A DNA stretch of 64,000 bases from Candidatus Omnitrophota bacterium (GTDB lineage Bacteria; Omnitrophota; Gorgyraeia; S143-82). The position numbers and the translations under genes were made by a program. Below the pieces are notes generated by a model. It was not told the origin of the DNA. It was given only the letters and a program-made list of their open reading frames with translations, and ran no database searches. The stretch lies in assembly GCA_015494465.1 (NCBI GenBank), contig WGBD01000001.1, forward strand, positions 180,477 to 244,476. The letters are read 5' to 3'. Below are positions 1 to 64,000 of this stretch, one piece after another (position 1 is the first letter of the stretch; each line of letters starts with the position of its first letter).

Positions 1-63
1 TAAAAAGGCCAAAAAGATCCTCTTTTTAACCCTCATCTCTCCCCCCTTCAAATGTAGACATCA

Positions 64-141
64 TGGTAGCCCCAAGGGGATTCGAACCCCTGTTTCATGG
101 CTGAGAACCATGCGTCCTAGGCCGGGCTAGACGATGGGGCC
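64..141 (-). tRNA. tRNA-Glu (anticodon CUC), CCA encoded
   Basis: The reverse complement reads GGCCCCATCGTCTAG...CATGG-TTCTCAG-CCATG...AGGGGTTCGAATCCCCTTGGGGCTACCA. It has a 7-bp acceptor stem, a 5-bp anticodon stem with a 7-nt loop carrying CTC, a GTTCGAATC T-loop, and close similarity to bacterial tRNA-Glu. Confidence 0.7.
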
Positions 142-195
142 ACATACGCACTCACGATTTTAACAAAAAAGCGCTATCCAGTCAACGCTATCGGT

Positions 196-1059
196 TCACT
201 TGCCCAACTTCTCTAAGGCAGACCAACCTCGTTCTCCCCCTTCACCACTCTCTATCAGGCCCTCTTCTCCCTTCTGCGTCCCAGAGGGTTGGGACGGAGC
301 AGGGGCAGTCTTCACGACGAACAAGCTATCCGGCAAATCGGGATTGATCGTTACATCCACCACCTCGGTATCTGCGACTTTTTCACCATCCAGATACATC
401 TCCATTCTTCTAGGAAAGCGAACCCCTGGAGCTCCCTGAACTGCTTTAAAACCACTCCTAACCAAGACGATCTTATTCCCCCCTACCTCCTGCTCCAGCT
501 TCAGCCAATCTAGGGTCTCTTTGTCGAGATAGAGCTTAACATCATTGTCCATAGCCAACACATAACAGGGACGGCCATTCACCGTTTCTTCTCCCACCAG
601 TTTTAGTCTACCCTTAAGATTGCTCAGCCAATCCACATCCCCGACTGGATTCATCTTATTGAGCCCTACCTTGTCCACCGGTATCCGCTGAGTTTGGCCC
701 TGAGATATGACCCACAGATCCTTGCCGTCGAATATGCTAATCGACTTCAAGTACTCCGCTGGGATGTCCTTGGGGGCCTTGACTGGTTGGGACTCACTCC
801 TTAGTTTGTTCCCCTTCTGATAGACCACATTCTCTATCTCCACTTCTTGGTCCCCAAACGCCCCCTTGGTCCTGGCCACGATCTTTAGCGTCTGCACCTT
901 GGCCTTGAACGCCTTCCCCTTCTCGTCTAGGCGGGAGACGATGTCGTCCAAGGTCCCAGCCCACAAAGCCACCTGAAACGAGATCACGCCCAGGACTAAC
1001 AAGCCTGCTTTGACTATCCTAGCCACTTCTAACCTCCTTTCAGACGAGCCGAAGCGCAA
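196..1059 (-). CDS. secreted or periplasmic protein with an N-terminal anchor, possibly LolA-like outer-membrane lipoprotein-sorting fold (function uncertain)
   Basis: 287-aa ORF with an N-terminal hydrophobic segment (LLVLGVISFQVALWAG). Composition and length are consistent with LolA/RseB-like proteins, but I recognise no diagnostic motif. Confidence 0.35.
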   Translation of the reverse strand: MRFGSSERRLEVARIVKAGLLVLGVISFQVALWAGTLDDIVSRLDEKGKAFKAKVQTLKIVARTKGAFGDQEVEIENVVYQKGNKLRSESQPVKAPKDIPAEYLKSISIFDGKDLWVISQGQTQRIPVDKVGLNKMNPVGDVDWLSNLKGRLKLVGEETVNGRPCYVLAMDNDVKLYLDKETLDWLKLEQEVGGNKIVLVRSGFKAVQGAPGVRFPRRMEMYLDGEKVADTEVVDVTINPDLPDSLFVVKTAPAPSQPSGTQKGEEGLIESGEGGERGWSALEKLGK

Positions 1060-1339
1060 GTTCCCGTATCACCCCTACCAAAAACTGCTGTAGGAAGCTC
1101 AAGACCAAGAACGCCACCACCGGAGAAAAATCTAACATTCCCACCTGCAGAGGCAGTTTCCTAAAGGGAGCCAAGATGGGTTCGGTGATGGCGTATATGG
1201 CCTGGATAACGGAATTGTAATAGTAATCTATCTGGAGCCAGGAGAGGATAATCCTGATCACTAAAAGGATGTACAGAATACCAAAGACCATGTCTATAAG
1301 ACTGGCCAAGGCAAAAAGAAAGTGCTTTATGATAAACAT
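1040..1339 (-). CDS. yggT: YggT family membrane protein
   Basis: 99-aa protein with two hydrophobic segments typical of YggT/Ycf19, and it lies next to proC, a common synteny. Confidence 0.55.
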   Translation of the reverse strand: MFIIKHFLFALASLIDMVFGILYILLVIRIILSWLQIDYYYNSVIQAIYAITEPILAPFRKLPLQVGMLDFSPVVAFLVLSFLQQFLVGVIRELALRLV

Positions 1340-1342
1340 ACT

Positions 1343-2131
1343 CTACCTCGCAAGCTCCTTTGCCCTGATCCTTGCCCTTTCAAACGCACCCTTTAGTATA
1401 TCACCTACCCCTTTCTCTGTCATATACTTAATCGCTGCCTCGGTGGTCCCTCCGGGCGAGGTGACCATCCGCCTCAGCTCCTCACACTTGCCGGAAAACT
1501 TTTCCAACAAGAGCCCAGCGCCATAGGCGGTCCTGCGGGCAAGCCTTTCGGCCACCTCCTCAGAGAGGCCAGCCCCTATGCCGAAATCCCGCAGTTGCTC
1601 GGTCAGGAAAAAGTAGTAGGCAGGTCCGCTTCCGCTGATCGCCGTGACTACATCTAAGTCCTCCTCTTTCTCTAGGCGCAGGACTTCCCCCAGCCCCTTT
1701 AATATCTCTAAGGCGACCTCCAGATGGGGTATCCCCTCCTCGTAAACTACGCCGGTTATCCCCGCGGATATCAGACCCGGTGTGTTCGGCATCGCCCTTA
1801 TCACATGCTCGACGCCCATAACCTTCTTAAGATAGCCCCGCGTAATCCCTGCACACACCGACAAAACGCTGACCTCTTCTCCTATCTTATCCCGAATCTG
1901 CTCCGCAACCCCGGAGACATCCTGAGGCTTTACCGCCAGTATTAACAGGCCATCCTCTAACTCCGGAACCGTCTGCCTGCACTCCACATCAGGATACATA
2001 CCGCTTGCCCTCTCCAGCTGTTCTGCCCGTTTGTCCACCACCACGATCCGATCCACATCCCTGCACCTCACCGCGGACTTCAAAAGGGCCATCCCCATGT
2101 TCCCGCAACCGAGCAAAACGACCTCTGCCAC
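1343..2131 (-). CDS. proC: pyrroline-5-carboxylate reductase
   Basis: N-terminal Rossmann motif LLGCGNMGMAL, the conserved SPGGTT motif near the C-terminus, and a length of 262 aa. Confidence 0.85.
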   Translation of the reverse strand: MAEVVLLGCGNMGMALLKSAVRCRDVDRIVVVDKRAEQLERASGMYPDVECRQTVPELEDGLLILAVKPQDVSGVAEQIRDKIGEEVSVLSVCAGITRGYLKKVMGVEHVIRAMPNTPGLISAGITGVVYEEGIPHLEVALEILKGLGEVLRLEKEEDLDVVTAISGSGPAYYFFLTEQLRDFGIGAGLSEEVAERLARRTAYGAGLLLEKFSGKCEELRRMVTSPGGTTEAAIKYMTEKGVGDILKGAFERARIRAKELAR

Positions 2132-2132
2132 T

Positions 2133-2684
2133 TCAACCCTCCAGGTTTACCAACGCCCCAACCCGTTTACTCTTCAGGTTCGTGTTCTCCCAAGTATGGG
2201 GTACGATAACCACCTCAAACCAGCGCTTCACTTTATCAACATCCTGCACGGTTAGGCTTATCCCGTCCACGCCAACGGATCCTTTCGCCTCCACACCTAT
2301 CTTCCCCTTCACCACACCTATCTTCAACCTATACTCCCCTGCCCTCCTGCGAATAGCACCTATCCTGCCAACCGCACTTACATGGCCGGACATAATGTGT
2401 CCACCGACCCTGTCCCCCACCCGCATGGCCGGTTCCAGGTTTACCACCTCTCCCACCCGCCAACGGGAGACAGTGGTATCGGAGAGCGTCGTAGGAGAGG
2501 CCCAAAACCGCAACTGTCCCCTCTCCCTGCCCTCCACGGTAAGGCAGACCCCGTTAACCGCCACGCTGTCCCCAACGGAGACCTCTCCTTCGGGAAAGGG
2601 ATCCTTAATCCACAACTCCTTTCCCCCTCGCCTCCCGACGATCCGGCTAACGGTAGAGGTATGTCTTATCAATCCGGTGAACAT
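2133..2684 (-). CDS. ribE: riboflavin synthase alpha subunit
   Basis: N-terminal MFTGLI, and GVCLTV and GGHIMSGHV motifs matching riboflavin synthase lumazine-binding repeats. Confidence 0.7.
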   Translation of the reverse strand: MFTGLIRHTSTVSRIVGRRGGKELWIKDPFPEGEVSVGDSVAVNGVCLTVEGRERGQLRFWASPTTLSDTTVSRWRVGEVVNLEPAMRVGDRVGGHIMSGHVSAVGRIGAIRRRAGEYRLKIGVVKGKIGVEAKGSVGVDGISLTVQDVDKVKRWFEVVIVPHTWENTNLKSKRVGALVNLEG

Positions 2685-2689
2685 AATCC

Positions 2690-3823
2690 CTAACCCAAAT
2701 CTCCCTCAATCCAGAGGTCTTCCCCAAGGTCTTCCACTCGCACATCCCTCAAGAAGACCCTTCCCTCCAACCCGAGATCCAGATCCAACCAACCCATGCC
2801 TCTGCCCAGCAAGCTCTTGGAGGTGCACAGGACCAACCTGTCCACCAATCCCTCCCCAAAGAAGGCAGAGACCACCCCTGCCCCCGCCTCGACCAGGACC
2901 CGGGCTATCCCTTGGGAAAACAGGACCCCCATCACCGCCTCGAGGTCAACCCTGCCATCCCGAACGGGAACCGGAAAGACCCGGAAGTATTCCCTGACCC
3001 TTTTCGCAAGATACGCCTTAAACCGAGCGATCTTCCTTGAGGATACATCTTCCCCCACGAACACCCAAAGCGGGGTCCTCTCCGAGACCGTATTCATCAA
3101 TCGTGCCTCAGGGGAGATGCGAAACTGGGTGTCCAAGACCACCCGAACCAACCGCTGAGAGGTCCTCCCCCAACGGAGCGTGAGTTGAGGGTCGTCCCGC
3201 TCAACCGTGCCGATACCGGTAAGCACTGCATCCACTCGTGCCCTGAGGTCCCTGTGGACCCTGCGTCTGGTCCTCTCCGAGGTAATCCACTTCGACCTGC
3301 CTCTTCGGTCCCCGATCTTTCCGTCCAAGGTCTGGGCAACCTTGACTACCACAAACGGCCTGCGCTCCTCCATTAAGAGCCTGAAAGGGCGATAGAACCT
3401 GTCTATCTCCCGGCGAAGTTCTGAGGAGGCAATCCTCTCAACCCGAATCCCCTTCTTCCTCAACCTCAAAGACCTGCGGTAATTGACCGGATTGGGATCC
3501 CAACTGCCAACGACCACCCTCGATATCCCGAATTCCTCTATCGCCAAGGTGCAGGGCGGGGTATTGCCCCAACTATCGCAGGGCTCGAGGGTAACGAACA
3601 ACTCACTGCCCCGAATCCCCTCGGGCCCAACCGTTTTCCTGGCCTTATTTATCGCCACCAACTCCGCGTGTAGACTGCCCACCCCCCGGTGAAATCCTCT
3701 GCCGATGACCTTACCGTCTTTCACCAACACCGCCCCCACGGAAGGATTCATACCCGTCTTACCGTCGTACCGGCGGGCTAAATCCAAGGCCTCGAGCATG
3801 TAGACATCATCTGAACCGGACAT
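2690..3823 (-). CDS. ribD: bifunctional riboflavin biosynthesis deaminase/reductase RibD
   Basis: CMP/dCMP-type deaminase zinc motifs (HAE..., PCxxC: LHAELVAIN, LEPCDSWG) followed by a reductase domain. The ORF track extends the N-terminus to 4084, but that extension overlaps the upstream gene and does not look like protein. The likely start is the ATG at 3823 (MSGSDDVYMLEAL) or the one at 3799. Confidence 0.75.
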   Translation of the reverse strand: MSGSDDVYMLEALDLARRYDGKTGMNPSVGAVLVKDGKVIGRGFHRGVGSLHAELVAINKARKTVGPEGIRGSELFVTLEPCDSWGNTPPCTLAIEEFGISRVVVGSWDPNPVNYRRSLRLRKKGIRVERIASSELRREIDRFYRPFRLLMEERRPFVVVKVAQTLDGKIGDRRGRSKWITSERTRRRVHRDLRARVDAVLTGIGTVERDDPQLTLRWGRTSQRLVRVVLDTQFRISPEARLMNTVSERTPLWVFVGEDVSSRKIARFKAYLAKRVREYFRVFPVPVRDGRVDLEAVMGVLFSQGIARVLVEAGAGVVSAFFGEGLVDRLVLCTSKSLLGRGMGWLDLDLGLEGRVFLRDVRVEDLGEDLWIEGDLG

Positions 3824-4634
3824 CCGCGAAGACTCGTTCGAAGAGGTCCTGAGGCATACCCACCTTGCCCAGAAAGTCCTGCTTCTTGGCAGATCCGTGG
3901 AAGTCGGAACCACCGGTAGGGAACAGGCCCTTCTCCTTGCACAAGACGAGCAACTCCTCCACGAACCTCTCTCCGTGCTCCGGATAGAAGACCTCCACCC
4001 CCCAGAAGGCAAAACTATCCAATATCCTCCCCACCAACCGCGAAGGAACGAATATCGGATGGGCCAAAACCGGAAGACCGCCACTTGCAGTTATCACCTC
4101 TATGGCCTCACTGACATCCATCCGCAGGGTAGGCACATAATAAGGGCAGTGATAACCGATAAGGTCCTTATAGGCCCGCTCCAGACTGGGGACATATCCC
4201 TTCTCCAGCAACACCGCAGCCAGGTGCGGTCTGCCTACCACCCCGTGATGGGCCTTGGCAAAGACCTCCTCGCAAGAGACCGAAAACCCGTCCCGGTTAA
4301 GGCGGGAGACCATCTCCTGCATGCGCCTCTGACGCCTCATCTGCTGACGACTCAATACCTGTCCTAAATCCGAAGACTCCGCATCTACAAAGTACCCGAG
4401 GATGTGCACCTCCACCCCGTCGTACTCACAACTGAACTCCACCCCCGGCACGAAGGACAATCCGTAATACTCACAGGCCCGTTCAGCCCTCTCTAATCCA
4501 GCCACCGTGTCGTGATCGGTAAGGGCCACGGCGGACAGCCCCCTCAACTTGGCAAGGGATACCAACCCTTCCGGGGAGTGGGTCCCATCGGAAAACAGGG
4601 AATGCATGTGCAGGTCAGCAAAGACTAACTCCAT
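3807..4634 (-). CDS. PHP-domain phosphoesterase, TrpH/YciV (RNase AM)-like
   Basis: N-terminal DLHMHSLFSDG and the following TDHDT motifs are typical of TrpH-type PHP phosphoesterases. It sits next to trpS. Confidence 0.7.
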   Translation of the reverse strand: MELVFADLHMHSLFSDGTHSPEGLVSLAKLRGLSAVALTDHDTVAGLERAERACEYYGLSFVPGVEFSCEYDGVEVHILGYFVDAESSDLGQVLSRQQMRRQRRMQEMVSRLNRDGFSVSCEEVFAKAHHGVVGRPHLAAVLLEKGYVPSLERAYKDLIGYHCPYYVPTLRMDVSEAIEVITASGGLPVLAHPIFVPSRLVGRILDSFAFWGVEVFYPEHGERFVEELLVLCKEKGLFPTGGSDFHGSAKKQDFLGKVGMPQDLFERVFADVRFR

Positions 4635-5608
4635 ATCTTCTGCCTTATCTTGGACCAGACCCTGCGGGCCACCGCTCCAGCCCGCTCCTTCCCCTGCCTA
4701 AGGATGTCCATCACCAGATCCCTCTTGGCCAGCAGTTCCTGGCGCCTGGAACGAATAGGCTCCAGTCGGGCATTGATGTTTCCCGCAAGGTGGCGCTTGC
4801 ACTCAACGCAACCTATCTTACCCGCCCGACAATCCCTCTCTATCTCCGCTACATCCCCTTCCGAGAAGACCCTGTGATAGGTAAACACCGAGCAGACCTC
4901 CGGATGGCCGGGATCGGTCTTCCTAATGCGGGCAGGGTCGGTTATCATCCGGGAGACCTTTTTAGTAACCTCATCCGCAGGCTCTCCCAAAGAGATGAAG
5001 TTGCCATAACTCTTGCTCATCTTCCTGCCGTCCAGTCCGGGCAGGCGGGGTATCTTGGTCAAAAGGGGTTGGGGCTCAGGCAGATCCAATCCAAAGTAAT
5101 AATTTGCCCTGCGCACTATCTCTCTGGCCAACTCCAGATGGGGCAACTGATCCTCCCCCACAGGCACCAGTTCCGCCTCGTATATGAGGATGTCCGCTGC
5201 CTGCAGGACGGGATAGCCTATAAAGGCGTGGGTCTGCAACTGCCGGGTACTAAGATTCTGCAACTGCTCTTTGTAGGTAGGGCACCGCTCAAGCCAGCCC
5301 AACGGCGTCAGGATGGAGAACAACATGTAGAGGTCCAGGTGCTCCTGCACATCCGACTGCAAGAACACCACTGCCTTATCCGGATCGATCCCGCAGGCCA
5401 GCCAATCCACCACATTGTCCACTATGTATTCGCTCAAAGACTGGTGCCGCTCGTACTCGCTCATCAGGGCATGCCAGTCCGCAACCATAAAAAAGCAGGA
5501 ATACTCCTCCTGCAGGGCAATCCAGTTGGACAAGGCCCCCACGAGGTGCCCGAGATGAAGGGGCCCGGTAGGCCTCATCCCGCTCAAGACGACTTTCTTC
5601 TCAGCCAT
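4625..5608 (-). CDS. trpS: tryptophan--tRNA ligase
   Basis: HIGH-type motif (TGPLHLGHLVG) and KMSKS present. 327 aa, class I aaRS. Confidence 0.9.
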   Translation of the reverse strand: MAEKKVVLSGMRPTGPLHLGHLVGALSNWIALQEEYSCFFMVADWHALMSEYERHQSLSEYIVDNVVDWLACGIDPDKAVVFLQSDVQEHLDLYMLFSILTPLGWLERCPTYKEQLQNLSTRQLQTHAFIGYPVLQAADILIYEAELVPVGEDQLPHLELAREIVRRANYYFGLDLPEPQPLLTKIPRLPGLDGRKMSKSYGNFISLGEPADEVTKKVSRMITDPARIRKTDPGHPEVCSVFTYHRVFSEGDVAEIERDCRAGKIGCVECKRHLAGNINARLEPIRSRRQELLAKRDLVMDILRQGKERAGAVARRVWSKIRQKIWS

Positions 5609-6045
5609 ATCTCTTCCAGTTCCGCGTTTATCTCCTCTATATCCTCCGAAGACAGCTCCTTATCGCTTATCTCCTCTTCCTCGTCCTCCTCCTGCCAGGA
5701 GAGGAACTCCCCCACTGACAGGGACTTTATCCCCGCCTTGTGGGCGTAGAACCTGACCTCCCTGTCGTCGCTGACCACGAACCCGGCCGAGGGCCTGTAC
5801 CTCTCCAGAAACTCCTTTATCTTGACGTCTGCGGTCTTCTCCTCCGAAAAGACCACCTCAAACATAGGGAACTCAAAGGCGATGTCAGGATTCCGGGCAC
5901 CGTCAAAGAAGACCACTATGCGGTTCTTATTGGAGAACGAGATAGGATGGCGAAGGAGATATCTAAGGAATCCCCTTCGCAGGTCACCCCAACCCCGGGA
6001 TCGCAACTTCCCGAGGATGTTGTAGGCATCCAAAACGAATAACAT
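5584..6045 (-). CDS. NYN/PIN-like domain protein (YacP-like), acidic C-terminal tail
   Basis: 153 aa. The N-terminal MLFVLDAYNILG...VVFFDG pattern is typical of YacP/NYN nuclease-like proteins, and the C-terminus is an acidic tail. Confidence 0.5.
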   Translation of the reverse strand: MLFVLDAYNILGKLRSRGWGDLRRGFLRYLLRHPISFSNKNRIVVFFDGARNPDIAFEFPMFEVVFSEEKTADVKIKEFLERYRPSAGFVVSDDREVRFYAHKAGIKSLSVGEFLSWQEEDEEEEISDKELSSEDIEEINAELEEIWLRRKSS

Positions 6046-6137
6046 AGTAATTCATACCACAGCCCGCCCACATCTTCAATCACAAAAGCACCTCTTTTCC
6101 CGAAATTCTCCCGCTTGCCGTAATCATTGTTTACCCC

Positions 6138-6167
6138 AAACAAAAAAGGCCTCGCGAAAGCGAGGCC
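6138..6167 (-). terminator. intrinsic (rho-independent) terminator downstream of pckG
   Basis: On the minus strand, a GGCCTCGC-TTTC-GCGAGGCC perfect 8-bp GC-rich hairpin is followed immediately by TTTTTTGTTT, 28 nt after the pckG stop. Confidence 0.65.
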
Positions 6168-6194
6168 GTCGACGAGGGAATCTACCCTTCCGAC

Positions 6195-8096
6195 TCACTT
6201 ACAGCAATTCGGAGCGAACTTCTCCATCAGCACGAACGGAGAGACCACCTCCCCCTGACAGGAGAGCATCTTCTCCAGAATCGCCTTCTGTCGGCGGAAG
6301 ACCTCCAAGGCGACCTCCGGGGTCTTGGCGGAGGGATCGGAGTATATCTCCAGCATCCGGTTTATCTTATCCAGATTGTTCTTCACCCGCAGGGAGAACT
6401 GGGCCTCGTAATCTTTCTTGGTGTACTCCTTGCCCAATACCTCGGCAAAGAGGACCTTGAGGTCCTCGTAGTAGGGGAAGTAGCCAATAGGGGTGGCAAA
6501 GGCAGAGAAGTATCCCTTGACCCTGCCTGCCATCCACTTCAACCAGACCCGCTTGTCGTGCATCCCGGTGAGGAACTTACCGTTCTCGTCGCGCTGAAAG
6601 TAATTGACCCCGAAGATGATGGGCACCTTTTTCAGCCCTTCCACAAACTTGATGTGATTCTCCACATACCGGCCTATAGGGATAGAAAGGAAGTCCAGAT
6701 TGGCCATCGGGTTGAACTTCCTCACCCCCACCGCCCCGAGGGTGGCAGCGGTGGTCTCAGACTCCAACGCAGCACCTATGGTCACCACCCCGTGCACCCA
6801 GTCAAAGCTCTGGAATACCGGCACCCAGGTGTCCGAATCCCTTCCGCCGTATATGACCGCGCTCACCTCAACTCCCTCTCTGGCCTCAAGGGCCCGGCAG
6901 TCGCAGTTTTCAAGAGAAGACAGCCTTATCGTGTACCTGGCATTGGGGTGGGCGTAGGGAATCTCCTTGCCGTCTTCGTCCTTTTTCCCCTTGTACCACT
7001 CACCGGAGAAGTTCTCCCCTCTCTTCGGAATCTCCCTTCCGTCTCCCTGCCAATAGGGGATACCGTCCACCACCAACACATTGGAGAAAATCACCTCACC
7101 CGGACTGGTGAGGACCTTCCAGATAAGGGGATCGTCCTTGGGGTTGACATCCCTTATTATCCCAAATATGCCTCTCTCCACATTAACCGCCCTAACTCTG
7201 CCATTTAGTCTGCGCAGGTAGGAGATGTCGTCACCTACGATGTTCTCCCCCTCCACCATACAGGTAGAGGTCTTCCCGCAGGCTGAGGGGAACGCACCGG
7301 TGAAGTATACCTTATCCCCCTCCCGGGTGTGTACTCCCATAAGGAACATGTGCTCCGCCAACCAGCCCTCGCGGTCTGCCCTGCGTATGGCCAGACGGAG
7401 GGCCAGTTTCTTTAAACCGACGGTGTTGCCGGCGTACTGGGTGTTCACGCTGTAGACGATCTCATCCTTCAAATCTATGTAGATCCTCCGCCTGTCTACA
7501 TTCTTGCTGTTATTCCGCTCGTCCAATTCCCCTGCCGAGTGGACGAACCTAAAGAACCCCTCCGGACGGGCCTTTTTAAAGGCCTCGTAGGCAGGCCGGT
7601 AGAGTATGTCCTCGGAATGGGCCACATAGGCGGAATCGGTCAACTGCACCGCATAAAGAGAGAACGGCGAATCCACCGGCCCCAGTCCCATAAACAGGAC
7701 ATAGGCCTCCTTGCCCTTCATCGCCCCCTTCAAAAGATCCTTTACCTCTGCAAGACCTTGCTTTCTGTCTATCGTGTTCAAGGAGACACCCAAGTCCTCG
7801 CCCTCCTCCACCAAAAATCGGGTGTTCTCCTTATCCCTTGCCTGATCCTTTATGCCGTCAAAGTGCACGGTATGGCCTTCTATCTTAAGGGGCTTCTCCT
7901 CACCCAATTCTATAGCCCGCCTGCGTATGTACTCTATGGTCTCGGGATCGTCGGTCCTGACGAAGACCGAATCCGGCTGGCATAGAGAGACATACTCCTC
8001 TAAGAAAGTCAAGACATCCTCCCGCCCCAAGTTCTCCAACGCCTTGCGGGACCTTTCATCGCACAGTCTAAACAGGTTTTCGTATCTCTCTACCAT
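6195..8096 (-). CDS. pckG: phosphoenolpyruvate carboxykinase (GTP)
   Basis: 633 aa with the kinase-1a P-loop FPSACGKTS and overall GTP-PEPCK architecture. A perfect AAGGAGG SD lies 7 nt upstream of the ATG. Confidence 0.9.
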   Translation of the reverse strand: MVERYENLFRLCDERSRKALENLGREDVLTFLEEYVSLCQPDSVFVRTDDPETIEYIRRRAIELGEEKPLKIEGHTVHFDGIKDQARDKENTRFLVEEGEDLGVSLNTIDRKQGLAEVKDLLKGAMKGKEAYVLFMGLGPVDSPFSLYAVQLTDSAYVAHSEDILYRPAYEAFKKARPEGFFRFVHSAGELDERNNSKNVDRRRIYIDLKDEIVYSVNTQYAGNTVGLKKLALRLAIRRADREGWLAEHMFLMGVHTREGDKVYFTGAFPSACGKTSTCMVEGENIVGDDISYLRRLNGRVRAVNVERGIFGIIRDVNPKDDPLIWKVLTSPGEVIFSNVLVVDGIPYWQGDGREIPKRGENFSGEWYKGKKDEDGKEIPYAHPNARYTIRLSSLENCDCRALEAREGVEVSAVIYGGRDSDTWVPVFQSFDWVHGVVTIGAALESETTAATLGAVGVRKFNPMANLDFLSIPIGRYVENHIKFVEGLKKVPIIFGVNYFQRDENGKFLTGMHDKRVWLKWMAGRVKGYFSAFATPIGYFPYYEDLKVLFAEVLGKEYTKKDYEAQFSLRVKNNLDKINRMLEIYSDPSAKTPEVALEVFRRQKAILEKMLSCQGEVVSPFVLMEKFAPNCCK

Positions 8097-8233
8097 ACAC
8101 CAACCTCCTTTGGCCTGACGTCCTTACGCCGTGTGCCGGGAATCAGAGGGTAAAACGAACCCGTTGTCCCTTGCACCGCATTTTTGAAGGGACTGGCGGT
8201 ATTTTATTATAGGAAAAGGGAATTGTAAAGGCG
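8097..8233 (-). promoter_or_regulatory. pckG 5' region: Shine-Dalgarno AAGGAGG (8103-8110) and candidate sigma70-like -10 TATAAT (8206-8211) on the minus strand
   Basis: The minus strand reads ...TTTACAattcccttttccTATAATaaaatacc... upstream of the RBS. The -35/-10 spacing is non-ideal, so the promoter call is weak. Confidence 0.3.
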
Positions 8234-11200
8234 TTAGACCGCAGTCTCAAATGCCCGGCGAACCTCCACCGGCGGGGCCTTATGCCACAGACGGAACCAC
8301 AACCCACGCCACCTCTGATTTATCACTATCAGGCCATCGCGCAGGCGCCTCCACAGCCTGTACACCCCGTACATAAACGGATTCCTCTCCCATATCTCTC
8401 TGGTAAGCCACCAACGCCACTCCTCTGCCATCTCGAACAAACTTATCCCGAACATACTCAAGGACTTTACCTCCTCCGGCCACTTCCGGGAGGCGATGTC
8501 CATCAACTCCTTTATCCGGTACACCTCCATACCCGGTATTATCTTGGCCACCACCCGGCCCACATAGTAGGAGATGCTCTTGCGGTAGACCTGAGATATT
8601 AGACTGCTCATGTAATCGAACATGGAGAAGAACAACTCCTCTTTGCTGGCAGTCGGCCTCAACTGCCTCTCTATCCCGAAGTGCAGGCCTGCCCTCAGCA
8701 TTATCCTGCTCGCCCGGCCGTTCTCCAACAGGACCGGGTGTATATAGAGGATGCCCTTATCCGCATCCATTAGCATAGGCCTCTCCGCCATCCGTATCTC
8801 CCTGTAGCGCAACAGGGCGGTCAGTATCTCATCCTCGCTATAACCCTCTCTCACCAACGCGTCCACGACATCCTTCAATGCCCTCCTCATGTGGAGGCTA
8901 TCCCTCACCCCTTCTATCCTGATGGAGTCTATCGCATCGGTGATCCTTGCCCTTGGAGAGAACAGGCCCAGTAGTTCTTCTTTGAAGGAGGACTCGTCCT
9001 CCCTCATTGCAGAGGCATCCAGGACCAACACCCCGTTATCCAGAAGTTGCACCGCCTTTGCCCCCTCCGGCCTGTCCTCTACCCAGATCAGAACGTAATC
9101 CGCTCTCACCCCCGCCTGCCTGAGCCAGAACCTCACCTTCGCCTCCATATGGGCCATCTCCATCCTGCGCAAGAGCCCAGCCTTGCGCACATCCACCAAG
9201 ACCTTCGCACCCGGCCGGACCTCCCTCACCGAGACCTCAAACCTTAAGCCCGCATCCTTACGCTTCAGGGGTGCCACATCTATACCCATTCTCGTTCCGC
9301 GGAACCAGTTCCTCACCCTTGCCTTCAACCTCATCCACACACCCGCATCCGACGGCCCGGGCACCTGCCTAACCCGGCCCCTGCTCCTCACCCCCTGCAG
9401 GGCCAGGCGCACGGGCACGATCACATAGGTAAGTCCAATCCAAACGGTGTATACCGCCATCAAGGGTATCGCCATAATCACCGCCAACGGACCCCTATCA
9501 AACAGGGCCCAGAACCGGGAGGGCCTCAAGCCCGGCATACCGTACTTCTGCTCGAGTTCGTCCTCAACCTTGACCAAGGCATTCAGGACATCGCGTATCT
9601 CCTTCTCGCTTATCTCCACTTCATCCAGATCCGGGACCTCATCCTTGTAGGCCTCCAGTTTGCCATATAAGGTCATTTCCAAATTATGCAAGGGGACTTT
9701 CCGCTTTTTTTCTTTGTTGAGTATATACTTCTCATTTACAAACGCCCAGTACACACCCGCAATCTTGGGGTTCCTCTCCAAGATACCCGCAACCCTGTCT
9801 ATAATCTCGTCCTTCACCGACTCTATCATCCCGTTCTTGGCATACAGGGTAACATAAGCAATCAGTATCTCGGAGATGGTGGTGGAAAGTGCCCGGGCCC
9901 TGTCCTCCCACTTCTCCTGTGCCTTCTTCGTCTCTTTCTTCTCTTCTTTGCCTTTCTCGTTTACCGACGAACCACCTGCACCCGCTTCACCTTTGACCTT
10001 CTCTTTCTTTTCCTCTTCTTTCTTCCCTTTTTCTTCCTCTAAGTCCGGTAACTTCGGCCACCTCGCCAACATCGCAAACAACGGTCCGGCGGAGATCCTG
10101 CGGTAGATCGCATAGGGATTCACCGGGGCCTTCTTCCCGACCTCGTAGTTGTACAGTTTGTAAGGATCGAGGAGGAAGACCCTGCGCATAGTATCTCCCA
10201 GCATCAGGCGGGTAATCACTCCTTCAACCGCATCCGCAACGCCGTACCAGTAGATACGGCCAAGTTGCTTTATCCTAAACAACATTCTGTATCGACTCTC
10301 GCCATTCGCCATCAACACTCCGGCCACCCATCCCAGACCTGCCCCCAGTATGGCAAACGGCCAGAGAGAAAGGACTCCCAAAACCCCCGAACCCACGATG
10401 GCAGATCCAATCAACGACTTTATTCCCATAACCACACCGGGGAGCAATACCGCCCCTGCCACCGCCCCGGCAATCGCAACGACCCTGCCCCCCTTGCCCA
10501 GCAACTCCCACAGGTTCTTCGTCGGCCGTTTATCCGCCGGATTCATAAGGGCAGGACCAAGTGCACCCGCTATCGGCATAAAGAAGGTCACACCCCAGAG
10601 CACCATCTTGAGCGGAGATGCCCCTGCGAACAGGAAGGTCAACAGGGATATCAGGGCGTACTGCTTTATCGTGCGGTAGGCTATGCCGTATATCCGCTTC
10701 TCCGGTGCGTAGGCAAGTTGGGCACCCTTTCCGGGCGTAGTGATAAACCGGGCGTACATCTTCATACCCACCTGCCCCACGCTCTCCTCGTACATAAACA
10801 GCCAGTGCACATAGGCCCAGTACAGGCGGGCGGGTATCTCCTTGAGCATGTCTTTTATGCCCCTTTTCCAGCCCTTTCCGAGGATACGGACATGGTAGAG
10901 GAGGAGGTTGATGTTTATCGCCTGAGAGAGGAGCAGTCCCGATATCCACAGGGCAAGCGGAGTAGCGGTAAACGGATTCCAGTCCAGTATCAGGAAGGCC
11001 AGAAGCGCCCAGCGGATGTACCGGGTGATAAGGACCTTCTTGGTGTAGAAGCCAAGACCGTCCAGCCAGTAATTGTTCAGTATGTAGGCCCAGGAACTGG
11101 ACGGTGCGAGCATCATGTTGATGCTGTATCTGCTATAGGCACTCTCCGGGGCATCCTGCGACCACTTATAGACCGGAGTTGCCGCGTCCACATACTGATA

Positions 11201-14200
11201 GGGCCAGGCCTTCTCTATAATCATAGACGGATTCTGACTCACATAATAACCCACCGGATACCTGTCTCCTCCGGTGAAGGACTGGAAGGCAATCACCGTC
11301 ATAAGGTCTTCTGCCACATAAGAGGTCGTGGCGCCTTCGGACCAGCGCATAGGGGTGGTACGGATGAAGAACTTACCGTAGGCACCCATACCGCCTATCT
11401 CGTACTTGCCGATGTGGGAGGCATAGAAACCTTCTTCACCAACCGGCAGAACCTTACCGATGATGCCAAATCCTTTGCTCATATGGTGGCGTATCTTGGG
11501 TATCGTCGCGGAGGCGTAGGAGTCAAAGCGATAGTTCATCAACTCCCCAACCTCTGCGAACTGGTTCTCCGGCCTGAAGGCGTGGTCCGCATCCACTGCC
11601 AAGATGGCCCGGGAGGTACTAAGCGGGACCACCGCTGCGAACTGATTCCACTTGGCCCCGTGGAACTGTTCGTTACTGCTCATAATGAAGGGCATAGAAT
11701 CGGTGGCAATCACCTCGTAGAGGAACCGCTTAAGGCCATGCGTCGCTATACCTCCATTTTCACCAATCACCTTACCGGGCACCCTGGCATCCTCTATGGC
11801 CCCCTGCCCCTTCTCCCAGAGATCCCGCACCCTCTCCGAGGTCTCCATCGCGCCGTAGAAAAACCTCTTGTAGGTATCTACATCCTTTTCTAAGTCGAAA
11901 ATCTCCTCATTCTGAGCCACATTCATGTGCGGCTGGAGCAGACGGGACACCACCCGTATGCGGGAGGAAAGGTACAGGTCTCGCACTTCCCTCTCACTGA
12001 GTTTAGGTAGATCCTCTTTCAACCTCTCCGAGGCCCAGTCGTAAAGGAGCTTCCCTTCTTCGTCAGGGGTATACCCCTTCTTGAAGGCATAGGATATGAC
12101 GGTTTCGGGCAGTACCGCCTTGTAGTTGACCATCTCCTCCAGTCTATCCCTCACCGACTCCTTGTTGAGTATCAGGGTAGCGGTGTAGACCCGATTCAAT
12201 GCCCACCGGGCGGTGGAGGTGGTGTTCACCGCTGCCTGAAGCCTGCGGTTGGCCCATACGGTCAACAGGTTCAACGCCTTCTCCACCCCCTCGGTCTTTG
12301 CCTTTTCTCCGAATAGTTTTTCAAGCCAGGTGTGCACATCGGGAATGTCTTCAGGCCTGTCCGCATAGGCAAGGAGATCGTCCAACATCTTCTCCAAATA
12401 AGTCCACTCCGGACCTTTCTCCCTCATAGAGCGGGCATAGTCCTTCAGGGCAACAAACTCCTCCCGCTTCTCCGGCACGGACAGGAGCAGGCCAATGCGA
12501 GAGACCATATGGTCCTCATTCTCATTCTTTGCGAATAGTTCGTTTACGGTGAAGAAGGGCAGTTCACTATATCCGTTGTGCACGATTATCTGATTGTCAA
12601 ACTCGCTTGCGCTTCTATAAAGCGTCAACCCGCCCCTGCGCAGGAGTTGATTGGCAAAGTCCCTGAATCTGGACTTGATGGCCCCGTTCTTCAACAGAGC
12701 ATCCAGCAGGCGCTCCAGTTCCGCCCGGTCTACCGCACCAAACCTGTCCACATCTATCTCACCGTCTTCTCCTCGAGTTATCCCCATGGCCCTCTCCAGT
12801 TGCCTCACTACCTCCGGCGAGATGAGCATCTCTCCCTCTTCCGTCGAGCTCATCGCCTCCAGCACCAAGGCGAACTTGACGCGATTCTCCTCTCCCAAGG
12901 TAAGCCTCGTATTCACATACCCGACCCTCTCGTCGGTCAAGAGGTCTACGAGAGCCCTGCGAATCTCCTTGGGATTATCGCCCACCGCGTAGAGGGCCAT
13001 CTCGTTCATCGTCCTGAGGCCCAGAGACCCCATGGTCAGATAACTCTGGCTAAACGGCGTGAGCACCACCATGGTAAAGAAGGCAAGGACATAGGCACCC
13101 ACCGCCAGGGCGTACCTGACTGGATCCGGGATTTCTATCACCGTAGAGGGGATTACAGGAGCGTGGAAGGTGTGCAAGACCACCGCCCCCGCCAGTGCCA
13201 ACAGGGCAAGACCCAAGATGGTCTGGGCCAAGATGAGAGACCTACCGGTCAACCTCCGTTTGACCTGCGTATCGTAAAGCGCAACTGAAACCACCGCTAT
13301 CGCACCTGCCAGAGGCAGACCGACCAGAGACCGCAGGTCCACACCCGCAGGCACACCCACATTTACCACATCCCAGTCGAAGTAAGAGCCTATCAAGAGG
13401 GCCAGTCCCAGAGAGGAGAGCATTATCGCCAGATGGGCGATCCGCCTCATCCTCTCCTTATAGGTAAGGTTGTTTACTGCCCCTTGAGAGAATATCCTGC
13501 CCATGTTCTTCCAGACGAAGCCCAACTCCTTGAACTTGTACTCCCAGATGTTGAACCTCCTGCCGGTAAGGATTACATCCCCCGCGTCTATCAGGGCCTT
13601 GTAGAAGCGGAACATCGCACGGTCCAGTTCCGCAGGGGAGACCTCCTTGCCCTCGGCTATGGCCACGAGGGTGTCCTGCAGGGCCTTAGCGGACTCCCGC
13701 ACCTGCGCGCTATTGCCCTTATAGAGGCCACGGTTGACCTGATTCAGGTACCTGAACACGATGTTCAGGACCTCCTCGGTCATCACCCTGCCCTTGCCCC
13801 TTATAAGCGTGGCTGCGTCCCTCTGGGTCTCGTGGGCAGAGATGTTGCTGGCCATTACCTTAATCAAGACCGAGCGGAGATTGCTTATCTGAGGAATCAG
13901 AGCGTTAACCGCAGAGACGATGTCCTCATCGTATATCCTCTTGGAGACGATGTTCTCCCACAGCCACTCCTCAAACCTGCCCTGAGAGGTGAGGGAGTAT
14001 ATCCCCCGAGAGATAAGGGCATTCATACCCAGCCAGTACCTCACCCCGTGCAGGGCACCGTAGGAGAACCGGCCGTACTCAAAGTCCACCGGATAGGGAT
14101 TCATGTCGTCGGTGTAGTCGAAGATGAAGAGGTCCTCTTTGGCCAGTTCTTCTTCGCCGGGGAAGTCCACGACCTCCACCTTAAGCCGTGGCCTTCCGTT

Positions 14201-17200
14201 AATCTCGGTAAGGCCGTCGAGGAAGCGGTTGAACATAGAGGCCCGCATGTTCACATAGTACTGATTGAGATACGGATCCTTCTTCCAGCCCTCTGCGGAG
14301 AAGAACTCGTCCATCCGATCTGCCAACTCTTGCTTATAGGCATCCGAGGCGAGGATGTATCCAAGGGCGATGGACAACAACCTCCTCCTGCCCACCTCCT
14401 CGTCCATACCCAAGGCCTGCAGGCGCTTGGCAGAATCGCGCAGGTCCTCTTCCATCTTCCTGCGCTCCTCATCGCTTAAACGGCCTGCAAACCTCTTCAG
14501 GAAGCCACCAAGATTCTCCCTGCCCGAGGAGATCCAATCAATAATCCCGTCTAGATCGGAAACTCCTCTAAAGGAATCCCAGGCCACCGCAGGGAGAGAG
14601 AAGTTGCCTATCCGGACCAACTCCCGTGAGGCCCTCATCAAGGCCTTCTTTGCCTTGGGATACTTACTCAGATCCGCACCGGAGAGGGAGGCAAGTATGA
14701 GCGCAAGGGTAAGGGCCTGCAGATCCTCCCTGCCTTCCAGTTTATCCCTCAACTCCTGCCAGGAGACATCCTCACCCAATCCCAGTCTATTGCGCACCTC
14801 ATTGACGAAGCCTCCGCCTCTCAGGAAAGCGACCTTCTCGTCATCGCGGTCCACCTGATAGCGGGTCTTGAACATTGCCTCCACGAACTCCAGAGAATTG
14901 CGGAAGCCAAGCGCCCTCTGTCTGGCCATCATAACCAATGCGGTCTCTTCCTTGCTCAATCCCAGTTCCTGAACCTGGCGCCAGGTCATAGAGTTGAGGT
15001 TGAGTCGGAACTGGGAATACATCTTACGCAATTGCTTCCTGCTCAGCCAGTAGACCACCGGCACCCCGAACACCGCCACCAGCATAGGCAGGACGAACAG
15101 GAGCCCGCCTATCCAGAGGTACCAGAAGGCAAAGAGACCAACAGCAGTCGGCAATATCACCCTATAGGCCTCAGAAGGAGAGAGCTGTTTGGTCAACAGC
15201 CCTACAATCGCCCCCAGCCAGTTGCGGTTCCCCTGCCAATCCCGGGCAGTGCCTTCTTTCGGTTTTGCCTTTATCGGTTTTTCCAGATCCGGAGTCCTGT
15301 ACTCATCTTTATGCCTTATTACCTGTTCCACCGCGGAGGCAAAGTAAGGAGAAAGCTCCTCAGCCAGATGGGAAACCGCCTCGGTATCCGCAACCAATTC
15401 ACCTTCCTTGAGCACCTTTTCGAGGATTCCCTCGGGTGTCCCTACGGGGAAGATGCCGAACAGGATCTTACCGAGGAAGGAGTTGCGGAAGTAATCCCAG
15501 AGGTGAACGAAGGTTGGCACTCCCTCTGCGGTGCTCATGTCTCGAGTGAGCTGGGTAGTAGAGTAGATGAGCACCCCGTTCCTGAGCAAGATGTATTTCC
15601 GGCCGAGATCCTTGGTGCTCTTCTGGTACTTGTGGGTAGGGATAACCTCTATCGCGGTGTAGTCGTTGCCCTCTTCGTCCTGCCAGACATACCTCTTGAC
15701 ATGGAACTGCTCAAACCACTTACCTCTATTCGCATCGTACAGGTATTCCGCCAAGGCGTTCCCGTTCTTGTCCACGAAGGAGACATAATAGAGATCCCTA
15801 TCACCGTAGTACCTGCGGATGTAGATCCTGGTCCCCATGGGCAGATGGGTATCACCCGGATTGCGAACTTCCAGGATAAAGGTCTCGGCAAACTCGGCCC
15901 GGTTCTTCTCAAACCCTATTAGGACGAAGGAGACATTACCGATCTTGACCAACCTCCTGGCACCACCCTGAGCAACCCTGTGGAGGATTTCTGCCTTATC
16001 GCCTAGGATCTGTCGCACCTGCTCTACTTCGGATGTGATCTGACCTATCCTGTAAAGCGATCCCTGTAGGATACGGCGGGGTACGATCTTGCCGTTTTCC
16101 CTATCCACTTCCACGGACAACTTGCCAACAGGATTGCTCAAACCGATGTCGTAAGTGCCCATCAACAGGACATCTACCCAGCGACGAGGCTTATACACCT
16201 TCCAGTTACCGTTGACCTCTCGTTCAGCAACAAGATCTCTAACCACCACATTCACCATCTTAGCCAATACTTGTCTTGCCCCTTCTCCCTGTAGATGCCC
16301 CAGATCGACCTGTTTCAGGAAGAAGTGCAAGGCCTTATCGTCCAGAAGGTCCAGATACGCCCTTTCGTTCATCTCGGTCCAGACCTTATAGATCTTGTGA
16401 TTGACGAGATCGATCTCGTAGCCCATCACCGGGAACTTGTCCAACCACTTTCCGTAAAGGGTTATCGACAGGATCTCGCCCTTTTCGTTAATCTCCAACC
16501 TGCCTACCTCTCTCGCTGCCGGATCGCCTGCCTTCACGAGAGATACGATTACCTTGCCGTTAGAGACCACCCTCGTCCGACCCAAGCTAAGATCCGTACC
16601 TCGCAACCTGGCGAACAGCTCTAACATCTCTTTGGAGACCGTAGGATCTATCCCCCGTATATTCTGGAGTATGTGCTTTATAAGTGAATCCCCACTCATC
16701 TCTCCAAAGGACTCCAATTCCGCAATAGTGCTCTCTTTCCCGGGACCTCTCAGTACCCACTTTCCTTTACAAATAGTACCTCCTATCGGAGGCTGAACTG
16801 CCACACCGGTAGCCGGAATCGGGAAGGCCTTTTCTTTACGACTCTCCGACATGATCTTCATCAACTGACCAAACGGATTGTTGGAGGCACGATAGTCCTG
16901 GATTACCATGCTCTTGTCAAAGTAGATCACCTGAGCAGTCACGAAGACATCGCCGTCTTTTTTGGAGACATCCGCCTGCACGATCTTACCTACATTGATC
17001 CAGTTCCCCTCCGTCAGCTGATACCTCTCCATAACCACCGGCTCGCTCAACAGGAACTGGCGAGGCAGGAGCATCACCGGCGGAACGAGTCCTTTCTCAT
17101 CCACCACGAACTCCACCAACTCCTGTCCCAAGGCATTATCCTCGGGCACATAAACCTTTATGTGATCCATACCAGAAATAGGATTGCGCCTGATGGTGAA

Positions 17201-20200
17201 CGCCAGATAGGCGTTTGGCAGGACTTTTCTCTCTTGCAGGAGATCCCTCAGTTTCGCCTTCACATTTTCCGGCAGACCTTTAATTTCATCCAGACCTTTG
17301 GCCTGCACCTCTATGTATTCCTCACCTTGAGCGTAGACGAAGTAGTGTTTGCCCTTTTCCTTCAAAAGAATCCCACTCCTCCAGGCGCGGACATCCTTTT
17401 TCAGGGAAGAGGTAATCTTGCTTATCAATTCAGGAGACAACCTCTCTTTCAACTCATCCCAATCCCCCTCTATCACTGCATAGGCAACCTTTGTCTTCCT
17501 GTCCACCACCCTCTTTATCGTGTAGACCTTACCGGCAATGGTGACCTCCCCGGTTACCTCTTCGTTCTGACCTCTGATGTCCGCAAGTTCCCCGAGCGGG
17601 GTCCTTTCCAGTATCACCTGTCTTTCAGGGGTCAGCCCGCCTTTCTCGGGATAGACCTTCCGGATCCACCATTCCTGATCGTACTTCTTATCCACGAGTT
17701 TCACCCTCACCGGAACGCCCGCAGGACCGACCTTCTCTTCTCTCGTCTTGACTCCAGTACGGGTCTTGCCATCCTTGGTCCGATATCTTACATATTTCTC
17801 AAATCTGACCCACACCTCTTTCTTCTTTGCATCGTATCTCGACCGGGCCCGCTCCAAGATCTCCTGCCGAGCACCGTCCCACTTGCCAGAGAGCATCCTC
17901 GGAAGGAGATCCCTGATGTCCTTGGGTAAGTAATCCACCAGTATGGCTTCTCTCATCCGGACCCTGTTGCCCGCAATCTTGCCCTCGTATATAACCCTAG
18001 TCCAGACCAGACCGTAAGAGGTACTGCCCTTTTCGTCCACATAGCGGGTAGGTACCGCCCTCGCGATGAGGTCGCCGTAGGCATCAGATATCTGGTAGGA
18101 TTTGCCCTCGCGATAAGACCAGACCTCTGCAACCTTCCAAACTTTACCGTCTATCTTCACCCACTTCTCCTCTATTCTCTTCAGCAACTCTCCGTGTTTA
18201 TCCTTCACCTCCCGGACTACTGTACCGTCTTCGCGGATCTCCTTTACCTGCTCAACTGTGTTGGCGTTCATCTTCAAGACCGGATCGGCGCTCAACTCCT
18301 TCCTGTCCCAGACCCAGGTCTCTTCATACCAGGCGGTATCCTCTCCTTTGACTTTCCCAACGGCCATACCGCCCTTTTCTATGTGGATGTCGTATATCTC
18401 CTTTGCCACCTTGCCATCCGGCCTGTAGAATATGACCCGCTTGGGCAGATCGGAGAGACCGCCGTACAGGGTCTTAATCACACCACCATTGGCGAGCTTG
18501 CGCTCTATGTCCCTGCCGAAGATGTCCAACTTCACCGTCTCTCTGGCTATCTCGCTCCTATCCGGGGTAAACTTAATCACCTTAAAGGACGCGTTACCGT
18601 CCTTATCTACCAAGGCCCTCTCCCACAACTCCGCAAGGTAGAGCCTGGAATCGCGTCCTTTATAGACCGCAGACCTCTTTAGCCTGCCCTGCCGGTCAAA
18701 CTCGTTCTCTATTATCTGGTGATTCTCAGCAAACCTGTCGCCCCGTTTCTCCACCATAACCGGCTGGAGGAACCAACCGTAAAAGACCTTCTTCTTCTCT
18801 CCGGTCCTCAGGTCAAGGACCTCGTGGATCTCGGTTATCTCGGAGAGATCCACTACCTCTTTATTGGGATCCCTCAATATCTGATGTATCCTGATGTGAT
18901 AAAGGTGTCTGGCCTTGCCGGTATAAATCAGTCTGCGTATCTCATCCCAAGACCTGCCCCTCACATCCCGGGAGAACTCGTATACCTCCGCCGAATCCTT
19001 GACGAGGAAGTCGCGTTCGTCCGAATACTTCTTCCAGTTGTATATGGTAACCTTTCCGTTGGCGCTTATCTGGGCCAGCAGGTGCCCATCCTTTATAACC
19101 AGTTTCTCCACCAATCCGGTATCCGGATTGACCCAATCCACCTCCACCGGCTTGTCTCCGCTGGGGAAGTGGACGGTTATGACCTCTTTCTCACCGTCGC
19201 CGTCCAGATCTATGGGTATGTTCACGAAGTCCTTTCTAAAGGCCTTTATCCTTTCCACATCAGGGAGGTGATTTATCTTGTTAAAGATTGCCCTCACCTC
19301 TTTCTCGTCGACTACTACCTCTTTGACCTCACCGTTCTCTTTGCCCACAGATATGGCTATCTTGCCCTGCTTCAGGGCACCTTCCACCTTGCGGGCAAAT
19401 TCACCCTGCAGTTTGAGGCGCTTGACCTGCTTGGCCACCTCGTCCGTGGAGACGATAATCGTAAACCTCTTCACGCTCCCATCCTTATAGGGGAGGTAAA
19501 ACTTGGAGAAGTACATATCCACATCAAAGACCTCTTTGAGCCGGGAGACATCTACGCCCTCCTCCTCAAGGGTCCTTATCGCCTCTATCCCCTGCAGGAG
19601 GATCTTCCTGTCCGGGCCTTTAGCCCCTTTCAGGGCCTCCTTCATCTCCTGCACCCTGAAGTGGTACCGCTTGTACACATCCCAGAATCTGACTATCTGG
19701 GCAGCGCTGGTCTGGAGCCTCCTCGCGGTCCTCTGGGCGTCCTTTCCGGGCCGGATGTCAACGATCTCTTTGGTGTGTCCTTTCTCATCCAACTCCTCTA
19801 TAATCACACCGCCCTGCCTCTGATTTACCACCCGGAAGTACTTGAGCATGTTCTGATACTTCTGGCGGGATATCTCGAGGGACTTCCTCACCCCCTTGGA
19901 GGTGAACATCGCCATACCTTTGACCTCTATCTCCGCATCGGGCTGGCCCAATCTTCCTTTCTTCACCTCCACATAGGCGTACACCGGAACGGACGAGCCC
20001 TTGTTTTCCCCGCTCATCTTACCGGAAGGACTCATGTATCCCAATAAGACCCATCCACCCTTGGCGGGATCAAACTCTGCCAGCCTGGACTCAAACTCCT
20101 CAAGGCTCATCTTCTCTTTCACATCCCGGCCTTTGACTAAAAGGACATCCGTATCCTCGTACCCTTTTTTCTGGTTAGTAAGTATCTCTACGAGGTCTTT

Positions 20201-23200
20201 GGTGGCCTTTATGCGGAACGGCAGGGTTATGTCCACACCCCAGAGGTAGATGTGCAGGGCGTCCTTAAGACTGTCCTTCCACCAGAACAGGAGCTTGAAG
20301 AGCGGATTGCGATCCCTTACCTCTTCAAGGGTATTGGTCTTGTCGACGAATTCCCTCAACTGATGGAGGATGTACCTGACATCGATCGTTACGCCAATCG
20401 GCAAGCGATTGAGCTTCTTTGCCTTTTCGCGTCCATAAGGCCCTTTAGACTTCTCCACCTTATACTTAGGAGCGTGATCGTAGGACAGATACTCGCGATC
20501 TATGAACTTATATACGATGTTGTGGAGTTTGATCTCCCAAGGCAGACCGAACCAATAGTTGTGGAATACCTCCTTTGCACCCCTGTCCCAATCCTTCTCC
20601 GTCAACTCTGCCAGCGAAGACAGGATCCCGGTGAAGGTCAATATGTCTCTGTCCAGTTTCTCCGTCGCATCCCCCTGACCCAAGGCCTTTACGAAGTCCT
20701 TATCCTCGTCCACATTCCTGATGGCGCTCATAAACAGACGATACAACTCCTGATAATCTGCTTCGTTGAGATCCTGCCCGTACTTGGACTTAAGCCACTT
20801 ATAGGCCTTCAGGACCTCTCCCCTTACTGCGGTAGAAGTGGGATCGAGTTTCCTGCCGGCGTTCTCTTTCCGCACCTTCTCTACCGCCATCACCCAGAGG
20901 AGGTAATCGTTCAGTTTCTGTCTGAAGGCCTGCTCGTAGTCGTGCCTGCCAACATACCTATCCAGTATCCCGAACAGTATGGCCGCCAACTTAAACCCGG
21001 CACCTATCTGGGGAGAGACGAACGCACTACCAAGGGTGGCAAAGAACCAAGCAGTACCGGCTCTCACCTGACCCTCCAGATGGCTTACCATAGACGCCTG
21101 GGATATGGCACTGAGTATACTCCGGGCAAACTCCTGCTTTGCGGACCAGACCGTACCAAAGAGCATCGGCATCCTGCGCGCGTCCTTTTCGCCTTTCACC
21201 ACGATCCTGAACTGCAGCGATCCAGATGCCTTACTCTTTATCTCCTCCCAAGTTACCTCTTCCAACTCGTCGCTCGTGCCCTTGACCCTATAGGCCTTGA
21301 CCTCGTACTCCTTATCTCCAACCTTTACCAGCACCTGCTTCCTGCCGTCGGGGAGGATTACCTCCTTCAACTCACCCTTGGATATCAAGGCTTTCACGCC
21401 CGTGGGGATACCGGTGACCGGATCCACATCCATTACCACTGCGACTATCGGACCGGTCTGACGGGCGGAGGCCTTGGCCTGGAGCATCTGCCTGACCCGT
21501 TTCAACTCTCTCAATATCTGGGCATTGGGATCGTCTCCGCCTTCACCACCGGATCTACCAGAGGAAAGGCCTTTGATGTAATCGTCCAGCACCTTGAGGG
21601 CCCTTTCCACATCGCCCTCGGCCAATGCCCTGTCAAGGGCATTTGCTACCTCCCTGCTGACGAGGTACTGCTCCTGCACCGCCTTGTCCTTCTCCCAGGC
21701 GTGATATCCGAAGAAGAACCTGTACTCCTCACCGGACTTTGCCTTGACCTCTAGCATCACCGGGACATTCTTGCCCTCCCTGTGGATGGCGTCCAGATCC
21801 GCAGGGGTGAGTATCTGACCATTAATCGCATTTTTAACTATTACCTCACCGCCCTCCTCCTTTATCTTCTTGACCCACTTCTTGAAGGCGATGGGATTGG
21901 TAAAGACCTTCTTTATGCTATATTCCGGACCCTCTACTTGGAGGGCGTAGGTTTCCTTATTCAGCATCTTCCTCTGGATCTTCTTCCAGTTGAGCGCCTT
22001 GCGGAACTCGGTCTCAAGGGCATTGAGCACCTTCTCGGGAACGGGCTTTTTTGCCTCTATGGTAGCCTGTTCTATCTTCTGCTGTACCTTCACCGGATTG
22101 GTGATCTTCGGCGTCTTAACCTTTACCGGAGCGGGTCCCTTCTTTATCTCCTTCGGCCTTTCGCCTGCCTTGACCGGGCTGGCAACACTGCCCATCAGCC
22201 AGTTCAAGGCCCTACCCAAGGTCCGCTCGAGGAAAGATGGCTCCGAAGTCGCCTTCCCTGCCTCCTTGGCCAGTCTATCCCTCTCGTTTACCCCGCCAAC
22301 CAACCCCGCAACGGAGGATCCCAGTCCCGGCAGGACCACCGAACTGGCCACCATCACCCCACTGCGGACCAGATTCAACATCGTCGTCTCGATGGGGGCA
22401 ACCAGCCAGGAGATGTGCAGGTGATGGGCGGTGGAAAGGACCATGTGTATCTCCAGCGGCAACAGCATAAGTGGAACCATCCCCGGCAGGGCATAACGCA
22501 GTGTGGTCGAGGAGAATAAGCCTCTGCCAAATGTGGCAAGGTAGGAAACCGTCCTCTCGGGCAGGGAGAGCCTTACCTCTTTAACATCCAGACCCAACTC
22601 GTTAACCAGAGACCTCCACTCCACCTCCGGCCAGAAGAACTGCAGAGACCTTGCGAGACCAACCAACCTCTCATCCTCAAGGTCCTGCTCCTCCCTCAAC
22701 TTCCTAAGGAGTTCCCTGACCGCAGTGGTGTCGTCCACCCTCACCGGAGGGGCGTTGTTCTGATATCCGACGGCCCTCAACAGCTCATCCAACTTGCGCT
22801 GGGCGGATCGTATCCTCCGGACCTTCACCATCGACGGTGCGGTGAACAGGGCAGAGAGGCTGAAGGTGTTGGCCAGATAGGGCGCAATCGCTACCTTGTG
22901 CCCGAAGAGGGATACGACCCCTGTGCTGAGGAACGGCGCCAGCGCAAAGAGATTGGCTACCCCAAGCGTCGCCAGGGAGGAGAGGACGAACAGCGTGCCC
23001 CTTCTCTTAAGGAAGTCCAGAGTCCCGCCAAGCGTTACATTCCTCTCGAATGCAGATCTCGTCTTACCAACGATGCCGAAATTGCCTCTTTCCTCCTCAG
23101 GCAGGGACAGGAACGCAGACACTACCCGGTTCACCTCTTCCTCAGGCAACACTCTGTAGTCCCTGAACTGGGCAACCAGCCACCGCTTGCGGAAACTCTG

Positions 23201-26200
23201 ACCGAAGAAGGAATCCAAGAGGTGTATCATCGTCCTCGGCACGAACATCACCCCGTCAACCATGCGCCTGGCGGTGCTCCACCCCAGTTTGTCCGCCACC
23301 CAAGCGTACACCGCCAGTTTCTTGGGCAGACCGGTAATCCCCAGCCTTGCATACCAGTTCGCAATCGTTCTCCTCAACTCGTGGACAGAGAGATTGCTCA
23401 ACCGGGCCTCGTCCAACCCCATAAATCGCTGAGCAAACTCCTTAAGAGCCACCTCGTCCATCTCCCAGACGAAGCCGGCCGACCGCACGGATGAGTAGGC
23501 CGACAGGAGGTATTCTTCTTTTCTCCTCTCCAACTCCCTGCGGAGAGAGGAGACCTCAGCCTCGGACAATCTTTTGATGGTCTCTTCCTTAAGGCCAAAC
23601 TCTTTTACGAGTCGCTCCCGATCTCCAGATATGCCCTCCAACCGGTTGCTCTCGTCCGGAACGAGTTCTACCCTGCCCAGACTGTCCACCGCCACCTTAA
23701 GGGCCTCGTTCCCGGCATAGCCGGTCATCTTCTCGTTGGAAAGAGAGGCCGCCGTCCTCCTCAAGCCCAGCCATCCCTGAATGAACTGGGAATACCCGAC
23801 GAACAGGGCAGGTATCCCAATGCCCCAATAGGCCCACAGAGAGGCATGGGCGGTAGCGAGCATCCCTCCTGCGTATATAGCACCCAGTCCCGCTCCGGCC
23901 TTGAAGGCAGAACCCGCCAAAGACCTCCAATCGGTCTTTCTAATCGCCTCTTTCCAATTCGCCTCTCTCAACTGACTCAACAGGGCCCTTAACTCCCTGC
24001 CTATGCCCAAAACTGCTCCACCGGCTGCCCCTGCCAGAGCGGCAGCGACGGCGGCAGGCATACCTACCGAGGGCAGGAAAGACATCCCCGCAAGGACCGG
24101 CACAGCGGTCGTAAGGGAGAGGCGGGAATTCGCCAGATCACTCATTATCGCTCCCGGCCCCTTGGTTACCGCCTTCCAACCCGCATAGGTACCGAACATC
24201 GCCAATAGACCCGCGCCACCGGAGGTAACGGTCAACACAGTAAGCGGCAGGAGATAGCCCTTGCGCCCCAACACCCTGGACTGGACGGACAGACCCTTGT
24301 GGTAGAGACGGGCTAACCTGCCCTCCTTACGGTATCTGTCCACCAGATCCTTAAACTGTTTATTAGCCCGTTCACCCGCACCCAACAACGAGCTAAGATC
24401 CTCATTCCCGCCGTTTACCAACGCCGATAGAACCTTCCCGACCAAGTCTGTATTCTCCACCCCGTTATTCACCACCGCCCGAGCCACGGCATCTATCGCC
24501 GAGGAGACCGGATCAACCTGGGCGAACTTCGCCATCCACCTGTTTTCCAACATAGTCGCAAACGGATTGGCCGGGGCAGAGGCCTCGGCAAGCGCCCGCT
24601 TTAATCCCCTGAGTTGACCCTCGTCGGGCAGATAACGGGCAAGGATGTCAAACTTGTCTCTCAGAGACACATCGGAATCCGCGAGTTTCATCGCATCCCG
24701 CACGGTAATATTGTCCTCAATCGCCTTTGCTCTATCCCCAAGGGCGGTTTCCAGACCGCTTAGCACCGAACGGACCGCCTCGGCCTTCCCTCCGGCGAGC
24801 ATAGCGGTAGCCATCTCCCGCGCCAGTTTTCCATCTTCCAAGGAATTCAGCCCAAGGGCCGTTAATCCCTTGCTTTCTATCTCACTCCACCTGATTCCCC
24901 TCTTCGGAACGCCCCTGTTGAGTACCGACCAGCCGAGGACCGGCAGTGAGGACACACCCGCAATCACCTTTGCGATACCGGATGCCCCTGCCACTGCTAT
25001 GGCGCCTCCCGTAGCAAGGGCGATAGACGGATTCAACAGAAGGAGACCCAGACCGACCACCCCTGCCAAGGCAGTGCCGGTGGCGACCTTGGGCATAGGT
25101 CCAACCGGGGCAGAGAAGGAGAAGGACGGAATCATCCTATCCCGAAGCCTTAATCCCAGTTGCCCCTTGAGAGCCCCGATATTATCGAGAACCTTCCCGT
25201 TATCTATCTCCGGCAGGGCAAGTTCCCGCTCCACCGCCAATGGAGTGCTCAAAATAGCCTTTAGCGAGGAGGACGCTACAGACCCAAGATAACCCCCAAG
25301 GGCACCTATCTTGCCCGACCATCCAAGGGAGGGATTCCTCCACTCCCTCAGGAACTCCATCTTTGCCCTCTGGTGGGCAAGGTTCACCGACGCCACCTTA
25401 CTTGCCCCGACCCGCTTGGGGGTGGACAGCCTCACCGATAGGTTATTCAGGAACTCCTCAAGGCCCATGTCCTTTGCCCTGAAGGCCTCTTTCCTGATAA
25501 AGTCCTCGTCGGTTATGCCCAACCTATTCCGCATAAGCTCGCTATACCCTACCACCCTCAGGGCCTGCTCGTAGGAGAGGTTGGGATTTACGAATACATG
25601 GGTAAGGGCATCTCTGATTTCGCCGGTCTTATCTCCTACCTTTTCACTGATGTTTTTGATGCCCGCAAGGGCCTGGGCCGGGCTGGTGAATTTTTCATTC
25701 AAGGTCTCCACTTCATCTTTACGGGTATTCAGTTTTTTCCCTATCTCCGAAAGGGCCTCAACCACCTGTTTCTGGGTATCCCCATTGAAAGACCCTTTTG
25801 AAATATTCTCTATGGCCTGATTGAGGATTTGATTCTTGTCCTCGGCAAGCACATTGGAGACCACAGGATTGGCCAAAAGGCTGTTCAGTTGAACAGAGAT
25901 CTGCTGGAGTTGTTCGTTACTGACTTGATTAGGATTGAGTTGGGATATCTGAGCGGTTATCTGGTTTACACTCTGCAATGCGGAGGATATTTGGTTAGGC
26001 AACTTGTTCAACGCCCCATTCAACAGATTCGCCACCGCCGGAGGTGCGCGCAGGGTGGTAGGGGACATCCCCGCAAACGACCTCGCTAATTGATATTCGA
26101 GATTCCTCCTTACCTCAACCGGCATATCCTTTGCCAGGGCATTTACGACCACCTTCGCGGTATCGTAGGCGGTCCTGCCGTGTCCAGGGGCCTTCTCCAC

Positions 26201-29200
26201 CATCAACGCAGAGATAGCCCCCTCGTTCCACTGAGGGGTAAACTCAGGCTGACTAGACGGTGCGGTCTGTACCTCGACTCTGGCCTCCTTCTTCATCTCC
26301 CGCTCCAAATGGGACTGGGAAACCGCACTTGAACCTCCATTAAGCACATCCTTACCCCAAAGCCTCTCTACGATCTTGCCTATCTCCTGCCCCTTAGCCT
26401 CTCCCCTAAGATAGGCATCCAGTTCACCGTACCTGAAGGCCTCCTTTAGATCCTTTGCCACACCCTTGCCTACTTCCCTCTCCACCCTGTCTATCATCCT
26501 GTCCATCTGGGTCCTTACGGCCTCAAGGGATTCCCGCACCAATTCCTCTGGTGTCAATATCTTTTCTCTGGACAAGAGTTGTTCAAAAGGATTGTCCTTG
26601 GGATTCAGTATCTCCTCCGTTTCGATTCTTTTAAGCCTCTCGTAGACCTCGGGCCTGCCCAAGACCCCATTCTTCGCCCCCGAGACGAACATCTTCCACG
26701 GGGTGGTGAAGAGGTTCGCCCGCATCACATCGGTGAGGATCCTCCGAGTGGCCTTGGCGGATTCCACCGCCTGCATCCCAGCCAGATAAAGGGCAAGTAC
26801 CTTGGACTTCTCCTTACCCTCCCCTTCAAGATACTTATCCAACTCTTCTTCCTTAAGGTTGCCATCCTTGTCCAGGATATCCGAGCGGATCTTCTTCCAC
26901 ATCTCCTTGTAAGACACATTTGAGGCCTTGACCCTTGCTTTGGCCTCTGTCCTCGTCTTCATTACCCTCATATCCACCTGATCTATCAGATCAAGGGTGC
27001 GGGACACGTCTTTGGAACGGAAGAGGTTTTCTTTGAGGAAGTTCTTCACCAGACTATCCGCAACATATATGTAGGCATTACCACTGCTTCCGCCCTCCTT
27101 TCTATTTATCCTTCCCAACACCTGCTCTGCCAATGCCTTGCTCTGGGAAGGAGAGACTATGTCAATGAGGTCCACCCTTGCCTTATCACCTGCGGTTATA
27201 CCTCTGGCTCCCAGTTCACTGACGAGTATCACCTCAGGGGCCCCCGCACCTTTCTCCCCGAGATTCCTTGCTACACTCTCCAACTCCTCCGGCTTATCCG
27301 TATAATCCTCGGCATTTATCCCCTTTTCCCTTAACCTCTTCAATATCTCTTGCCTCATCCCGGTATCCTCTACCACCACATAGTAGGCATCCACCTTTTC
27401 TTTACCCTTGAGGTTGAGCCCGCTTACTATACCGTTCACCACATTATTGATGAATTTATCCTTTTTCTCCTCCTTGAACACATCCCAAAATACCCCGGTC
27501 TGCTTCCCGCTGGTCATCACTACCTTTTCGCCATCAAGGACTAGGGTTATAGGCCTTCCGATGGTCTTCACCCTCTTGCCGGTTATACCCTCAACCAATG
27601 GTTCTATGTCCCTGAGTGTACCGGAGAGGAAGACCACATCACCAAGCCGTGCCACATTCAGCAGTTCTCCCACACTGGTGGAGGTCACCGTGATCCCTCC
27701 CGCCCGGGTATTCTCAAGGGCAGCCTTATAGTCAAATCCTCTTTCTTTGAGCAGCGTAGAAACATGCTTTACCTGCTCTGCTCCTACCCTCACCTCTTCT
27801 GGTTTAAACTCGCCCTTGCTTATCAAACCGGACAGAAAGGCCTTTGCCCCCACATACTGCACATTCTTGCTTATCTGCTCGGGACGGAATTGCCCCTCGC
27901 TATAGGGGACAAAGCGCTTTTCCTTGCCATACCAAGACACCATCCTATCAAAGACCAACTTGCCACCGCCGACCTTAACGCCTTCTATCTCCGCCAGCAC
28001 GGTAACTAGGGAGTTCACTCCAGCCACCGATACACCCTTGCCGACCAACTTATCTCCCCTGCGCTCCAATCTGAAGTCCTTCAGGACCTGAGGGTTTGCC
28101 CCCTCTTTTATCTCGAACATCCCGGTCTGCTGGTTGTAGTTAAAGTTCTCGTTGAGGAACTCCTCAAATCCCTTACCCTCGTACCTCCCAAGTGCCCGTT
28201 TCACCCCTTCCCAGGCAGGCTGTATCTCCTTTTCAACCACATCCGCTATGGGAGCCCCGCCATCCCCTATTATGGCGTCCACCGGGGTCCTCAAAATGGC
28301 CTCCTCATCTATGATGACCCTCGCCCTATCGCCTATCTCCCTCCGCTTTGCTATAAAGGCGGTATACTCTCCCGCCTCGTAGAGTTTATTCATGGCCTGC
28401 TGGAAGGCACTGTACTCCCCAACCACTACCCTTCGCTCATTCGTGTTCGTGAGGACCTCCCTGATCTCTTTTGCATCCATCTTCGTGGGATCTATTACCT
28501 TTATGTTCTCCTTCCCTCTATAGTCTCTAATCAGATTCTCGTTGGAGGTCATGACATACATCTTATTACCGGTGAGTTTTAAGGCCTCTTGTATTACCTT
28601 GTTATCGACGAAGTTCTTCACCAGGGCCGAATTGGCAAGGTACAACTCAGTAAAGCCTTCCTTGGCGTAGTTATGGCTAATCGCCATCATCTCGCTGGCG
28701 TAGGTCTTTCCACCTCCCACAGGGGCCTCTATGTTCCAGAACTTCGCGCCCAAGATACCTTTAAGTTCTTGAACTGCCTTCGGTTTAAAGCCCTTATTCT
28801 CAACCTTCCTGAACGCCTCCTTCGTGGCCCAAGATGCCAAGACCGCACCTCCAATGTGCCGGCTGAGGGACTCAACCTCCTCTTTACTCAACTTCATATC
28901 GGGAGCAAACTCTTTCAGGATAACCTTTACGGCGTGCCTGACCTCCTTACCATCAACTTTCACTCCTGTTTCGCCCTCCTGAACCATCTGCTCGCCGAGT
29001 CCCTTATCTATCTTTGCAACGAGGGCGTCGAATTTCTGCTCAAACAAGGCGAACTTCTCCTTGGGAAGGATACCCCTCGCCGACTCTACCATAGTGGACC
29101 TTTTGACTGCCTCCGTATACACCGAACGGAACTCTTTGGCGCCCATCCTAAACAGGTCCTTATTACCACCCATACCCTCTGAGGCCTTCATCATGCTCCT

Positions 29201-32200
29201 AAGCACCTCCGCCGAGGGAGAACCCATCCCCGCAAGGGCATCCACCGCCTCCTGCACACCTACCGATCCTGCTCTATGGGCAGAGGTCTTTCCAAGGAGA
29301 TCTCCAACTTTTGCCTCAGCGGGGAACAGATTCTTGACCGTTTCCCCGAGATCACCGCTCGCCTCCAGAACCGCACCTTTTTCTACGGCCTTCCGCGCAA
29401 CCCTTTCGCTCGCCTCGTCCACAGCCTGGCGCAACAGGTCGCGGGCAGGAGTGGAGGTTATCCTTATCGATCCCTTCAAGGCCTCTTGGAAGACAGGATG
29501 CTGGAGGAGACTGGTCCTTACCAAACGATAATTCTCATTGACCCGAGCGGCTTTCATCCTGCTGATCTCATACGGGGACTCGAAGGACTTAATGGCAATA
29601 GCGGCATCTACTATTTCCTCCCTAACCTTACCGTAAGTCTCGGGAGAGAGGCTTAACTGAGATTTGTCTCCGAATAAGGTGCCGGTCAACTTCTTGGCGA
29701 TACTGACCACATCGTTCACCTCTTTTCCGGAGATGCGGGCCTGAATCGCCTTTTCTATCTCACTTTCCATCTTGGTACGATCCACCTGCGGTTTCTCTAC
29801 CCCATTCGCAGTATCCTTAGAGATCAATGTCCCAAGTCTTCCCCCAACCGCATTTTCAATATCTGCCCTTAACCGCTCCCTGGAAAGCCCGTTCCTTTCA
29901 CCGATCCCCTCAGCAAACTTCCTCAGAGAGGAGACATAGGCGTCAATGGTTATCCTGCCTTCCGCAAATTCCTTTCCATAGCCTTTTAGAAGGGCATCCA
30001 CGGATTGAGCCACCCGTCCTTCTCTCGCCATGTTCAAAGTGGATATCTCAAAGGCCATCTCGGGGCTGAGTCCCATCTGCCTCAGTCCCCGGAAACTCCT
30101 GCCCTCCTGCGCAAGGACCTCCATAGCCTTCCTCTGGTTAAGGCTATTGACGAGGGCATCCTGATGCATCCTCTTCTCACCGGTCAGCACCTTCACTGCC
30201 TCGCCTCCGCTCATCTCCTGCACCGGCAGACGATAGGATCCTTCTTTCAACATAGACCGCACAGCCCCTGCAGAAATGGAGTTCGCCCTCCCCAAAGGCA
30301 TCTCGTGGATACCCAACACCTTACTGCCCGGAATACGAGGCGCAAGGGCCACCTCACCGCTCCGCTTGGTCTCTATACGGTAGAAGAGGTTCGTCACCTC
30401 CCGTGCAACCGGATGGACCCGGCGGGACTTCACTTCGGAGGTAGAAACTTTCCCGGTTAGCACCTTATTCACATCCCTTTCTAAGCCCTGTAGATTCTCC
30501 GCCACATGTCCCACGGAAGACTGAACAACAGTCCTACCCACCAACGCAGTAGAGAGGGCCTTCCCTCCGAAGGTCGCCCCTACCCCCATCATTGCTGCTT
30601 CACTAGTCATTGCCATACCGAATTCCTTGGGAAGGCTCTTCCACGCACCAAATCCCTCCCTGGCTCCTCTCAAGGCACCTCTAAGGCCAAATTGCCCTTC
30701 GACGGCCTCCCCCCTCCAGCCTTTTACCGCTCCTTCACCCGCACGCAGGATCCGCCCCGTCCCCACATGGGCAACACTGGCCCCCAACAGCGTCCCGGCA
30801 AAACCGGTGAGGTTCTCGTAAACCCCACGACGCTGATCAATACTTTTCAGATTGCCCGCCAAGGCCTGTCCGACCAGAGCCCTGTTGTGCCACATCCAAC
30901 CCAGTTGACGGCTCGCCTCAGCGTAGAACGGCCGTATCACAAACCATGTGTTTGCCAGATCAAAGGCAAGAGAGGAAGAAAAACTCGCCCCCCGCGTCAG
31001 CCTGCTGAATCCACCAAAGAGGAGGCCAAAGGCCCCCATAGTAAGCGAAGTCTCGGCTCCTTTGTATAGCAAACCATACAGGAGATACCTCCTATTCCCG
31101 GTCTGCTCGTATCTTTTCAAGAGATACTCCTGCTTCGTCTTAACGCCTGCTTTATTGAGGTCCTCTCGTCCGATCCAGAATACGGCCCTATCCATCGCCC
31201 TGCTCACCCCGGCAGAAACAAGTCCCATCGCCCGGCCTCCCAATGACTGCCCGTTTCCTGCAGGAACGAAGAAAGAAGCAGTTGCCACGGTCCTGATTAA
31301 AGACGCAGAACTAACCCCGGCACCTGTCGGGACCAAGGCCCTGCCCCCACCGAGGGCAATACGCTCGCCTACGCCAGATCCCAAACCGGAGAGTCTCCCG
31401 GAGACCCTCGCCCCGATACCGGTGATCCTGCCCCTCAGTTCTCCCCCGAGCCGTCCTCCCCATTCCACAACTCTACCTGCTACCCTGCCCACCAATCTTC
31501 CTTCCAGACCGCTACCAACGCTCTCCCAGATCCTAACGGGTACCCCACGAATCCCCTTAATCTTGCCCATCACCCTACCCGCACCAATTACCCTAGACCC
31601 TGCGCGGCCCAATGTCCCCTTGGCCACCTCAACCACCCTGCCGGCCCTAACGGCCCCCACGACTGGGGCGAGGGCAGCACCGGCCAATACTTCCACGGCA
31701 GCCGAATGGGCTAAGATAGGAGCAATCGCATGTAGATACCCTATTGACTTGCCTATCTTCTGCGCAGCCCCATACTTCTCATCTACTACCTTGGATACTT
31801 TCTCCGGCGACAGGCCCGTCAGTATTGGCACGAGACTCTTAAACTCACCTACATAGCCACGACTCATTAGATCTAACTCACGGTTCAGAGTTCGTTCGGA
31901 TCGCTTGGCAGACTCCTTATGCCCAAACATCCGCTCCAAAATGATCCCTATTTTCGCCGGGATCTTGACTAAGAATGAAACAGGTGCCAGCGATTGCCGA
32001 ACGCCTGTCGAAAATGTATCCCCTATGTAAGCGTCCCTCCAATCCTTTAACAACTGCGGATTCTCCTTGAACGCCTTGCCTAACTTCTTTCTCAGGGCAG
32101 CGAAACTCTCCCAGGTGTGCTGGGTGACGAATTTCTTATAAGCCTCGCTAAGGTCCTGCCTGTTCCTCAGCGGATTAGTAACCCAGAGGTGGCGTAGTTC

Positions 32201-35200
32201 CGGTGACTGTGCGACTTTGTGTGCATAATAGTCTGAAGACACCTGAAAGAGTACAGACGGCCGGATGTATTCAGCGGTCAAACCCTGCTTTTTAAGCCCC
32301 TCAAGGGAATTAGACCAACTGTAATTTTTGAAATACTGCCTGAATGCAGTATCCTGCAAACTCCTGTTTACGAATGAAATCGTGGTCTCTTGAGGGCGCA
32401 GAGCCTTCAGAGCGACTGCACTCTTGCCCATAAAGAGGCCCTTTTCCTCATACCTGACCAGCCCTTTCTTCTCGTCAAGGTTGGGGATAAATGCACGCCA
32501 CTCTTTCCCGCTGAGGTCTTGTAAGGCCTTTACGGTGAGCATGCGATCGTCACCGGCCAGATAAACCCCGTTTTTGCCAGCACTCGTGTCGATGTGTACA
32601 CCGTAAACCATTTTTGCTATACTCACCAGCCCGCGACGATCCCTCACCTTATCGCCCCAAGTCCAACCCCGAACGATGTTCACACCTTTGATATCACCAC
32701 TTGGGCCCCGCACAATCGCCGTCGGGAATATAGGCCGGGTCTTTCCGTCGGAGAAGTAGAAGTAATCCTTGGCCATTGCCAGATTGCCTGCAAATCTCCC
32801 GGTGGCATTGGCGACCGTACCCAGTCCGGTGAGAGACCACTCGACCCCCTTTGCACGGACTATATCGCCTTCTTTGTACACCCTTGCCCCGGCCCGGGTA
32901 GCCTCAACGGGACCCTTGGGTTTGGGAGAAGAAGGAACCGCTATCACATTCACCAAGACAGGCAAGTCCCCCTTTATGTTCACGGCACCCGCATTGACCT
33001 GAACCTTTTGCGTCACCAATTCCTGCCTACCATGCGCTACCTTGATGTTCAGGTCCCCCCTTATCCCCGTCCCCCCTCCGGTCAGCGCTACGATGTCTGC
33101 CTTCTTCGAAGAAAGTGAGAGGGTACCTATCCCGATACCCAATTCATTGAGTGCCTTCATTTCCTTATCGGTTAATGTTTCCCCCTTATAGGCCTTTATG
33201 ATAGCGTCCTTCACCTCCCGGGAAATCTTTAGAGCATTCAACTTTTCAGCGAGATCTTCAACTCCCTTGGCAGTCTCAAAAATACCCTTGATCTGATTAT
33301 TTGTCACCTCCCTTGCCAGCAATACCTGCTTCTGAGAGGCGAGGTTGTACATATTGGCAACAGTGGTTCCACCCGTGAGATTTACGCCTCCAAAACCGGT
33401 TACCCTATCGTATGTAGCGCCTCTGTTGATGTTCTGCAAAACCTCAATGTTCTGCACGGGAGTCTTCGCACTTCGGCCGGTATTAAAGGTCCCCACGAGG
33501 AGGTAATTGGCGTTCTCGACATCGCCGGTAAACCTCAACTTGACCGCGTTGCTCTGGTAGGCACTGAGGGTGCCATACATGTTGGTCATAAAGATGGTAA
33601 GCCTCTGATCCGTGGCAAGAAGACCTGCTCCCTCTTTTCTAACCTTTACTTCAATTGTACTGATACCTCCGCTGGACCCCGAACCGGGGGAGGAGCCGGG
33701 TCCTGCCGACAAGAAGGGCACGAACCAGTTCTCTCCCTCTACCTTCCAGGCGTTGTGGGCTCTATCATAACTGAGATTACTCTGTCTCCAATTGCTCACC
33801 CCATCTACCTTAAAGGCTACCTTAAGACCCTTTCCACCCGCTAAAGTAAGATTTCCACCCCGTAGTTTGTACTTTGCCTCTTCAAACTTAAGTCGGCCCT
33901 CCTTAATCCGCCGGACATTGGCAGCCTCCTTTACATTCCCGACATCCGGAGTCTGGACCTTGACCCAACCGCGTTTACCCTCAAACGGGATCTGGATCCA
34001 CACCACCTGTCCCTCATTAACCCCCGAAAACTTTACTTCACCATTAGGATTAAAGGTCGCGGTCATTTTGTTAGTGAAGGCCACCTGATTTACGACATTG
34101 GGAGCGCCGTTCTTCCCGGTGCCATAGGTAATTGGCATTCGATCCGCGGTTTCTCCATGGATGGTGATATTTGTCAACACCCGACGATCAACGAAGTCGC
34201 CGGTTACCTCCGCCGATCCCTTACCGATGCGCACGGAAGAGAAGGTGTTATTTAGTAAGATCTTAGAGGGAGGTTTGAAGTTCAATTCAGCGACGAGCTC
34301 ACTAGCCCTGCCAACAAAATCTGCCTCCGTCTTTGGGATGTCTATCTTTTTCGGTCTTCCTGCATTACCAGAGTCGGGGTTTCCTCCACTAATCCGCATA
34401 GCGTGCACGGGGAGGGTGAGTCGGTTTTTGCCATTTATAAAAGCCCGTCCAGATTTATCTACAGACATCTTGGCCTGCTGGTTTTTATAATTATTGTACG
34501 AGACAGTGACATCGAGAGGTTTCGTAGCGTTTATCCTGCGATTTATTCCCTGATCAGGCGTGACATCCCAGGTAAACGAAACACCATGCCCAAAATCAAC
34601 TTTCACCTTATGGGTTTCCCCTGTTTTTTCATCTCTCAAAACCGTGTCCAAGTGAGTGACATTATTCTGCGTAATCAATGCCCCGTGCTTGAGCACGCCT
34701 TTGTAGGAGGAGATGGCACCGGCCTCGTTAAAGTAGAAGTCCCATGCCCCTCCTTGCTCAGGACGGGCATCCATATCCACCTTATCTGCCAACAAACCGC
34801 CCAAGTAGGTCTCCTTGATAGGCCCCTGCCCTCTTACGACCAGATTCCTTGGTATGATGTCGTAGGTAGAACTCTGCGGGTTGGCAAGGGCGTTCGAGAG
34901 AGAAACCAAGAGATATCTATCTTTTGCCGGTGAATCGGGGTTTGAAGATATGACTTCCTTCACCCACTTTATATCCATAAAGCCATGGCCTTCTGGAATA
35001 GGTTGATCCTGTGGTGGCTGACCCCGAGGTGGCGCCCTATCTGGCAAGAGTCTGGTTCCCCAAACCCTGGAATAAGTCGCACTTACCCTCTTTGCCCACC
35101 AAGCACCTGCGTCTATTAAGGATTGACTAGTCCTCACCACATCCAAACCGTACACTCCTGCGCGCTCGTTGCCTTTGCTATCGTAAACCGGGATCGTAGC

Positions 35201-38200
35201 GACCATTCGCTCGGAAATATTGCCCCGATCCCAAGCAAATCTTATATTCATAGGATCAACACGGCCCTGTGGCAGATTCTTATTCCCCTGCTCTGCAAAG
35301 TCCCTCCCTATGGTCTTGTTCCCAAAAGATATAGTCGAAGAAAGCACACGGGTTGGAGTAAATGTAACGTTCATCTGAGTGATAGGCCCGCCCTGCATCT
35401 CATCGGTTATGTCGGCCTGGACATTCCAACTACCGGCGCCATAGTAGTAACGCCCATCCTTTATTCGCATTACACTGGTCTTTGCTAAGTCCTCCGGGCG
35501 CACATGCTTCACGACTCGGTGAGAGACCCTGTCCTCTCTCAGGTAGTTATCCACAGCCACAAATCCCCGGGTCTCGGGATTGGTGTATTTACCAAACTTC
35601 ACTATCAGATTTTTATTCATTGAGGCATCAAAGAGATCACCGGATCCAGAAATGCTTGTAGAACCACCGAATCCCGGAAGGGATTGGGCAATACCCTCAA
35701 ACTTTACCTTTGCTTTATCCATATAACCGAGGTTATAAGGGTTCACATCATCCCCAAGAGATGTTATAAAGTCGAACTGGAAAGGAGGCATTTCGCCTTT
35801 TGTATTACTACCGGAAGTCTGTGAAGCACCCGCACCCGTCTCTGATACAGTCTGCTGAGGCGCAGCCAATGCCACAAGAAATTTATCATCTTTACTTCTA
35901 AGCACTTTATCTTCTGGACTCAAGACCATAGACCTAGTTTCGCCTGTCTGGATGGAGTAATCCCGCCATAGGAAAGCGTCTAACGGATTATCTTCTAAAG
36001 TAGAAAATGTCTTCTCTGGGCCAAACAATAGATTTAAGGTCCATTCTTCACCTGGATAGTATGCAGTTAATTCCCCTCGAACCTCTTTCGAAGATCCTTC
36101 AAGCTTATCCATATGATAACTCAGTTTGAAACCTTCACCCCTCATAACCGTATTTACATCAAATGTAGCAGATACAGGTTTTTCAAATTGCGCCTCCGCT
36201 TCGTATCCGATGCCATTTTCCACCCTGTACCTATCAAAAGCAATGTGGCTAATTCTGGCTGCCGTGCCTGGGGCGAGTTCTAACTTATTGTCCAATACTG
36301 CCGTCCAGAACTTCTGTTTGCTTATAGGCTCTACCCACCCTGTCTTCTCAGACAGAGCAAATCCCCGCCGGATGCCGTTTATCTCAATCTCACCGGCCTT
36401 TTTACCCCAAAGCATAGTATTCCGGAAGTCAAACGCCATCCCTTCCTCTGCAAAGGGATTCACCCTCATCCCCGCCCTCAATGACGCAAAGACCTCCTTC
36501 GCTCTCACTCCCTCGTCGGCCTTCAACCTCGCCTTCCCAACATTTTCGGGTAACTCCGCAGTAAGGGCGACGACATCTCTGGACAGTTGAGTCGTCCGCA
36601 CGGATGCAAGTGCCTGTGGGGTGGGTTGTCTTTGAGGTGAGGGTGTATTCGTGGATCTGACTGTTTTATCCCAAGAAAAATGAAATATGCTTCCTTCGTC
36701 CATCCAGTATTCATCCGATTCTTTCCGATGGATAACTCCGGTGGTATACACCCATTCCCTCCCTATCTGGTGAACACCCTTCGGGAGACCCGTGCCCTTT
36801 TCAATGAGATCGTTTCTACCCCAACTGAACACCGGCACTTTTCCCTCAGGGCTTAAATAGTAAAACCTCCCACCAACTATCCCGTCGCTTAATAACATAC
36901 CCATCTCACCGGGCAAATTCCCCTTAGCAAACCTCTCCTCTAATCTCCCCAAATACGCCTTACCGGTCTCCTCCTTACGCAGGATGTTATCCAGTTGTCC
37001 AAGGTCCGTCCCCCCCGCTTCCAAGCGGCGGAAGGCCCCTAAGACCCGACCTACATTGAGCTGTCCGGAAGAGGAAAGGTAGGTTGGAACTCGATAGGAA
37101 AAGAACTTCGCATGAGTGGCTATGCCAACGGTGATGTCCTCCTCCATCCGCTCATCATAGGTGTACCTATTCTCAAAAGTGCCTACGGGGGTGTAGGTGG
37201 CCAGATCGTATAATTGACTATTATTGGCATATTCACCAGCGCGATTTACATAACCCAAGAAAGTGGTGCTATTATCCATCCAGCGGGAAAACAATCCCGC
37301 AAACGGCCCCGAACCTTTTCTTATTTTCATACCCAAAACATCTCCGAACTTGATCCCTTTCCCTTCGGATCCATATACACCATTCAATCCCACGAAGACC
37401 GGTCTTTTATCACTGAGATGAAGGGCATAAAGACCGGAGGAGAGAAATATCTTATCCATTATATTCGTAGAGACCGCGTGGGCGCCCTGAGAGACCATCC
37501 TGCCCCAGACCTCACCTGGAGTAGGGAGTAGATGATAACGCCAATCGCTGACGCCGTGCTCCTTCAACTTATCCGCTATCCCGGACATCTGGACTATCCC
37601 GGCGGCATTTGCCAATCTCATTGCATATCCACTCGAGGCTGCCTGATAAGAGGAGAAATCCCCGTAATTGCCAAGCTCCGGCGGACGCCAAGTGGCCAAG
37701 ACTCCCTTCAGTTGACGCATCGAACCCGAAAAGGCCTCTTTCCAGGTTGGCCTGCGGAGGGTCATCTTTCCGTCAGGTCCAACGACCGGATGGGTGGTAG
37801 CCTTGGCCCACAAAGCGCTGGCCCCAACCAGCGCCAAGGTGGTAACCTGTGAACTGGCATAGGGGCTTAGACCTAGTTTATCCTCCGCAAGGTCCTCCAG
37901 CTTGCCAACTGCCAAGTCCGCAATTCCACCTCTGACCCCCGATATCAACACATCCTTCCAAAACTCACTCGAAGCCAAGGACGAACCTGAATAGCCTTCA
38001 CCCGTGGAGGCAATGCCTCTTCCTACCGCAGAGCTTATGGAAGTGCTGACCAATCCCCTCAGGAAGTTGTCTTTTACCCACCCCTTCTTCTCCGCGAGGC
38101 CAGTAACTGCCAATCCCACGCCCTCCGAACCCCATTGAGAGAGGTTAGTTCTAGAAAAAGCATCTTTAATCCCCCGTCCAAAGCCTCCCTTAGTCAAGGG

Positions 38201-39601
38201 CGCGAGTTTGGATTCCAGATCCGAGCCTTTTATCCAAGCAGGCGCTGCATTCTCTCCATCCGGGGTAAGGCTATAGGCAAGGCCGTTCATCAGCGCAGTG
38301 CTGGCTATCTTACCACCTAAACCTGAGATACTCGCCCGCAGATAAGGCTTGGAACTGATGTGCTTGGCGATGAGGTTGTCCACACCTACCACTGATGCTC
38401 CAACTATTCCTCCTTGCAGGGCACCAACCAAAGCCGCCTTGGCCACCGAATGCCCCACCCAATCCACGGTCTTGGACCCCAGGTTCCCGATAATAGTCTT
38501 CTCTACCACCATACGCTTAAAGGCCTCTTCTGTCAGGTGCTGCTGGATGGCTGTCCGTTTCAGGTCGTACATCTGAAGCCCTCCCAGGGTGGCCTGCTGG
38601 GCTACAAAACCGCTCAACTGACCCACCCACACCGGAGCCTTAAGAACCCCAGTGGTAATGTTGGAAGCGATGTTTCCTACATTGGCTGCCGTCAAAGCGG
38701 TGGTAAAGCTCGTCCCCGTGAGAGCGGAACTAACCCCCGCACTTACCAAAGACATGCCCACACTCAGGGCCACATCGCCAAGGCTCATCCCCGGAAGCAT
38801 ATCATCGATGTCCACTGCATCTTCGGGCCCTTCCCTTCTGAACCCACCCCGCAAAGCGAGTGCCTCTTCCAACCGCAGTACTTGATAGCCACCACGCACT
38901 CTATTAAGATCCCTCCTTGGAACCAGCACCACACCAGAGAAGTGCTCCGAGAAGTCTTTCAAGGGCGAGATAAACATCTCGCCATTGCTCACATATGCCA
39001 TTACCTTCCCAACCGACAGGACCTCAACATAGTGCCCGCCAAAGCTATCCAGGAGGGCGATAAAGCGCAGGCCTGTGAGGGCCAACAAATCCTTCACCCT
39101 TATAGGCACCAGCGGAAGGTGGTGATACGCAGAAAGCAGAGCCAAGGCGTAGACGGAGACCTGTTTGAAGTTCCCAGTCCCACCGGCCTCAATGAGATCC
39201 ACCATCCTAGAATAGAGGCCAAAGCCCTTTTTAGGCGAGACACCGTTGTCCAACAGGAATTGGTAAAGGACCTCCTCACCACAGTTGGCGAGGTAATCCC
39301 AGACCTTGTGCGGGTGTTTGCTTACGCCCCAGGCCAACAAGGCCTTCCTCAGCCACTTATCGTCCTTTGCATATCCCCACCTTACCGCAAGATCGTAGGC
39401 AAGGGAAGGGGGCAGCTTTTCTCCCAAGACCTGCAAGGCGGTACTCTGCACCTGTGAGGCCAAGGTCCCTAACCGGATGTGGCGGGCGAGGAAATTAGGA
39501 TCGTAACCGTATGCCCAAGAGATATTTTCAAATATGAATAAAATGCTTGTAAAAATCGCCAAAAATTGGGCAAAAATTTTTCTGCCCTTCATAGGCAACA
39601 C
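8234..39601 (-). CDS. giant multi-domain membrane-associated protein (10,455 aa). Its domains are a C39/papain-like peptidase, a SecA-like DEAD motor ATPase, YD/RHS-like repeats, low-complexity tracts and multiple TM clusters
   Basis: A single uninterrupted reading frame of 31,368 nt. It starts at a GTG at 39601, or at the ATG at 39592 preceded by AAGGGG, and lies 34 nt downstream of the tadC-like gene. The internal motifs listed in the findings are read directly from the translation. Confidence 0.85.
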   Translation of the reverse strand: MLPMKGRKIFAQFLAIFTSILFIFENISWAYGYDPNFLARHIRLGTLASQVQSTALQVLGEKLPPSLAYDLAVRWGYAKDDKWLRKALLAWGVSKHPHKVWDYLANCGEEVLYQFLLDNGVSPKKGFGLYSRMVDLIEAGGTGNFKQVSVYALALLSAYHHLPLVPIRVKDLLALTGLRFIALLDSFGGHYVEVLSVGKVMAYVSNGEMFISPLKDFSEHFSGVVLVPRRDLNRVRGGYQVLRLEEALALRGGFRREGPEDAVDIDDMLPGMSLGDVALSVGMSLVSAGVSSALTGTSFTTALTAANVGNIASNITTGVLKAPVWVGQLSGFVAQQATLGGLQMYDLKRTAIQQHLTEEAFKRMVVEKTIIGNLGSKTVDWVGHSVAKAALVGALQGGIVGASVVGVDNLIAKHISSKPYLRASISGLGGKIASTALMNGLAYSLTPDGENAAPAWIKGSDLESKLAPLTKGGFGRGIKDAFSRTNLSQWGSEGVGLAVTGLAEKKGWVKDNFLRGLVSTSISSAVGRGIASTGEGYSGSSLASSEFWKDVLISGVRGGIADLAVGKLEDLAEDKLGLSPYASSQVTTLALVGASALWAKATTHPVVGPDGKMTLRRPTWKEAFSGSMRQLKGVLATWRPPELGNYGDFSSYQAASSGYAMRLANAAGIVQMSGIADKLKEHGVSDWRYHLLPTPGEVWGRMVSQGAHAVSTNIMDKIFLSSGLYALHLSDKRPVFVGLNGVYGSEGKGIKFGDVLGMKIRKGSGPFAGLFSRWMDNSTTFLGYVNRAGEYANNSQLYDLATYTPVGTFENRYTYDERMEEDITVGIATHAKFFSYRVPTYLSSSGQLNVGRVLGAFRRLEAGGTDLGQLDNILRKEETGKAYLGRLEERFAKGNLPGEMGMLLSDGIVGGRFYYLSPEGKVPVFSWGRNDLIEKGTGLPKGVHQIGREWVYTTGVIHRKESDEYWMDEGSIFHFSWDKTVRSTNTPSPQRQPTPQALASVRTTQLSRDVVALTAELPENVGKARLKADEGVRAKEVFASLRAGMRVNPFAEEGMAFDFRNTMLWGKKAGEIEINGIRRGFALSEKTGWVEPISKQKFWTAVLDNKLELAPGTAARISHIAFDRYRVENGIGYEAEAQFEKPVSATFDVNTVMRGEGFKLSYHMDKLEGSSKEVRGELTAYYPGEEWTLNLLFGPEKTFSTLEDNPLDAFLWRDYSIQTGETRSMVLSPEDKVLRSKDDKFLVALAAPQQTVSETGAGASQTSGSNTKGEMPPFQFDFITSLGDDVNPYNLGYMDKAKVKFEGIAQSLPGFGGSTSISGSGDLFDASMNKNLIVKFGKYTNPETRGFVAVDNYLREDRVSHRVVKHVRPEDLAKTSVMRIKDGRYYYGAGSWNVQADITDEMQGGPITQMNVTFTPTRVLSSTISFGNKTIGRDFAEQGNKNLPQGRVDPMNIRFAWDRGNISERMVATIPVYDSKGNERAGVYGLDVVRTSQSLIDAGAWWAKRVSATYSRVWGTRLLPDRAPPRGQPPQDQPIPEGHGFMDIKWVKEVISSNPDSPAKDRYLLVSLSNALANPQSSTYDIIPRNLVVRGQGPIKETYLGGLLADKVDMDARPEQGGAWDFYFNEAGAISSYKGVLKHGALITQNNVTHLDTVLRDEKTGETHKVKVDFGHGVSFTWDVTPDQGINRRINATKPLDVTVSYNNYKNQQAKMSVDKSGRAFINGKNRLTLPVHAMRISGGNPDSGNAGRPKKIDIPKTEADFVGRASELVAELNFKPPSKILLNNTFSSVRIGKGSAEVTGDFVDRRVLTNITIHGETADRMPITYGTGKNGAPNVVNQVAFTNKMTATFNPNGEVKFSGVNEGQVVWIQIPFEGKRGWVKVQTPDVGNVKEAANVRRIKEGRLKFEEAKYKLRGGNLTLAGGKGLKVAFKVDGVSNWRQSNLSYDRAHNAWKVEGENWFVPFLSAGPGSSPGSGSSGGISTIEVKVRKEGAGLLATDQRLTIFMTNMYGTLSAYQSNAVKLRFTGDVENANYLLVGTFNTGRSAKTPVQNIEVLQNINRGATYDRVTGFGGVNLTGGTTVANMYNLASQKQVLLAREVTNNQIKGIFETAKGVEDLAEKLNALKISREVKDAIIKAYKGETLTDKEMKALNELGIGIGTLSLSSKKADIVALTGGGTGIRGDLNIKVAHGRQELVTQKVQVNAGAVNIKGDLPVLVNVIAVPSSPKPKGPVEATRAGARVYKEGDIVRAKGVEWSLTGLGTVANATGRFAGNLAMAKDYFYFSDGKTRPIFPTAIVRGPSGDIKGVNIVRGWTWGDKVRDRRGLVSIAKMVYGVHIDTSAGKNGVYLAGDDRMLTVKALQDLSGKEWRAFIPNLDEKKGLVRYEEKGLFMGKSAVALKALRPQETTISFVNRSLQDTAFRQYFKNYSWSNSLEGLKKQGLTAEYIRPSVLFQVSSDYYAHKVAQSPELRHLWVTNPLRNRQDLSEAYKKFVTQHTWESFAALRKKLGKAFKENPQLLKDWRDAYIGDTFSTGVRQSLAPVSFLVKIPAKIGIILERMFGHKESAKRSERTLNRELDLMSRGYVGEFKSLVPILTGLSPEKVSKVVDEKYGAAQKIGKSIGYLHAIAPILAHSAAVEVLAGAALAPVVGAVRAGRVVEVAKGTLGRAGSRVIGAGRVMGKIKGIRGVPVRIWESVGSGLEGRLVGRVAGRVVEWGGRLGGELRGRITGIGARVSGRLSGLGSGVGERIALGGGRALVPTGAGVSSASLIRTVATASFFVPAGNGQSLGGRAMGLVSAGVSRAMDRAVFWIGREDLNKAGVKTKQEYLLKRYEQTGNRRYLLYGLLYKGAETSLTMGAFGLLFGGFSRLTRGASFSSSLAFDLANTWFVIRPFYAEASRQLGWMWHNRALVGQALAGNLKSIDQRRGVYENLTGFAGTLLGASVAHVGTGRILRAGEGAVKGWRGEAVEGQFGLRGALRGAREGFGAWKSLPKEFGMAMTSEAAMMGVGATFGGKALSTALVGRTVVQSSVGHVAENLQGLERDVNKVLTGKVSTSEVKSRRVHPVAREVTNLFYRIETKRSGEVALAPRIPGSKVLGIHEMPLGRANSISAGAVRSMLKEGSYRLPVQEMSGGEAVKVLTGEKRMHQDALVNSLNQRKAMEVLAQEGRSFRGLRQMGLSPEMAFEISTLNMAREGRVAQSVDALLKGYGKEFAEGRITIDAYVSSLRKFAEGIGERNGLSRERLRADIENAVGGRLGTLISKDTANGVEKPQVDRTKMESEIEKAIQARISGKEVNDVVSIAKKLTGTLFGDKSQLSLSPETYGKVREEIVDAAIAIKSFESPYEISRMKAARVNENYRLVRTSLLQHPVFQEALKGSIRITSTPARDLLRQAVDEASERVARKAVEKGAVLEASGDLGETVKNLFPAEAKVGDLLGKTSAHRAGSVGVQEAVDALAGMGSPSAEVLRSMMKASEGMGGNKDLFRMGAKEFRSVYTEAVKRSTMVESARGILPKEKFALFEQKFDALVAKIDKGLGEQMVQEGETGVKVDGKEVRHAVKVILKEFAPDMKLSKEEVESLSRHIGGAVLASWATKEAFRKVENKGFKPKAVQELKGILGAKFWNIEAPVGGGKTYASEMMAISHNYAKEGFTELYLANSALVKNFVDNKVIQEALKLTGNKMYVMTSNENLIRDYRGKENIKVIDPTKMDAKEIREVLTNTNERRVVVGEYSAFQQAMNKLYEAGEYTAFIAKRREIGDRARVIIDEEAILRTPVDAIIGDGGAPIADVVEKEIQPAWEGVKRALGRYEGKGFEEFLNENFNYNQQTGMFEIKEGANPQVLKDFRLERRGDKLVGKGVSVAGVNSLVTVLAEIEGVKVGGGKLVFDRMVSWYGKEKRFVPYSEGQFRPEQISKNVQYVGAKAFLSGLISKGEFKPEEVRVGAEQVKHVSTLLKERGFDYKAALENTRAGGITVTSTSVGELLNVARLGDVVFLSGTLRDIEPLVEGITGKRVKTIGRPITLVLDGEKVVMTSGKQTGVFWDVFKEEKKDKFINNVVNGIVSGLNLKGKEKVDAYYVVVEDTGMRQEILKRLREKGINAEDYTDKPEELESVARNLGEKGAGAPEVILVSELGARGITAGDKARVDLIDIVSPSQSKALAEQVLGRINRKEGGSSGNAYIYVADSLVKNFLKENLFRSKDVSRTLDLIDQVDMRVMKTRTEAKARVKASNVSYKEMWKKIRSDILDKDGNLKEEELDKYLEGEGKEKSKVLALYLAGMQAVESAKATRRILTDVMRANLFTTPWKMFVSGAKNGVLGRPEVYERLKRIETEEILNPKDNPFEQLLSREKILTPEELVRESLEAVRTQMDRMIDRVEREVGKGVAKDLKEAFRYGELDAYLRGEAKGQEIGKIVERLWGKDVLNGGSSAVSQSHLEREMKKEARVEVQTAPSSQPEFTPQWNEGAISALMVEKAPGHGRTAYDTAKVVVNALAKDMPVEVRRNLEYQLARSFAGMSPTTLRAPPAVANLLNGALNKLPNQISSALQSVNQITAQISQLNPNQVSNEQLQQISVQLNSLLANPVVSNVLAEDKNQILNQAIENISKGSFNGDTQKQVVEALSEIGKKLNTRKDEVETLNEKFTSPAQALAGIKNISEKVGDKTGEIRDALTHVFVNPNLSYEQALRVVGYSELMRNRLGITDEDFIRKEAFRAKDMGLEEFLNNLSVRLSTPKRVGASKVASVNLAHQRAKMEFLREWRNPSLGWSGKIGALGGYLGSVASSSLKAILSTPLAVERELALPEIDNGKVLDNIGALKGQLGLRLRDRMIPSFSFSAPVGPMPKVATGTALAGVVGLGLLLLNPSIALATGGAIAVAGASGIAKVIAGVSSLPVLGWSVLNRGVPKRGIRWSEIESKGLTALGLNSLEDGKLAREMATAMLAGGKAEAVRSVLSGLETALGDRAKAIEDNITVRDAMKLADSDVSLRDKFDILARYLPDEGQLRGLKRALAEASAPANPFATMLENRWMAKFAQVDPVSSAIDAVARAVVNNGVENTDLVGKVLSALVNGGNEDLSSLLGAGERANKQFKDLVDRYRKEGRLARLYHKGLSVQSRVLGRKGYLLPLTVLTVTSGGAGLLAMFGTYAGWKAVTKGPGAIMSDLANSRLSLTTAVPVLAGMSFLPSVGMPAAVAAALAGAAGGAVLGIGRELRALLSQLREANWKEAIRKTDWRSLAGSAFKAGAGLGAIYAGGMLATAHASLWAYWGIGIPALFVGYSQFIQGWLGLRRTAASLSNEKMTGYAGNEALKVAVDSLGRVELVPDESNRLEGISGDRERLVKEFGLKEETIKRLSEAEVSSLRRELERRKEEYLLSAYSSVRSAGFVWEMDEVALKEFAQRFMGLDEARLSNLSVHELRRTIANWYARLGITGLPKKLAVYAWVADKLGWSTARRMVDGVMFVPRTMIHLLDSFFGQSFRKRWLVAQFRDYRVLPEEEVNRVVSAFLSLPEEERGNFGIVGKTRSAFERNVTLGGTLDFLKRRGTLFVLSSLATLGVANLFALAPFLSTGVVSLFGHKVAIAPYLANTFSLSALFTAPSMVKVRRIRSAQRKLDELLRAVGYQNNAPPVRVDDTTAVRELLRKLREEQDLEDERLVGLARSLQFFWPEVEWRSLVNELGLDVKEVRLSLPERTVSYLATFGRGLFSSTTLRYALPGMVPLMLLPLEIHMVLSTAHHLHISWLVAPIETTMLNLVRSGVMVASSVVLPGLGSSVAGLVGGVNERDRLAKEAGKATSEPSFLERTLGRALNWLMGSVASPVKAGERPKEIKKGPAPVKVKTPKITNPVKVQQKIEQATIEAKKPVPEKVLNALETEFRKALNWKKIQRKMLNKETYALQVEGPEYSIKKVFTNPIAFKKWVKKIKEEGGEVIVKNAINGQILTPADLDAIHREGKNVPVMLEVKAKSGEEYRFFFGYHAWEKDKAVQEQYLVSREVANALDRALAEGDVERALKVLDDYIKGLSSGRSGGEGGDDPNAQILRELKRVRQMLQAKASARQTGPIVAVVMDVDPVTGIPTGVKALISKGELKEVILPDGRKQVLVKVGDKEYEVKAYRVKGTSDELEEVTWEEIKSKASGSLQFRIVVKGEKDARRMPMLFGTVWSAKQEFARSILSAISQASMVSHLEGQVRAGTAWFFATLGSAFVSPQIGAGFKLAAILFGILDRYVGRHDYEQAFRQKLNDYLLWVMAVEKVRKENAGRKLDPTSTAVRGEVLKAYKWLKSKYGQDLNEADYQELYRLFMSAIRNVDEDKDFVKALGQGDATEKLDRDILTFTGILSSLAELTEKDWDRGAKEVFHNYWFGLPWEIKLHNIVYKFIDREYLSYDHAPKYKVEKSKGPYGREKAKKLNRLPIGVTIDVRYILHQLREFVDKTNTLEEVRDRNPLFKLLFWWKDSLKDALHIYLWGVDITLPFRIKATKDLVEILTNQKKGYEDTDVLLVKGRDVKEKMSLEEFESRLAEFDPAKGGWVLLGYMSPSGKMSGENKGSSVPVYAYVEVKKGRLGQPDAEIEVKGMAMFTSKGVRKSLEISRQKYQNMLKYFRVVNQRQGGVIIEELDEKGHTKEIVDIRPGKDAQRTARRLQTSAAQIVRFWDVYKRYHFRVQEMKEALKGAKGPDRKILLQGIEAIRTLEEEGVDVSRLKEVFDVDMYFSKFYLPYKDGSVKRFTIIVSTDEVAKQVKRLKLQGEFARKVEGALKQGKIAISVGKENGEVKEVVVDEKEVRAIFNKINHLPDVERIKAFRKDFVNIPIDLDGDGEKEVITVHFPSGDKPVEVDWVNPDTGLVEKLVIKDGHLLAQISANGKVTIYNWKKYSDERDFLVKDSAEVYEFSRDVRGRSWDEIRRLIYTGKARHLYHIRIHQILRDPNKEVVDLSEITEIHEVLDLRTGEKKKVFYGWFLQPVMVEKRGDRFAENHQIIENEFDRQGRLKRSAVYKGRDSRLYLAELWERALVDKDGNASFKVIKFTPDRSEIARETVKLDIFGRDIERKLANGGVIKTLYGGLSDLPKRVIFYRPDGKVAKEIYDIHIEKGGMAVGKVKGEDTAWYEETWVWDRKELSADPVLKMNANTVEQVKEIREDGTVVREVKDKHGELLKRIEEKWVKIDGKVWKVAEVWSYREGKSYQISDAYGDLIARAVPTRYVDEKGSTSYGLVWTRVIYEGKIAGNRVRMREAILVDYLPKDIRDLLPRMLSGKWDGARQEILERARSRYDAKKKEVWVRFEKYVRYRTKDGKTRTGVKTREEKVGPAGVPVRVKLVDKKYDQEWWIRKVYPEKGGLTPERQVILERTPLGELADIRGQNEEVTGEVTIAGKVYTIKRVVDRKTKVAYAVIEGDWDELKERLSPELISKITSSLKKDVRAWRSGILLKEKGKHYFVYAQGEEYIEVQAKGLDEIKGLPENVKAKLRDLLQERKVLPNAYLAFTIRRNPISGMDHIKVYVPEDNALGQELVEFVVDEKGLVPPVMLLPRQFLLSEPVVMERYQLTEGNWINVGKIVQADVSKKDGDVFVTAQVIYFDKSMVIQDYRASNNPFGQLMKIMSESRKEKAFPIPATGVAVQPPIGGTICKGKWVLRGPGKESTIAELESFGEMSGDSLIKHILQNIRGIDPTVSKEMLELFARLRGTDLSLGRTRVVSNGKVIVSLVKAGDPAAREVGRLEINEKGEILSITLYGKWLDKFPVMGYEIDLVNHKIYKVWTEMNERAYLDLLDDKALHFFLKQVDLGHLQGEGARQVLAKMVNVVVRDLVAEREVNGNWKVYKPRRWVDVLLMGTYDIGLSNPVGKLSVEVDRENGKIVPRRILQGSLYRIGQITSEVEQVRQILGDKAEILHRVAQGGARRLVKIGNVSFVLIGFEKNRAEFAETFILEVRNPGDTHLPMGTRIYIRRYYGDRDLYYVSFVDKNGNALAEYLYDANRGKWFEQFHVKRYVWQDEEGNDYTAIEVIPTHKYQKSTKDLGRKYILLRNGVLIYSTTQLTRDMSTAEGVPTFVHLWDYFRNSFLGKILFGIFPVGTPEGILEKVLKEGELVADTEAVSHLAEELSPYFASAVEQVIRHKDEYRTPDLEKPIKAKPKEGTARDWQGNRNWLGAIVGLLTKQLSPSEAYRVILPTAVGLFAFWYLWIGGLLFVLPMLVAVFGVPVVYWLSRKQLRKMYSQFRLNLNSMTWRQVQELGLSKEETALVMMARQRALGFRNSLEFVEAMFKTRYQVDRDDEKVAFLRGGGFVNEVRNRLGLGEDVSWQELRDKLEGREDLQALTLALILASLSGADLSKYPKAKKALMRASRELVRIGNFSLPAVAWDSFRGVSDLDGIIDWISSGRENLGGFLKRFAGRLSDEERRKMEEDLRDSAKRLQALGMDEEVGRRRLLSIALGYILASDAYKQELADRMDEFFSAEGWKKDPYLNQYYVNMRASMFNRFLDGLTEINGRPRLKVEVVDFPGEEELAKEDLFIFDYTDDMNPYPVDFEYGRFSYGALHGVRYWLGMNALISRGIYSLTSQGRFEEWLWENIVSKRIYDEDIVSAVNALIPQISNLRSVLIKVMASNISAHETQRDAATLIRGKGRVMTEEVLNIVFRYLNQVNRGLYKGNSAQVRESAKALQDTLVAIAEGKEVSPAELDRAMFRFYKALIDAGDVILTGRRFNIWEYKFKELGFVWKNMGRIFSQGAVNNLTYKERMRRIAHLAIMLSSLGLALLIGSYFDWDVVNVGVPAGVDLRSLVGLPLAGAIAVVSVALYDTQVKRRLTGRSLILAQTILGLALLALAGAVVLHTFHAPVIPSTVIEIPDPVRYALAVGAYVLAFFTMVVLTPFSQSYLTMGSLGLRTMNEMALYAVGDNPKEIRRALVDLLTDERVGYVNTRLTLGEENRVKFALVLEAMSSTEEGEMLISPEVVRQLERAMGITRGEDGEIDVDRFGAVDRAELERLLDALLKNGAIKSRFRDFANQLLRRGGLTLYRSASEFDNQIIVHNGYSELPFFTVNELFAKNENEDHMVSRIGLLLSVPEKREEFVALKDYARSMREKGPEWTYLEKMLDDLLAYADRPEDIPDVHTWLEKLFGEKAKTEGVEKALNLLTVWANRRLQAAVNTTSTARWALNRVYTATLILNKESVRDRLEEMVNYKAVLPETVISYAFKKGYTPDEEGKLLYDWASERLKEDLPKLSEREVRDLYLSSRIRVVSRLLQPHMNVAQNEEIFDLEKDVDTYKRFFYGAMETSERVRDLWEKGQGAIEDARVPGKVIGENGGIATHGLKRFLYEVIATDSMPFIMSSNEQFHGAKWNQFAAVVPLSTSRAILAVDADHAFRPENQFAEVGELMNYRFDSYASATIPKIRHHMSKGFGIIGKVLPVGEEGFYASHIGKYEIGGMGAYGKFFIRTTPMRWSEGATTSYVAEDLMTVIAFQSFTGGDRYPVGYYVSQNPSMIIEKAWPYQYVDAATPVYKWSQDAPESAYSRYSINMMLAPSSSWAYILNNYWLDGLGFYTKKVLITRYIRWALLAFLILDWNPFTATPLALWISGLLLSQAININLLLYHVRILGKGWKRGIKDMLKEIPARLYWAYVHWLFMYEESVGQVGMKMYARFITTPGKGAQLAYAPEKRIYGIAYRTIKQYALISLLTFLFAGASPLKMVLWGVTFFMPIAGALGPALMNPADKRPTKNLWELLGKGGRVVAIAGAVAGAVLLPGVVMGIKSLIGSAIVGSGVLGVLSLWPFAILGAGLGWVAGVLMANGESRYRMLFRIKQLGRIYWYGVADAVEGVITRLMLGDTMRRVFLLDPYKLYNYEVGKKAPVNPYAIYRRISAGPLFAMLARWPKLPDLEEEKGKKEEEKKEKVKGEAGAGGSSVNEKGKEEKKETKKAQEKWEDRARALSTTISEILIAYVTLYAKNGMIESVKDEIIDRVAGILERNPKIAGVYWAFVNEKYILNKEKKRKVPLHNLEMTLYGKLEAYKDEVPDLDEVEISEKEIRDVLNALVKVEDELEQKYGMPGLRPSRFWALFDRGPLAVIMAIPLMAVYTVWIGLTYVIVPVRLALQGVRSRGRVRQVPGPSDAGVWMRLKARVRNWFRGTRMGIDVAPLKRKDAGLRFEVSVREVRPGAKVLVDVRKAGLLRRMEMAHMEAKVRFWLRQAGVRADYVLIWVEDRPEGAKAVQLLDNGVLVLDASAMREDESSFKEELLGLFSPRARITDAIDSIRIEGVRDSLHMRRALKDVVDALVREGYSEDEILTALLRYREIRMAERPMLMDADKGILYIHPVLLENGRASRIMLRAGLHFGIERQLRPTASKEELFFSMFDYMSSLISQVYRKSISYYVGRVVAKIIPGMEVYRIKELMDIASRKWPEEVKSLSMFGISLFEMAEEWRWWLTREIWERNPFMYGVYRLWRRLRDGLIVINQRWRGLWFRLWHKAPPVEVRRAFETAV

Positions 39602-39635
39602 CCCTTACACATCCACGATCATAACCTATTGCTAA

Positions 39636-40538
39636 TCAACGGAATCCGCCGAACACATCTCCTTTCATAAACTTTAAAATAACCGGTCCTGCTACCACTA
39701 TAAGTATAACAGGAAGGATAAAGAAAAGCAAAGGGAAAAGCATCTTGATAGGGGCGGTCATCGCCGCCTCCTCCGCCTTCATTATCCTATACACGCGCAT
39801 CTCGTTTGCCTGTATGCGCAGGATCTCCCCTATAGGGGTCCCCATCTTATCTCCCTGGATCAGGGCCCGAACGAATGACGACACCTCAGGCATATCCACC
39901 CGCCAGGCCATGTGCCTAAGTGCCTCGGCACGGGATCTTCCCATCTGGATCTGGCGCCAGACATGTGAGAGCTCCTCAGTAACCGCACAGGGTTTGTAGT
40001 CCCTAACCACCCGTTTCACCGCCAACATAAAGTCCATACCCGCTTCCACGCACAGTTTTAGCAGATCTATCACATTGGGAAGCTCTCTGGATATCTCTTT
40101 TCTTCTCTTGGCAATCCTATTGTTAAGCCAAATGTCCGGTAATATAAACCCTATGAACACCAATAGGATAGCGAGATCTGGCGAAGGGAGGTTGCCGATC
40201 AGGAGATAATACAATACGGGCACCAATAACAAAGAGAGCTCTTTGATCGCCATGAACTCGTTGACGGTAAGCGGAACATTAGCGGTAATAAGTTTACGGT
40301 TTATTTTTCTCTTAAGGTTGCCTAAAGGAAGAAGATCGTTTAGATTGGCTATTGGTCGCAGTAGTAATAAAAGTGCCTTCCAGTGTCCCCTAAGGCTGGC
40401 CAGTGAGCGTATGGCCTCCTCTTCGGACCACTCTTCGAAACGATGTCTTATTTTAGTATCTACCTTTCTGGAATAGAGATAACTGTACATCATCGCTGTC
40501 ACGAATAAAAAAATAGAGAGAACTACTAAAACTATCAT
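39636..40538 (-). CDS. tadC: Tad pilus assembly inner-membrane protein TadC-like (T2SS F-domain family)
   Basis: 300 aa with an N-terminal TM, a cytoplasmic T2SSF-type helical domain, and C-terminal TM helices (LFPLLFFILPVILIVVAGPVIL). It is paired with a TadB-like gene. Confidence 0.7.
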   Translation of the reverse strand: MIVLVVLSIFLFVTAMMYSYLYSRKVDTKIRHRFEEWSEEEAIRSLASLRGHWKALLLLLRPIANLNDLLPLGNLKRKINRKLITANVPLTVNEFMAIKELSLLLVPVLYYLLIGNLPSPDLAILLVFIGFILPDIWLNNRIAKRRKEISRELPNVIDLLKLCVEAGMDFMLAVKRVVRDYKPCAVTEELSHVWRQIQMGRSRAEALRHMAWRVDMPEVSSFVRALIQGDKMGTPIGEILRIQANEMRVYRIMKAEEAAMTAPIKMLFPLLFFILPVILIVVAGPVILKFMKGDVFGGFR

Positions 40539-40542
40539 ATTG

Positions 40543-41397
40543 TTAGACCTCCACCTTCCCCATGACCCTCATCGTAATCAATCCCAGTATCTGAGATACA
40601 ACCGCATATACCAAAAGCAATTGCCCAGTAGGATCTTTAAAGAATATGTCGAAGTGATGTGGATCTTGGTGGATGACGAACATCACAAAGAAAATCGGCA
40701 TAGCGCTTATAATCATCCCCTGCCAGCGCGCCTGAGCAGTCAAGACCTCTACCTTTCTCTGAAGCATCTTCTTTTCTCTGATCATCTGGGCCAAATTGGA
40801 AAAGATCTCCGTCACATTTCCCCCCGTATCCCTTGCTACGAGGACCGAGATAACCACGATGTCTACATCGTCGTTCCGTATGCGTGCCCTAAGCCGATTT
40901 AGCGCCTCTTCTAAAGGGATCCCCATCCTGAGTTGTTGGAGGATCAAGGCAAACTCTTCCCGGGTTGGGGACGGCATCTCTTCTACGACGACCTCAAAGG
41001 CCTGCCGTAAAGTTAGTCCTGCCTTTAAAGCTGACGACAATAGGGCCAAGGTATCCACGAGTTGATCAACAAACTGTTTTCTCCTTCGCTCTTCAAGGGC
41101 CCTTACCACGAACACAGGCAGGAGGGCCCCAACCGCTGCTCCTAGCAAAGCAAACAAGGGATTTGCAAAGAGAAAAAACACTATTATCCCGCCTCCGACC
41201 ATCGACAACACATATAGCATATTCAGGGTCTTTCGTTGTACGGGAAGGAGCATGCCCTCAAGAAGAGCCTCGGTCTGACGAATTTGGGCCTCCCGAACCC
41301 TAGAGTATCTATGCGCCACCCCCGGAACTAACAGCAGAGTAAGTGAGGCCACTGACCCGGCTATCAAAATGAGGATAACAATAAGAAAAGGATCCAT
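40543..41397 (-). CDS. tadB: Tad pilus assembly inner-membrane protein TadB-like (T2SS F-domain family)
   Basis: 284 aa with T2SSF-domain signatures (ALKAGLTLRQAFEVV...; ARDTGGNVTEIFSNLAQMIREK) and an N-TM, helical domain, C-TM topology. Confidence 0.7.
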   Translation of the reverse strand: MDPFLIVILILIAGSVASLTLLLVPGVAHRYSRVREAQIRQTEALLEGMLLPVQRKTLNMLYVLSMVGGGIIVFFLFANPLFALLGAAVGALLPVFVVRALEERRRKQFVDQLVDTLALLSSALKAGLTLRQAFEVVVEEMPSPTREEFALILQQLRMGIPLEEALNRLRARIRNDDVDIVVISVLVARDTGGNVTEIFSNLAQMIREKKMLQRKVEVLTAQARWQGMIISAMPIFFVMFVIHQDPHHFDIFFKDPTGQLLLVYAVVSQILGLITMRVMGKVEV

Positions 41398-41416
41398 CTC
41401 CCCCCTCCCCCCGGCG

Positions 41417-41659
41417 TTAATTATTGTTTATCCGAAGAACTCCTTTGGTAGGACCTCCACCTCCGGAAATATCATCCGCGCTAACTTCGCCAAAGACCGA
41501 GACCACCGCAGATCGATTGCGACCCAATAATATAGATTTAAACAAATTGGCCATGACTACGATACCCATTATTACCGCAACACTTAGTACCATGTATTCT
41601 ATAAAACTAAAACCTCTACGGTCGTTATCGTGCAACGATCTACTCTGCATCCTTACCAT
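41417..41659 (-). CDS. Flp/pseudopilin-like small protein with class III signal peptide (G/FSFIEY)
   Basis: The ORF track extends it to 41779, overlapping the upstream gene. The internal ATG at 41659 gives MVRMQSRSLHDNDRRG|FSFIEYMVLSVAVIMGIVVMANLF, a G-X4-EY prepilin motif followed by a hydrophobic helix. Confidence 0.5.
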   Translation of the reverse strand: MVRMQSRSLHDNDRRGFSFIEYMVLSVAVIMGIVVMANLFKSILLGRNRSAVVSVFGEVSADDISGGGGPTKGVLRINNN

Positions 41660-41670
41660 AAACGCCGTCC

Positions 41671-43344
41671 TTAATTGCCTTGGATCCACCAATTGTTCGT
41701 AGTTGGACCTCTGTGCTTTTTTGCGTAATATCGAGCCCGGGTAGTAAAGCAATAGCCATTCCTGCAAGCCCTTACCCATACCACTTGCTTACAACGCTTC
41801 ACCTTTATCTTAACCTTGGTAAGTTTCTTCTTGACCTTTATCTTAGGCATCTTGAAACTCACTCTCACCTCAAGAGAGTGACGCCTCCCTAACTTATCCC
41901 TCCAAGAATATCTAAAATCATTACCCCCGACAGCATAACTTCCCTCACCAAATGCTTTCATAAGGAGGTCCCTATACTTATTTTCTATCTGGTTTATCCT
42001 GTCCATAAACCTATCCATAGAGCTGGAAAAGGCCATCAGACTAGCGATCAAACGCTCCTTGAGTTTGGTATACTGCCACTCAGTCATATATACATCTTCT
42101 CCCTTGCTGGTTCTCTCGTATATATCTCTAAGCATCTCTAAATAATTACTCCCATGTACGAACTTCTCTGCGTGGCTTCCTACCATTAAAGGACTTACCG
42201 TTGAATTAGAGACCACCTTTACGCGCCCATACCTGCGGATTTCCTTCCAACCACTCCCCGGTCCAAACGAACGAACTCGCTGAATACTATATGTACCTTT
42301 TAGATCACTATTTCTTATCGTGTCGACAGCGATATTAACGAAGCGCTTCATCCGCTCAAAATCCCGCGAGAACTGACCATCCTCGTCCTGCTCCTCAGGA
42401 TCCCAGTCTTTAATAACCTGCAGAGCCTGGACTGGGTCTACCTCTTTTTTAGCTAGGGCCCACATCAACCCCGCTAGGCTCATCTCTGGATTGGTTCCTG
42501 CCCCGCCATATAGTACCGCACGAAGGTAATCAAAGCTCGAGAGACTAAGAACGGGGTTGACTTCATCTTCGTCCGGCTCTATTGCTTCCGTATAATAAGC
42601 AGGCTGATCCATGTTAGTCCCTGCCAGCTTATCCCACAAGCTTAAGGCCTCAAGGAGATCTTCTATCCACCCTCCTTTACCAGGTGAACCAGCATACCCA
42701 GGCAAGCCGGAGTAATAATAGTAAGCCTTTATGATCTCTTTTCTCATTGATCCCAGAACGCCGTCTAATCCGCCATTATTATTACTCCCTGCGGATCCAT
42801 TTATAGCTGCCTCCAGGGCTTCGCTCAGTTGGGGAATAACTTCTGGATCAGCCAAGAGCTGTGCCACATAAGAGATAGTACTCCAACGAAGAACATCCCT
42901 CACGTTGGATAATCGTTTAAAGGCAGCCCTGAGCCTTTTGACAGCCGCATTCGTAACGACCTCATCCGCTACGAATGTAGCCAAACCTGTTGTTGAAATG
43001 GCTAAGGCCCAATTAAGACCTACTATGCCGAACCCCCCTAAGAAGCCACCTAATATAGACAGCCCTAGGCCTACAATAGCACCCCACCTCCTCTTTTTCT
43101 TCTTACACTTACACTTCAGATACTTACAAGCCAAGTAATGGGCATAACTGCCCACTATTGATCCCAAATACATCGCCCCTGCATCGGCGGCTATTTTGGC
43201 CTTGGTCTGGAAGTATTTTTTCTGGGCATAGAATATCCCTACAGAACCGAGAAAGAACATAACCGCCATAACTAACAGCAGTACAGCCGCTATCTGCCCA
43301 GTCTTCTTCTTCAAGCCATAGGGCATTATGTCACTTATCCTCAT
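41671..43344 (-). CDS. TadG-like pilus-associated protein with N-terminal pseudopilin-type anchor and Cys/Lys-rich segments
   Basis: 557 aa. The N-terminus KKKTGQIAAVLLLVMAVMFFLGSV resembles the TadE/TadG N-terminal domain. It also has unusual CKYLKCKCKKKKRRW and C-terminal KRCKQVVWVRACRNGYCF cysteine clusters. Confidence 0.45.
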   Translation of the reverse strand: MRISDIMPYGLKKKTGQIAAVLLLVMAVMFFLGSVGIFYAQKKYFQTKAKIAADAGAMYLGSIVGSYAHYLACKYLKCKCKKKKRRWGAIVGLGLSILGGFLGGFGIVGLNWALAISTTGLATFVADEVVTNAAVKRLRAAFKRLSNVRDVLRWSTISYVAQLLADPEVIPQLSEALEAAINGSAGSNNNGGLDGVLGSMRKEIIKAYYYYSGLPGYAGSPGKGGWIEDLLEALSLWDKLAGTNMDQPAYYTEAIEPDEDEVNPVLSLSSFDYLRAVLYGGAGTNPEMSLAGLMWALAKKEVDPVQALQVIKDWDPEEQDEDGQFSRDFERMKRFVNIAVDTIRNSDLKGTYSIQRVRSFGPGSGWKEIRRYGRVKVVSNSTVSPLMVGSHAEKFVHGSNYLEMLRDIYERTSKGEDVYMTEWQYTKLKERLIASLMAFSSSMDRFMDRINQIENKYRDLLMKAFGEGSYAVGGNDFRYSWRDKLGRRHSLEVRVSFKMPKIKVKKKLTKVKIKVKRCKQVVWVRACRNGYCFTTRARYYAKKHRGPTTNNWWIQGN

Positions 43345-43583
43345 CTCCGATCCTTCCTAAACTCATAAAAGGAAGAGCCCTTATAAGGCAAAGAAATCCT
43401 CGGCAAGCTACTCCCAGGAATCCGGCGATAAAAGATTAACCTGTACGCCCGAAAGCGCTTGTTCATATCAAACGACACCCAACTTATAAAAGAAACCATA
43501 GCGCTTACGAAAAGCGCCAATACTGCAACCGCTATTATGGTATCCAATAACACCTGTCCTTCGTTACCACGAGAAACTCTCAT
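43341..43583 (-). CDS. TadE-like minor pilin / pseudopilin (short)
   Basis: The internal start gives MRVSRGNEGQVLLDTIIAVAVLALFVSAMVSF, a class III-like signal plus hydrophobic helix. The longer track ORF (to 43631) overlaps the upstream gene by 68 nt. Confidence 0.45.
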   Translation of the reverse strand: MRVSRGNEGQVLLDTIIAVAVLALFVSAMVSFISWVSFDMNKRFRAYRLIFYRRIPGSSLPRISLPYKGSSFYEFRKDRR

Positions 43584-44532
43584 CTCCACTACTCCACTCG
43601 TAGCTTTTTGTGCCAGTCCTACTCTCCACATCCCTGTGAATCGTGTAGGGCCCTGTAATCCTCAGCCTCCCGTGGTCACCGTTCACTACAATCTCTGCAG
43701 AGCGTTTATCTCTTTCCACATAATTGTTCCTAAACAGACCCGATAAAGAGTCAAGATCACCCCGCCAGCTCTCGTGCTCAAGATAGTTTATGAGAGAAGA
43801 AATCTCCCCTGGCACATAAGAACCATAGGCAGAATAGAGGACATCCTTCAACTTTTGGAGTTGGTGCTGCCTTTCCCCTGGCGAAAGATTTGCAAAGCTC
43901 CTTTGCACTCCATCCCACTGCTCTAGCCAGTGCCTCACCCTCTGATATACATAACTATCTGCCCCAAAGTCATCCTCTATTCTTTCCAATATCTTCCCTT
44001 CGCGATTCGCTATCTCCTCGTCCGGGGACACGCTTAAAACCAAAAACTGCCCTTCTCTTCCCCGGAGATCGCTCGGCAGCAGTCCTGCTATATTGGGAGG
44101 AGGTAAACCTACTAATTGCCGAGATACATTTTTGCCATCCATGATTATCTTTACTAATGTGGCAGGTTGATCGGGATCGTCGTCGTGCTCCTTCCAGAAC
44201 ATATTCCATGACCAGATAGCACTTGCGGTATCTCTAATTTCACGATAAGCGGGGAAGAAAATATTCAACAGAGATGGGACCCTTCTGTGCTCTATAGCGA
44301 TTTGCATTACTGGTGCCCCTGTGGTCCCCGCGCTAGCGGCAAACTTAACGGTCTCCACAAAATTCCTAATCATCAAATCCTGACGATATACCAAAACAAG
44401 GACATACGAGACGAAAACCGAAGCGATCATCAGTATTATAGTGCCCCAGATAGACAGCTCTACTAAGGCCTGCCCCCCACACGGCTTTGTTCCTCGTACG
44501 GCTGGATCATATCGATGCCTCATATGTCTCAC
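43564..44532 (-). CDS. TadE/TadF-like pseudopilin with large C-terminal domain
   Basis: 322 aa. ...KPCGG|QALVELSIWGTIILMIASVFV matches the TadE N-terminal consensus (G-x-A-x-VE + TM helix). Confidence 0.5.
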   Translation of the reverse strand: MRHMRHRYDPAVRGTKPCGGQALVELSIWGTIILMIASVFVSYVLVLVYRQDLMIRNFVETVKFAASAGTTGAPVMQIAIEHRRVPSLLNIFFPAYREIRDTASAIWSWNMFWKEHDDDPDQPATLVKIIMDGKNVSRQLVGLPPPNIAGLLPSDLRGREGQFLVLSVSPDEEIANREGKILERIEDDFGADSYVYQRVRHWLEQWDGVQRSFANLSPGERQHQLQKLKDVLYSAYGSYVPGEISSLINYLEHESWRGDLDSLSGLFRNNYVERDKRSAEIVVNGDHGRLRITGPYTIHRDVESRTGTKSYEWSSGDESFSW

Positions 44533-44875
44533 TCACCGTCTCCTTCACTTCTTCATTAGCACTTACATGTTCGAGAAGGTCAGAGCTAGCAGCTCCTTCG
44601 TTAACGGGAACAAAATTATGGTATGTAACGACATTCCTGGAGATAGTGCGCTTATATTGAACAGTTCCATCCTTTCCGAAGGGCTTATGTCCCAAACTGG
44701 AGATGAGGCTGTATATCCTGCCTGCAGAAGAGCGTTTCAGGTAAGGCATCATCAACATCACTGCTGCGGTTATCACCATTATAAGCACGGTAATCTCTAC
44801 CGCCGTCTGTCCTCCGCTGTCTCTTTCACATAGACTCTCTAATCGTATTGGATGTCGAAGAGGTAGTCTCAACAT
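44507..44875 (-). CDS. flp: Flp-family pilin paralog (long leader; start uncertain)
   Basis: ...RDSGG|QTAVEITVLIMVITAAVMLM: G/XXXXE motif followed by a hydrophobic helix. The 5' end overlaps the upstream pilin by 50 nt, so the true start may be internal or non-ATG. Confidence 0.5.
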   Translation of the reverse strand: MLRLPLRHPIRLESLCERDSGGQTAVEITVLIMVITAAVMLMMPYLKRSSAGRIYSLISSLGHKPFGKDGTVQYKRTISRNVVTYHNFVPVNEGAASSDLLEHVSANEEVKETVSETYEASI

Positions 44876-45146
44876 ATCTTGCGTGCCCTTCAGATATCTG
44901 GAACTTGCTTACGGTGGTTTGTTTCACTCCGGAAACGGTATTCTCGTTTATCGTGACCCCAATCTCTGCTTCGTCTATCGACTCAACTCGTTGAGTTTTC
45001 AATCCAACTGCCACGAACAGGTCCCTTATCTTTGCTTGTACACCGCGACGATAATAGGTCTGCATAGCAAATATCGCTCCCACAATCGCCAATACCAGGA
45101 CCGCGTACTCAGCTATGCTCTGTCCCGACTTTTCCCCTGCCCGCAT
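44826..45146 (-). CDS. flp: Flp-family pilin paralog (106 aa)
   Basis: MRAGEKSG|QSIAEYAVLVLAIVGAIFAM: a canonical class III signal with E+5, Y+6. Confidence 0.65.
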   Translation of the reverse strand: MRAGEKSGQSIAEYAVLVLAIVGAIFAMQTYYRRGVQAKIRDLFVAVGLKTQRVESIDEAEIGVTINENTVSGVKQTTVSKFQISEGHARYVETTSSTSNTIRESM

Positions 45147-45151
45147 TTATC

Positions 45152-45328
45152 CTATTCTCCTACCCTAATATCGGCGGTTTTGGAGATATCCCTAATCACA
45201 GCTGAAAACTTACCCCGAGCAGAATATAAAACCAAAATAAGGGCTGCGCAGACCGCCCCAACAAAGAGGGCATACTCAACTACTGCTTGCCCAGGAGATC
45301 GCCTACGCCATCTCTTACCAATTCGCAC
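45152..45328 (-). CDS. flp: Flp-family pilin paralog (about 58 aa, probable GTG start)
   Basis: The track ORF 45152..45427 overlaps the upstream gene by 113 nt. An in-frame GTG at 45328 gives (M)RIGKRWRRRSPG|QAVVEYALFVGAVCAALILV, matching the family leader pattern. Confidence 0.45.
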   Translation of the reverse strand: MRIGKRWRRRSPGQAVVEYALFVGAVCAALILVLYSARGKFSAVIRDISKTADIRVGE

Positions 45329-45662
45329 CTTCGGTAATAGATTGTAAGTTGTCAACTTTGACCCCATTGTACCACTCCGTCTGATTGCTCTCGAAAGTAG
45401 TATAGTCTGTACGCTTCTCACCCCCACTGTAGGTCGTCTGGGTGGTTACAGACTCAGTATCAAATTCCTTGTGATATACAACCTGACTCTGACTTGCATC
45501 AGAGTAATCCCACAACTTACCTCCGCCTATCTTCTCGGCAGATTCCCGAGACTTTCCTTGAATAGCCCGCTTAAGATACCCCTGCATGAGGAAGATTGCC
45601 ACTGCGACTATCATGAATAGCACCACGACCTCTATAGTGGATTGCCCTTTTCTCATGGCCAT
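45315..45662 (-). CDS. flp: Flp-family pilin paralog (115 aa)
   Basis: MAMRKG|QSTIEVVVLFMIVAVAIFLM. Confidence 0.6.
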   Translation of the reverse strand: MAMRKGQSTIEVVVLFMIVAVAIFLMQGYLKRAIQGKSRESAEKIGGGKLWDYSDASQSQVVYHKEFDTESVTTQTTYSGGEKRTDYTTFESNQTEWYNGVKVDNLQSITEGANW

Positions 45663-45691
45663 ACCTCCCTTTTCAGGTTATCCTGATCAGA

Positions 45692-46057
45692 TCAATAATT
45701 CCCGAGGGCATCGTCCCCTTCTTGGACTTCATAACTACCCGATTCGTATTCCACATGTGAAAACTGGTTGCTAAGGGCATTTATGTTCTTATCCAAAACT
45801 ACTTGGGAGTTCTGCACTACCTGTTGGTTTATGTTCTTCGTTTCGTAATAAGGCACATACTGAAACTTATCGCCTGCCCCCATACCCAAGGCATTTCGCA
45901 TCATATGTACCATACTATCTTTTTGCCTGGCCTGCAGTGCCCTCTTCACATATAACTGCATAGCCACCGCTGCACCGATGATTATGGCAAACAAGGTAGC
46001 GTATTCCGCTACGCTCTGCCCTCTTTTACTGGACAAGTTCATGAAAGCCATGGCCAA
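45692..46057 (-). CDS. flp: Flp-family pilin paralog (121 aa)
   Basis: ...SSKRG|QSVAEYATLFAIIIGAAVAM. Confidence 0.65.
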   Translation of the reverse strand: MAMAFMNLSSKRGQSVAEYATLFAIIIGAAVAMQLYVKRALQARQKDSMVHMMRNALGMGAGDKFQYVPYYETKNINQQVVQNSQVVLDKNINALSNQFSHVEYESGSYEVQEGDDALGNY

Positions 46058-46073
46058 CCTCCTCTTTAAGAAT

Positions 46074-46240
46074 TAGTTATTACTGCTAGGCGGACTAGTA
46101 TCCACCATTTTACTGAATAAAGCCATCCTGCCATTCACCGCCCGCATAGCGAACTGATACATCACCGTAAAGGCGGCGGCTACTATGAGGAATAAGACCA
46201 CATATTCTGCCATGCTTTGACCTATCTTCCCCACTCTCAT
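46074..46240 (-). CDS. flp: Flp-family pilin paralog (55 aa, not in ORF track)
   Basis: Hand translation: MRVGKIG|QSMAEYVVLFLIVAAAFTVMYQFAMRAVNGRMALFSKMVDTSPPSSNN. Its ATG overlaps the TGA of the upstream gene (ATGA). Confidence 0.6.
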
Positions 46241-46380
46241 GGGCACTTGCTCCCTTTGGTCAAGTCCGCGTGCACGCAGGAATCCATCTTAACAAAGAAC
46301 GAGGTTATTGCCCCAACCGCTGCTGCCACGAAGAGACTCATTATTATTGCGTATTCTAACAAGCTTTGCCCCTTAGACAT
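46237..46380 (-). CDS. flp: Flp-family pilin paralog (47 aa, not in ORF track)
   Basis: Hand translation: MSKG|QSLLEYAIIMSLFVAAAVGAITSFFVKMDSCVHADLTKGSKCP. It starts 2 nt after the stop of the upstream pilin. Confidence 0.6.
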   Translation of the reverse strand: MSKGQSLLEYAIIMSLFVAAAVGAITSFFVKMDSCVHADLTKGSKCP

Positions 46381-46382
46381 AT

Positions 46383-46721
46383 TCATTGAAACAACTTCTC
46401 TTTGTTCAATACATCGAACTCTTTATCCTCGACTCGATTTTCTACATAATAATCGTACGTCTTTGTCTCCACACCTCCCTTGCTCATAGTGATGCTATAT
46501 TCTGCCTTCACATTCTGCACCACATTGAATTTTGTCACATGGTCCGGGCTAAATTGCTCACCCACACTATCTCCGCTTTCTTTTAATCGAGCCATTATAG
46601 CCCTTCTAACAAAGCGGTTCATGGTAAGCACAGCAGCAGCAACAATCATAATAAGCACCACTATCTCTATGGCAGATTGTCCCTTCCTTCTCAATGCTTT
46701 TTTTGAAGCCCTTCCAACCAT
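46383..46721 (-). CDS. flp: Flp-family pilin paralog (112 aa)
   Basis: MVGRASKKALRRKG|QSAIEIVVLIMIVAAAVLTM. Confidence 0.6.
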   Translation of the reverse strand: MVGRASKKALRRKGQSAIEIVVLIMIVAAAVLTMNRFVRRAIMARLKESGDSVGEQFSPDHVTKFNVVQNVKAEYSITMSKGGVETKTYDYYVENRVEDKEFDVLNKEKLFQ

Positions 46722-46747
46722 AGCTTCCTCCCCCTATCCTATTAAAC

Positions 46748-47122
46748 TTACAAAGTTTCGTTCCATCCCCAATCGCTTATATCGGTATTCCCTGCAACCC
46801 CAAGGGTGTTTTCATAACCACTGGTGATTTCCGTAACACTCTGGGTATGTGAAGCGGTCTTTCCTTCCCCGACGATGTTAACCCAACCACTCTGATTGCT
46901 CTTAGTAGTAAGTTGGGACTCTGTATAATACGGCTCGAACTGGACCGTTCCATCCAAGGTCCCATTTCCTGTGTTCACAAGGTGATTTAATACCACAAAG
47001 CGAATAGCCCCTTGCTGGCCCCTCTTTATGAAGATATTCATAGTAGTCACCGCAGCTACCACTAGGAGTATCAAGACTGCGTATTCCGCAGTGCTTTGTC
47101 CCTTTTTATCACTCAACTTCAT
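46748..47122 (-). CDS. flp: Flp-family pilin paralog (124 aa)
   Basis: MKLSDKKG|QSTAEYAVLILLVVAAVTTM. Confidence 0.65.
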   Translation of the reverse strand: MKLSDKKGQSTAEYAVLILLVVAAVTTMNIFIKRGQQGAIRFVVLNHLVNTGNGTLDGTVQFEPYYTESQLTTKSNQSGWVNIVGEGKTASHTQSVTEITSGYENTLGVAGNTDISDWGWNETL

Positions 47123-47161
47123 GGCCTCCCCTCCTTAAACTCTCCACACTCTCAAACTCCC

Positions 47162-47332
47162 TTAATTCACCTGTATCTTCCCTATAGCCTTCGTCATGTT
47201 TTCGGTTAATCCGTTGTAACTGCTTTTGACTTTTGTCTCCAACTGGGCCTTCACTATTAATATAGCTGCGATGATGCCCGCCAAGATCAAGAGGTACTCC
47301 ACTATACTCTGTCCCCTTCTGCTCCTTTTCAT
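47162..47332 (-). CDS. flp: Flp-family pilin (56 aa, first gene of array, not in ORF track)
   Basis: Hand translation: MKRSRRG|QSIVEYLLILAGIIAAILIVKAQLETKVKSSYNGLTENMTKAIGKIQVN. Canonical Flp size and motif. Confidence 0.65.
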   Translation of the reverse strand: MKRSRRGQSIVEYLLILAGIIAAILIVKAQLETKVKSSYNGLTENMTKAIGKIQVN

Positions 47333-47546
47333 GTCCCTCCTCCTCTCGTTTTGGGTCCCATCTTACTATTGCCCAATGGGTTTTGGCCCTAATTTGAATC
47401 GATTAATTAATATTTTCAAATTTCCAAATTTTAACCGCGCAGAGAAAGAGCAAGCCTAAGCCTCTCAACTGCTTATTTCAAGTATAGACGCCATCCCTTG
47501 AGAAGTCAAATTCGCCAGCGCCCCTAAACCTAAACACAACTTTAGT
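47333..47546 (-). promoter_or_regulatory. AT-rich intergenic region upstream of the pilin array (candidate promoter/operator)
   Basis: 214 nt between the hldD stop and the first flp gene. The minus strand reads ...GGTTAAAATTTGGAAATTTGAAAATATTAATTAATCGATTCAAATT..., with AAATTTG direct repeats and an ATTAATTAAT palindrome. Confidence 0.3.
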
Positions 47547-48545
47547 CTACCAGGATCGCCTCTCCCTGTCAATCACATCGTCTCCCAAGTACCGCCCTGG
47601 AATGAGGTAATTCTGTAAGTAATCCTTCACCGCCCCCCCTAAGGGAGTAATCTTTTCTAAAGAAAATCCTGCTTTCGCGAGTTTTCCCATCTCCGCACAG
47701 GTGTAGTTTTGATATTGACCTTTTAGGTCCTCCGGCATATCCACGAATTCTATCACCGGCTCCTTCCCTAGGGCGGAGAAGATCGCCTCTATGAGCTCTA
47801 ACCAGGTGTGCGGTCTTCCTGTGCCTACATTAAATATCCCCGAGGCTCCTTCTTCCGCTAGGAACCAGGTCATGGCCACCGCGTCCTTAACGTATATAAA
47901 ATCCCGCATCTGCCCACCGTCAGGGTAGCGGGGATCGGTCGACTTAAATAGGCGCACCTTTCCAGTAGCCCTTATCTGATCGTAGGCCTTGGCCACCATC
48001 GAACGCATGTCACCCTTGTGATATTCATTCGGGCCAAAGACATTGAAGTACTTTAAAACGGTTATCTTGTCCAACATCCCCGTGCGCCAGGCCCAGAGGT
48101 CGAAGAGGTGTTTGGAAAAGGCATAGCCGTTAAGCGGGCGCAACCGGGGGAGAAACCCATGATCGTCGATGAACCCACTCTCCCCCAAGCCATAGGTGGC
48201 TGCGGAAGAGGCGTGGACGAACCTTATTCCCCGTCTTAAGCACTCTTCACACAACTCCCGGGCAAAGCGATAGTTGTTCTCCAAGAGGTACTCAAAATCC
48301 GTCTCCCGGGTATCACTGCAGGCCCCCAAATTTATTACCAAATCAACCCTGTCGTCCTCCTTCAAGAAATCAAAGACTTCTCCTGGCGGGATCACATCCC
48401 TAAAAACGAGGCCACGGAGGTTCTTCCACTTCTCTGGCCTGCGGTGAAAGCTGTCAACGACGACTATCTCGTCTATCCCCTTGAGGTTCAAGTACCACAC
48501 AAGGGCACTACCTATGAACCCTGCTCCACCAGTGATTACTAGCAT
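47547..48545 (-). CDS. hldD: ADP-L-glycero-D-manno-heptose-6-epimerase
   Basis: MLVITGGAGFIGSALV NAD-binding motif, HASSAATYG, YAFSK catalytic region, and YFNVFGP..HKG all closely parallel E. coli HldD/RfaD. Confidence 0.85.
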   Translation of the reverse strand: MLVITGGAGFIGSALVWYLNLKGIDEIVVVDSFHRRPEKWKNLRGLVFRDVIPPGEVFDFLKEDDRVDLVINLGACSDTRETDFEYLLENNYRFARELCEECLRRGIRFVHASSAATYGLGESGFIDDHGFLPRLRPLNGYAFSKHLFDLWAWRTGMLDKITVLKYFNVFGPNEYHKGDMRSMVAKAYDQIRATGKVRLFKSTDPRYPDGGQMRDFIYVKDAVAMTWFLAEEGASGIFNVGTGRPHTWLELIEAIFSALGKEPVIEFVDMPEDLKGQYQNYTCAEMGKLAKAGFSLEKITPLGGAVKDYLQNYLIPGRYLGDDVIDRERRSW

Positions 48546-48628
48546 CTCCTCCTCCCGCTAACCTTTTGTTAAGGTAAAAACACAGTGATATAATAACAGA
48601 CCACATCCAAAAAGGGAAGGAGTAGGCG

Positions 48629-50005
48629 ATGAAAAGGCGTAAGACACGAGCGAAAACCAAAATCCAGCTATCAAAGCGCAAGATCCGTCAAATGCTCATA
48701 ATTACCGCAATACTTATCGTCCCTCCCTTCATCCTCTGGGGGGTCAGTTCGGTGATAAGAAGCAATCGCAACTACTTCGTAGGCAAGATCGGATCGTGGC
48801 GTATTACCCGTCCACTATGGCGACGGGCCTTGATGCACACCCGGATAGACTACTTACTGAAGACGGGTATTCGAGAGCTTCCGCCTCAAGTCCTTGAGGA
48901 ATTCGCCTGGAATCGGCTCATACAACTTTACGCAAGCAAAAAGCAAAGGATAAAGGTAAGCGACGAGGAGCTGGCCAAATACATACAAAACTTACCCCTT
49001 TTTAAGGACGAAGACGGAAACTTCTCTTTGCAGGCCTACAGGCGGTTTCTAAACGCCATAGGCATCCCAGAAAAGGAATTCGAGGAGACCTTACGCGAGG
49101 ACCTCCTCCTAGAGAAACTCAAACAAAAGGTCTCTGTCAAGGCAACGGTAAGCGAAACTGAAATACAAGACGCATGGACTCGCTCCCAAGAAAAGTTTAA
49201 GTTAAGTTACTATCCGATTAAGTACGAGAAATTTTTGCCTCAGATCTCCATAAGCGAGGAAGAGATACGAGACTACTATTCAAAACACAAAGAGGAGCTG
49301 GTCATTCCCAAAAGGGTATGGCTATCCTTCGTGATAATACCCAAAGATAAAGCCATACCCCATCCTCTGCCCAAGTCTCTGGATGCCTTAGCAAAAGCTA
49401 TAGGAACCGAAGTAAAGAAGATTGGTCCTATTTCCAAAGAAGAAATCGTCCCGGAGATAGGCCTAGAGGAGGACTTCTACTCCTATGCCTTCAACCTCCC
49501 CGAGGGACAACGGAGTCCTTTGTTCACACTTTCTAACGGAAACAGGTGCCTCCTCCAGGTGGATCGCGTTGAAGAGAAGCACATCGGCCGACTGGACGAG
49601 GTCAAAGACCAGATCGTAGAGGCCCTAAAACTCGCAAAGGCAAAGGAACTGGCAAAAAAGGAGGCGAAAAAGCTCCTGCAAAGAGCAGAGGAGTTGAAGT
49701 GGCAGTCCATACAGGAGATCTCCGCGGAGGTCCCGTATTTACCTGAACTGGGCAAGACAGAGACGGTCGTAAAGGTGGTAAAAGAGGCCCTGAAAAAGGG
49801 GAACAAAGTTGCGATCCTACCCAAGGAACGGGCCCTCTACCTCATAAAGATCGAAAGATTTACCCCTGCACCAAAGGAAATACCAGAAGAGGAAAAAGAA
49901 AGGCTCAGACGCGAACTGCTGAAGCGCAAGCAGGCAGAACTTTACCGTCAATTCATACTGGACTTCATCGGCACCACACCCATGCAGAGACAACGCCCAA
50001 AATGA
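48629..50005 (+). CDS. membrane-anchored periplasmic chaperone, PpiD/SurA-like (putative)
   Basis: 458 aa with an N-terminal TM (MLIITAILIVPPFILWGV), followed by a SurA-N-like helical region and a possible parvulin-like segment. The assignment is by architecture only. Confidence 0.4.
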   Translation: MKRRKTRAKTKIQLSKRKIRQMLIITAILIVPPFILWGVSSVIRSNRNYFVGKIGSWRITRPLWRRALMHTRIDYLLKTGIRELPPQVLEEFAWNRLIQLYASKKQRIKVSDEELAKYIQNLPLFKDEDGNFSLQAYRRFLNAIGIPEKEFEETLREDLLLEKLKQKVSVKATVSETEIQDAWTRSQEKFKLSYYPIKYEKFLPQISISEEEIRDYYSKHKEELVIPKRVWLSFVIIPKDKAIPHPLPKSLDALAKAIGTEVKKIGPISKEEIVPEIGLEEDFYSYAFNLPEGQRSPLFTLSNGNRCLLQVDRVEEKHIGRLDEVKDQIVEALKLAKAKELAKKEAKKLLQRAEELKWQSIQEISAEVPYLPELGKTETVVKVVKEALKKGNKVAILPKERALYLIKIERFTPAPKEIPEEEKERLRRELLKRKQAELYRQFILDFIGTTPMQRQRPK

Positions 50006-50014
50006 CGGGCCTCA

Positions 50015-51085
50015 TCACCTGCTCATTATCTGGGTGAGGCTAAAAAGCGGGAGGAACATCGCAATTACGATAAAGCCCACCACCACTCCCATAAAGACTA
50101 TGAGAAACGGCTCCAGAAGTGAGGTAAGAGAAGACACCATCAATTCCATCTCCTCCTCGAAGATTTCCGCTACCTGGGAGAGCATCGGAGCCAACTTCCC
50201 GGTTTCCTCCCCAAGACTGATCATCTCCACCACCAACGGCGGGAAAAATCTCACCTGCGTACGAAGATAAGAACTTATCTCATCCCCTTCTTCCACGATA
50301 AATATCAACCGCTGTAGCAATGCCCTATAGACCTCGTTTTCTATGGTCCCCCTGGTTACGCTGATCGCCTCTACGATGGGAACACCGCTGGCCAGAAGCG
50401 TACTAAGGGTCTGGGCAATCCTTCCCACATAGAACCTCTTAAACAACCCTCCTATACCCGGTAATAACAAGATAAATTCATCCATCTTGTAGCGCACCCT
50501 AGGGAACCTTCGCAAGAAGGAAATCAGCCCGAAGACCCCTACGATAAACAGAGCACCGATCCACCAACTCTCGCGTACGAATTGAGAGGCCCCTAATAAC
50601 AGTCGCGTTGGCAAAGGGAGGGCCTCTCCGTATTCGCGAAACATCTTCATGAAAGAAGGCACGACGAATCCCATTATTATCAAAAGGATGACCAAGGCAA
50701 CCAATAGGACGAATACAGGATAGGCCAAGGCAGATATTATCTTCTTTTTGGTGCGATGCTGGTTCTCCAGAAAAGAGGCCAATCGCAAAAATATCTCGTC
50801 CAGAGATCCACTGGCCTCAGCCACCTTTACCATGTTTACATAGTAGACCGGAAAGATGGAAGGATACCTAGCAAGGGCATCCGAGAGCTTGTCACCCTGT
50901 TCGACCTGTACCGCTAGAGAGGCCACGATCCCGGCAAAGGCGCGATTCGTCAGCTGAGAGGAAAGGGTGTGAAGGGCCCGTACCAGTGGGATGCCTGCCC
51001 TCAACATCACCGCCAGCTGGCGGGTAAAATAAATAAGTTGCCCAGCGGGTATCCTGCTGGGCAACTTTAGGAATCGCAGATCCAT
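50015..51085 (-). CDS. pilC: type IV pilus / T2SS platform protein PilC/GspF family
   Basis: 356 aa with two T2SSF-like repeats (AGIPLVRALHTL...; SGVPIVEAISVT...) and three TM segments. Confidence 0.7.
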   Translation of the reverse strand: MDLRFLKLPSRIPAGQLIYFTRQLAVMLRAGIPLVRALHTLSSQLTNRAFAGIVASLAVQVEQGDKLSDALARYPSIFPVYYVNMVKVAEASGSLDEIFLRLASFLENQHRTKKKIISALAYPVFVLLVALVILLIIMGFVVPSFMKMFREYGEALPLPTRLLLGASQFVRESWWIGALFIVGVFGLISFLRRFPRVRYKMDEFILLLPGIGGLFKRFYVGRIAQTLSTLLASGVPIVEAISVTRGTIENEVYRALLQRLIFIVEEGDEISSYLRTQVRFFPPLVVEMISLGEETGKLAPMLSQVAEIFEEEMELMVSSLTSLLEPFLIVFMGVVVGFIVIAMFLPLFSLTQIMSR

Positions 51086-51099
51086 GTCTAAGGGGCGAA

Positions 51100-52365
51100 C
51101 TATCGCACCCTATCTCCAGGCTTTATCTCCTCACTACCGTACAGCTTGATGATGTCTGCTGCACACACGTTGTCCTTTAGCATTCGTACTCTTACCCGCG
51201 CTATCTGTTTATCCCCCCGCAAGACATCGAACTCCATACCCTCTACTACCCCGTCCTTCTTGCCCAGATCTATCACCACGAAGTTGTGCGCCTCGTTAAC
51301 GCTCAGGATCTTGCCCTCCAGCTTCAACCCCGTATTCACCACCTTCTCCTCAGCCACGGCCGATCCCGACTTGGCTGAACCCACTACTATCGGAGGCAGG
51401 TCTACGACCTGGCTCTTAGCCAACGACTTGGAGGAAGTAGCCTGCATGTCCTTCATCTTCTCCGCCAAGGTCAAGATCTGATCTATGCTCTCGCGCACCG
51501 CGGTATCCATGTCCTCAAGATACCGCTTTAGCAGTTCCTTTTCCTCCTCTGTCTTCGATAGCCTTTTCTCTAGGTAAGTCTCCGACTTGGTGAGCTTTAT
51601 CACCTTATCCTTTATCAGACGGTTCTCTTGCTCCATCTTGTCCAATATCTCCTTCATGGCTCTACGATTCTCTTTCTCTTTTACGAAGTCGCGGGAGAGG
51701 ATGGCCAACATCCTACGGGCATAGTTCAACTGACGCTCAAGCTCCTTGTTTTTCAACTCGGTCTGGGCAAGCTTTATCTCTAGCTCTAACTTCTTTTGTA
51801 AGGCCTCTTTCCTCTCGACCTCTTTCTTGCGAAGCTGATTCTCCAATTCCTCGACCTTGGCCTCGAGCTCTGCCTTTTTCTGAACCACATCTGCCCAGAA
51901 TGGGTCAGCCTCTAGACCCGAAGGGCTAACCTCAGAAGACACCTTACGCTTAGGCCTGCTCTTCAGATCCTCCAGCTCCTCTTTCAGATCCGCCAGCTCC
52001 TCGACCTTCTTCTCGTACTTCTCTCGCAAGTCCTCTAGATCCTCTTGGAGAGCGGTCTTCTCTTTAGCCAGGGAATTGTACTTCTCCTCCAGGTCCTTTT
52101 TCTCCAACTTGAGGGACATTATCTGCCTCTTGTAGCTCTGGATGTCCTTCTTTACCTTCTGGAGTTCCTCACTGATCTTTTTCTTCTCTTGTTCCACTGC
52201 CTGTTTCTGACGGGCGAGTTCGGATATCTTGGCCTCGTATTGGCGACGCTGGGAAAGGAGTCGGGCATGCTCGTTCCGATAATCCATGTAGAACTTGATG
52301 CTGATGCCACCTAGCGCTAGGACTAGCAAAAGGAAAAGAACTATTACTAACTTGACTCTTTCCAT
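51100..52365 (-). CDS. membrane-anchored long coiled-coil protein with small C-terminal beta-rich domain
   Basis: N-terminal TM, about 300 aa of heptad-rich K/E/L sequence, and a C-terminal of about 70 aa (FVVIDLGKKDGVVEGMEFDVLR...IKPGDRV) that is OB/SH3-like. Confidence 0.45.
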   Translation of the reverse strand: MERVKLVIVLFLLLVLALGGISIKFYMDYRNEHARLLSQRRQYEAKISELARQKQAVEQEKKKISEELQKVKKDIQSYKRQIMSLKLEKKDLEEKYNSLAKEKTALQEDLEDLREKYEKKVEELADLKEELEDLKSRPKRKVSSEVSPSGLEADPFWADVVQKKAELEAKVEELENQLRKKEVERKEALQKKLELEIKLAQTELKNKELERQLNYARRMLAILSRDFVKEKENRRAMKEILDKMEQENRLIKDKVIKLTKSETYLEKRLSKTEEEKELLKRYLEDMDTAVRESIDQILTLAEKMKDMQATSSKSLAKSQVVDLPPIVVGSAKSGSAVAEEKVVNTGLKLEGKILSVNEAHNFVVIDLGKKDGVVEGMEFDVLRGDKQIARVRVRMLKDNVCAADIIKLYGSEEIKPGDRVR

Positions 52366-52455
52366 TTACGCCCCCCTTTTCCCTCTCCTTTTAACGGCGG
52401 AACCTAAAACTGCCCTCCCTTTACCTCGGTTTGCGCCTCTATTATAACTTAAAGA

Positions 52456-53676
52456 TCACAGTTGGGCAAAGACATTTCTCATAACGAGGCTAGCAGCCCC
52501 TAAGGCGACCGCATTTTCCCCTAACCGCGAAGGCATTATCCTAGCCACTGAGGCCATCTCGTGAAAGGCCCAGGAATCCACCACCTCTCGCACGGTATCT
52601 ATTAGCTCACTCCCTAGCCTCTCTATCCCCCCTCCGACGACTACCACCTGAGGATTGAGCAAGTTCACCAACAAAGCGCACTTCAGGCCTAGACACCTGG
52701 CCTTCTCTCTTACCACATCTCTCACCAAGGGATCCCCTTGCTTCATGGCCTCCACGACGAGATCGAAGGTAATCTTATCCTTGTTCCCCTCGCAGAGAGT
52801 CATCAGGGGGGTAATGTCCTCCCGCTTTATCTGGAGCCTTTTCTTCAACTCCCTCACTATACCCATGTCCGAATCAGGACGCCCCAGAAAACAGGAATCC
52901 TTGGCCACTGCACTTTGTTCGGGGTTGTAAAGCGTAAGTTCTCCTGCGCATCCACTGCTTCCCCTGTATAGGTCGCCTCCTAGTATCATCCCACAGCCCA
53001 CACCGGAAAACAGGTATATCAGATTCTCTACCGAGGAGTCCATGTAGAACCAATACTCACCAAAGGCAGCTACGGTGGCGTCGTTCTCGACCAGCGTGGG
53101 CAGGTTGAACTCCCTCTCTATGTACTCCTTCAAAGGCACGTATATCGAGACATACTCGTACTCGTCTTCGGAGATCCTCTCGGGCCACTTTATAGCCCCG
53201 CTCTGCCTATCCACTATCCCACCTATCCCTATCCCAATCCCCTTTATCTTGGACTTATCTCCCTCGAACTTCTCCAATACCTCCCTGACCAGGTCCTTTA
53301 TGGTGGCAACGATGTCCCTTATCTGCATCTTATCAGGAGTGCGTTTGGCCTGAGAGAGGATCTGACCGTCTATGTTGGTCAGGACCGCAGTGAGGTTATT
53401 CATGTTGACCCCAACCCCTATCACATAGCTGGCATCGGGATTCAGGTCCAACAGCACCGGGCGCCTACCACCCTGGGAGATGTCCAGCTCCTTCTCCACC
53501 ACGAAGTCGTTCTCTAGAAAGTGGTTGATGTAGTTGGTCACGGTAACCACATTTAAACCGACCATGTTGGAGATCTCGGCCTTGGTGAGTGGACCGGCCT
53601 TGCGCAGTGTCTCCAAGATGGCCACATTACGCCTGGCGCGTTCGTTAAAGCGAGTTACCTCTTTTAGAGAATCCAT
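52456..53676 (-). CDS. ROK-family transcriptional regulator (NagC/Mlc-like)
   Basis: N-terminal HTH (ILETLRKAGPLTKAEISNMVGLNVVTVTNYINHF) plus a ROK sugar-kinase-like domain with glycine-rich motifs. Confidence 0.7.
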   Translation of the reverse strand: MDSLKEVTRFNERARRNVAILETLRKAGPLTKAEISNMVGLNVVTVTNYINHFLENDFVVEKELDISQGGRRPVLLDLNPDASYVIGVGVNMNNLTAVLTNIDGQILSQAKRTPDKMQIRDIVATIKDLVREVLEKFEGDKSKIKGIGIGIGGIVDRQSGAIKWPERISEDEYEYVSIYVPLKEYIEREFNLPTLVENDATVAAFGEYWFYMDSSVENLIYLFSGVGCGMILGGDLYRGSSGCAGELTLYNPEQSAVAKDSCFLGRPDSDMGIVRELKKRLQIKREDITPLMTLCEGNKDKITFDLVVEAMKQGDPLVRDVVREKARCLGLKCALLVNLLNPQVVVVGGGIERLGSELIDTVREVVDSWAFHEMASVARIMPSRLGENAVALGAASLVMRNVFAQL

Positions 53677-53769
53677 ACCACCGCTCCTTGATTAACCTAT
53701 CTCGTCCCCCATTTACGCACCTTTATTTTACAACAAAACCGAATATATGTTAAAAAGTTTTTGACCAAA

Positions 53770-56355
53770 TTAAAAATCTTTCTCGTAGACCAATCTAAAG
53801 AGGTGCTGAGTATCCACTGCGGAGAGGTGCCAATAAGTAGGATCCAGATAATTGGCATATTCTCCCCACATAAATCTCAGGTGCTGATCCTCCCTTATCT
53901 CCCAGGACAGGCCCAAGAAGAAGTTGTGGTGATCGTCGTAATCCAGTCGGCGAGTCTGGTTATACTCGTAGAGATCGTACATCCTACTGTAGACATAGCT
54001 GAACCACAATTGGAGAGAGGGGGTAAGGTCGTATACGAGATCCAGGCCTAAGTGATTCACATTGTCGTCTATCCCAGTGGCGAACTTGTTCTCGTTCCTA
54101 GTAAAACTACCCCTCACCTCTAGCCACTCTACGGGCCTCCAGGAAAGTTTTACCCGGAAGATGTCGTAATAATCGTAGGGGGGAAGGCCAAAGATATCTT
54201 GGTCGTAGAGAAACGGCACCATGGCATCCCACAGTATCCCATCCCTGCTCACATCCGTGACATAGGTGTCGTAGAAGAGAAGCCGAGGGAAGTCCATGGG
54301 ATCGTTAGTCCTCTCCCAGATCCCCTCTAGGTTCAACTTTTCATCTCCCACTCGTATACCACCCGAGAAGTGACCTATAGAAGGATCCTCTCCTTCGGAG
54401 ATGGAGTTATTCTGAAGACATTCCACCTGTCCGCTGTAGTAATCGCTGAGCGCATACACATTATCCGCCAATAGAAGGGGATCCTTACCCGCCTTGGTAT
54501 CTGGCAAGAACTTATACCAAAACAATCCCCTCACCGCTATCCAATCCTTCGGTCTGCAACCGAGCTCAGCCCGAACGAGGGTCTCAACTTCATCCCCAGA
54601 ATCCGTATCGACCTTGCGCAGGTAGAAGTCGTAATCCCAACGAGGGAAAAGTCCTTTCGAATAGATCCCAAAGACCCTACGCCCCCGCTCCATACCGTCC
54701 CCATAGGCCAGGTAATAGTCGGCGGTAATCTCTTCGGGGAGGGGATCGAAGTAGAGATGTTTGGTGCGCTCTTCCTCTTTACGGGTATAGCGATAGTTAG
54801 AGAGCCCGGGGTTAAAGGTGTCGTCCATGTAGGCCCCGTAGGCACCGACCACCTGCCGTTTAGGTATCGGCCACCACTCAAATCCTCCTGCGTAGGCGTA
54901 TCCGTGGAAGCTATTCAGGAAGCCGTTCGCCTCACTTATCCTCGTCCAACTGTAACCTATCTCTCCCTTCAAACTAACCCCCTCGTAGCAAGGGAGGAGC
55001 AGATCTACCGCAATGGTATCGTTCTTTGCCTCTAGGTGCTCGTCTGCGTCGAATCCACGCTTCCCGGTGTAGGTAAGGCCCACGAATCCCCCCGGGAAGG
55101 AATCCAGATCCAGCTTCCACCTGCTTGCCATCTCCCCGCTGTTGAGATCGGTCCAGTCGTCCCACAGGGTCATAGGGAAGGCGAGCACCGTCTCCGACTC
55201 CCAAAAGTCCCCGTATAAGGCGAGCCTGGCCCCTCTCAGATAGGTCAATCTATTCCAATCGCTATCCCTCACATAGGCGGATATGTTCCGGACCCACTTG
55301 CCACCTTTAAGGGGATTCCCCGAGCGTGCAAACACCCTGCTGGGATCGTAGGTATCTATCCATGGGCTCTCCTCCCACGGCCTCTTGTTGTTGGAGAGCC
55401 TCAAAGGATCGTCAGAAGTCAAGGCCTGAGATTGATCGCTTATCGGGAAGAGCTTGAATTCATAGAAGTCGTTCGCCCAGGCCACCCAAAGGTCTCTTAT
55501 CAGGTTCCAGCGAGTGTGTACCTTTTCTCCACCTATAGGCTCAAAGTAGGTGTACCAATCGTACAGGCCCTCCGGGGTATAAGGGGATAGCCTACCGTGG
55601 TTGACCTTTATCTCGTCGAAGTTCAAGACATTTCCGTACTTCGTCCGGAAGATCTCGTTCATCGTCCTTCCCGTTGCGTAGATGTACTTAAGCCTCACAT
55701 CCGCTTCGTCTCCCCCTGCAGTGGCCTCCACATGCACATCTACATCACCCACATAGGACCAAGGATCCAAGACGAACTTGGTGTAGAATTCCGGGCCCTT
55801 CCCGGTACTATGCAGTTCCAATTGCAGTCGATCGTAGACCTTCGGATCGAAGGTGTTCTCCCTCTCATCACCCCAAAGATAGCGCCAGGACTTCTCGTAA
55901 GGGACCGACTCCTTGTCTGGATTGGCGTACTTCCAAAGCAGGTCTCCATCCGATTCCATCGCCACCGCCATTCTTACCCTACCCTTTACCTCCAACCAAG
56001 GGCCCTTCGTCTTGCCTTCCTTGGGACACGCCTTAACCAAATTTTCTTTATCCCCTTCCCGATCCAAAAGGGCCTGGGCCATTGCCAACTCCCTTTGCTG
56101 GTCAGGACAAAGTCGTCCCTGGGCCGACAACAGGTTTCCATAACTGACCAGCTCTTCGTTCCAACATCCTCGCTTAGCCAGAAGTGAAAACTCCACCTGG
56201 GCCCTCTTCCAGTCCTTATTTGCTATTGCCCGTCTTAAACCATCTATTTGGCAGGCATCGGGTCCGGAGGCCATTAGGCCGAAAGGAGAGGACAGAGACA
56301 CCAGAAAAGAGATAAATGCGAACACACGAACACGGAAAGCAATCGCCCCCCGCAT
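53770..56355 (-). CDS. large outer-membrane beta-barrel protein (putative)
   Basis: 861 aa with an N-terminal signal peptide, aromatic-rich alternating beta-strand-like sequence, and a C-terminal ...VYEKDF ending in Phe, as in OMP beta-barrels. Confidence 0.4.
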   Translation of the reverse strand: MRGAIAFRVRVFAFISFLVSLSSPFGLMASGPDACQIDGLRRAIANKDWKRAQVEFSLLAKRGCWNEELVSYGNLLSAQGRLCPDQQRELAMAQALLDREGDKENLVKACPKEGKTKGPWLEVKGRVRMAVAMESDGDLLWKYANPDKESVPYEKSWRYLWGDERENTFDPKVYDRLQLELHSTGKGPEFYTKFVLDPWSYVGDVDVHVEATAGGDEADVRLKYIYATGRTMNEIFRTKYGNVLNFDEIKVNHGRLSPYTPEGLYDWYTYFEPIGGEKVHTRWNLIRDLWVAWANDFYEFKLFPISDQSQALTSDDPLRLSNNKRPWEESPWIDTYDPSRVFARSGNPLKGGKWVRNISAYVRDSDWNRLTYLRGARLALYGDFWESETVLAFPMTLWDDWTDLNSGEMASRWKLDLDSFPGGFVGLTYTGKRGFDADEHLEAKNDTIAVDLLLPCYEGVSLKGEIGYSWTRISEANGFLNSFHGYAYAGGFEWWPIPKRQVVGAYGAYMDDTFNPGLSNYRYTRKEEERTKHLYFDPLPEEITADYYLAYGDGMERGRRVFGIYSKGLFPRWDYDFYLRKVDTDSGDEVETLVRAELGCRPKDWIAVRGLFWYKFLPDTKAGKDPLLLADNVYALSDYYSGQVECLQNNSISEGEDPSIGHFSGGIRVGDEKLNLEGIWERTNDPMDFPRLLFYDTYVTDVSRDGILWDAMVPFLYDQDIFGLPPYDYYDIFRVKLSWRPVEWLEVRGSFTRNENKFATGIDDNVNHLGLDLVYDLTPSLQLWFSYVYSRMYDLYEYNQTRRLDYDDHHNFFLGLSWEIREDQHLRFMWGEYANYLDPTYWHLSAVDTQHLFRLVYEKDF

Positions 56356-56404
56356 AAAACTCGAATACCCCCCTTTTATAGCCCCAGAGATCTACAGCGA
56401 ACGA

Positions 56405-57691
56405 TCAATCGACCAGACTACCCAGCTCCTTTTCTTTCTCTGCCATAGTGGGCGAGGTCCACAGCGTCTTCAACACATAAAAGCTCTTCCTCGGCTTGCG
56501 TATGTTCCAACCGTGCCGGGGATCCTTCTTCCTAGAGATTGCGATTAATCCCCACCACTCTTCGTTCATGTTCAGGTTGTGATCACAGGCGATGTCGTGA
56601 TAATATCCACCGCAGGACCAATCTCCCTTCTTGTCGTGTCGCCACCAGCTCTTTGGGTCGAACACATTGCTCTTCCACCACTCGTCCGTCCACTCAAAGA
56701 CTATCCCCCCCACGACATTTCCTCTGCCCGTACCCACCGCAAGGTTCCTCTCTATCTCTTTCCACAAGGCGGCTATGTACTCCGCTTGGATGTCCTCGTT
56801 CTCTTGCATGTGCAGGGCATCGAACGCGTCTGCTCCAAACTCCATCACGAAAAATGGCTTCCGGGGACAATACCTGGCCACATCTCTCCACACATGCCCA
56901 AAGCTCTTGCCAGTAAACAGGTTTAGTCCCAAGATGTCTATGTGCTTGCAGATCCTACCCGCCACCTCCAATCCTCGCGTACCACCGTTACCCATGGCCA
57001 CCAACCTGTCGGGATCTATCCGCTTTATCTCCTTGGCCAGGGAGTCTACGAAGGAGTAATATATCTCCGCCTGCCGTTCCCTCCGACGAGCAGGGTCCCT
57101 GATCTCCAAAAGTTCCTTAGTAATCCAGGGATTCACATTCTCGGGGCCAAAAGAATAATTATTCTCGTTGCCCAACACCCACATGATGATGCCAGGCTCG
57201 TTTTTCAAGGCCTTGACCATCCGCAGGACATCCCGGCGGACCTTCCGGCGGAACTTTGGGTCCCCGTAATTGGGGTTGTCCCAAAACCCCAGCCAGTGCC
57301 CCATTATGGTGTAGATCCCGTACTCTTTATAGAGCTTGTGGATAAACCTCTTGGTGGCCTTTATGTCCTTGCTAGGCTGGTAGAATCGGACCACATTTGC
57401 TCCCAATTCCTTCAATAGAGGGCCATCAACATCCAATATGGAGGGATGGGCAAAGATGTCGAACTGCCAGTTCTTCCCAATCGGTATAGGCTGATAGACC
57501 ACCCCCCGGATGATAAACGGTTTACCGTACACATACAAAACGCACCCTTTGGAGGTATGTTTTATCTCGGAGATAGCCGAATTACCGACTAGCCCAAGGG
57601 GAAATAGGAATAAAAATAACACGAGGGCCCTAACCAGGGCCCTCGCTCCGTTCAAACGCGAACTATCGGATAACCTATTATTCACCCTCAT
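56405..57691 (-). CDS. clan GH-A glycoside hydrolase (GH2/GH5-like TIM-barrel catalytic domain)
   Basis: Signal peptide. Acid/base-type motif IIMWVLGNENNY (cf. GH2 WSxxNE) and nucleophile-type VMEFGAD. Confidence 0.5.
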   Translation of the reverse strand: MRVNNRLSDSSRLNGARALVRALVLFLFLFPLGLVGNSAISEIKHTSKGCVLYVYGKPFIIRGVVYQPIPIGKNWQFDIFAHPSILDVDGPLLKELGANVVRFYQPSKDIKATKRFIHKLYKEYGIYTIMGHWLGFWDNPNYGDPKFRRKVRRDVLRMVKALKNEPGIIMWVLGNENNYSFGPENVNPWITKELLEIRDPARRRERQAEIYYSFVDSLAKEIKRIDPDRLVAMGNGGTRGLEVAGRICKHIDILGLNLFTGKSFGHVWRDVARYCPRKPFFVMEFGADAFDALHMQENEDIQAEYIAALWKEIERNLAVGTGRGNVVGGIVFEWTDEWWKSNVFDPKSWWRHDKKGDWSCGGYYHDIACDHNLNMNEEWWGLIAISRKKDPRHGWNIRKPRKSFYVLKTLWTSPTMAEKEKELGSLVD

Positions 57692-58841
57692 AGATTATGT
57701 CGTCTAGATAAAAGGTGCAACCGTTGGGATTCACATCCATGTTGGTCACCCAGCAGAAACCACCTATGATGTAGGACATGTCCTTTCCGGAGAGGTCTAT
57801 AGTGTACTTCTTCCATTCCTTGGTCAAGACTATGGGACCTATTTCAGCGCTGTCGGAATCGGAATACTTGTCCTGGATACCTCCAACCTTGAACGCCTCT
57901 ATCCTCTCTCCGCCTTTTTCTCCTCTGGCCCAGAAGGTGAGTTTCTTGGCCTTGCTCAGGTCGTAACCTGCGTCTATCTTTCCCCAGTTGTTGGCCGGCT
58001 CGAGCCAATACACCCCAGCCCAACGGGCACCCCTGGAACCCTGAGCAGTGTAGGTGAACTTTATACAGGTGTCCCCACTGTGAGGATCCTCCTCACAGGC
58101 ATCGTCCATCTTTATGTCGCTATAATCCCCCATGAACCCAGAAGGTACGAAGTGATTCTTTAAGGATCTCTTGTCGATGTAGACCGCAAACGGCATAGGC
58201 TCCGGACCTTTGACCTCCGCCTTGAGAGTGGGATCGTATTCGTAACGGATGTCGTCAAGGTAGAAGGTCGCACCGTCGGGATTTTGACCTGCCTGCAGTA
58301 CGAAGGCAAATCCACCGCTGATGTAGGACAGATCCTTGCCAGCCAGGTTTATCTCGTACCTCTGCCACTCGTCGCTAAGCTGGATAGGACCGATGGATAC
58401 CTCGGTGGAATCCGGGTAGAGCCCCTTGATCCCCCCTACCATAAACTTGGCTACTATCTCGTCCCCGTATTCACCTTTTGCCCAGAAGGTCAACTTGTTC
58501 ATCGAAGAGAGATCGTAACCTCCTAGCTTGGTCCCCCAGTTGTTGGGTGGGTTCTGCCAATATACGCCAGCCCATCCCTGCCCTTGGGACTTGTCAGCGG
58601 TGTAGACTACCTGGATGCAGGTCTTCCCAGAATGGACATCCTCGGTGTAGGCATCGTTGATCCGGATGTCTCCGTAATCGCCCATGTAACCAGACGGCAC
58701 ATAATGGTTGCTAGGATCACCCTTATCCGTATAGACATTAAAGACCTTGCCTTCAGGAATCTTTATCCCCTGGGGCTTCTCAGCGTAAACCACACCACCC
58801 AACCCAAGGCACAGCACCGCAAACGCCAGCAATCTCCGCAT
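57678..58841 (-). CDS. secreted protein with tandemly duplicated carbohydrate-binding-like domain
   Basis: Signal peptide, then two ~170-aa internal repeats sharing NH(Y/F)VPSG(Y/F)MGDY.DI...D...ED.HSG.TCI...YTA...G..WAGVYW..P.NNWG...GYDLS...KLTFWA.GE.G. Confidence 0.5.
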   Translation of the reverse strand: MRRLLAFAVLCLGLGGVVYAEKPQGIKIPEGKVFNVYTDKGDPSNHYVPSGYMGDYGDIRINDAYTEDVHSGKTCIQVVYTADKSQGQGWAGVYWQNPPNNWGTKLGGYDLSSMNKLTFWAKGEYGDEIVAKFMVGGIKGLYPDSTEVSIGPIQLSDEWQRYEINLAGKDLSYISGGFAFVLQAGQNPDGATFYLDDIRYEYDPTLKAEVKGPEPMPFAVYIDKRSLKNHFVPSGFMGDYSDIKMDDACEEDPHSGDTCIKFTYTAQGSRGARWAGVYWLEPANNWGKIDAGYDLSKAKKLTFWARGEKGGERIEAFKVGGIQDKYSDSDSAEIGPIVLTKEWKKYTIDLSGKDMSYIIGGFCWVTNMDVNPNGCTFYLDDIIYEGE

Positions 58842-58944
58842 ATCAGCACCTCCTCTTTCTTCCCGTCACTCTACCGACTTCCTAATTTAACATTCTATCC
58901 CAATCTCCTCTGAAAGTCAAAAATGGATTTAAACTTTTTTAAAA

Positions 58945-60852
58945 CTAGTCCTGCCAGGCCCGTCGGAGGAAGAAGAAGACCTTTCGGATCTCTCTCTTAA
59001 ACGGGCTGTCCTTCCCGTCTCCCTGACCGAATAATCCCAACCATTCTTCGTACATGTATCCGTCGATGAAGGGTCCTGCCCATCGGGATTCGGTATTGTG
59101 CACGAACGGCTCGTAGGCCTTCCACCACTCGTCGAGGTACTCAAAGGCAAACCCTCCGATGGCATTTCCCGCGCCATCCCAACCCGCGGAATTGAATAGG
59201 ATGTCCTCCCAACAACCAAGGTAGTACAGGGCCTGCTGTTCCTCTATCTCCTCTCTAGGCATCCCCTTTGCGTAGGCAGGACAACCGTATTCGGTAATCA
59301 TGATGGCCTTGTCCGGAGCAAAGTACCTCGCGGTGTCCCACACATCACCAAATCCACTATTGCCCCGATAGCTATTGAGCCCGTATATGTCCACATCCGG
59401 ACAGTACTTTGCAAACTTATCAAAGAAGAGCATGTCACCGTTGCAGATGGCCACCGGGCGGGAGGGATCCAGCTTCTTTATCATCTTGGCCACCTCGTTG
59501 ACGAACCGATAATAGGCCTCTGGGTTCTCCTTGGCGTTGTTGGCCACGCCGTAATTGTTCTCGTTGCCCAACAACCAAAAGAGCACGAACTCCTCGTCCT
59601 TGAACTCCTCCACCATACTCCTAACGCTATCCATCATGTTCTTGCGGTGTTTCGGATTGGTATAGTCCGTCCCCTCCGCCCAGCTGGCCCCACTACCGAT
59701 GGTATACATCCCAAGGAAGTCTCCCATAACCACCCGGATGCCAAATCGCTTGTACAGATCCCTCAACAAGACCTTGTTCACCTTGCCAGGATGGTGATAC
59801 ACCCTAATGGTATTGACTCCCATTGCCTTCATTATGGAGAAATCACCTACCGATCCCTCGTCTGGGTCCCTCTTGTCGTTGCCATTCCAGTCTATCCAGG
59901 CATCGTAAGGTCCATCTATGAGCCCGTTGTTGTCGTAATCGTAATACATCCAATTCTTGAGCGTCCCCTCGTCCGGGCTCTGTCCCACCTTGGTAGGCGC
60001 ATAGGTGATTCCCTTGATGATGTACGGCTTTCCGTTTACCAACAACTGCCAGTGCCCGTTCTCGTACTGGACCAGCTCGCAGTTCTTCCCTCCCTTTCTC
60101 TTCACCACCCTCTTGCCCCGCAGGTCTACCCGCTTGGGGAAGACCTCCTCTTCCTCCTCTACCCTAACGATCCGACCGGGAGTTACGATAGCCTTATCGT
60201 TAAGGATGTCGTTGTCCATGCCGTTTTCTATGATTATGCTAGCCCCCTCCAGCTTCATCCTTAGGCCGGGATACCTGCGGAGTAGAAACTTGATCCTATA
60301 CAATGAAGCGGGACCCACATACCAAGGGGTATGCCAATAGGTCCAGCCGTAGGTAGCGGGAAAGTGGACCACTATGGCGTAATAGGCCTTGACCGCGTGT
60401 TTCAGGAGACCGGCCCGCTCCAGGATCTGGGCTATGTAGAACTGCCTCACCCCTGGGGATTCAGGTGCACTGCACCACTTGAAGAAGTTGGCCAGGGGAT
60501 CCGGCCCGTAAAGGAAGTTCCAGTGGGAGCCTCGCAACAATCCTTTCTCCCGATATTCCTTGTACTTTGGATCCCAACGGAAACTGGTCGTGTTCGGGTA
60601 GATGCCCTCACCGACCGCCTTAGCAAGGCCCTCTTGATCCTCTATAACATACCTGTACTTATCCGTCCCCACATTCTCAAAGTAACCGTACTTTTCGTAA
60701 TCGACGATGTCCTCGGATCCGTAATCGTAAAGGCTGAACTTAGGGGTGGGCAGGGGCATGGTATAAGGCAGGAATCCTTTCCTCTTCGCACATCCATTGA
60801 GGAGGAAGAGAGAGAGGAACCCCAAAAATACCAACAGGGCCTTACTTCTCAC
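58945..60852 (-). CDS. clan GH-A glycoside hydrolase lipoprotein (GH2/GH5-like), paralogous to 56405..57691
   Basis: Lipoprotein signal (LLNGC). Motifs LFWLLGNENNYG (acid/base) and IMITEYGCPAY (nucleophile, cf. GUS ITEYG). Confidence 0.5.
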   Translation of the reverse strand: MRSKALLVFLGFLSLFLLNGCAKRKGFLPYTMPLPTPKFSLYDYGSEDIVDYEKYGYFENVGTDKYRYVIEDQEGLAKAVGEGIYPNTTSFRWDPKYKEYREKGLLRGSHWNFLYGPDPLANFFKWCSAPESPGVRQFYIAQILERAGLLKHAVKAYYAIVVHFPATYGWTYWHTPWYVGPASLYRIKFLLRRYPGLRMKLEGASIIIENGMDNDILNDKAIVTPGRIVRVEEEEEVFPKRVDLRGKRVVKRKGGKNCELVQYENGHWQLLVNGKPYIIKGITYAPTKVGQSPDEGTLKNWMYYDYDNNGLIDGPYDAWIDWNGNDKRDPDEGSVGDFSIMKAMGVNTIRVYHHPGKVNKVLLRDLYKRFGIRVVMGDFLGMYTIGSGASWAEGTDYTNPKHRKNMMDSVRSMVEEFKDEEFVLFWLLGNENNYGVANNAKENPEAYYRFVNEVAKMIKKLDPSRPVAICNGDMLFFDKFAKYCPDVDIYGLNSYRGNSGFGDVWDTARYFAPDKAIMITEYGCPAYAKGMPREEIEEQQALYYLGCWEDILFNSAGWDGAGNAIGGFAFEYLDEWWKAYEPFVHNTESRWAGPFIDGYMYEEWLGLFGQGDGKDSPFKREIRKVFFFLRRAWQD

Positions 60853-61420
60853 AGCTCTGCTCCAGTTTTTCTATCTTGCCCTTGGCCTCTTCTGCGACCT
60901 TCCAATACCAACCTCTAGGATCCCAGTTCTGGGCCAGAGGGAACTCCTTGATCGCCCTGCGGTAGTACTCTATGGCCTTCTGGCAATCGCCCTTTTTCTC
61001 GTAGGCCTCTGCGACGATGTAAAGAGCAGCCCCACAGGCATTTAGTTCGGGATAGTCCTTTTCCTTCCCCGTCTGAGGGAACTTTCCCCCCAGAGACCTC
61101 TGCTCCTCCTGGGCCTTGGCGTAGAACCTGGTCAGGATGGTATTGCTTATCTCTATAGCGGTATCCAAGGCCCCAGCCCCCAGGGCGGACCAGGCCTCGT
61201 TGACCAGCTTATCCGCAGGCAGGCTCTGGAGGGCCTCTTGAGCGATCTCGTACTTTGCCTCCCTCTTGACCTCGTCTTGATGGATCAACTCTTTAGGATC
61301 GAACTGCGGGGCCCCTTTACCCGCAGGGGGAATCTCGATGCGGGCAAACATGTCTTCCTTCCCCCTGCATCCAGAGAGCAAAACGACCCCTAATATGAGG
61401 AACACCCCGAGATAGCGCAT
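60842..61420 (-). CDS. TPR-like lipoprotein
   Basis: Lipobox LLSGC, and helical repeats with an AEAYEKKGDCQKAIEYYRRAIK TPR-like consensus. Confidence 0.45.
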   Translation of the reverse strand: MRYLGVFLILGVVLLSGCRGKEDMFARIEIPPAGKGAPQFDPKELIHQDEVKREAKYEIAQEALQSLPADKLVNEAWSALGAGALDTAIEISNTILTRFYAKAQEEQRSLGGKFPQTGKEKDYPELNACGAALYIVAEAYEKKGDCQKAIEYYRRAIKEFPLAQNWDPRGWYWKVAEEAKGKIEKLEQSCEK

Positions 61421-61422
61421 GT

Positions 61423-62277
61423 TTAGATCCCGGTTAAGGCACCCTCGGTTACCCCTTTGATTATATGCCTTTGCATGAGAATGTAAACCAAAATAACTGG
61501 GATTACGGTGATGGTGGTTGCTGCCATGAGGAGGGCATAATCCGCTGAGTGGGGGCCCCTAAACACCATCAAGCCTCTCATCAACGGCATCTTCGCCTTG
61601 TCCTGGAGGATCAACATAGCCAACAGATATTCGTTCCACACATTCAAGGTGTTAAAGATTATCACCACCGCTAAGGCCGGTCTGGCCAGAGGCAGGGCCA
61701 CATGCCACCATATCCCCAGACGGGAACAGCCGTCTATCCTCGCAGCGTCCTCCAGATCGCGCGGAAGCTTATCGAAAAAGGTCTTTAAGAGGAATATGCC
61801 AAAGGGAAGTCCTGCATTTATCAAAGGCAGTATGTATCCCAGCCGAGTATTTATAAGCCCGAGCTTGTCTATCAGGACATACAAGGCGATAAAGGCCCCA
61901 GGGACCGGTATCATCATGCTGGCTATCAGGAGGGTGTAGAAAAACCTCCGGTAGGGGAACTCCAACCTGGCAAAGGCATAGGCAGCAAGGGATGAAAAAA
62001 GGACCACGAAAAACACTACTACTACGGTATAGAACACACTATTAAAGAAATACATCCCAAAATGGCCTTTGGTCCAAGCGATGTAAAAATTCTCCCAGTG
62101 GGGATGAGGAGGGATCGCACCCAGACCTATAAACGCGGTCTCGTCCGTCTTCAAGCCGGTTATAAACATCCACCACAAGGGATAAAGACAGAGTATGGCA
62201 ACGAAGGTAAGCACGAAATAGGTGAAGGTATAATCCAAAAAGCGCTGGGCCCTGTAATACAGGCTCGTCCAGGTCAT
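61423..62277 (-). CDS. carbohydrate ABC transporter permease (MalG-like)
   Basis: Six TM segments and the EAA loop DLEDAARIDGCSRLGIWWHVALPLARPAL. Confidence 0.8.
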   Translation of the reverse strand: MTWTSLYYRAQRFLDYTFTYFVLTFVAILCLYPLWWMFITGLKTDETAFIGLGAIPPHPHWENFYIAWTKGHFGMYFFNSVFYTVVVVFFVVLFSSLAAYAFARLEFPYRRFFYTLLIASMMIPVPGAFIALYVLIDKLGLINTRLGYILPLINAGLPFGIFLLKTFFDKLPRDLEDAARIDGCSRLGIWWHVALPLARPALAVVIIFNTLNVWNEYLLAMLILQDKAKMPLMRGLMVFRGPHSADYALLMAATTITVIPVILVYILMQRHIIKGVTEGALTGI

Positions 62278-62289
62278 AGTTGTGCCCTT

Positions 62290-63261
62290 TTAATCCTGCC
62301 TCAACTTCCGAGAAACCATAAACAAAACCCTCGCCGACAACAACAGGATAATACCAAAGACTACACCTTCCGCCGCTGCATAACCGAACCTGCGTCGGCC
62401 CATCCACGACAGTATCTGGGTTACCGGTACCTCTGTGTGTCCGGTTGGCCCCCCGTTGGTAGTGGCTGCGATAATGTCGTATATCTGCATCGTCCCCAGA
62501 ATGGTCAATATGGCGACCAACACAAAGACCGGTATCATCATGGGTACGGTGATGTAGATAAACCTCTGCCAGGCATTTGCCCCGTCCACCTTCGCCGCCT
62601 CGTAAATCTGCTGAGGAATGTTCTGCAAGCCTGCCAGCAAGATAACGAACCCCCATCCGAAGCCCTTCCACATGTGAACGAAGGCAACCGCGTTAAGAGC
62701 GGTCTTGGGATCACCCAACCACGGACGCGTCCAGGATTCCAAACCCAACTTTACCAGTATCGTATTCAGCACTCCATCGGGATAACTGTAGATCAGACTC
62801 CACACCAGACCTATCACTATCCCAGAAAGGACCGGTGGTATGTAGAAGATTACCCTGTACACATGCCCACCCCTTATGTCCCTAGCGCACATCAGGGCGA
62901 GAATAAGAGCCACTCCGTTTTGGAGGGTAAGCGCTAGAAAGGTGATCCATCCCGCGTGAAGCATGGAGATCCACCACATCTTATCCGAGGTGAAAATCTC
63001 CCAGAAATTGCGAAACCCTACGAAGGTCATAGGCAGGCCCTTTAAGCCTTCCCACTCCATCAGGGAAAGTTGGAATACCTTGTAGAAGGGATAGACCCCA
63101 AAGACCAAAAAAAGCAACAACGCAGGCAGAATGAACAGGAAGTTCCAAAGAGATGACATAGAGACCTTTTCCCTATAGACGAAAGGTAAAGGGAGGAAGA
63201 TAGCCAACCTCCCAACTTTGAGTATGGCCTGTTTCTTAAAGCCTATCCCGGGAATCCACAT
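62290..63261 (-). CDS. carbohydrate ABC transporter permease (MalF-like)
   Basis: EAA loop YEAAKVDGANAWQRFIYITVPMMIP and multiple TM helices. Confidence 0.8.
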   Translation of the reverse strand: MWIPGIGFKKQAILKVGRLAIFLPLPFVYREKVSMSSLWNFLFILPALLLFLVFGVYPFYKVFQLSLMEWEGLKGLPMTFVGFRNFWEIFTSDKMWWISMLHAGWITFLALTLQNGVALILALMCARDIRGGHVYRVIFYIPPVLSGIVIGLVWSLIYSYPDGVLNTILVKLGLESWTRPWLGDPKTALNAVAFVHMWKGFGWGFVILLAGLQNIPQQIYEAAKVDGANAWQRFIYITVPMMIPVFVLVAILTILGTMQIYDIIAATTNGGPTGHTEVPVTQILSWMGRRRFGYAAAEGVVFGIILLLSARVLFMVSRKLRQD

Positions 63262-64000
63262 TATCTTCTAGCGCGTTTCTTCAGTTGCTTGTCCTTTACC
63301 CTCTGCACTTCCTCCGCAACATCTTTAGGGGTCTTTTCTCCAACGATTATGCCCTGAATCCCCCGACAGAAGGTATCCACGACCAAGGGGTCCTCTTGAA
63401 CGGGAAAGTTCCTAGGGTGATACATAAAGTTCATGGCCTTCAAAAATCCCCTCACCTCAGGTGCAAGGAACTCCTCACAGCCCTTTACTGCCGGCAAGGA
63501 ATTAGCGTCTCTGACGAACCTTACTTGCTGGTCCTTCTCCGTAAGCCACTTCAGGAACTCTATCGCCTTTTCCGCTCGGGGGGACTTACCGTTAACCACG
63601 AAGAAGGTTCCTGCTCCTCCCCAGACGCCCACAGGATTGGCGTCTGAGATCTTGGGAGGCAACATCGTCCCGAAATGGAGATTGCTATTCATGTGCTTGT
63701 AGACATTTACGCACCAAGAGCCGTTGAAGGCAAAAGCGGTCTTGCCTCTAGCAAAGTCCCTTTCCGCTTCCTTGTTGGACTTGATGACTATCCCAGGTAT
63801 AAACACACCTGCCTTGCGCATCTTATCGAAGACCTCGAAGACCCTGACCCAATCCGGATCGGTGTACTTTACCTCACCCCGGTAGGTAGCGATCATCTTT
63901 TCCTCACCCATGATATTCCAGGCGAAGTTAGACGCCATACACTCCACGAGCCACAACTCCCCAAAACCCGTAACCAGGCCATCTACTCCAACCTTTTCCT
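63261..64000 (-). CDS. sugar ABC transporter substrate-binding protein (5'-truncated by window end)
   Basis: The frame is open to the window edge. The C-terminal region is typical of family 1 extracellular solute-binding proteins. The ATG at 63956 in the ORF track is probably internal. Confidence 0.55.
   Translation of the reverse strand, partial: EKVGVDGLVTGFGELWLVECMASNFAWNIMGEEKMIATYRGEVKYTDPDWVRVFEVFDKMRKAGVFIPGIVIKSNKEAERDFARGKTAFAFNGSWCVNVYKHMNSNLHFGTMLPPKISDANPVGVWGGAGTFFVVNGKSPRAEKAIEFLKWLTEKDQQVRFVRDANSLPAVKGCEEFLAPEVRGFLKAMNFMYHPRNFPVQEDPLVVDTFCRGIQGIIVGEKTPKDVAEEVQRVKDKQLKKRARR

Follow-up and report, generated by a model that had tools for sequence, protein, structure and literature searches.

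What does a single 31.4-kb reading frame encode in a Candidatus Omnitrophota bacterium, and is its product a new kind of protein? The Omnitrophota are ultra-small, possibly predatory bacteria. The frame lies directly behind a tadC-like gene in the stretch of 64,000 nucleotides that was analysed (the window; Table 1). It is a genuine gene under selection and encodes a membrane protein of about 10,450 residues. We consider it likely that it is a single Omnitrophota gene and belongs to the giant membrane proteins that follow a Tad (tight-adherence) pilus locus.

Table 1. Features of the window, listed in the direction of transcription of the giant gene (residue numbers count from the GTG; a slash marks a putative cleavage point)
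Feature	Position	Strand	Basis
Glycoside-hydrolase-like genes (GH2 TIM-barrel matches), TPR protein, ABC sugar uptake	56405..63956	-	domain search
GspF/PilC-type platform protein, two T2SSF domains	50015..51085	-	domain search
SurA_N + Rotamase_2 peptidyl-prolyl isomerase (PPIase)	48629..50005	+	domain search
Nine small Flp-type pilin-like ORFs, G-Q-S-x-x-E-Y/I + hydrophobic helix	44507..47332	-	sequence
Three ORFs without Pfam matches	41671..44532	-	syntenic in relatives
tadB-like gene, T2SSF domain, 284 aa	40543..41397	-	Pfam
tadC-like gene, T2SSF domain, 300 aa	39636..40538	-	Pfam
Giant ORF, 10,455 codons from GTG	8234..39601	-	translation, stop counts, purifying selection
Conserved N-terminal 'handle', aa 1-~720	37442..39601	-	homology searches
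Putative Sec-type signal peptide, aa 4-30, MKGRK + hydrophobic core + SWA/YGYDP	39512..39592	-	inferred from sequence
C39-family (papain-like) peptidase-like domain, aa ~85-232	38906..39349	-	Cys107 (NCGEE), His190 (GGHYVEV)
Double-glycine-like motif LEEALALRGG/FRR, aa 244-253	38843..38872	-	just past the C39 fold
Hydrophobic cluster aa 2537-2651, ~2 segments	31649..31993	-	Kyte-Doolittle
P-loop/SF2-like NTPase motif region, aa ~3600-4200	27002..28804	-	sequence motifs
Hydrophobic clusters aa 4844-4886, 5117-5201, 5537-5768, ~8 segments	22298..25072	-	Kyte-Doolittle
Highly charged region (30-36% KRDE), aa ~5850-8100, rich in beta-hairpin-like sequence	15302..22054	-	composition
C-terminal polytopic region	10202..15118	-	hydropathy
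Lys/Glu-rich low-complexity stretch, aa ~9850-9900	9902..10054	-	coincides with scaffold gap in relative L003

The only stop in the translation of the frame is the terminal one, and the other five frames over the same interval contain 114-685 stops each. The GC content is 53.7%, and the probability of finding no stop across 10,455 codons, computed from base composition, is ~1e-220. GC1 exceeds GC2 and GC3 is high in all 20 of the 500-codon blocks examined (codons 1-10,000), and relative synonymous codon usage correlates with that of 13 neighbouring genes (r = 0.83). An earlier note on this DNA had claimed one ORF for 10,455 aa that could not have arisen by chance at about 54% GC and that stood in an operon-like position 34 nt after tadC. 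All of this has been upheld: the distance from the end of the tadC-like ORF to the GTG given in the ORF listing is indeed 34 nt. Translation is, however, likely to begin at the ATG of codon 4 (nt 39592), giving ~10,452 aa, because the sequence AAGGGG is found 8 nt upstream of this ATG and because the starts of related proteins (MRGRK, MQGKK or MGKKR) align there.

The genes around the frame resemble a pilus locus. Among the three ORFs without Pfam matches, the one of 557 aa has an N-terminal transmembrane (TM) segment, and those of 96 and 322 aa have pseudopilin-like N-termini. The orthologue of a Flp-like ORF in a related locus (L004) gives a faint match to Class_IIIsignal. The sugar-uptake genes comprise two permeases and a solute-binding protein. 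The gene that comes next after the giant, 137 nt downstream, encodes a GTP-dependent PEPCK; no pilZ gene follows the giant, and the window contains neither rRNA nor ribosomal-protein genes.

The same order of genes recurs in related genomes. The TadC homologs at 48-53% identity whose source is named all come from Ca. Omnitrophica/Omnitrophota. The best GTDB genome match (63%) is a Ca. Omnitrophota MAG, most of the top GTDB-match loci are Omnitrophota, and Ca. Velamenicoccus archaeovorus LiM is matched as well. Among the 80 loci compared, Omnitrophota-type loci had ORFs behind tadC that had not closed where the 10-kb flank ended; the Myxococcota loci never did. The genes behind tadC in related MAGs encode 16,032, 5,886, at least 5,202 and at least 4,275 aa, and the Tad-then-giant order is repeated in L004, L005, L007, L008, L089, L091 and the V. 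archaeovorus locus L083. In the latter, the ORF begins near CP019384.1:29,823, where the Tad locus ends; that locus has been placed at 12382-29832 (Seymour et al. 2023, PMC10066038). Altogether, the Tad-then-giant arrangement and the signal peptide/C39 module are common to at least 24 Omnitrophota-type loci, including that of V. archaeovorus. TadC, synteny and N-terminal homology point to the Omnitrophota as the source of the gene. On one related scaffold, the open frame is missing from the gene calls, which give small antisense ORFs instead.

The N-terminal 'handle' is the only part of the giant that has homologs beyond near-identical relatives. It is composed of the signal peptide, whose cleavage-region motif is conserved among relatives, the C39 peptidase-like domain, the double-glycine-like site and a Gly/Ala/Ser-rich stretch of ~300-500 aa. 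A profile of the N-terminal module (A1) matches 24 ORFs downstream of tadC with E-values of 1e-10 to 1e-106, and it matches the V. archaeovorus giant with E = 7.6e-12. Cys107 and His190 are invariant across 24 relatives. The sequence of the giant itself falls below the Pfam thresholds for C39, but two of five relatives match Peptidase_C39 (PF03412; E up to 1.9e-7), and L008 matches it with 26.2 bits, the cutoff being 22. A profile of five relatives matches the solved C39 double-glycine peptidase domains 6MPZ (E = 0.005) and 7N87 (E = 0.36), around the His. These matches support the identification of the Cys/His domain, proposed in the earlier note as a peptidase, as a C39-type peptidase with presumed activity.

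The C39 domains of bacteriocin/AMS-PCAT ABC exporters (6MPZ, 7N87) share with that of the giant the Cys/His catalytic positions, the GH[FY]V and F[ST]G..L[IV] motifs and a double-glycine-type motif as the putative substrate. The context is different. In the giant, the domain is attached at the N-terminal end of a very large protein instead of an ABC transporter, the putative site is located in the same chain, C-terminal to the peptidase, and the domain comes after a signal peptide. Since it follows a signal peptide, the domain is probably located outside the cytoplasm.

The motif [DE]xxAxx[IVL]xG[GAS] is present behind the C39 domain in all 24 aligned family members and is a candidate autoprocessing site. 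Could the giant then be a polyprotein, that is, a fused operon whose single product is cut by its own peptidase into many functional proteins? The conserved C39 module and the conserved site right behind it would suit this explanation, which was raised by West-Roberts et al. (2023, bioRxiv 10.1101/2023.11.21.568195). Elsewhere in the giant, however, double-glycine-like motifs occur at chance level (1 observed against 1.0 expected, 7 against 4.2 and 2 against 1.2), and processing at multiple sites is therefore not indicated. An array of C39 double-glycine sites tiling the chain was rejected for this reason. Moreover, the body has no recognisable independent enzymes or domains that such cleavage could release. 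We regard the polyprotein as unlikely, and a single long chain remains the preferred reading.

Beyond the handle, the body of this chain is lineage-specific, non-repetitive and almost free of Cys. More than 90% of the giant has no Pfam domain and no detectable homolog outside near-identical relatives. Pfam searches with 3,400-aa and 1,000-aa tiles gave no family at E <= 0.01 anywhere in the giant, NCBIfam searches with shifted tiles gave no significant family, and self-BLAST gave no internal repeats. The 'mosaic of recognisable modules' of the earlier note thus did not materialise. Searches with phmmer against PDB sequences returned nothing for aa 1-5000, 5001-10000, 3601-4200 and 9101-9650. 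A word-indexed search of 5.8 billion proteins gave no match to aa 3561-4300 or 9050-9800. With aa 3401-4400 as query, an exhaustive HMMER search of 1.84 billion representatives yielded a single match, which was discarded as a spurious 35-aa chance hit multiplied by tandem repeats. DNA-level scans did not find the putative motor segment in GTDB genomes or JGI metagenomes, and the JGI metagenomes also gave no match to the conserved stretch near the C-terminus. The large protein collections searched returned neither the giant itself nor relatives of aa 3401-4400, 3561-4300 and 9050-9800, which is a blind spot of practical importance.

The region at aa ~3600-4200 had been read as a SecA-type motor. 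It contains a Walker A motif (APVGGGKT, aa ~3627), IIDEEAILRTP (DEEA...RTP, aa ~3763), ARGIT and GRINRKEGGSS (GRxxR, aa ~4160) in the order found in SF2 proteins. The GxGKT of Walker A, the DE..-x-RTP reminiscent of DEVDSILIDEARTP, and the GRxxR followed by GSS...Y have the same order and a similar spacing in SecA, and when the giant is aligned to E. coli SecA, weak collinear matches appear at Walker A and motif VI. Nevertheless, these motifs are common to SF2 helicases in general, and the giant has no evident HSD, HWD or C-terminal domains of SecA. Pfam, NCBIfam and PDB sequence searches for SecA in the giant gave nothing significant, and a direct comparison with verified E. coli SecA, with filters off, gave scores of 0 bits or less. 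An AlphaFold2 single-sequence model of aa 3540-4260 has a pLDDT of 42.8, with a beta-alpha segment at aa ~3650-3750 reaching 60-88; Foldseek with this low-confidence model returned generic P-loop matches only (E >= 0.016). The Walker A...DE...TP combination is absent from the first ~3,300 aa of the relatives visible in 10-kb flanks, which end short of the position of the putative motor. What the region shows are P-loop/SF2 motifs in SF2 order; its likeness to SecA is unproven.

The RHS/YD-repeat proteins are recognised by a repeated core motif, GxxxRYxYDxxGRL. The giant has no match to Y.[YF]D..G and two matches to [YF]D..G in 10,455 aa, no Pfam RHS match and no internal repeats, so that the YD-like repeats of the earlier note find no support in the sequence. 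What was read as such is probably the charged region at aa ~5850-8100; an AlphaFold2 single-sequence model of a part of it (aa 6800-7500) was unusable (pLDDT 38.9). A likeness of aa ~9100-9650 (AVDADH...PENQ, VAEDL) to a glucan-synthase-type glycosyltransferase was considered and dropped, as it had no support from Pfam, the PDB or homologs.

Hydropathy (Kyte-Doolittle mean >= 1.5 over 19 aa) suggests ~25 hydrophobic segments in ~10 clusters across the giant, in keeping with the eight or more clusters of TM helices claimed earlier. The predicted C-terminal segments, aa 8162-8180, four within aa 8721-8850 and at least four within aa 9550-9752, flank a loop of ~660 aa.

Giants of this general kind have been described in the Omnitrophota. 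They possess a signal peptide, a C39 domain and numerous TM helices, 'most' of them contain divergent SecA DEAD/preprotein-binding domains, their genes lie downstream of a T2SS/pilus locus that includes a Rotamase_2 PPIase, and the majority of the loci have pilZ gene(s) immediately behind the giant (West-Roberts et al. 2023). An RHS-like beta-helix has also been published for them. Tad loci and ORFs of more than 20 kb occur across the phylum (Seymour et al. 2023), and 5,761 Omnitrophota proteins of at least 10,000 aa have been catalogued (Nielsen & Lui 2026, bioRxiv 10.64898/2026.06.07.730766). The V. archaeovorus LiM giant has 39,678 aa and 42 predicted TM helices (Kizina et al. 2022, in the account given by Seymour et al. 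2023); it is reported to have been detected by proteomics and to be up-regulated in attached cells (Seymour et al. 2023).

The window giant shares with the V. archaeovorus protein and other Archaeovorin-type giants the position right after tadB-tadC and a neighbourhood of pilins, PPIase, GspF, GH2 and sugar-uptake genes. It shares with the V. archaeovorus protein in particular the homologous N-terminal module, many hydrophobic segments and a near absence of Cys. It differs in being about four times shorter and in having no detectable similarity to that protein past the first ~530-720 aa. Searches with Pfam (E <= 0.01) and NCBIfam did not recover the Archaeovorin domain set (glycosyl transferase, methyltransferase, glycosyl hydrolase, peptidase, NUDIX and HEAT); unlike Archaeovorins, the window giant has no glycosyltransferase, methyltransferase, glycoside hydrolase, NUDIX or HEAT domain in these searches, and SecA_DEAD is undetectable in it by Pfam. 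The lack of a downstream pilZ also sets the locus apart from the majority of the published ones. The dockerin/TSP3 repeats of one published subtype (West-Roberts et al. 2023) gave neither a Pfam match nor self-BLAST repeats. The description of the Pfam-dark Omnitrophota proteins of at least 10,000 aa also fits: the size class, the lack of Pfam matches, the signal peptide and TM content and the T2SS/Tad and GH2 flanks are alike. No Pfam match was found for 137 of 916 catalogued giants, 80% of giant-protein clusters are singletons and the Pfam-dark fraction was left uncharacterised (Nielsen & Lui 2026). The window protein is likewise sequence-unique, the likeness being one of description and not of a sequence comparison with the catalogue.

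The giant therefore belongs with the known Tad-following giants and adds one more example to an oddity already on record, not a new kind of machine. The proposal of an undescribed architecture, in which a polytopic giant contains its own SecA translocase motor as well as toxin-like YD/RHS repeats, draws on the order of its SF2 motifs, on the weak SecA alignments and on the hairpin-rich appearance of aa 5850-8100. It is very improbable, because SecA similarity is at noise level, with a best fold-search E of 0.016 to a generic P-loop, because neither a YD motif, an RHS match in Pfam nor repeats were found and because the architecture has already been published for Omnitrophota giants, which refutes the claim of novelty.

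Independent assemblies cover the N-terminal ~490 aa of the giant and the part from aa 7067 on, leaving aa ~490-7066 to the source contig in the collections reached. Two assemblies, the NCBI contig L004 from a MAG and the ENA scaffold L089, contain tadC followed by the first 484-491 aa of the giant. An ENA scaffold from another sample (L003) is 86% identical to the giant in nucleotides and 88% in amino acids, and its frame is open across aa 7067-9853 and 10028-10455. The sole interruption is a scaffold gap of 100 N within the Lys/Glu-rich stretch. The most conserved stretch seen is aa 9250-9700 (93% against 88% overall). Compared with relatives from independent assemblies, dN/dS is 0.08-0.19 per 300-codon block and 0.09 at the N-terminus; the value for the PEPCK comparison is 0.05. 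A chimeric join or hidden frameshift that makes several genes appear as one is scarcely credible in spite of the uncovered middle part, the Lys/Glu-rich stretch that breaks L003 and the somewhat different GC3 and codon usage of the first third of the ORF compared to the remainder, because so many open codons would not survive mis-joins, the coding signature is unbroken in every block examined, other assemblies bear out the two ends and the last third at dN/dS ~0.1, relatives carry genes for 5.9-16 thousand residues at the same position and the source contig is 782 kb long.

Three properties of the single-gene product may be new: the depletion of Cys throughout the family, the double-glycine-like motif after the C39 domain and the joining of the handle to a lineage-unique body. 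The giant has two Cys in 10,455 aa, compared to 1.04% Cys in the neighbouring genes; pooled over 17 loci, the values are 0.16% and 2.05%. The V. archaeovorus giant has a single Cys within its first 3,246 aa, and the catalytic Cys is almost the only one remaining in the family. We infer that Cys is avoided because large exported stretches stay disulfide-free, as in other proteins that are exported unfolded.

A possible course of events begins with insertion by the Sec pathway, directed by the N-terminal signal peptide, during which the ~25 hydrophobic segments would be threaded into the inner membrane. Very large exported stretches would remain free of disulfides, giving rise to the Cys depletion. 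The C39-type peptidase would then cut after G253 and thereby detach or activate the N-terminal module. The internal P-loop/SF2-type NTPase, with a putative ATPase activity, would sit on a loop facing the cytoplasm and may drive export or rearrangement; the C39 module and the charged, hairpin-rich region would lie outside. The exposed parts, together with the Tad pilus, the glycoside hydrolases and the sugar importer, could serve in attachment to a host or prey cell and its exploitation, as published work has suggested for the V. archaeovorus protein.

The literature gives no known cleavage points for these giants and names their export and processing as an open question. Quite speculatively, the handle could be a dedicated export and processing module, linking the Tad-like machine next to it with a Cys-free mega-polypeptide that is specific to its lineage. 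On this view the giant, equipped with an internal NTPase, would cleave itself and act as the cargo of a pilus-type secretion system or as its extension at the surface, and the hypervariable body of the giant would determine host specificity. If true, this would be a mode of secretion not yet described, but we give it a small chance.

Giant genes account for several percent of the small Omnitrophota genomes. The window giant adds no new category to them. It is a useful minimal case, being short for its class at ~10 thousand residues, non-repetitive and free of annotated domains, and it has close relatives that show purifying selection. The avoidance of Cys, the double-glycine-like motif and the combination of a common handle with dissimilar bodies provide testable handles on how such proteins are exported and processed.

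The gene for the giant protein is a single open reading frame on the minus strand, and its translation contains one stop, the terminal one. The five remaining frames over the same 31 kb contain 114 - 685 stops. At a GC content of 53.7%, the base composition gives a probability of about 1e-220 for 10,455 codons without a stop, so that the frame, as the earlier note held, is real and has not stayed open by chance. The coding signature (GC1 greater than GC2, and a high GC3) is present in all twenty 500-codon blocks of codons 1 - 10,000, and the codon usage correlates with that of 13 neighboring genes (r = 0.83; first third, r = 0.69). Self-comparison found no internal repeats. GC3 is 0.49 - 0.62 over the first ~3,000 codons and 0.63 - 0.75 thereafter, and the correlation of RSCU with the neighbors is 0.69 in the first third and 0.84 - 0.87 in the rest. 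This shift in composition may mean that the N-terminal third has had a different history from the rest of the gene. Many long ORFs that are spurious, the largest of 542 aa, occur on the opposite strand. The operon-like placement described earlier was also correct: a gene with a T2SSF domain (TadC-like) ends 34 nt before the GTG of the ORF listing. The ATG at codon 4 is the likely start, because AAGGGG lies 8 nt upstream of it and the relatives start at the same position.

Coordinates of features at the giant gene and at the loci of its relatives
Feature	Position	Strand	Basis or remark
Giant ORF	window 8234..39601	minus	10,455 aa, GTG start
Double-glycine-like motif LEEALALRGG/FRR	window 38843-38872 (aa 244-253)		alignment with 23 relatives
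Most conserved stretch (aa 9250-9700)	window 10502-11854		window against L003
Lys/Glu-rich low-complexity stretch	window 9902-10054 (aa ~9850-9900); L003:8480-8580		100-N gap and length difference in L003
Nine tandem Flp-type pilin-like ORFs, 56-124 aa, and two larger ORFs	window 43341-47332	minus	N-terminal sequence
Long spurious ORFs opposite the giant	window 10265-39457	plus	up to 542 aa
Extra 737-aa gene	L003:11924-14137		missing at window 6045-6195
ParE/PhD toxin-antitoxin pair and two ORF6N-domain genes	L008:10995-12821		between tadC and giant gene

The ordinary proteins of the window are recorded on a 781,960-bp contig in NCBI and ENA, and their close relatives are on other contigs. L003, an ENA scaffold (scaffold_2077) from another sample with 86% nucleotide identity, carries the 3' third of the giant gene. 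Its frame is open over aa 7067 - 9853 and 10028 - 10455, with 87.9% amino acid identity to the window. The only break is a 100-N scaffold gap within the Lys/Glu-rich stretch, a site at which assemblies readily break and indels arise. Two more near relatives, L004 (an NCBI MAG contig) and L089 (an ENA scaffold), have a synteny identical to that of the window and end with the first 484 - 491 aa of the giant after tadC. For aa ~490 - 7066, no independent copy was found in the assemblies searched. In L003, an extra gene with a weak UPF0259 match lies between those for PEPCK and an NYN-domain protein.

Codon alignments gave a dN/dS of 0.08 - 0.19 in every 300-codon block compared with the relatives (0.09 for the N-terminus), compared to 0.05 for the adjoining PEPCK. 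The stretch most conserved between the window and L003 (93% versus 88% overall) comprises a large loop and TM helices near the C-terminus. No homolog or domain was detected for it, and it is a candidate for a functional core.

The Cys/His peptidase proposed earlier is supported, and lies in the N-terminal region. Cys107 and His190 are invariant in the window and four relatives, and a profile of these five sequences matches, around the catalytic His, C39 double-glycine peptidase domains of solved structure (6MPZ, E = 0.005; 7N87, E = 0.36). Two relatives match Pfam Peptidase_C39 (best E = 1.9e-7), and the Omnitrophica MAG L008 scores 26.2 bits against a cutoff of 22. An HMM of this module matches the N-terminus of 24 ORFs downstream of tadC, that of Candidatus Velamenicoccus archaeovorus at 7.6e-12 among them. 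About 55 residues past the catalytic His, where the solved C39 fold has already ended, a motif [DE]-x-x-A-x-x-[IVL]-x-G-[GAS] is kept in 24 of 24 aligned members, and its first Gly is invariant. The motif is the signature of double-glycine leaders cut by C39 peptidases, and is thus a candidate self-cleavage site. Motifs of this kind are not overrepresented in the remainder of the giant, which thus gives no indication of processing at several sites. According to West-Roberts et al. 2023 (bioRxiv 10.1101/2023.11.21.568195), giants have no known cleavage points, and the observation of a conserved motif after the C39 module may be new.

Pfam and NCBIfam show no significant family anywhere in the giant. 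No relative was found for aa 3561 - 4300 and 9050 - 9800 among 5.8 billion proteins (word index), for aa 3401 - 4400 among 1.84 billion representatives (exhaustive HMMER), for the proposed motor segment in GTDB genomes, or for that segment and the conserved C-terminal stretch in JGI metagenomes. This absence is partly a blind spot for giant genes, because the same large protein collections do not return the giant itself or its fragments, and because the gene calls recorded for L003:1-8400 are small antisense ORFs and not the 2,786-codon open frame. In four more distant relatives (L005, L007, L009 and L091; TadC 62 - 67% identical), only the first ~320 - 790 aa can be aligned, at 29 - 37% identity. 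Beyond this, DNA-level comparisons detected no similarity to the window or among the four. Judged from these comparisons, the giant appears to be a conserved N-terminal handle joined to a body specific to its lineage, on which purifying selection nevertheless acts within that lineage.

Two of the other modules proposed earlier fared poorly. The 'SecA-type motor' at aa ~3600 - 4200 contains APVGGGKT, IIDEEAILRTP, ARGIT and GRINRKEGGSS in SF2 order, and has no Pfam, NCBIfam or PDB sequence match even at E <= 10. E. coli SecA, a query that scores 1,319 bits with 6S0K, gives at most 0 bits with the giant when filters are switched off, in weak alignments that run collinearly at Walker A and motif VI. 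A single-sequence AF2 model (pLDDT 42.8) has only one moderately confident βα stretch, and Foldseek returned generic P-loop proteins (E >= 0.016), with SecA ranked 40 and 45. A SecA relationship is thus not demonstrated. The 'YD-like repeats' are unsupported, as the giant has no YD core motif, RHS Pfam match or repeats. The AF2 model of aa 6800 - 7500 is unusable (pLDDT 38.9), and DSSP assigns it β-hairpins and interspersed helices. The TM-helix clusters were roughly borne out by hydropathy, which gives ~25 hydrophobic segments in ~10 clusters.

The 10,455 aa of the giant include two Cys, one at catalytic position 107, compared to 1.04% in its neighbors. Pooled over the visible parts of 17 family members, with L005, L007, L091 and V. 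archaeovorus (L083) among them, Cys amounts to 0.16% versus 2.05% in upstream ORFs. The V. archaeovorus and L091 giants have a single Cys in ~3,250 - 3,320 aa, and the catalytic-position Cys is often the only one of a giant. Proteins that leave the cell in an unfolded state, autotransporter passengers and RTX proteins for example, are known to avoid Cys. By analogy, the depletion suggests export of most of the chain. The word cysteine is absent from both giant-gene papers that were checked, and the depletion across giants may be a new observation.

All TadC homologs of named source that are at least 48% identical are from Candidatus Omnitrophica/Omnitrophota. A scan of GTDB species genomes with the TadC alignment gave 80 loci, V. 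archaeovorus LiM (L083) among them. A Ca. Omnitrophota MAG ranks first, matching at 63% along the whole of TadC, and the top loci are mostly Omnitrophota or TPA MAGs labeled Planctomycetia; Myxococcota TadC scored lower (37 - 43%). One 'uncultured Planctomycetia bacterium' TPA MAG (L082) behaves practically identically to V. archaeovorus LiM in every comparison at the locus, so the Planctomycetia/Planctomycetales labels among the top matches are probably mislabeled Omnitrophota. In Omnitrophota-type loci with enough sequence, the ORF after tadC runs without a stop until the 10-kb flank ends (2,500 - 3,300 aa visible). In Myxococcota loci, the next ORFs are 500 - 1,400 aa and the flank is never fully open. 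Related MAGs have gene calls of 16,032, 5,886, at least 5,202 and at least 4,275 aa behind tadC. The V. archaeovorus giant ORF starts at about CP019384.1:29,823, the end of the published Tad locus (12382-29832); it encodes 39,678 aa with 42 TM segments, and ORFs of >20 kb occur in 77 of 116 Velamenicoccia (Seymour et al. 2023, PMC10066038). The L008 locus has toxin-antitoxin and ORF6N-domain genes between tadC and the giant gene.

The pilin set upstream of tadB/tadC is unusually large. The nine small ORFs carry a Flp-type class-III signal (GQSxxEY and a hydrophobic helix), and the two larger ORFs have pseudopilin-like N-termini. The window also encodes a SurA/Rotamase_2 PPIase, a GspF-type protein, two GH2-like hydrolases and an ABC sugar importer. 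West-Roberts et al. 2023 and Nielsen & Lui 2026 (bioRxiv 10.64898/2026.06.07.730766) report the same neighborhood. None of the scanned ORFs of at least 150 aa upstream of the giant (window 39636-63956) has a T2SSE/TadA ATPase or secretin domain. The 557-, 861- and 387-aa ORFs there have no Pfam match, and a 421-aa ORF has only weak coiled-coil-type matches. The motor and the outer-membrane channel of the Tad-like system must be encoded elsewhere or be unrecognizable.

The architecture had been taken as undescribed. This is not supported. The defining features of the known Omnitrophota Tad-linked giants that were tested, namely the origin and the position of the gene, the module at the N-terminus and the abundance of TM segments, are shared by this giant. 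It lacks the defining features of the Archaeovorin and Dockerin subtypes and fits the 'Pfam-dark' 15% of Omnitrophota giants (Nielsen & Lui 2026). In the mechanism proposed, which is unproven, the giant would be inserted by the Sec pathway, would be cut by its own C39 peptidase after G253 and would possess an internal NTPase. From its context and the literature, we infer that the giant is envelope-anchored and largely exported, and that it would take part in host or prey interaction.

Follow-up and report, generated by a model that had tools for sequence, protein, structure and literature searches.

How does a Tad-type pilus operon function when it leads into a giant gene and has no recognizable motor beside it? 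The locus that raises this question lies in a 64-kb stretch of an Omnitrophota genome (hereafter the window), part of a 781,960-bp contig, and the initial annotation offered two answers: that the missing parts are encoded elsewhere, or that the place of a Tad component, and perhaps its energizing role, has passed to the giant protein.

A pilin and platform cassette in front of a giant gene

The ORF map of the window shows 17 genes on the minus strand between 8234 and 47332 with gaps of no more than 39 nt, confirming the compact one-strand unit proposed to run from the flp array to the giant gene. Sixteen same-strand ORFs precede the giant ORF, with junctions ranging from -113 to +39 nt and a spacing of 34 nt between TadC and the giant ORF. 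Judging by this spacing, the cassette and the giant gene very probably form one transcript. The 214-nt gap 5' of the first pilin gene contains a promoter-like TTGACT-17-TATACT (47481..47509, minus strand), a consensus match only; such sites are no more numerous in this region than in shuffled sequence, and the position of this one agrees with the cassette's conserved 5' boundary.

The order within the unit is ten small prepilins, three larger pilin-like proteins, one small pilin, TadB, TadC and a 31.4-kb ORF, as the initial annotation had read it, and its Tad-type assignments were also right. The ten prepilins (49-124 aa), described as small proteins with a G-x4-E-[YIV] motif, have an N-terminal (K/R)GQ(S/A/T)xxE(Y/I/V) and then a hydrophobic helix, matching the Flp G/XXXXEY prepilin motif, and G-x4-E is found in 12 ORFs in succession. 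Their matches to the Pfam models Flp_Fap, Flp1_like and Class_IIIsignal are sub-threshold throughout (E 6e-4 to 0.05, gathering cutoff).

Prepilin 1 (47162..47332; 56 aa; RRGQSIVEY; all cassette coordinates are on the minus strand) has sub-threshold matches to Flp1_like (E 5.6e-4) and Flp_Fap (E 5.8e-3) and an ortholog in a related Omnitrophota locus, L005. Orthologs in that locus are also present for prepilin 2 (46748..47122; 124 aa; KKGQSTAEY; L005:1921-2337, 46% identity), prepilin 3 (46383..46721; 112 aa; RKGQSAIEI; L005:2349-2681, 45%), prepilin 5 (46073..46246; 57 aa; KIGQSMAEY; L005:2824-3036, 64%), prepilin 6 (45692..46057; 121 aa; KRGQSVAEY; L005:3074-3427, 53%), prepilin 7 (45315..45662; 115 aa; RKGQSTIEV; L005:3465-3794, 47%), prepilin 9 (44826..45146; 106 aa; KSGQSIAEY; L005:4032-4343, 41%) and prepilin 10 (44507..44875; at most 122 aa; GGQTAVEI; L005:4309-4668, 33%). 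The start of prepilin 4 (46237..46386; 49 aa; SKGQSLLEY) overlaps the previous stop by 4 nt, and prepilin 8 (45152..45427; at most 91 aa; SPGQAVVEY; sub-threshold Flp_Fap, E 0.024) probably has its real start inside the ORF.

Downstream of these is a 322-aa pseudopilin-like protein (43564..44532; N-terminal GGQALVEL) that has no match in a Pfam scan, a small pseudopilin-like protein of 96 aa (43341..43631; EGQVLLDT) and a TadG-like protein of 557 aa (41671..43344). The N-termini of these three, and of the small prepilin after them, are of the pilin type. L005, L008 and L094 contain orthologs of the first and third, with that of the first at the same position, and the small protein has orthologs in L005 and L008. 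When the three-member family of the 557-aa protein was compared by hhalign with PF13400-bearing proteins of L088 and L009, its N-terminal 63 residues (11-73) resembled PF13400 TadG-like (probability 79%, E 1.6e-5). The small prepilin that follows (41417..41779; RRGFSFIEY) likely starts at M41 (41659), giving about 80 aa, and its orthologs at the same position in L005 and L006 are 71 and 69 aa long, respectively. The TadB-type (40543..41397; 284 aa) and TadC-type (39636..40538; 300 aa) platform proteins each contain one T2SSF domain (Pfam PF00482, E 1.2e-19 and 2.2e-14, respectively). A search with TadC recovered 163 homologues, those with a named source being annotated as Omnitrophica or tight adherence protein C. 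The homologues of TadC belong to Omnitrophota, and the nearest relatives outside the phylum are from Myxococcota (37-49% identity). As read from its genes, the cassette comprises about 11 Flp-type prepilins, three pseudopilin-like proteins and a TadB/TadC platform.

No motor or outer-membrane genes in the window

A Pfam scan of every gene in the 64 kb detected no T2SSE, secretin, RcpC, CpaE/ParA or peptidase A24 domain, and six-frame tblastn of the 64 kb with Omnitrophota queries gave no match to RcpC, secretin or TadZ::CpaF. The earlier statement that no CpaF/TadA ATPase, secretin, TadZ or TadV is present in this stretch is thus borne out by Pfam, and for the ATPase, secretin and TadZ also by tblastn. 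Relative to TadC, the region free of the ATPase, secretin, RcpC, DUF192 and a further protein, X, extends 23.5 kb upstream and 39.6 kb downstream. One gene adds to the earlier inventory, a two-domain GspF/PilC-type platform gene located 3 kb upstream of the cassette (50015..51085, minus strand; two Pfam T2SSF domains, E 2.5e-60; NCBIfam GspF, E 1.9e-101, below the model cutoff). No ATPase adjoins this second T2SSF gene, the presence of which implies that the genome encodes another type IV filament system.

Related loci carry the missing block

The full Omnitrophota locus consists of PPIase, RcpC, secretin, a TadZ::CpaF fusion, DUF192, X, pilin array, pseudopilins, TadB, TadC and giant gene. 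The RcpC/secretin/TadZ::CpaF/DUF192 block is complete 5' of pilins and TadBC in L088, L009, L011, L012, L020 and L091, and in L097 it lies upstream of an array of the window type. In L015, DUF192 and X lie upstream and a giant gene lies downstream, and the array there, like that of Velamenicoccus archaeovorus, presumably also follows a secretin/ATPase block. L005 has collinear one-to-one orthologs for 14 of the 16 cassette genes (TadC 63% identical), the gene order is also seen in L015, L094 and L097, and the set is undamaged and collinear in L005, L094, L093, L008 and L006 (TadC 55-67% identical); a 95% relative exists as well. Conservation of the flp-tadB-tadC-giant arrangement, a check suggested earlier, is evident among the 21 Omnitrophota-type loci that extend at least 5 kb beyond TadC: 16 of them, V. 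archaeovorus included, have an ORF of at least 1000 aa beginning no more than 4 kb after TadC, as opposed to one of 24 Myxococcota loci.

Within the clade of the window the block is missing from all four informative loci, where the upstream neighbors differ and the cassette genes are all kept. Signs of splitting at the junction of block and cassette are observed in several loci: an IS200-type Y1 transposase lies between the two in L088 and L091, the ATPase block of L092 is followed by opposite-strand genes, and L006 and L017 keep DUF192 without the ATPase. The TadZ::CpaF fusion ATPase is very widespread in Omnitrophota (7,764 matches at E<=1e-30), and the 120 matches listed reach down to about 60% identity, the level expected for the window lineage. 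Given related loci with the full block, and a window clade that lacks it while keeping the cassette, the motor is most likely encoded at another locus, as one of the two earlier answers had it.

The giant protein

The giant ORF (8234..39601, minus strand) runs unbroken for 10,455 aa and has some 26 hydrophobic segments, only two Cys, no Pfam domain and no internal repeats. Its start is likely the ATG at 39592, which follows an AAGGGG Shine-Dalgarno-like site. A signal/anchor helix (39521-39577) is directly followed by a profile-matched C39-like (double-glycine) peptidase domain (residues ~95-240; 38882..39319) in which Cys107 and His190 are invariant. Searched against the PDB, a profile built from seven giants (A2) matched PCAT-type bacteriocin transporters in their C39 domains (E 0.003-0.04), and all seven top matches belong to this family.

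A P-loop region with motifs in SecA-type order spans residues 3596-4215 (26957..28816), with GGGKT at 3629, DEEAILRTP at 3765, LSGTL at 3992, GARGI at 4131 and GRINRKEG at 4163. The chain of motifs I, II/RTP, III, V and VI follows the order of E. coli SecA, the long gap between II and III resembles the preprotein-binding insertion, and the chain occurred in 0 of 3000 shuffles, with patterns picked post hoc. Pfam, NCBIfam, a PDB sequence search, a HMMER search of 1.84 billion proteins and structure prediction all failed to detect a SecA-like domain. The SecA-like domain of the initial annotation thus retains a Walker A and a collinear motif chain but neither profile nor structure support. Its claim that this is the sole P-loop motor holds for secretion-type P-loops in the unit, but PEPCK, encoded just downstream of the giant gene, also has a P-loop domain.

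Comparison with known systems

The pairing of pilus and giant genes is already published, and the array is not new in kind; the absence of motor and outer-membrane genes is the sole unusual point of the locus. West-Roberts et al. 2023 (bioRxiv 10.1101/2023.11.21.568195; see also 10.64898/2026.06.07.730766) described a conserved type II/IV secretion-like (Tad) locus in front of Omnitrophota giant genes. As in the window, T2SSF genes and numerous small genes of the class-III-signal type precede a giant multi-TM ORF there, with a Rotamase_2 PPIase close by and GH2-like hydrolase and solute-binding/ABC sugar transport genes in the surroundings, and the giant has an N-terminal signal, C39-like peptidase and divergent SecA-type ATPase region. 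That locus includes gspD (secretin), gspE (ATPase) and rcpC homologues, whereas the 64 kb of the window lack all three. The giant is followed by PilZ genes there and by PEPCK in the window, the sugar-transport and GH genes are downstream there and upstream here, and the window giant, unlike those giants, has no Pfam-detectable domain, SecA_DEAD included. Together with the TadC homologues and Seymour et al. 2023 (PMC10066038), this work upholds the earlier assignment to an Omnitrophota-type giant-gene picture.

V. archaeovorus LiM (CP019384.1, L077) shares the pilin array, large pseudopilin-like genes, TadB, TadC and a giant, whose frame stays open for at least 3,246 aa and starts 244 nt after TadC. 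However, its TadC is only 41% identical to that of the window, and it has a protein X homologue before the array, whereas the window has no X, DUF192 or ATPase block. Seymour et al. (PMC10066038) report a complete Tad complex at 12382-29832, of which our comparison covers the part from 18896 on; the ATPase stretch lies outside that part.

The M. xanthus Kil system, which mediates contact-dependent prey killing, combines a peptidase/secretin/ATPase cluster and a pilin/platform cluster (platform KilG/H) in one working machine (Seef et al. 2021, PMC8460266). Shared with the window are Tad-type pilins and a TadB/TadC-type platform in one cluster, with TadC relatives in Myxococcota. Unlike the window, Kil cluster 2 has a CpaB homologue adjoining the platform genes and about three pilins; a large ORF after TadC is rare in Myxococcota (the one locus in 24), and the ATPase is fused to an FHA domain in Kil but to a TadZ/ParA-like domain in Omnitrophota. 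Canonical tad/cpa loci (flp-tadV-rcpCAB-tadZABCDEFG; Caulobacter cpa) likewise have Flp-type prepilins, a TadB/TadC pair and TadE/F/G-type pseudopilins. In the canonical-type loci compared, tadB starts ~60-1,300 nt after cpaF, mostly 200-500 nt, whereas the window contains no cpaF and also has its pseudopilin genes before tadB rather than after tadC, at least ten pilin paralogs and a giant gene after tadC.

Less likely readings

The cassette may have no dedicated Tad motor and depend for ATPase, secretin and prepilin peptidase on a different type IV filament system of the cell, such as a T4aP or a T2SS-like system. This possibility, which we regard as unlikely, draws on the GspF/PilC-type gene 3 kb upstream, on the T4aP genes present in most Omnitrophota classes (Seymour et al., PMC10066038) and on complete Omnitrophota Tad loci that also have no A24 peptidase. 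However, split TadB/TadC-type platforms usually partner CpaF-type ATPases, TadZ::CpaF is 60-90% identical across the phylum wherever a TadBC context is visible, and the GspF gene itself has no neighboring ATPase. Somewhat less probable still is that the small ORFs encode no subunits of an extended filament but class-III-signal membrane proteins which, with TadB/TadC, form a membrane scaffold or accessory complex inserting or holding the giant, for which no Tad ATPase or secretin is needed. Ten diverged paralogs kept as one-to-one orthologs would be odd for a major pilin, half of them (105-124 aa) exceed the classical Flp, their Pfam Flp matches are sub-threshold and their linkage to the giant gene is strict; but L097 has the same array behind a full secretin/ATPase block (as L015 and V. 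archaeovorus presumably do), and assembled type IV filaments are typified by the G-x4-E motif and a TadG-like protein.

That the cassette is a decaying, non-functional Tad remnant left after motor loss would fit the absence of the block over both flanks of TadC, but is very improbable given that all 16 ORFs are undamaged with Shine-Dalgarno-like sites, that TadC keeps its family's invariant residues, and that five related loci retain the set undamaged and collinear, a 95% relative also existing. The idea to which we give the least credence is that the SecA-like ATPase of the giant replaced CpaF and drives the TadB/TadC platform. In its favor are the lack of any other secretion-type P-loop region in the unit, the collinearity with E. 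coli SecA including the long II-III gap, and the absence of the chain from shuffles. SecA is an SF2-type translocase, whereas T2SSF platforms use hexameric PilB/GspE/CpaF ATPases, and we know of no precedent for SecA driving a T2SSF platform, which counts against this idea. Membership in the SecA family also lacks profile or structure confirmation, and a giant follows TadC in L015, where DUF192 and X are kept upstream, and in V. archaeovorus despite its reportedly complete Tad complex (PMC10066038). Moreover, SecA_DEAD occurs in most giants whatever their context, and self-export has been proposed (West-Roberts et al., 10.1101/2023.11.21.568195). Since the SecA likeness consists of motif collinearity only and giants follow TadC also where CpaF is present, the giant is unlikely to be a substitute motor, and the earlier suggestion that it takes the position or energizing role of a Tad component is not supported.

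Discussion

Our preferred reading, to which we assign a probability of roughly 60%, is that the window holds the inner-membrane and fiber half of a Tad-type system of Omnitrophota (type IVc, Kil-like), the motor block of which is separated and supplied in trans. The split Kil system of M. xanthus (PMC8460266) provides a precedent for a motor encoded elsewhere. In the window lineage the PPIase/RcpC/secretin/TadZ::CpaF/DUF192/X block would have split off from the cassette, with ATPase, secretin, RcpC and prepilin peptidase provided in trans by another locus. The peptidase would cut each prepilin behind the Gly in G|QSxxEY, and TadB/TadC with the hexameric ATPase would assemble them into a short fiber through the secretin. 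The data show which genes are present, their order and conservation, and that the 64 kb lack the motor block; we infer this supply in trans, the formation of a filament and its functional coupling to the giant, the link between pilus and giant being drawn from their conserved adjacency only. The giant itself, a multi-pass membrane/surface protein, would be inserted via its own signal/anchor sequence, and its SecA-like ATPase region would more plausibly serve its own export than pilus assembly. At the cell surface, the pilus apparatus would then cooperate with the giant in attachment or prey contact, and may help to expose parts of it.

Results

Sixteen ORFs on the minus strand, running from 47332 down to 39636, lie immediately upstream of the giant gene. 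Neighbouring ORFs overlap by as much as 113 nt or are spaced by at most 39 nt, and the last of them, tadC, is separated from the giant ORF by 34 nt. The first ten code for predicted prepilins of 49–124 aa that have an N-terminal (K/R)GQ(S/A/T)xxE(Y/I/V) sequence followed by a hydrophobic helix, which corresponds to the Flp-type G/XXXXEY motif. Pfam matches of these prepilins to Flp_Fap, Flp1_like and Class_IIIsignal all fall below the gathering score, such that the motif is satisfied and the profile is not. After the prepilins come three proteins whose N-termini are pilin-like (322, 96 and 557 aa), then one further small ORF with the prepilin motif (GFSFIEY), and then adjacent tadB and tadC genes whose products each have a single T2SSF domain (PF00482, E 1.2e-19 and 2.2e-14, respectively). 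In hhalign, the N-terminal 63 residues of the 557-aa protein family aligned to a TadG-like protein that carries PF13400 (probability 79%, E 1.6e-5), and the pilin-like N-termini are the only such feature of the 322-aa and 96-aa proteins, which have no Pfam match. Judged from these sequences, the TadB/TadC pair and the Flp-type prepilin motif place the cassette with the Tad/Flp (type IVc) pilus system, and some sources call the TadC homologues ‘tight adherence protein C’.

The initial annotation had reported that the Tad ATPase, secretin, TadZ and TadV are all absent from the 64 kb, and this observation is confirmed by Pfam analysis of every gene together with six-frame tblastn searches for the ATPase, the secretin and RcpC. 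Specifically, no T2SSE (PF00437) or CpaF/TadA ATPase was found by Pfam in any gene of the 64 kb, and the TadZ::CpaF fusion protein of Omnitrophota had no tblastn match in the window. Pfam also detected no secretin (PF00263), RcpC (PF16976), ParA/CbiA-type (TadZ/CpaE) or peptidase A24 (TadV/CpaA) domain in the window genes, and the secretin and CpaB/RcpC proteins of the related locus L009 gave no tblastn match. The absence of TadV says little, since L088 and L009, which are complete Omnitrophota loci, do not encode this peptidase either.

Upstream of the pilin array are a heptose-type epimerase, a PpiD-like Rotamase_2 PPIase on the strand opposite to the cassette (48629–50005) that is not orthologous to the PPIase of L088 and L009, a GspF/PilC gene, a coiled-coil protein and a ROK regulator. 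The GspF/PilC gene (50015–51085, minus strand) is a second, two-domain platform gene (Pfam T2SSF twice, E 2.5e-60; NCBIfam GspF, E 1.9e-101, which is under the cutoff set for this model) that is also without an adjacent ATPase, and it is preceded by the gene for the 421-aa coiled-coil protein (51100–52365, minus strand), which has a weakly GspM-like N-terminus. Farther upstream, amid GH2-like hydrolase and ABC sugar-transport genes, is an 861-aa OMP-like protein (53770–56355, minus strand) with a signal peptide and the C-terminal sequence YEKDF; an aromatic terminal residue is typical of outer-membrane beta-barrels. This protein has no Pfam, NCBIfam or meaningful PDB match, and no secretin signal.

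Downstream of the giant are genes for PEPCK, an NYN-domain protein and TrpRS, and riboflavin genes. At 8201–8250 on the minus strand, two sequences that match a sigma-70-like promoter at 10 of 12 positions each overlap the end of the giant ORF about 110–150 nt before the PEPCK start, so that PEPCK is probably transcribed from a promoter of its own. An intrinsic terminator was not detected 3' of the giant stop codon. A terminator-like hairpin at 39568–39587 (minus strand; GGGCAGAAAAATTTTTGCCC followed by a T-run), which falls within giant codons 5–12, is probably due to chance because relatives do not share the peptide that it encodes and such sites are no more numerous in the region than in shuffled sequences.

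The arrangement of this cassette was compared among relatives by a scan that took one genome per species and yielded 80 loci. TadC homologues that bear a source name are labelled Candidatus Omnitrophica/Omnitrophota, and the nearest outgroup of the window TadC is formed by Myxococcota TadC proteins. A same-strand ORF of at least 1000 aa that starts within 4 kb after TadC is present in 16 of the 21 Omnitrophota-type loci with at least 5 kb of downstream sequence, with most of these ORFs running off the locus, and in 1 of 24 Myxococcota loci. On the V. archaeovorus LiM chromosome (CP019384.1), a pilin array, TadB and TadC likewise precede an open frame of at least 3,246 aa. Locus L005 has collinear one-to-one orthologs for 14 of the 16 cassette genes, which indicates that the pilin paralogs are old and individually maintained. 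The flp-tadB-tadC-giant order, for which the initial annotation had proposed a comparative check, is conserved. In locus L006, TadC and the giant are separated by an insertion of ORF6N-domain genes and a ParE/Phd toxin-antitoxin pair (L006:10995–12821), indicating that the TadC-giant adjacency tolerates insertions and is not strictly translationally coupled.

The giant itself is an uninterrupted minus-strand ORF (8234–39601) of 31.4 kb coding for 10,455 aa, and it falls short of the published ‘giant’ cut-offs (at least 25 kb, >20 kb) only if length is taken in residues. A Kyte-Doolittle scan revealed about 26 hydrophobic segments that are clustered. Overlapping 1,000-aa pieces of the protein have no Pfam domain, there is no PDB sequence match, and self-BLAST detected no internal repeats. 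The lack of repeats and of Pfam domains indicates that the giant is a non-repetitive ‘dark’ protein and not a repeat adhesin. By eye, AVDADH and YVAEDLMT at residues ~9330–9430 (~11300–11900, minus strand), beside a cluster of transmembrane segments, are like the DxD and ED motifs of membrane glycosyltransferases; a glycosyltransferase assignment was rejected, having no Pfam or PDB support.

Only the first 450–720 residues of the giant can be aligned with the giants of relatives, at 25–31% identity where TadC shows 63%. When a profile of seven giant N-termini was searched against the PDB, it matched PCAT-type transporters in their C39/double-glycine peptidase domains at marginal E-values of 0.003–0.04, with the top seven PDB matches all belonging to the C39/double-glycine family. 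Cys107 and His190 are invariant in the aligned giants, and Cys107, the invariant Cys of the C39-like domain, is one of only two Cys among the 10,455 residues (the other is at 7611). The giant N-terminus is thus predicted to consist of a signal peptide and then a C39-type peptidase domain, in agreement with published Omnitrophota giants. Directly after the C39-like domain, a G-(G/S/A)-(R/K/F) sequence is conserved in all seven aligned giants (LRGGF in the window, residues ~248–252, ~38850–38880, minus strand), which, speculatively, could be a double-glycine self-cleavage site. A second conserved sequence, F/P-E-(N/Q)-x-(S/A)-W-A-x-x-Y-(D/N)-P, lies C-terminal to the first hydrophobic helix in giants that adjoin TadC (~39512–39535, minus strand, in the window). 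This second motif is shared by the giants of the window and of loci L003, L005, L008, L015, L016, L025, L048 and L006 and could act as a family signature; its SWA-Y portion looks like a signal-peptidase site (SWA|Y).

We also examined the SecA-like domain that had been proposed for the giant. Residues 3596–4215 contain GGGKT (3629), DEEAILRTP (3765), LSGTL (3992), GARGI (4131) and GRINRKEG (4163), and their order and spacing agree with E. coli SecA motifs I, II plus RTP, III, V and VI (105, 209, 390, 507 and 573), including the long motif II-III gap that characterises SecA. None of 3,000 shuffles reproduced this chain, a figure that applies to patterns picked after the sequences were seen. Neither Pfam nor NCBIfam recognised a SecA domain in the giant, phmmer of the P-loop region against the PDB gave no match, and a 900-aa SecA-like region had no homologue at E≤1e-5 and retrieved nothing in a JGI metagenome scan. 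The single HMMER match of the P-loop region among 1.84e9 proteins was an artefact, a Cna/SpaA-like repeat protein. An AF2 single-sequence model of residues 3596–4215 was poor (pLDDT 44.6), and its best Foldseek matches in the PDB were weak DEAD-box RecA domains that are not significant (E 0.013). Direct comparison of the P-loop region with E. coli SecA by BLASTP and hhalign was not significant either. No profile or structural method thus ties these residues to SecA, and what remains of the proposal is the collinear motif chain.

Where the motor genes reside in relatives is evident from loci L088, L009, L011, L012, L020 and L091, which have the order PPIase, RcpC, secretin, TadZ::CpaF, DUF192, a protein of ~520 aa (protein X), pilins, TadB and TadC. 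The Omnitrophota Tad ATPase is a TadZ/CpaE-like ParA domain (KGGVGKT) fused to CpaF, giving a protein of ~720 aa (L009:3749–5920; L011:3102–5261; L012:2648–4810; L020:1243–3393; L088:10001–12166). This fusion is very widespread, with 7,764 matches at E≤1e-30, and identity is 60–90% among the best 120 matches listed. The DUF192 gene directly follows it in nearly all loci examined, the exception being L091. A second metagenome scan using generic CpaF motifs yielded locus L097, the rest being mostly non-Omnitrophota Tad loci that we used as a canonical contrast; in these canonical loci of other phyla, tadB mostly starts 200–500 nt after cpaF. In L097 the ATPase block is joined directly to five pilins and then to proteins of 440, 113 and 720 aa, as in the window-type array. 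Locus L015 has DUF192, protein X, pilins, three pseudopilins, the small pilin, TadB, TadC, a 785-aa protein and a giant. Since these two loci bridge the block to the window-type array, the ATPase block and the giant both belong to the full locus. Seymour et al. (PMC10066038) described the Tad complex of V. archaeovorus as complete. A 422-aa protein at the 5' end of the V. archaeovorus locus was considered as a CpaF candidate and rejected, as it lacks a Walker A motif and is homologous to protein X.

In the clade of the window (TadC at least 55% identical) the block is absent from four of the four loci with readable upstream sequence, and the upstream neighbour is different in each: the epimerase in the window, a PD-(D/E)XK-like protein (judged by eye) in L005, GH3, TPR and DUF192 genes in L006, and HU and HisRS genes in L094. 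Elsewhere the block-cassette junction is visibly unstable. Specifically, in L088 (12567–13049, minus strand) and L091 (7605–8084, minus strand) an IS200/IS605-type Y1 transposase gene separates the ATPase block from the pilin and platform genes, protein X is inverted in L091, the block of L092 is followed by opposite-strand genes, and DUF192 is kept alone in L006 and L017. The transposases and the inverted protein X point to a recombination hot spot at this junction, which could explain the split.

Discussion

We favour, at a probability of roughly 0.6, a split system in which the window holds the fibre and platform half, co-transcribed with the giant, and the secretin/ATPase half resides elsewhere in the genome. 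A functional Tad-like predation machine that is split into two clusters, one for pilins and platform and the other for peptidase, secretin and ATPase, is known in the M. xanthus Kil system (Seef et al., PMC8460266), and the window likewise holds pilin and platform genes in one cluster.

Besides missing parts encoded elsewhere, the initial annotation had offered the alternative that the giant, with the only P-loop motor it recognised in the locus, takes the position and perhaps the energising role of canonical Tad components. We regard a replacement of CpaF by the ATPase region of the giant as very improbable, because loci in which the CpaF block is present or inferred also have giants after TadC. 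T2SSF-type platform proteins work with hexameric PilB/CpaF-type ATPases, and this pairing in the family also argues against replacement. So does the published occurrence of SecA-type domains in most giants irrespective of context (West-Roberts et al., 10.1101/2023.11.21.568195). A further reading, in which the block has been lost from the whole genome in this clade and the pilin-TadB-TadC genes form a dedicated assembly or export device for the giant, driven by its SecA-like region or by no dedicated motor, strikes us as highly doubtful; if true, it would mean that a type IV filament platform has been rewired to a non-PilB-family motor.

West-Roberts et al. (2023) and later work already describe Omnitrophota giants linked to Tad/T2SS-like loci, as well as class-III-signal genes, a PPIase, C39 and a SecA-type domain, and the window is therefore mainly one more example. 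The window has a multi-TM giant and, of the components listed for the upstream locus there, T2SSF (gspF-type) genes, a Rotamase_2 PPIase and small genes of the class-III/Flp type; the gspD (secretin), gspE (T2SSE ATPase) and rcpC homologues of that locus are absent from it. The TadC homologues and the literature bear out the earlier attribution to Omnitrophota-type giant-gene loci.

New here is the identity of what directly adjoins the giant, specifically the half of the Tad locus made up of pilins, pseudopilins, TadB and TadC. This half has a sharp 5' boundary and moves as a block between contexts, and each of its roughly ten pilin paralogs has kept a one-to-one ortholog across species. Also new is a comparative series explaining the motor-less, sharply bounded cassette of one clade, as well as the finding that a whole sub-clade retains the pilin/platform half intact without an adjacent secretin/ATPase half. 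Should a complete genome of this lineage prove to be without any CpaF-type ATPase, its type IV filament platform would have to work with some other motor, which would be truly surprising. As a split system, the sub-clade would be the second natural case, after Myxococcus Kil, of a putative predator whose Tad machine is split.

What the first reader, a model, noticed from the sequence alone, without database searches (positions are those of the whole stretch)
9392..15154. C-terminal third of the giant protein is polytopic (at least 12 TM helices in four clusters)
Strongly hydrophobic ~20-aa segments occur at aa ~8150-8195 (2), ~8720-8850 (4), ~9520-9800 (at least 6, e.g. GRVVAIAGAVAGAVLLPGVVMGI, GVLGVLSLWPFAILGAGLGWVAGVLMA) and ~10035-10065 (1-2). 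They are separated by soluble domains of 300-600 aa. Together with mid-protein clusters (aa ~4840-4900, 5120-5290, 5540-5600, 5700-5770; nt ~22.3-25.1 kb), this indicates a protein that crosses the inner membrane many times. That is unlike giant adhesins and more like a built-in channel or platform.
Basis: seen in the sequence. Interest (0 to 1): 0.6.

Follow-up and report, generated by a model that had tools for sequence, protein, structure and literature searches.

The report
Hidden polysaccharide synthase inside giant protein
The membrane-spanning stretches at the end of this 10,455-residue bacterial protein are real, and most belong to an unannotated enzyme module related to cellulose and fungal beta-glucan synthases, which build a sugar chain and thread it through the membrane.

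Summary
The giant ORF (8234-39601, minus strand, 10,455 aa) has about 14 strongly hydrophobic helices in its last 2,300 residues. That is far more than shuffled sequence gives, and they are conserved in an orthologue and in distant relatives.

The polytopic nature of such giant proteins is already published for Omnitrophota, the likely source phylum.

What is new is the identity of the core. Residues ~9300-9700 form a module conserved in about 40 other giant proteins of Omnitrophota and Elusimicrobiota, none annotated as a synthase or glycosyltransferase.
- A profile of the module hits yeast FKS1 beta-1,3-glucan synthase (E 6e-9) and bacterial cellulose synthase BcsA (E 3e-6).
- An AlphaFold model (pLDDT 72) matches mainly membrane-integrated processive synthases.
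- The DxD motif, the ED catalytic pair and other functional residues are invariant or nearly so across the family.

Four helices before and four after the catalytic domain reproduce the BcsA layout. Charge bias puts all large soluble domains in the cytoplasm.

It is most likely a glycan-translocating synthase channel, not a SecY, T2SS-F or ABC-type channel. Product and activity are untested.

The parts
8234..39601 (-). Giant ORF, 10,455 aa. GTG start, with an ATG three codons in.
   Evidence: An orthologous giant gene lies next to PEPCK in a related genome: 42% identity over aa 7916-10455.
9398..15160 (-). Conserved ~1,900-aa membrane cassette (aa 8148-10068): hairpin, soluble domain, 4 TM, GT domain, 2 TM, interface helix, 2 TM, (insert), hairpin.
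   Evidence: Hydrophobic peaks recur at about -1100, -600 to -400, +220-250 and +345-365 relative to the module start in nearly all of the 14 relatives examined. A peak near +730-770 recurs in about half of them. Collinear weak homology runs from aa ~8350.
15029..15160 (-). TM hairpin 1 (aa 8148-8191).
   Evidence: KD 2.42, Hessa -1.2. Homologue columns are hydrophobic, 1.73. It is weaker in the L004 orthologue.
13052..13441 (-). Four TM helices (aa 8721-8850). Proposed N-terminal half of the synthase membrane domain.
   Evidence: KD 1.96-2.33. Conserved in homologues and in the orthologue (17/25 and 19/29 identical). Loop charges alternate as in/out/in/out/in.
12122..13504 (-). Conserved block A2 (aa 8700-9160): the 4 TM helices plus a ~300-aa cytoplasmic domain. 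Invariant E9013 and R9035, among others.
   Evidence: jackhmmer recovers this block in 21 relatives. Alignment A2. No PDB or Pfam match. The link to the FKS1 N-terminal GT part is only suggestive.
10502..11704 (-). Synthase module A1 (aa 9300-9700): GT-A catalytic core plus 4 TM helices and interface helices.
   Evidence: 40 relatives in 1.84 billion representatives. Profile against PDB: FKS1 E 5.7e-9, BcsA E 3.2e-6. AF2 pLDDT 72, pTM 0.74. Foldseek top hits are BcsA, chitin synthase, hyaluronan synthase, FKS1, Cgs and CesA.
11582..11593 (-). DADH (D9337, D9339): the DxD metal/UDP-binding motif.
   Evidence: Invariant in 22 sequences. Aligns to BcsA 'FDADH'.
11306..11317 (-). VAED (E9431-D9432): catalytic ED of the finger helix (TED/NED equivalent).
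   Evidence: Invariant. Aligns to BcsA 'TED' and to FKS1 E1221-D1222. Role of those residues: PMC10499315.
11144..11176 (-). P9476-x-x-K9479-W9480-x-x-D-x-x-E9486: the QxxRW-position motif on an interface helix.
   Evidence: Near-invariant. Aligns to BcsA 'QQRGRW' and to FKS1 K1261.
10895..11032 (-). TM pair after the catalytic core (aa 9524-9569), with invariant N9542 in the turn and near-invariant Q9560.
   Evidence: Model helices 218-239 and 248-274. 33/53 identical in the orthologue.
10703..10870 (-). Amphipathic interface helix (aa 9578-9614) and loop with F9619-I-T-T9622-P-G-K (gating-loop-like).
   Evidence: Model helix 279-315 followed by a loop. F320 invariant and T323 near-invariant. 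Aligns to FKS1 'ARYISTGRGF'. The FxVTxK gating loop of cellulose synthases: PMC10592267.
10544..10657 (-). TM pair (aa 9649-9686) ending in the conserved 'APFxxNP'-type motif.
   Evidence: Model helices 335-360 and 364-386. Aligns to FKS1 1440-1494.
10304..10486 (-). Gly/Ala-rich TM hairpin (aa 9706-9766). A lineage-specific insertion.
   Evidence: Occupancy <=0.18 in distant homologues. Present with a 6-aa deletion in the orthologue.
9398..9490 (-). Last hydrophobic hairpin (aa 10038-10068), with Arg-rich flanks on both sides.
   Evidence: KD 2.2, Hessa 0.2. 21/45 identical in the orthologue. A peak near +730-770 occurs in about half of the relatives examined.
8237..9397 (-). C-terminal basic tail domain (aa 10069-10455). 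Function unknown.
   Evidence: Conserved in L004, and at 27% identity in the 16,032-aa giant of L003. No PDB match.
39636..41397 (-). Two TadB/TadC-like (T2SS-F domain) genes immediately upstream of the giant gene.
   Evidence: PF00482, E 2e-14 and 1e-19.
44507..47122 (-). Run of seven small ORFs with Flp-type class III signal motifs (KGQS[TAV][AI]E[YI] followed by a hydrophobic helix).
   Evidence: Read directly in the translations. Only a sub-threshold Pfam Class_IIIsignal hit.

Best explanation
**What it is.** The last ~2,300 residues of the giant protein form a membrane-embedded glycan synthase cassette. A GT-A glycosyltransferase domain sits in the cytoplasm, with its core at aa ~9310-9520 and probably starting near aa 9000. 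Four transmembrane helices precede it (aa 8721-8850). After it come two TM helices, an amphipathic interface helix with a gating-type loop, and two more TM helices (aa 9524-9686). This is the layout of bacterial cellulose synthase BcsA and of the catalytic core of fungal FKS1.

**How it most likely works (inferred).** The domain binds a nucleotide sugar through D9337-x-D9339 and a divalent cation. It adds one sugar at a time using D9432 of the invariant VAED motif. It then pushes the growing polysaccharide through the channel formed by these eight helices into the periplasm.

**The other helices (inferred).** The other hairpins (aa 8148-8191, 9706-9766 and 10038-10068) act as extra membrane tethers for cytoplasmic accessory or regulatory domains.

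**Shown**
- Homology and fold.
- Conservation of the catalytic residues.
- Conservation of the helix pattern.
- Charge bias of the flanks.

**Inferred**
- Enzymatic activity.
- The donor sugar.
- The product. A beta-glucan is a guess.
- That the upstream four helices complete the channel.
For: - **Hydrophobic segments are non-random and conserved**.
- **A conserved family exists.** The ~390-aa module is found in 40 cluster representatives, mostly proteins of 2,000-7,500 aa.
- **Conserved residues.** Invariant: D38, D40, E90, Y109, G110, E132, D133, G152, N243 and F320. Near-invariant: K18, H41, K165, P177, K180, W181, D184, E187, Q261 and T323.
- **Profile against PDB.** FKS1 E 5.7e-9, with two collinear stretches covering the catalytic core and the TM region. 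BcsA E 3.2e-6, covering HAKAGN, DADH, TED and QxxRW.
- **Pfam on relatives.** 7 of 22 relatives hit Glyco_trans_2_3 and 3 of 22 hit Glucan_synthase, best E 6.9e-9.
- **Structure.** AF2 with the family alignment gives pLDDT 72 and pTM 0.74. All but one of the top 50 Foldseek PDB hits are membrane-integrated processive synthases; the exception is a GT-A mannosyltransferase. BcsA gives TM-score 0.56 over 385 columns.
- **Functional residues.** Family-invariant or near-invariant residues fall on FKS1 residues shown by mutagenesis to be essential: E1173, H1195, E1221/D1222, K1246 and K1261 (with the alignment).
- **Topology.** Positive-inside statistics fit a seven-hairpin topology with a cytoplasmic GT domain.
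- **Upstream block.** The 4-TM block is collinear with the module in 21 relatives.
Against: - The window's own sequence hits no Pfam or NCBIfam model, even at E <= 1. It also hits nothing in the PDB by single-sequence search.
- The Q of QxxRW is replaced (P-x-x-K-W), and the first UDP-binding Asp was not located.
- The model covers only aa 9300-9700, so packing of the upstream four helices into a channel is not shown.
- The upstream block A2 has no significant match to any known structure or family.
- The Foldseek RMSDs are high, about 7 Å.
- No topology predictor was run, and there are no expression or activity data.
Confidence: 0.7

Rival explanations
1. The helices are passive anchors only. 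On this view the giant protein is a surface or predation protein whose large inter-cluster domains are extracellular, as proposed in general for Omnitrophota giant proteins. The synthase-like region would be incidental.
For: [quoted passage not shown] An N-terminal signal-like segment lies at aa 9-27. Tad pilus genes and glycoside hydrolases are nearby.
Against: Every cluster in the C-terminal third has K/R-rich flanks on both sides and K/R-poor short connecting loops. That fits hairpins with cytoplasmic domains. A GT-A domain using nucleotide sugars has to be cytoplasmic. The authors of that literature themselves call the topology predictions unreliable.
Confidence: 0.12
2. The fold is that of a synthase, but the module is a non-catalytic relic used as a membrane scaffold or a glycan-binding pore.
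For: The QxxRW glutamine is lost. The first UDP-binding Asp was not found. The window's copy is too divergent for any Pfam model.
Against: The DxD, ED, KW, YGK and gating-loop F/T residues are invariant or nearly so across 22 sequences that share only 20-43% identity. That is the pattern expected of an active site under selection.
Confidence: 0.1
3. The TM bundles form a protein-conducting channel or a pilus-platform channel (SecY-, T2SS-F- or ABC-permease-like). It would serve self-export or the adjacent Tad system.
For: TadB/C-like genes lie directly upstream. A Walker A/B pair reminiscent of SecA lies at aa ~3630-3770. The literature proposes SecA-like domains for self-export.
Against: There is no Pfam, NCBIfam or PDB similarity to those families anywhere in the C-terminal third. 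The modelled helices match synthase TM domains instead.
Confidence: 0.04
4. The hydrophobic stretches are buried helices of soluble domains or compositional artefacts, not membrane spans.
For: Shuffled sequence of this composition already gives about 14 windows with KD>=1.6 in the whole protein. The Gly/Ala-rich segments (mid-protein, and aa 9706-9766) are only moderately hydrophobic on the Hessa scale.
Against: At stricter thresholds the C-terminal third exceeds all 200 shuffles. The segments contain no charged residues and are conserved in position across phyla. They align with the TM helices of solved synthases.
Confidence: 0.03

Closest known systems
Bacterial cellulose synthase BcsA (GT2; PDB 4HG6, 4P00, 5EJ1)
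   Same: - Four TM helices, then a cytoplasmic GT-A domain, then two TM helices, an interface helix, a gating loop and two TM helices.
- An identical 'DADH' DxD motif.
- An HxAK motif matching HAKAGN.
- An ED catalytic pair and a tryptophan at the QxxRW position.
- Best structural match: Foldseek E 9e-6, TM-score 0.56 over 385 columns.
   Different: - P-x-x-K-W replaces Q-x-x-R-W.
- No PilZ domain was detected after the last helix pair. Extra hairpins and ~700 aa of unknown cytoplasmic domains follow instead.
- Sequence identity is about 14%.
- The catalytic domain appears split by a long insertion.
- The module is embedded at the end of a 10,455-aa polypeptide rather than being an ~800-aa protein in a bcs operon.
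[quoted passage not shown]
   Same: - Best sequence-profile match: E 5.7e-9, in two collinear stretches that include the TM region ('ISTGRGF...APFVFNP').
- A lysine at the IF2 position (K1261) and at K1246.
- Y-G-[H/K] and [K/G]-E motifs at the IF1 and acceptor site.
- 3 of 22 relatives hit Pfam Glucan_synthase.
   Different: - It has a true DxD (DADH), whereas FKS1 has the metal-independent DAN.
- It has 4+4 core helices rather than 6+11.
- It retains the GT2-type tryptophan.
- There is no eukaryotic Rho1-binding context.
- The window's own sequence does not reach any Pfam threshold.
Giant Omnitrophota proteins ('Archaeovorin'-type; West-Roberts et al. 2023 preprint; 2026 complete-genome preprint)
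   Same: - A single ORF over 10,000 aa with many predicted TM helices.
- T2SS/Tad genes, glycoside hydrolases and a sugar importer nearby.
- Neighbouring housekeeping genes closest to Omnitrophota.

   Different: - Those studies report GT1, GT5, GH, peptidase, SecA_DEAD and dockerin domains, and left TM regions out of structure prediction.
- No FKS/BcsA-type synthase module is mentioned in them.
- This protein has no Pfam hit at all.

Membership tests
Membrane-integrated processive GT-A synthases (BcsA/CesA, chitin and hyaluronan synthases, FKS) | GT-A catalytic domain fused to a TM helix bundle, with interface helices between them | tested here: met
   The AF2 model of aa 9300-9700 has pLDDT 72. 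All but one of the top 50 Foldseek matches are such synthases, aligned over ~385 of 401 residues; the exception is a GT-A mannosyltransferase.
Membrane-integrated processive GT-A synthases (BcsA/CesA, chitin and hyaluronan synthases, FKS) | DxD motif | tested here: met
   D9337 and D9339 are invariant in 22 sequences and align to BcsA DADH.
Membrane-integrated processive GT-A synthases (BcsA/CesA, chitin and hyaluronan synthases, FKS) | Catalytic (T/N)ED on the finger helix | tested here: met
   VAED: E9431-D9432 are invariant and align to BcsA TED and FKS1 E1221-D1222.
Membrane-integrated processive GT-A synthases (BcsA/CesA, chitin and hyaluronan synthases, FKS) | QxxRW motif | tested here: inconclusive
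   The aligned position reads P-x-x-K-W. W and a basic residue are conserved, and Q is absent.
Membrane-integrated processive GT-A synthases (BcsA/CesA, chitin and hyaluronan synthases, FKS) | Gating loop (FxVTxK in cellulose synthases) between the interface helix and the next TM helix | tested here: inconclusive
   F9619-I-T-T-P-G-K sits in the loop after model helix 279-315. F is invariant and T near-invariant. It aligns to FKS1 'YISTGRG'. No tool alignment to the BcsA loop was obtained.
Membrane-integrated processive GT-A synthases (BcsA/CesA, chitin and hyaluronan synthases, FKS) | First UDP-binding Asp (BcsA D180) and the N-terminal half of the GT-A sheet | tested here: inconclusive
   Not located. 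The upstream conserved block A2 has no significant match. The candidate E9013 (~FKS1 E851) rests on hhalign E 0.061 against a sequence recalled from memory.
Membrane-integrated processive GT-A synthases (BcsA/CesA, chitin and hyaluronan synthases, FKS) | Processive polymer synthesis coupled to translocation | not testable with these tools
   Needs biochemistry.
GT48 / Pfam Glucan_synthase (PF02364) | Match to the family model above its curated threshold | tested here: not met
   The window's copy has no Pfam hit at E <= 1. Only 3 of 22 relatives hit PF02364, best E 6.9e-9.
GT48 / Pfam Glucan_synthase (PF02364) | DAN in place of DxD (metal-independent) | tested here: not met
   The family has DADH. 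FKS1 has DAN at 1102-1104.
GT2 / Pfam Glyco_trans_2_3 (PF13632) | Match to the family model | tested here: not met
   The window's copy has no hit. 7 of 22 relatives hit, best E 9e-6.
Giant TM-rich proteins of Omnitrophota (West-Roberts 2023) | Single ORF over 10,000 aa with numerous TM helices, next to T2SS-like genes, in Omnitrophota | tested here: met
   Named homologues of the neighbouring PEPCK are almost all from Omnitrophota.
Giant TM-rich proteins of Omnitrophota (West-Roberts 2023) | Divergent SecA DEAD-like domain | tested here: inconclusive
   GGGKT and IIDEEA motifs lie at aa ~3630 and ~3765. There is no Pfam or PDB hit.
   There are no such Pfam or NCBIfam hits and none among the Foldseek matches. 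Only aa 9300-9700 was modelled.

The most novel reading that the evidence does not exclude
Omnitrophota and Elusimicrobiota giant proteins would carry a previously unrecognised prokaryotic lineage of processive glycan synthases, lying between GT2 cellulose synthases and eukaryotic GT48 FKS/callose synthases. If so, these giants are largely cytoplasmic, membrane-stitched assembly machines that build and export a polysaccharide, possibly a beta-1,3-glucan, rather than only extracellular adhesins or degraders. The family could also bear on the so far eukaryote-centred origin of GT48.
Probability: 0.25. Interest if true: 0.8.

Novelty: new variant of a known kind. Interest (0 to 1): 0.55.

Why it matters
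Giant proteins of ultra-small, apparently predatory bacteria are almost entirely unannotated, and their many membrane helices have been treated as anonymous anchors.

This work assigns a concrete function to one conserved block of helices. The block recurs across two phyla and looks like a cellulose/FKS-type synthase, a glycosyltransferase with its own export channel.

- It gives a testable enzymatic function for part of these proteins.
- It suggests that much of the polypeptide faces the cytoplasm.
- It suggests that the giants may make a surface glycan as well as degrade prey glycans.
- It identifies a divergent synthase family missed by Pfam and NCBIfam, with mixed GT2 and GT48 features. 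That is useful for annotation and for the evolutionary history of beta-glucan synthases.

Tried and rejected
- **Pfam and NCBIfam** on the whole giant protein found nothing significant.
- **Single-sequence PDB searches** found nothing. Regions tried were the C-terminal 2,355 aa, aa 3550-4250 and aa 9768-10455.
- **The word-indexed protein search** found no relatives of the giant protein, either with the 2,355-aa query or with the family alignment. Relatives came only from the exhaustive representative search.
- **Single-sequence AF2** of aa 9250-9800 was unusable, with pLDDT 38.6.
- **The upstream conserved block A2** gave only chance-level hits against PDB and Pfam.
- **The SecA comparison** was not significant.
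- **A second copy** of the module was sought elsewhere in the giant protein. None was found.
- **SecY, T2SS-F and ABC folds** were rejected for lack of any similarity.
- **Plus-strand ORFs** inside the region (10265-11893 and 13433-14479) are treated as antisense shadows of the 31-kb ORF. They were not analysed further.

Full report
**1. The object**

The finding's coordinates (9392-15154) lie inside one uninterrupted minus-strand ORF, 8234..39601, of 10,455 codons. They correspond exactly to aa 8150-10070.

The ORF is a real gene. A related genome (NCBI GCA_054035575.1, locus L004) has a giant gene in the same place next to the same PEPCK gene, and its last 2,454 residues align to aa 7916-10455 at 42% identity. 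Another related genome (L003) has a 16,032-aa protein that shares the catalytic module and the C-terminal tail.

The named homologues of the flanking PEPCK are nearly all from Candidatus Omnitrophota, so the window most likely comes from that phylum.

**2. Is the hydrophobic pattern real and non-random?**

A simple Kyte-Doolittle threshold of 1.6 is a weak test here. Shuffles of the whole protein already give about 14 such windows.

At stricter thresholds the C-terminal third stands out. It has 8 windows with KD>=1.9 against 1.5 expected, and 7 windows with a Hessa-scale sum <=2 against 0.76 expected. None of 200 shuffles reaches either value.

- The segments contain no charged residues.
- The region aa 5801-8100 has no such window at all.
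I regard them as unproven.

I count about 14 helices in the C-terminal third:

| Residues (aa) | Helices |
|---|---|
| 8148-8191 | 2 |
| 8721-8850 | 4 |
| 9524-9569 | 2 |
| 9649-9686 | 2 |
| 9706-9766 | 2 |
| 10038-10068 | short hairpin |

Flanks assigned to the inside carry 40 K/R in 181 residues. Connecting loops assigned to the outside carry 3 in 55. Every cluster therefore looks like an even number of helices entering and leaving from the cytoplasmic side. This places the large domains between clusters in the cytoplasm.

**3. Relatives**

- No Pfam or NCBIfam model hits the protein.
- Single-sequence PDB searches and the word-indexed protein search were empty.
- The exhaustive search of 1.84 billion cluster representatives with aa 8700-9850 found 40 relatives. 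Nearly all match aa ~9303-9698 at 25-43% identity, and most are proteins of 2,000-7,500 aa.
- Ten were looked up, and seven carry a source name. Five are called 'hypothetical protein', and two are named after another domain (GNAT, YcbK). They come from Omnitrophota, Elusimicrobiota and Endomicrobiales metagenome-assembled genomes.
- Weaker collinear similarity extends upstream to aa ~8350.
- An iterated profile recovers the block aa 8700-9160, including the four helices, in 21 relatives.
- The hydrophobic peaks sit at nearly the same offsets from the module in nearly all of 14 relatives: about -1100, -600 to -400, +220-250 and +345-365. A further peak near +730-770 is present in about half of them.

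The whole stretch aa ~8150-10070 is thus a conserved cassette, not a private feature of this protein. The exception is the Gly/Ala-rich hairpin at aa 9706-9766. It is an insertion absent from distant relatives and altered in the orthologue.

**4. What the module is**

In the 22-sequence alignment A1:
- Invariant residues include D9337, D9339, E9389, Y9408, G9409, E9431, D9432, N9542 and F9619.
- Near-invariant residues include K9317, H9340, K9410, K9464, P9476, K9479, W9480, D9483, E9486, Q9560 and T9622.

A profile of A1 searched against all PDB sequences gives two groups of hits:
- Yeast FKS1 beta-1,3-glucan synthase at E 5.7e-9. Two collinear stretches cover the catalytic core (FKS1 1148-1273) and the transmembrane region (1380-1494).
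- Rhodobacter cellulose synthase BcsA at E 3.2e-6, across HAKAGN, DADH, TED and QxxRW.

Scanning the family members one by one, 7 of 22 hit Pfam Glyco_trans_2_3 and 3 of 22 hit Glucan_synthase. The window's own copy hits neither.

AlphaFold2 with the family alignment gives a usable model, with pLDDT 72 and pTM 0.74. Its Foldseek matches in the PDB are mainly membrane-integrated processive synthases: BcsA, chitin synthases, hyaluronan synthases, FKS1/2, cyclic glucan synthase and plant CesA. BcsA is best, with E 9e-6 and TM-score 0.56 over 385 of 401 positions, so the helices are included in the match. The one non-synthase in the top 50 is a GT-A mannosyltransferase.

Using the printed alignment and the FKS1 structure paper (PMC10499315), the family's conserved residues fall on residues shown by mutagenesis to be required in FKS1:
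- E1173 in IF1
- H1195
- E1221/D1222
- K1246
- K1261 in IF2

The DxD motif is literally BcsA's DADH.

The model's helix order after the catalytic core is TM, TM, a long amphipathic helix, a loop carrying F-I-T-T-P-G-K, then TM and TM. This is the BcsA order TM5, TM6, IF3, gating loop, TM7, TM8. The cellulose-synthase gating motif FxVTxK is documented in PMC10592267.

**5. Mechanism**

The best-supported reading is that aa ~8700-9700 is a BcsA/FKS1-type synthase.
- A cytoplasmic GT-A domain elongates a glycan from a nucleotide sugar.
- The DxD motif implies a divalent cation, unlike FKS1's DAN.
- D9432 would act as the catalytic base.
- The chain is extruded through a pore made by the four helices before and the four after the catalytic domain.

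The homology, the fold, the conservation of catalytic residues and helix positions, and the charge bias are shown. The activity, the donor, the product and the role of the upstream four helices in the pore are inferred.

The catalytic domain seems split, as in FKS1. The module alignment begins only ~20 residues before the HxAK motif, so the first strands of the GT-A sheet must come from upstream. The conserved block A2 contains motifs such as G-Y-x-E9013. I recall these as resembling FKS1's 'HYAE851...RVTLLEYLK...RIWAS'. PDB and Pfam searches with A2 were negative. This remains a lead only.

**6. Family placement**

The module works like a GT2/GT48 synthase but fails formal membership of either Pfam family for this sequence. 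Its features are mixed:
- GT2-like: DADH and the tryptophan of QxxRW.
- FKS1-like: lysines at the K1246 and K1261 positions, the 'ISTGxG' and 'APFxFNP' motifs, and the best profile score.
- Its own: P-x-x-K-W.

**7. Context**

Directly upstream lie two TadB/C-like genes, TadE/G-like ORFs and seven Flp-type pilin ORFs.

Further upstream are several carbohydrate-related genes:
- a GspF gene and a ROK-family gene
- two glycoside hydrolases whose best solved relatives are GH158 beta-1,3-glucanases
- a sugar ABC importer

This matches published descriptions of Omnitrophota giant-gene loci. Those papers also state that such proteins have numerous TM helices, so the bare observation is not new. Neither paper, nor a full-text search, mentions an FKS/BcsA-type synthase in these proteins. 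One of them explicitly excluded TM regions from structure prediction.

The GH158 neighbours are compatible with a beta-1,3-glucan theme. They are equally explained as part of a glycan-uptake cluster, so I do not rely on them.

**8. Verdict**

The novelty lies in an unannotated, divergent synthase cassette shared by giant proteins of two phyla. I rate this a new variant of a known kind, of moderate interest.

Noticed in passing
window 39636-47122 (minus strand): A Tad-type pilus gene set runs straight into the giant gene. It has seven small ORFs with Flp-like class III signal motifs (KGQS[TAV][AI]E[YI] followed by a hydrophobic helix), two TadE/G-like ORFs with N-terminal anchors (41671-43344 and 43564-44532), and two TadB/C-like T2SS-F genes. 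No TadA/CpaF ATPase or prepilin peptidase was seen among the ORFs of this stretch.
   Followed up: partly
window ~28262-28729 (aa ~3625-3780 of the giant protein): A Walker A (APVGGGKTY) and a 'VIIDEEAILRTPVDAIIG' stretch resemble SecA's TGEGKT and DEVDSILIDEARTPLIISG. Pfam and PDB searches find nothing.
   Followed up: partly
window 56405-57691 and 58945-60852 (minus strand): Two clan GH-A glycoside hydrolases have GH158 beta-1,3-glucanases as their best solved relatives (9oro at E 3.5e-13; 6pal). Both also pass the Pfam GH72 glucanosyltransferase threshold. They sit beside a sugar ABC importer (61423-63956) and near a ROK-family gene (52456-53676). Any link to the synthase product is untested.
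   Followed up: partly
window 15301-22200 (aa 5801-8100): A 2,300-residue stretch has not a single hydrophobic 19-mer, against ~1.9 expected from shuffles. It is Lys/Glu-rich and has YD/RHS-like short beta motifs. Only one relative (P0005) shares part of it (aa 6694-6983). If the hairpin parity is right, it would be cytoplasmic.
   Followed up: no
window 22301-25087 and 10304-10486: The mid-protein hydrophobic clusters and the aa 9706-9766 insertion are Gly/Ala-rich and look like glycine zippers. They are unlike the Leu/Phe/Trp-rich helices of the conserved synthase core. They may be a separate, faster-evolving kind of membrane tether.
   Followed up: no
window 8237-9397 (aa 10069-10455): The very basic C-terminal tail domain is conserved in the orthologue. 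It is also 27% identical to the end of a 16,032-aa giant protein in another genome (L003). It may therefore be a shared terminal domain of these giants. It has no known relatives.
   Followed up: partly
window 39521-39601: The N-terminus (MKGRKIFAQFLAIFTSILFIFENISWA/YG) looks like a cleavable signal peptide or a signal anchor. The N-terminal part of the giant may therefore lie outside the cytoplasm while the C-terminal third faces inside.
   Followed up: no
L006 10001-42362 (Elusimicrobia MAG JAJVIP010000006.1): A complete 7,525-aa relative carrying the synthase module has no Pfam hit. It is followed directly by a 3,234-aa protein with GT5 and GT1 glycogen-synthase-like domains. This is a second glycan-building giant next to the first.
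   Followed up: no
window 10265-11893 and 13433-14479 (plus strand): Long plus-strand ORFs (542 and 348 aa) lie antisense to the giant gene inside the finding's coordinates. They are most likely shadow ORFs.
   Followed up: no
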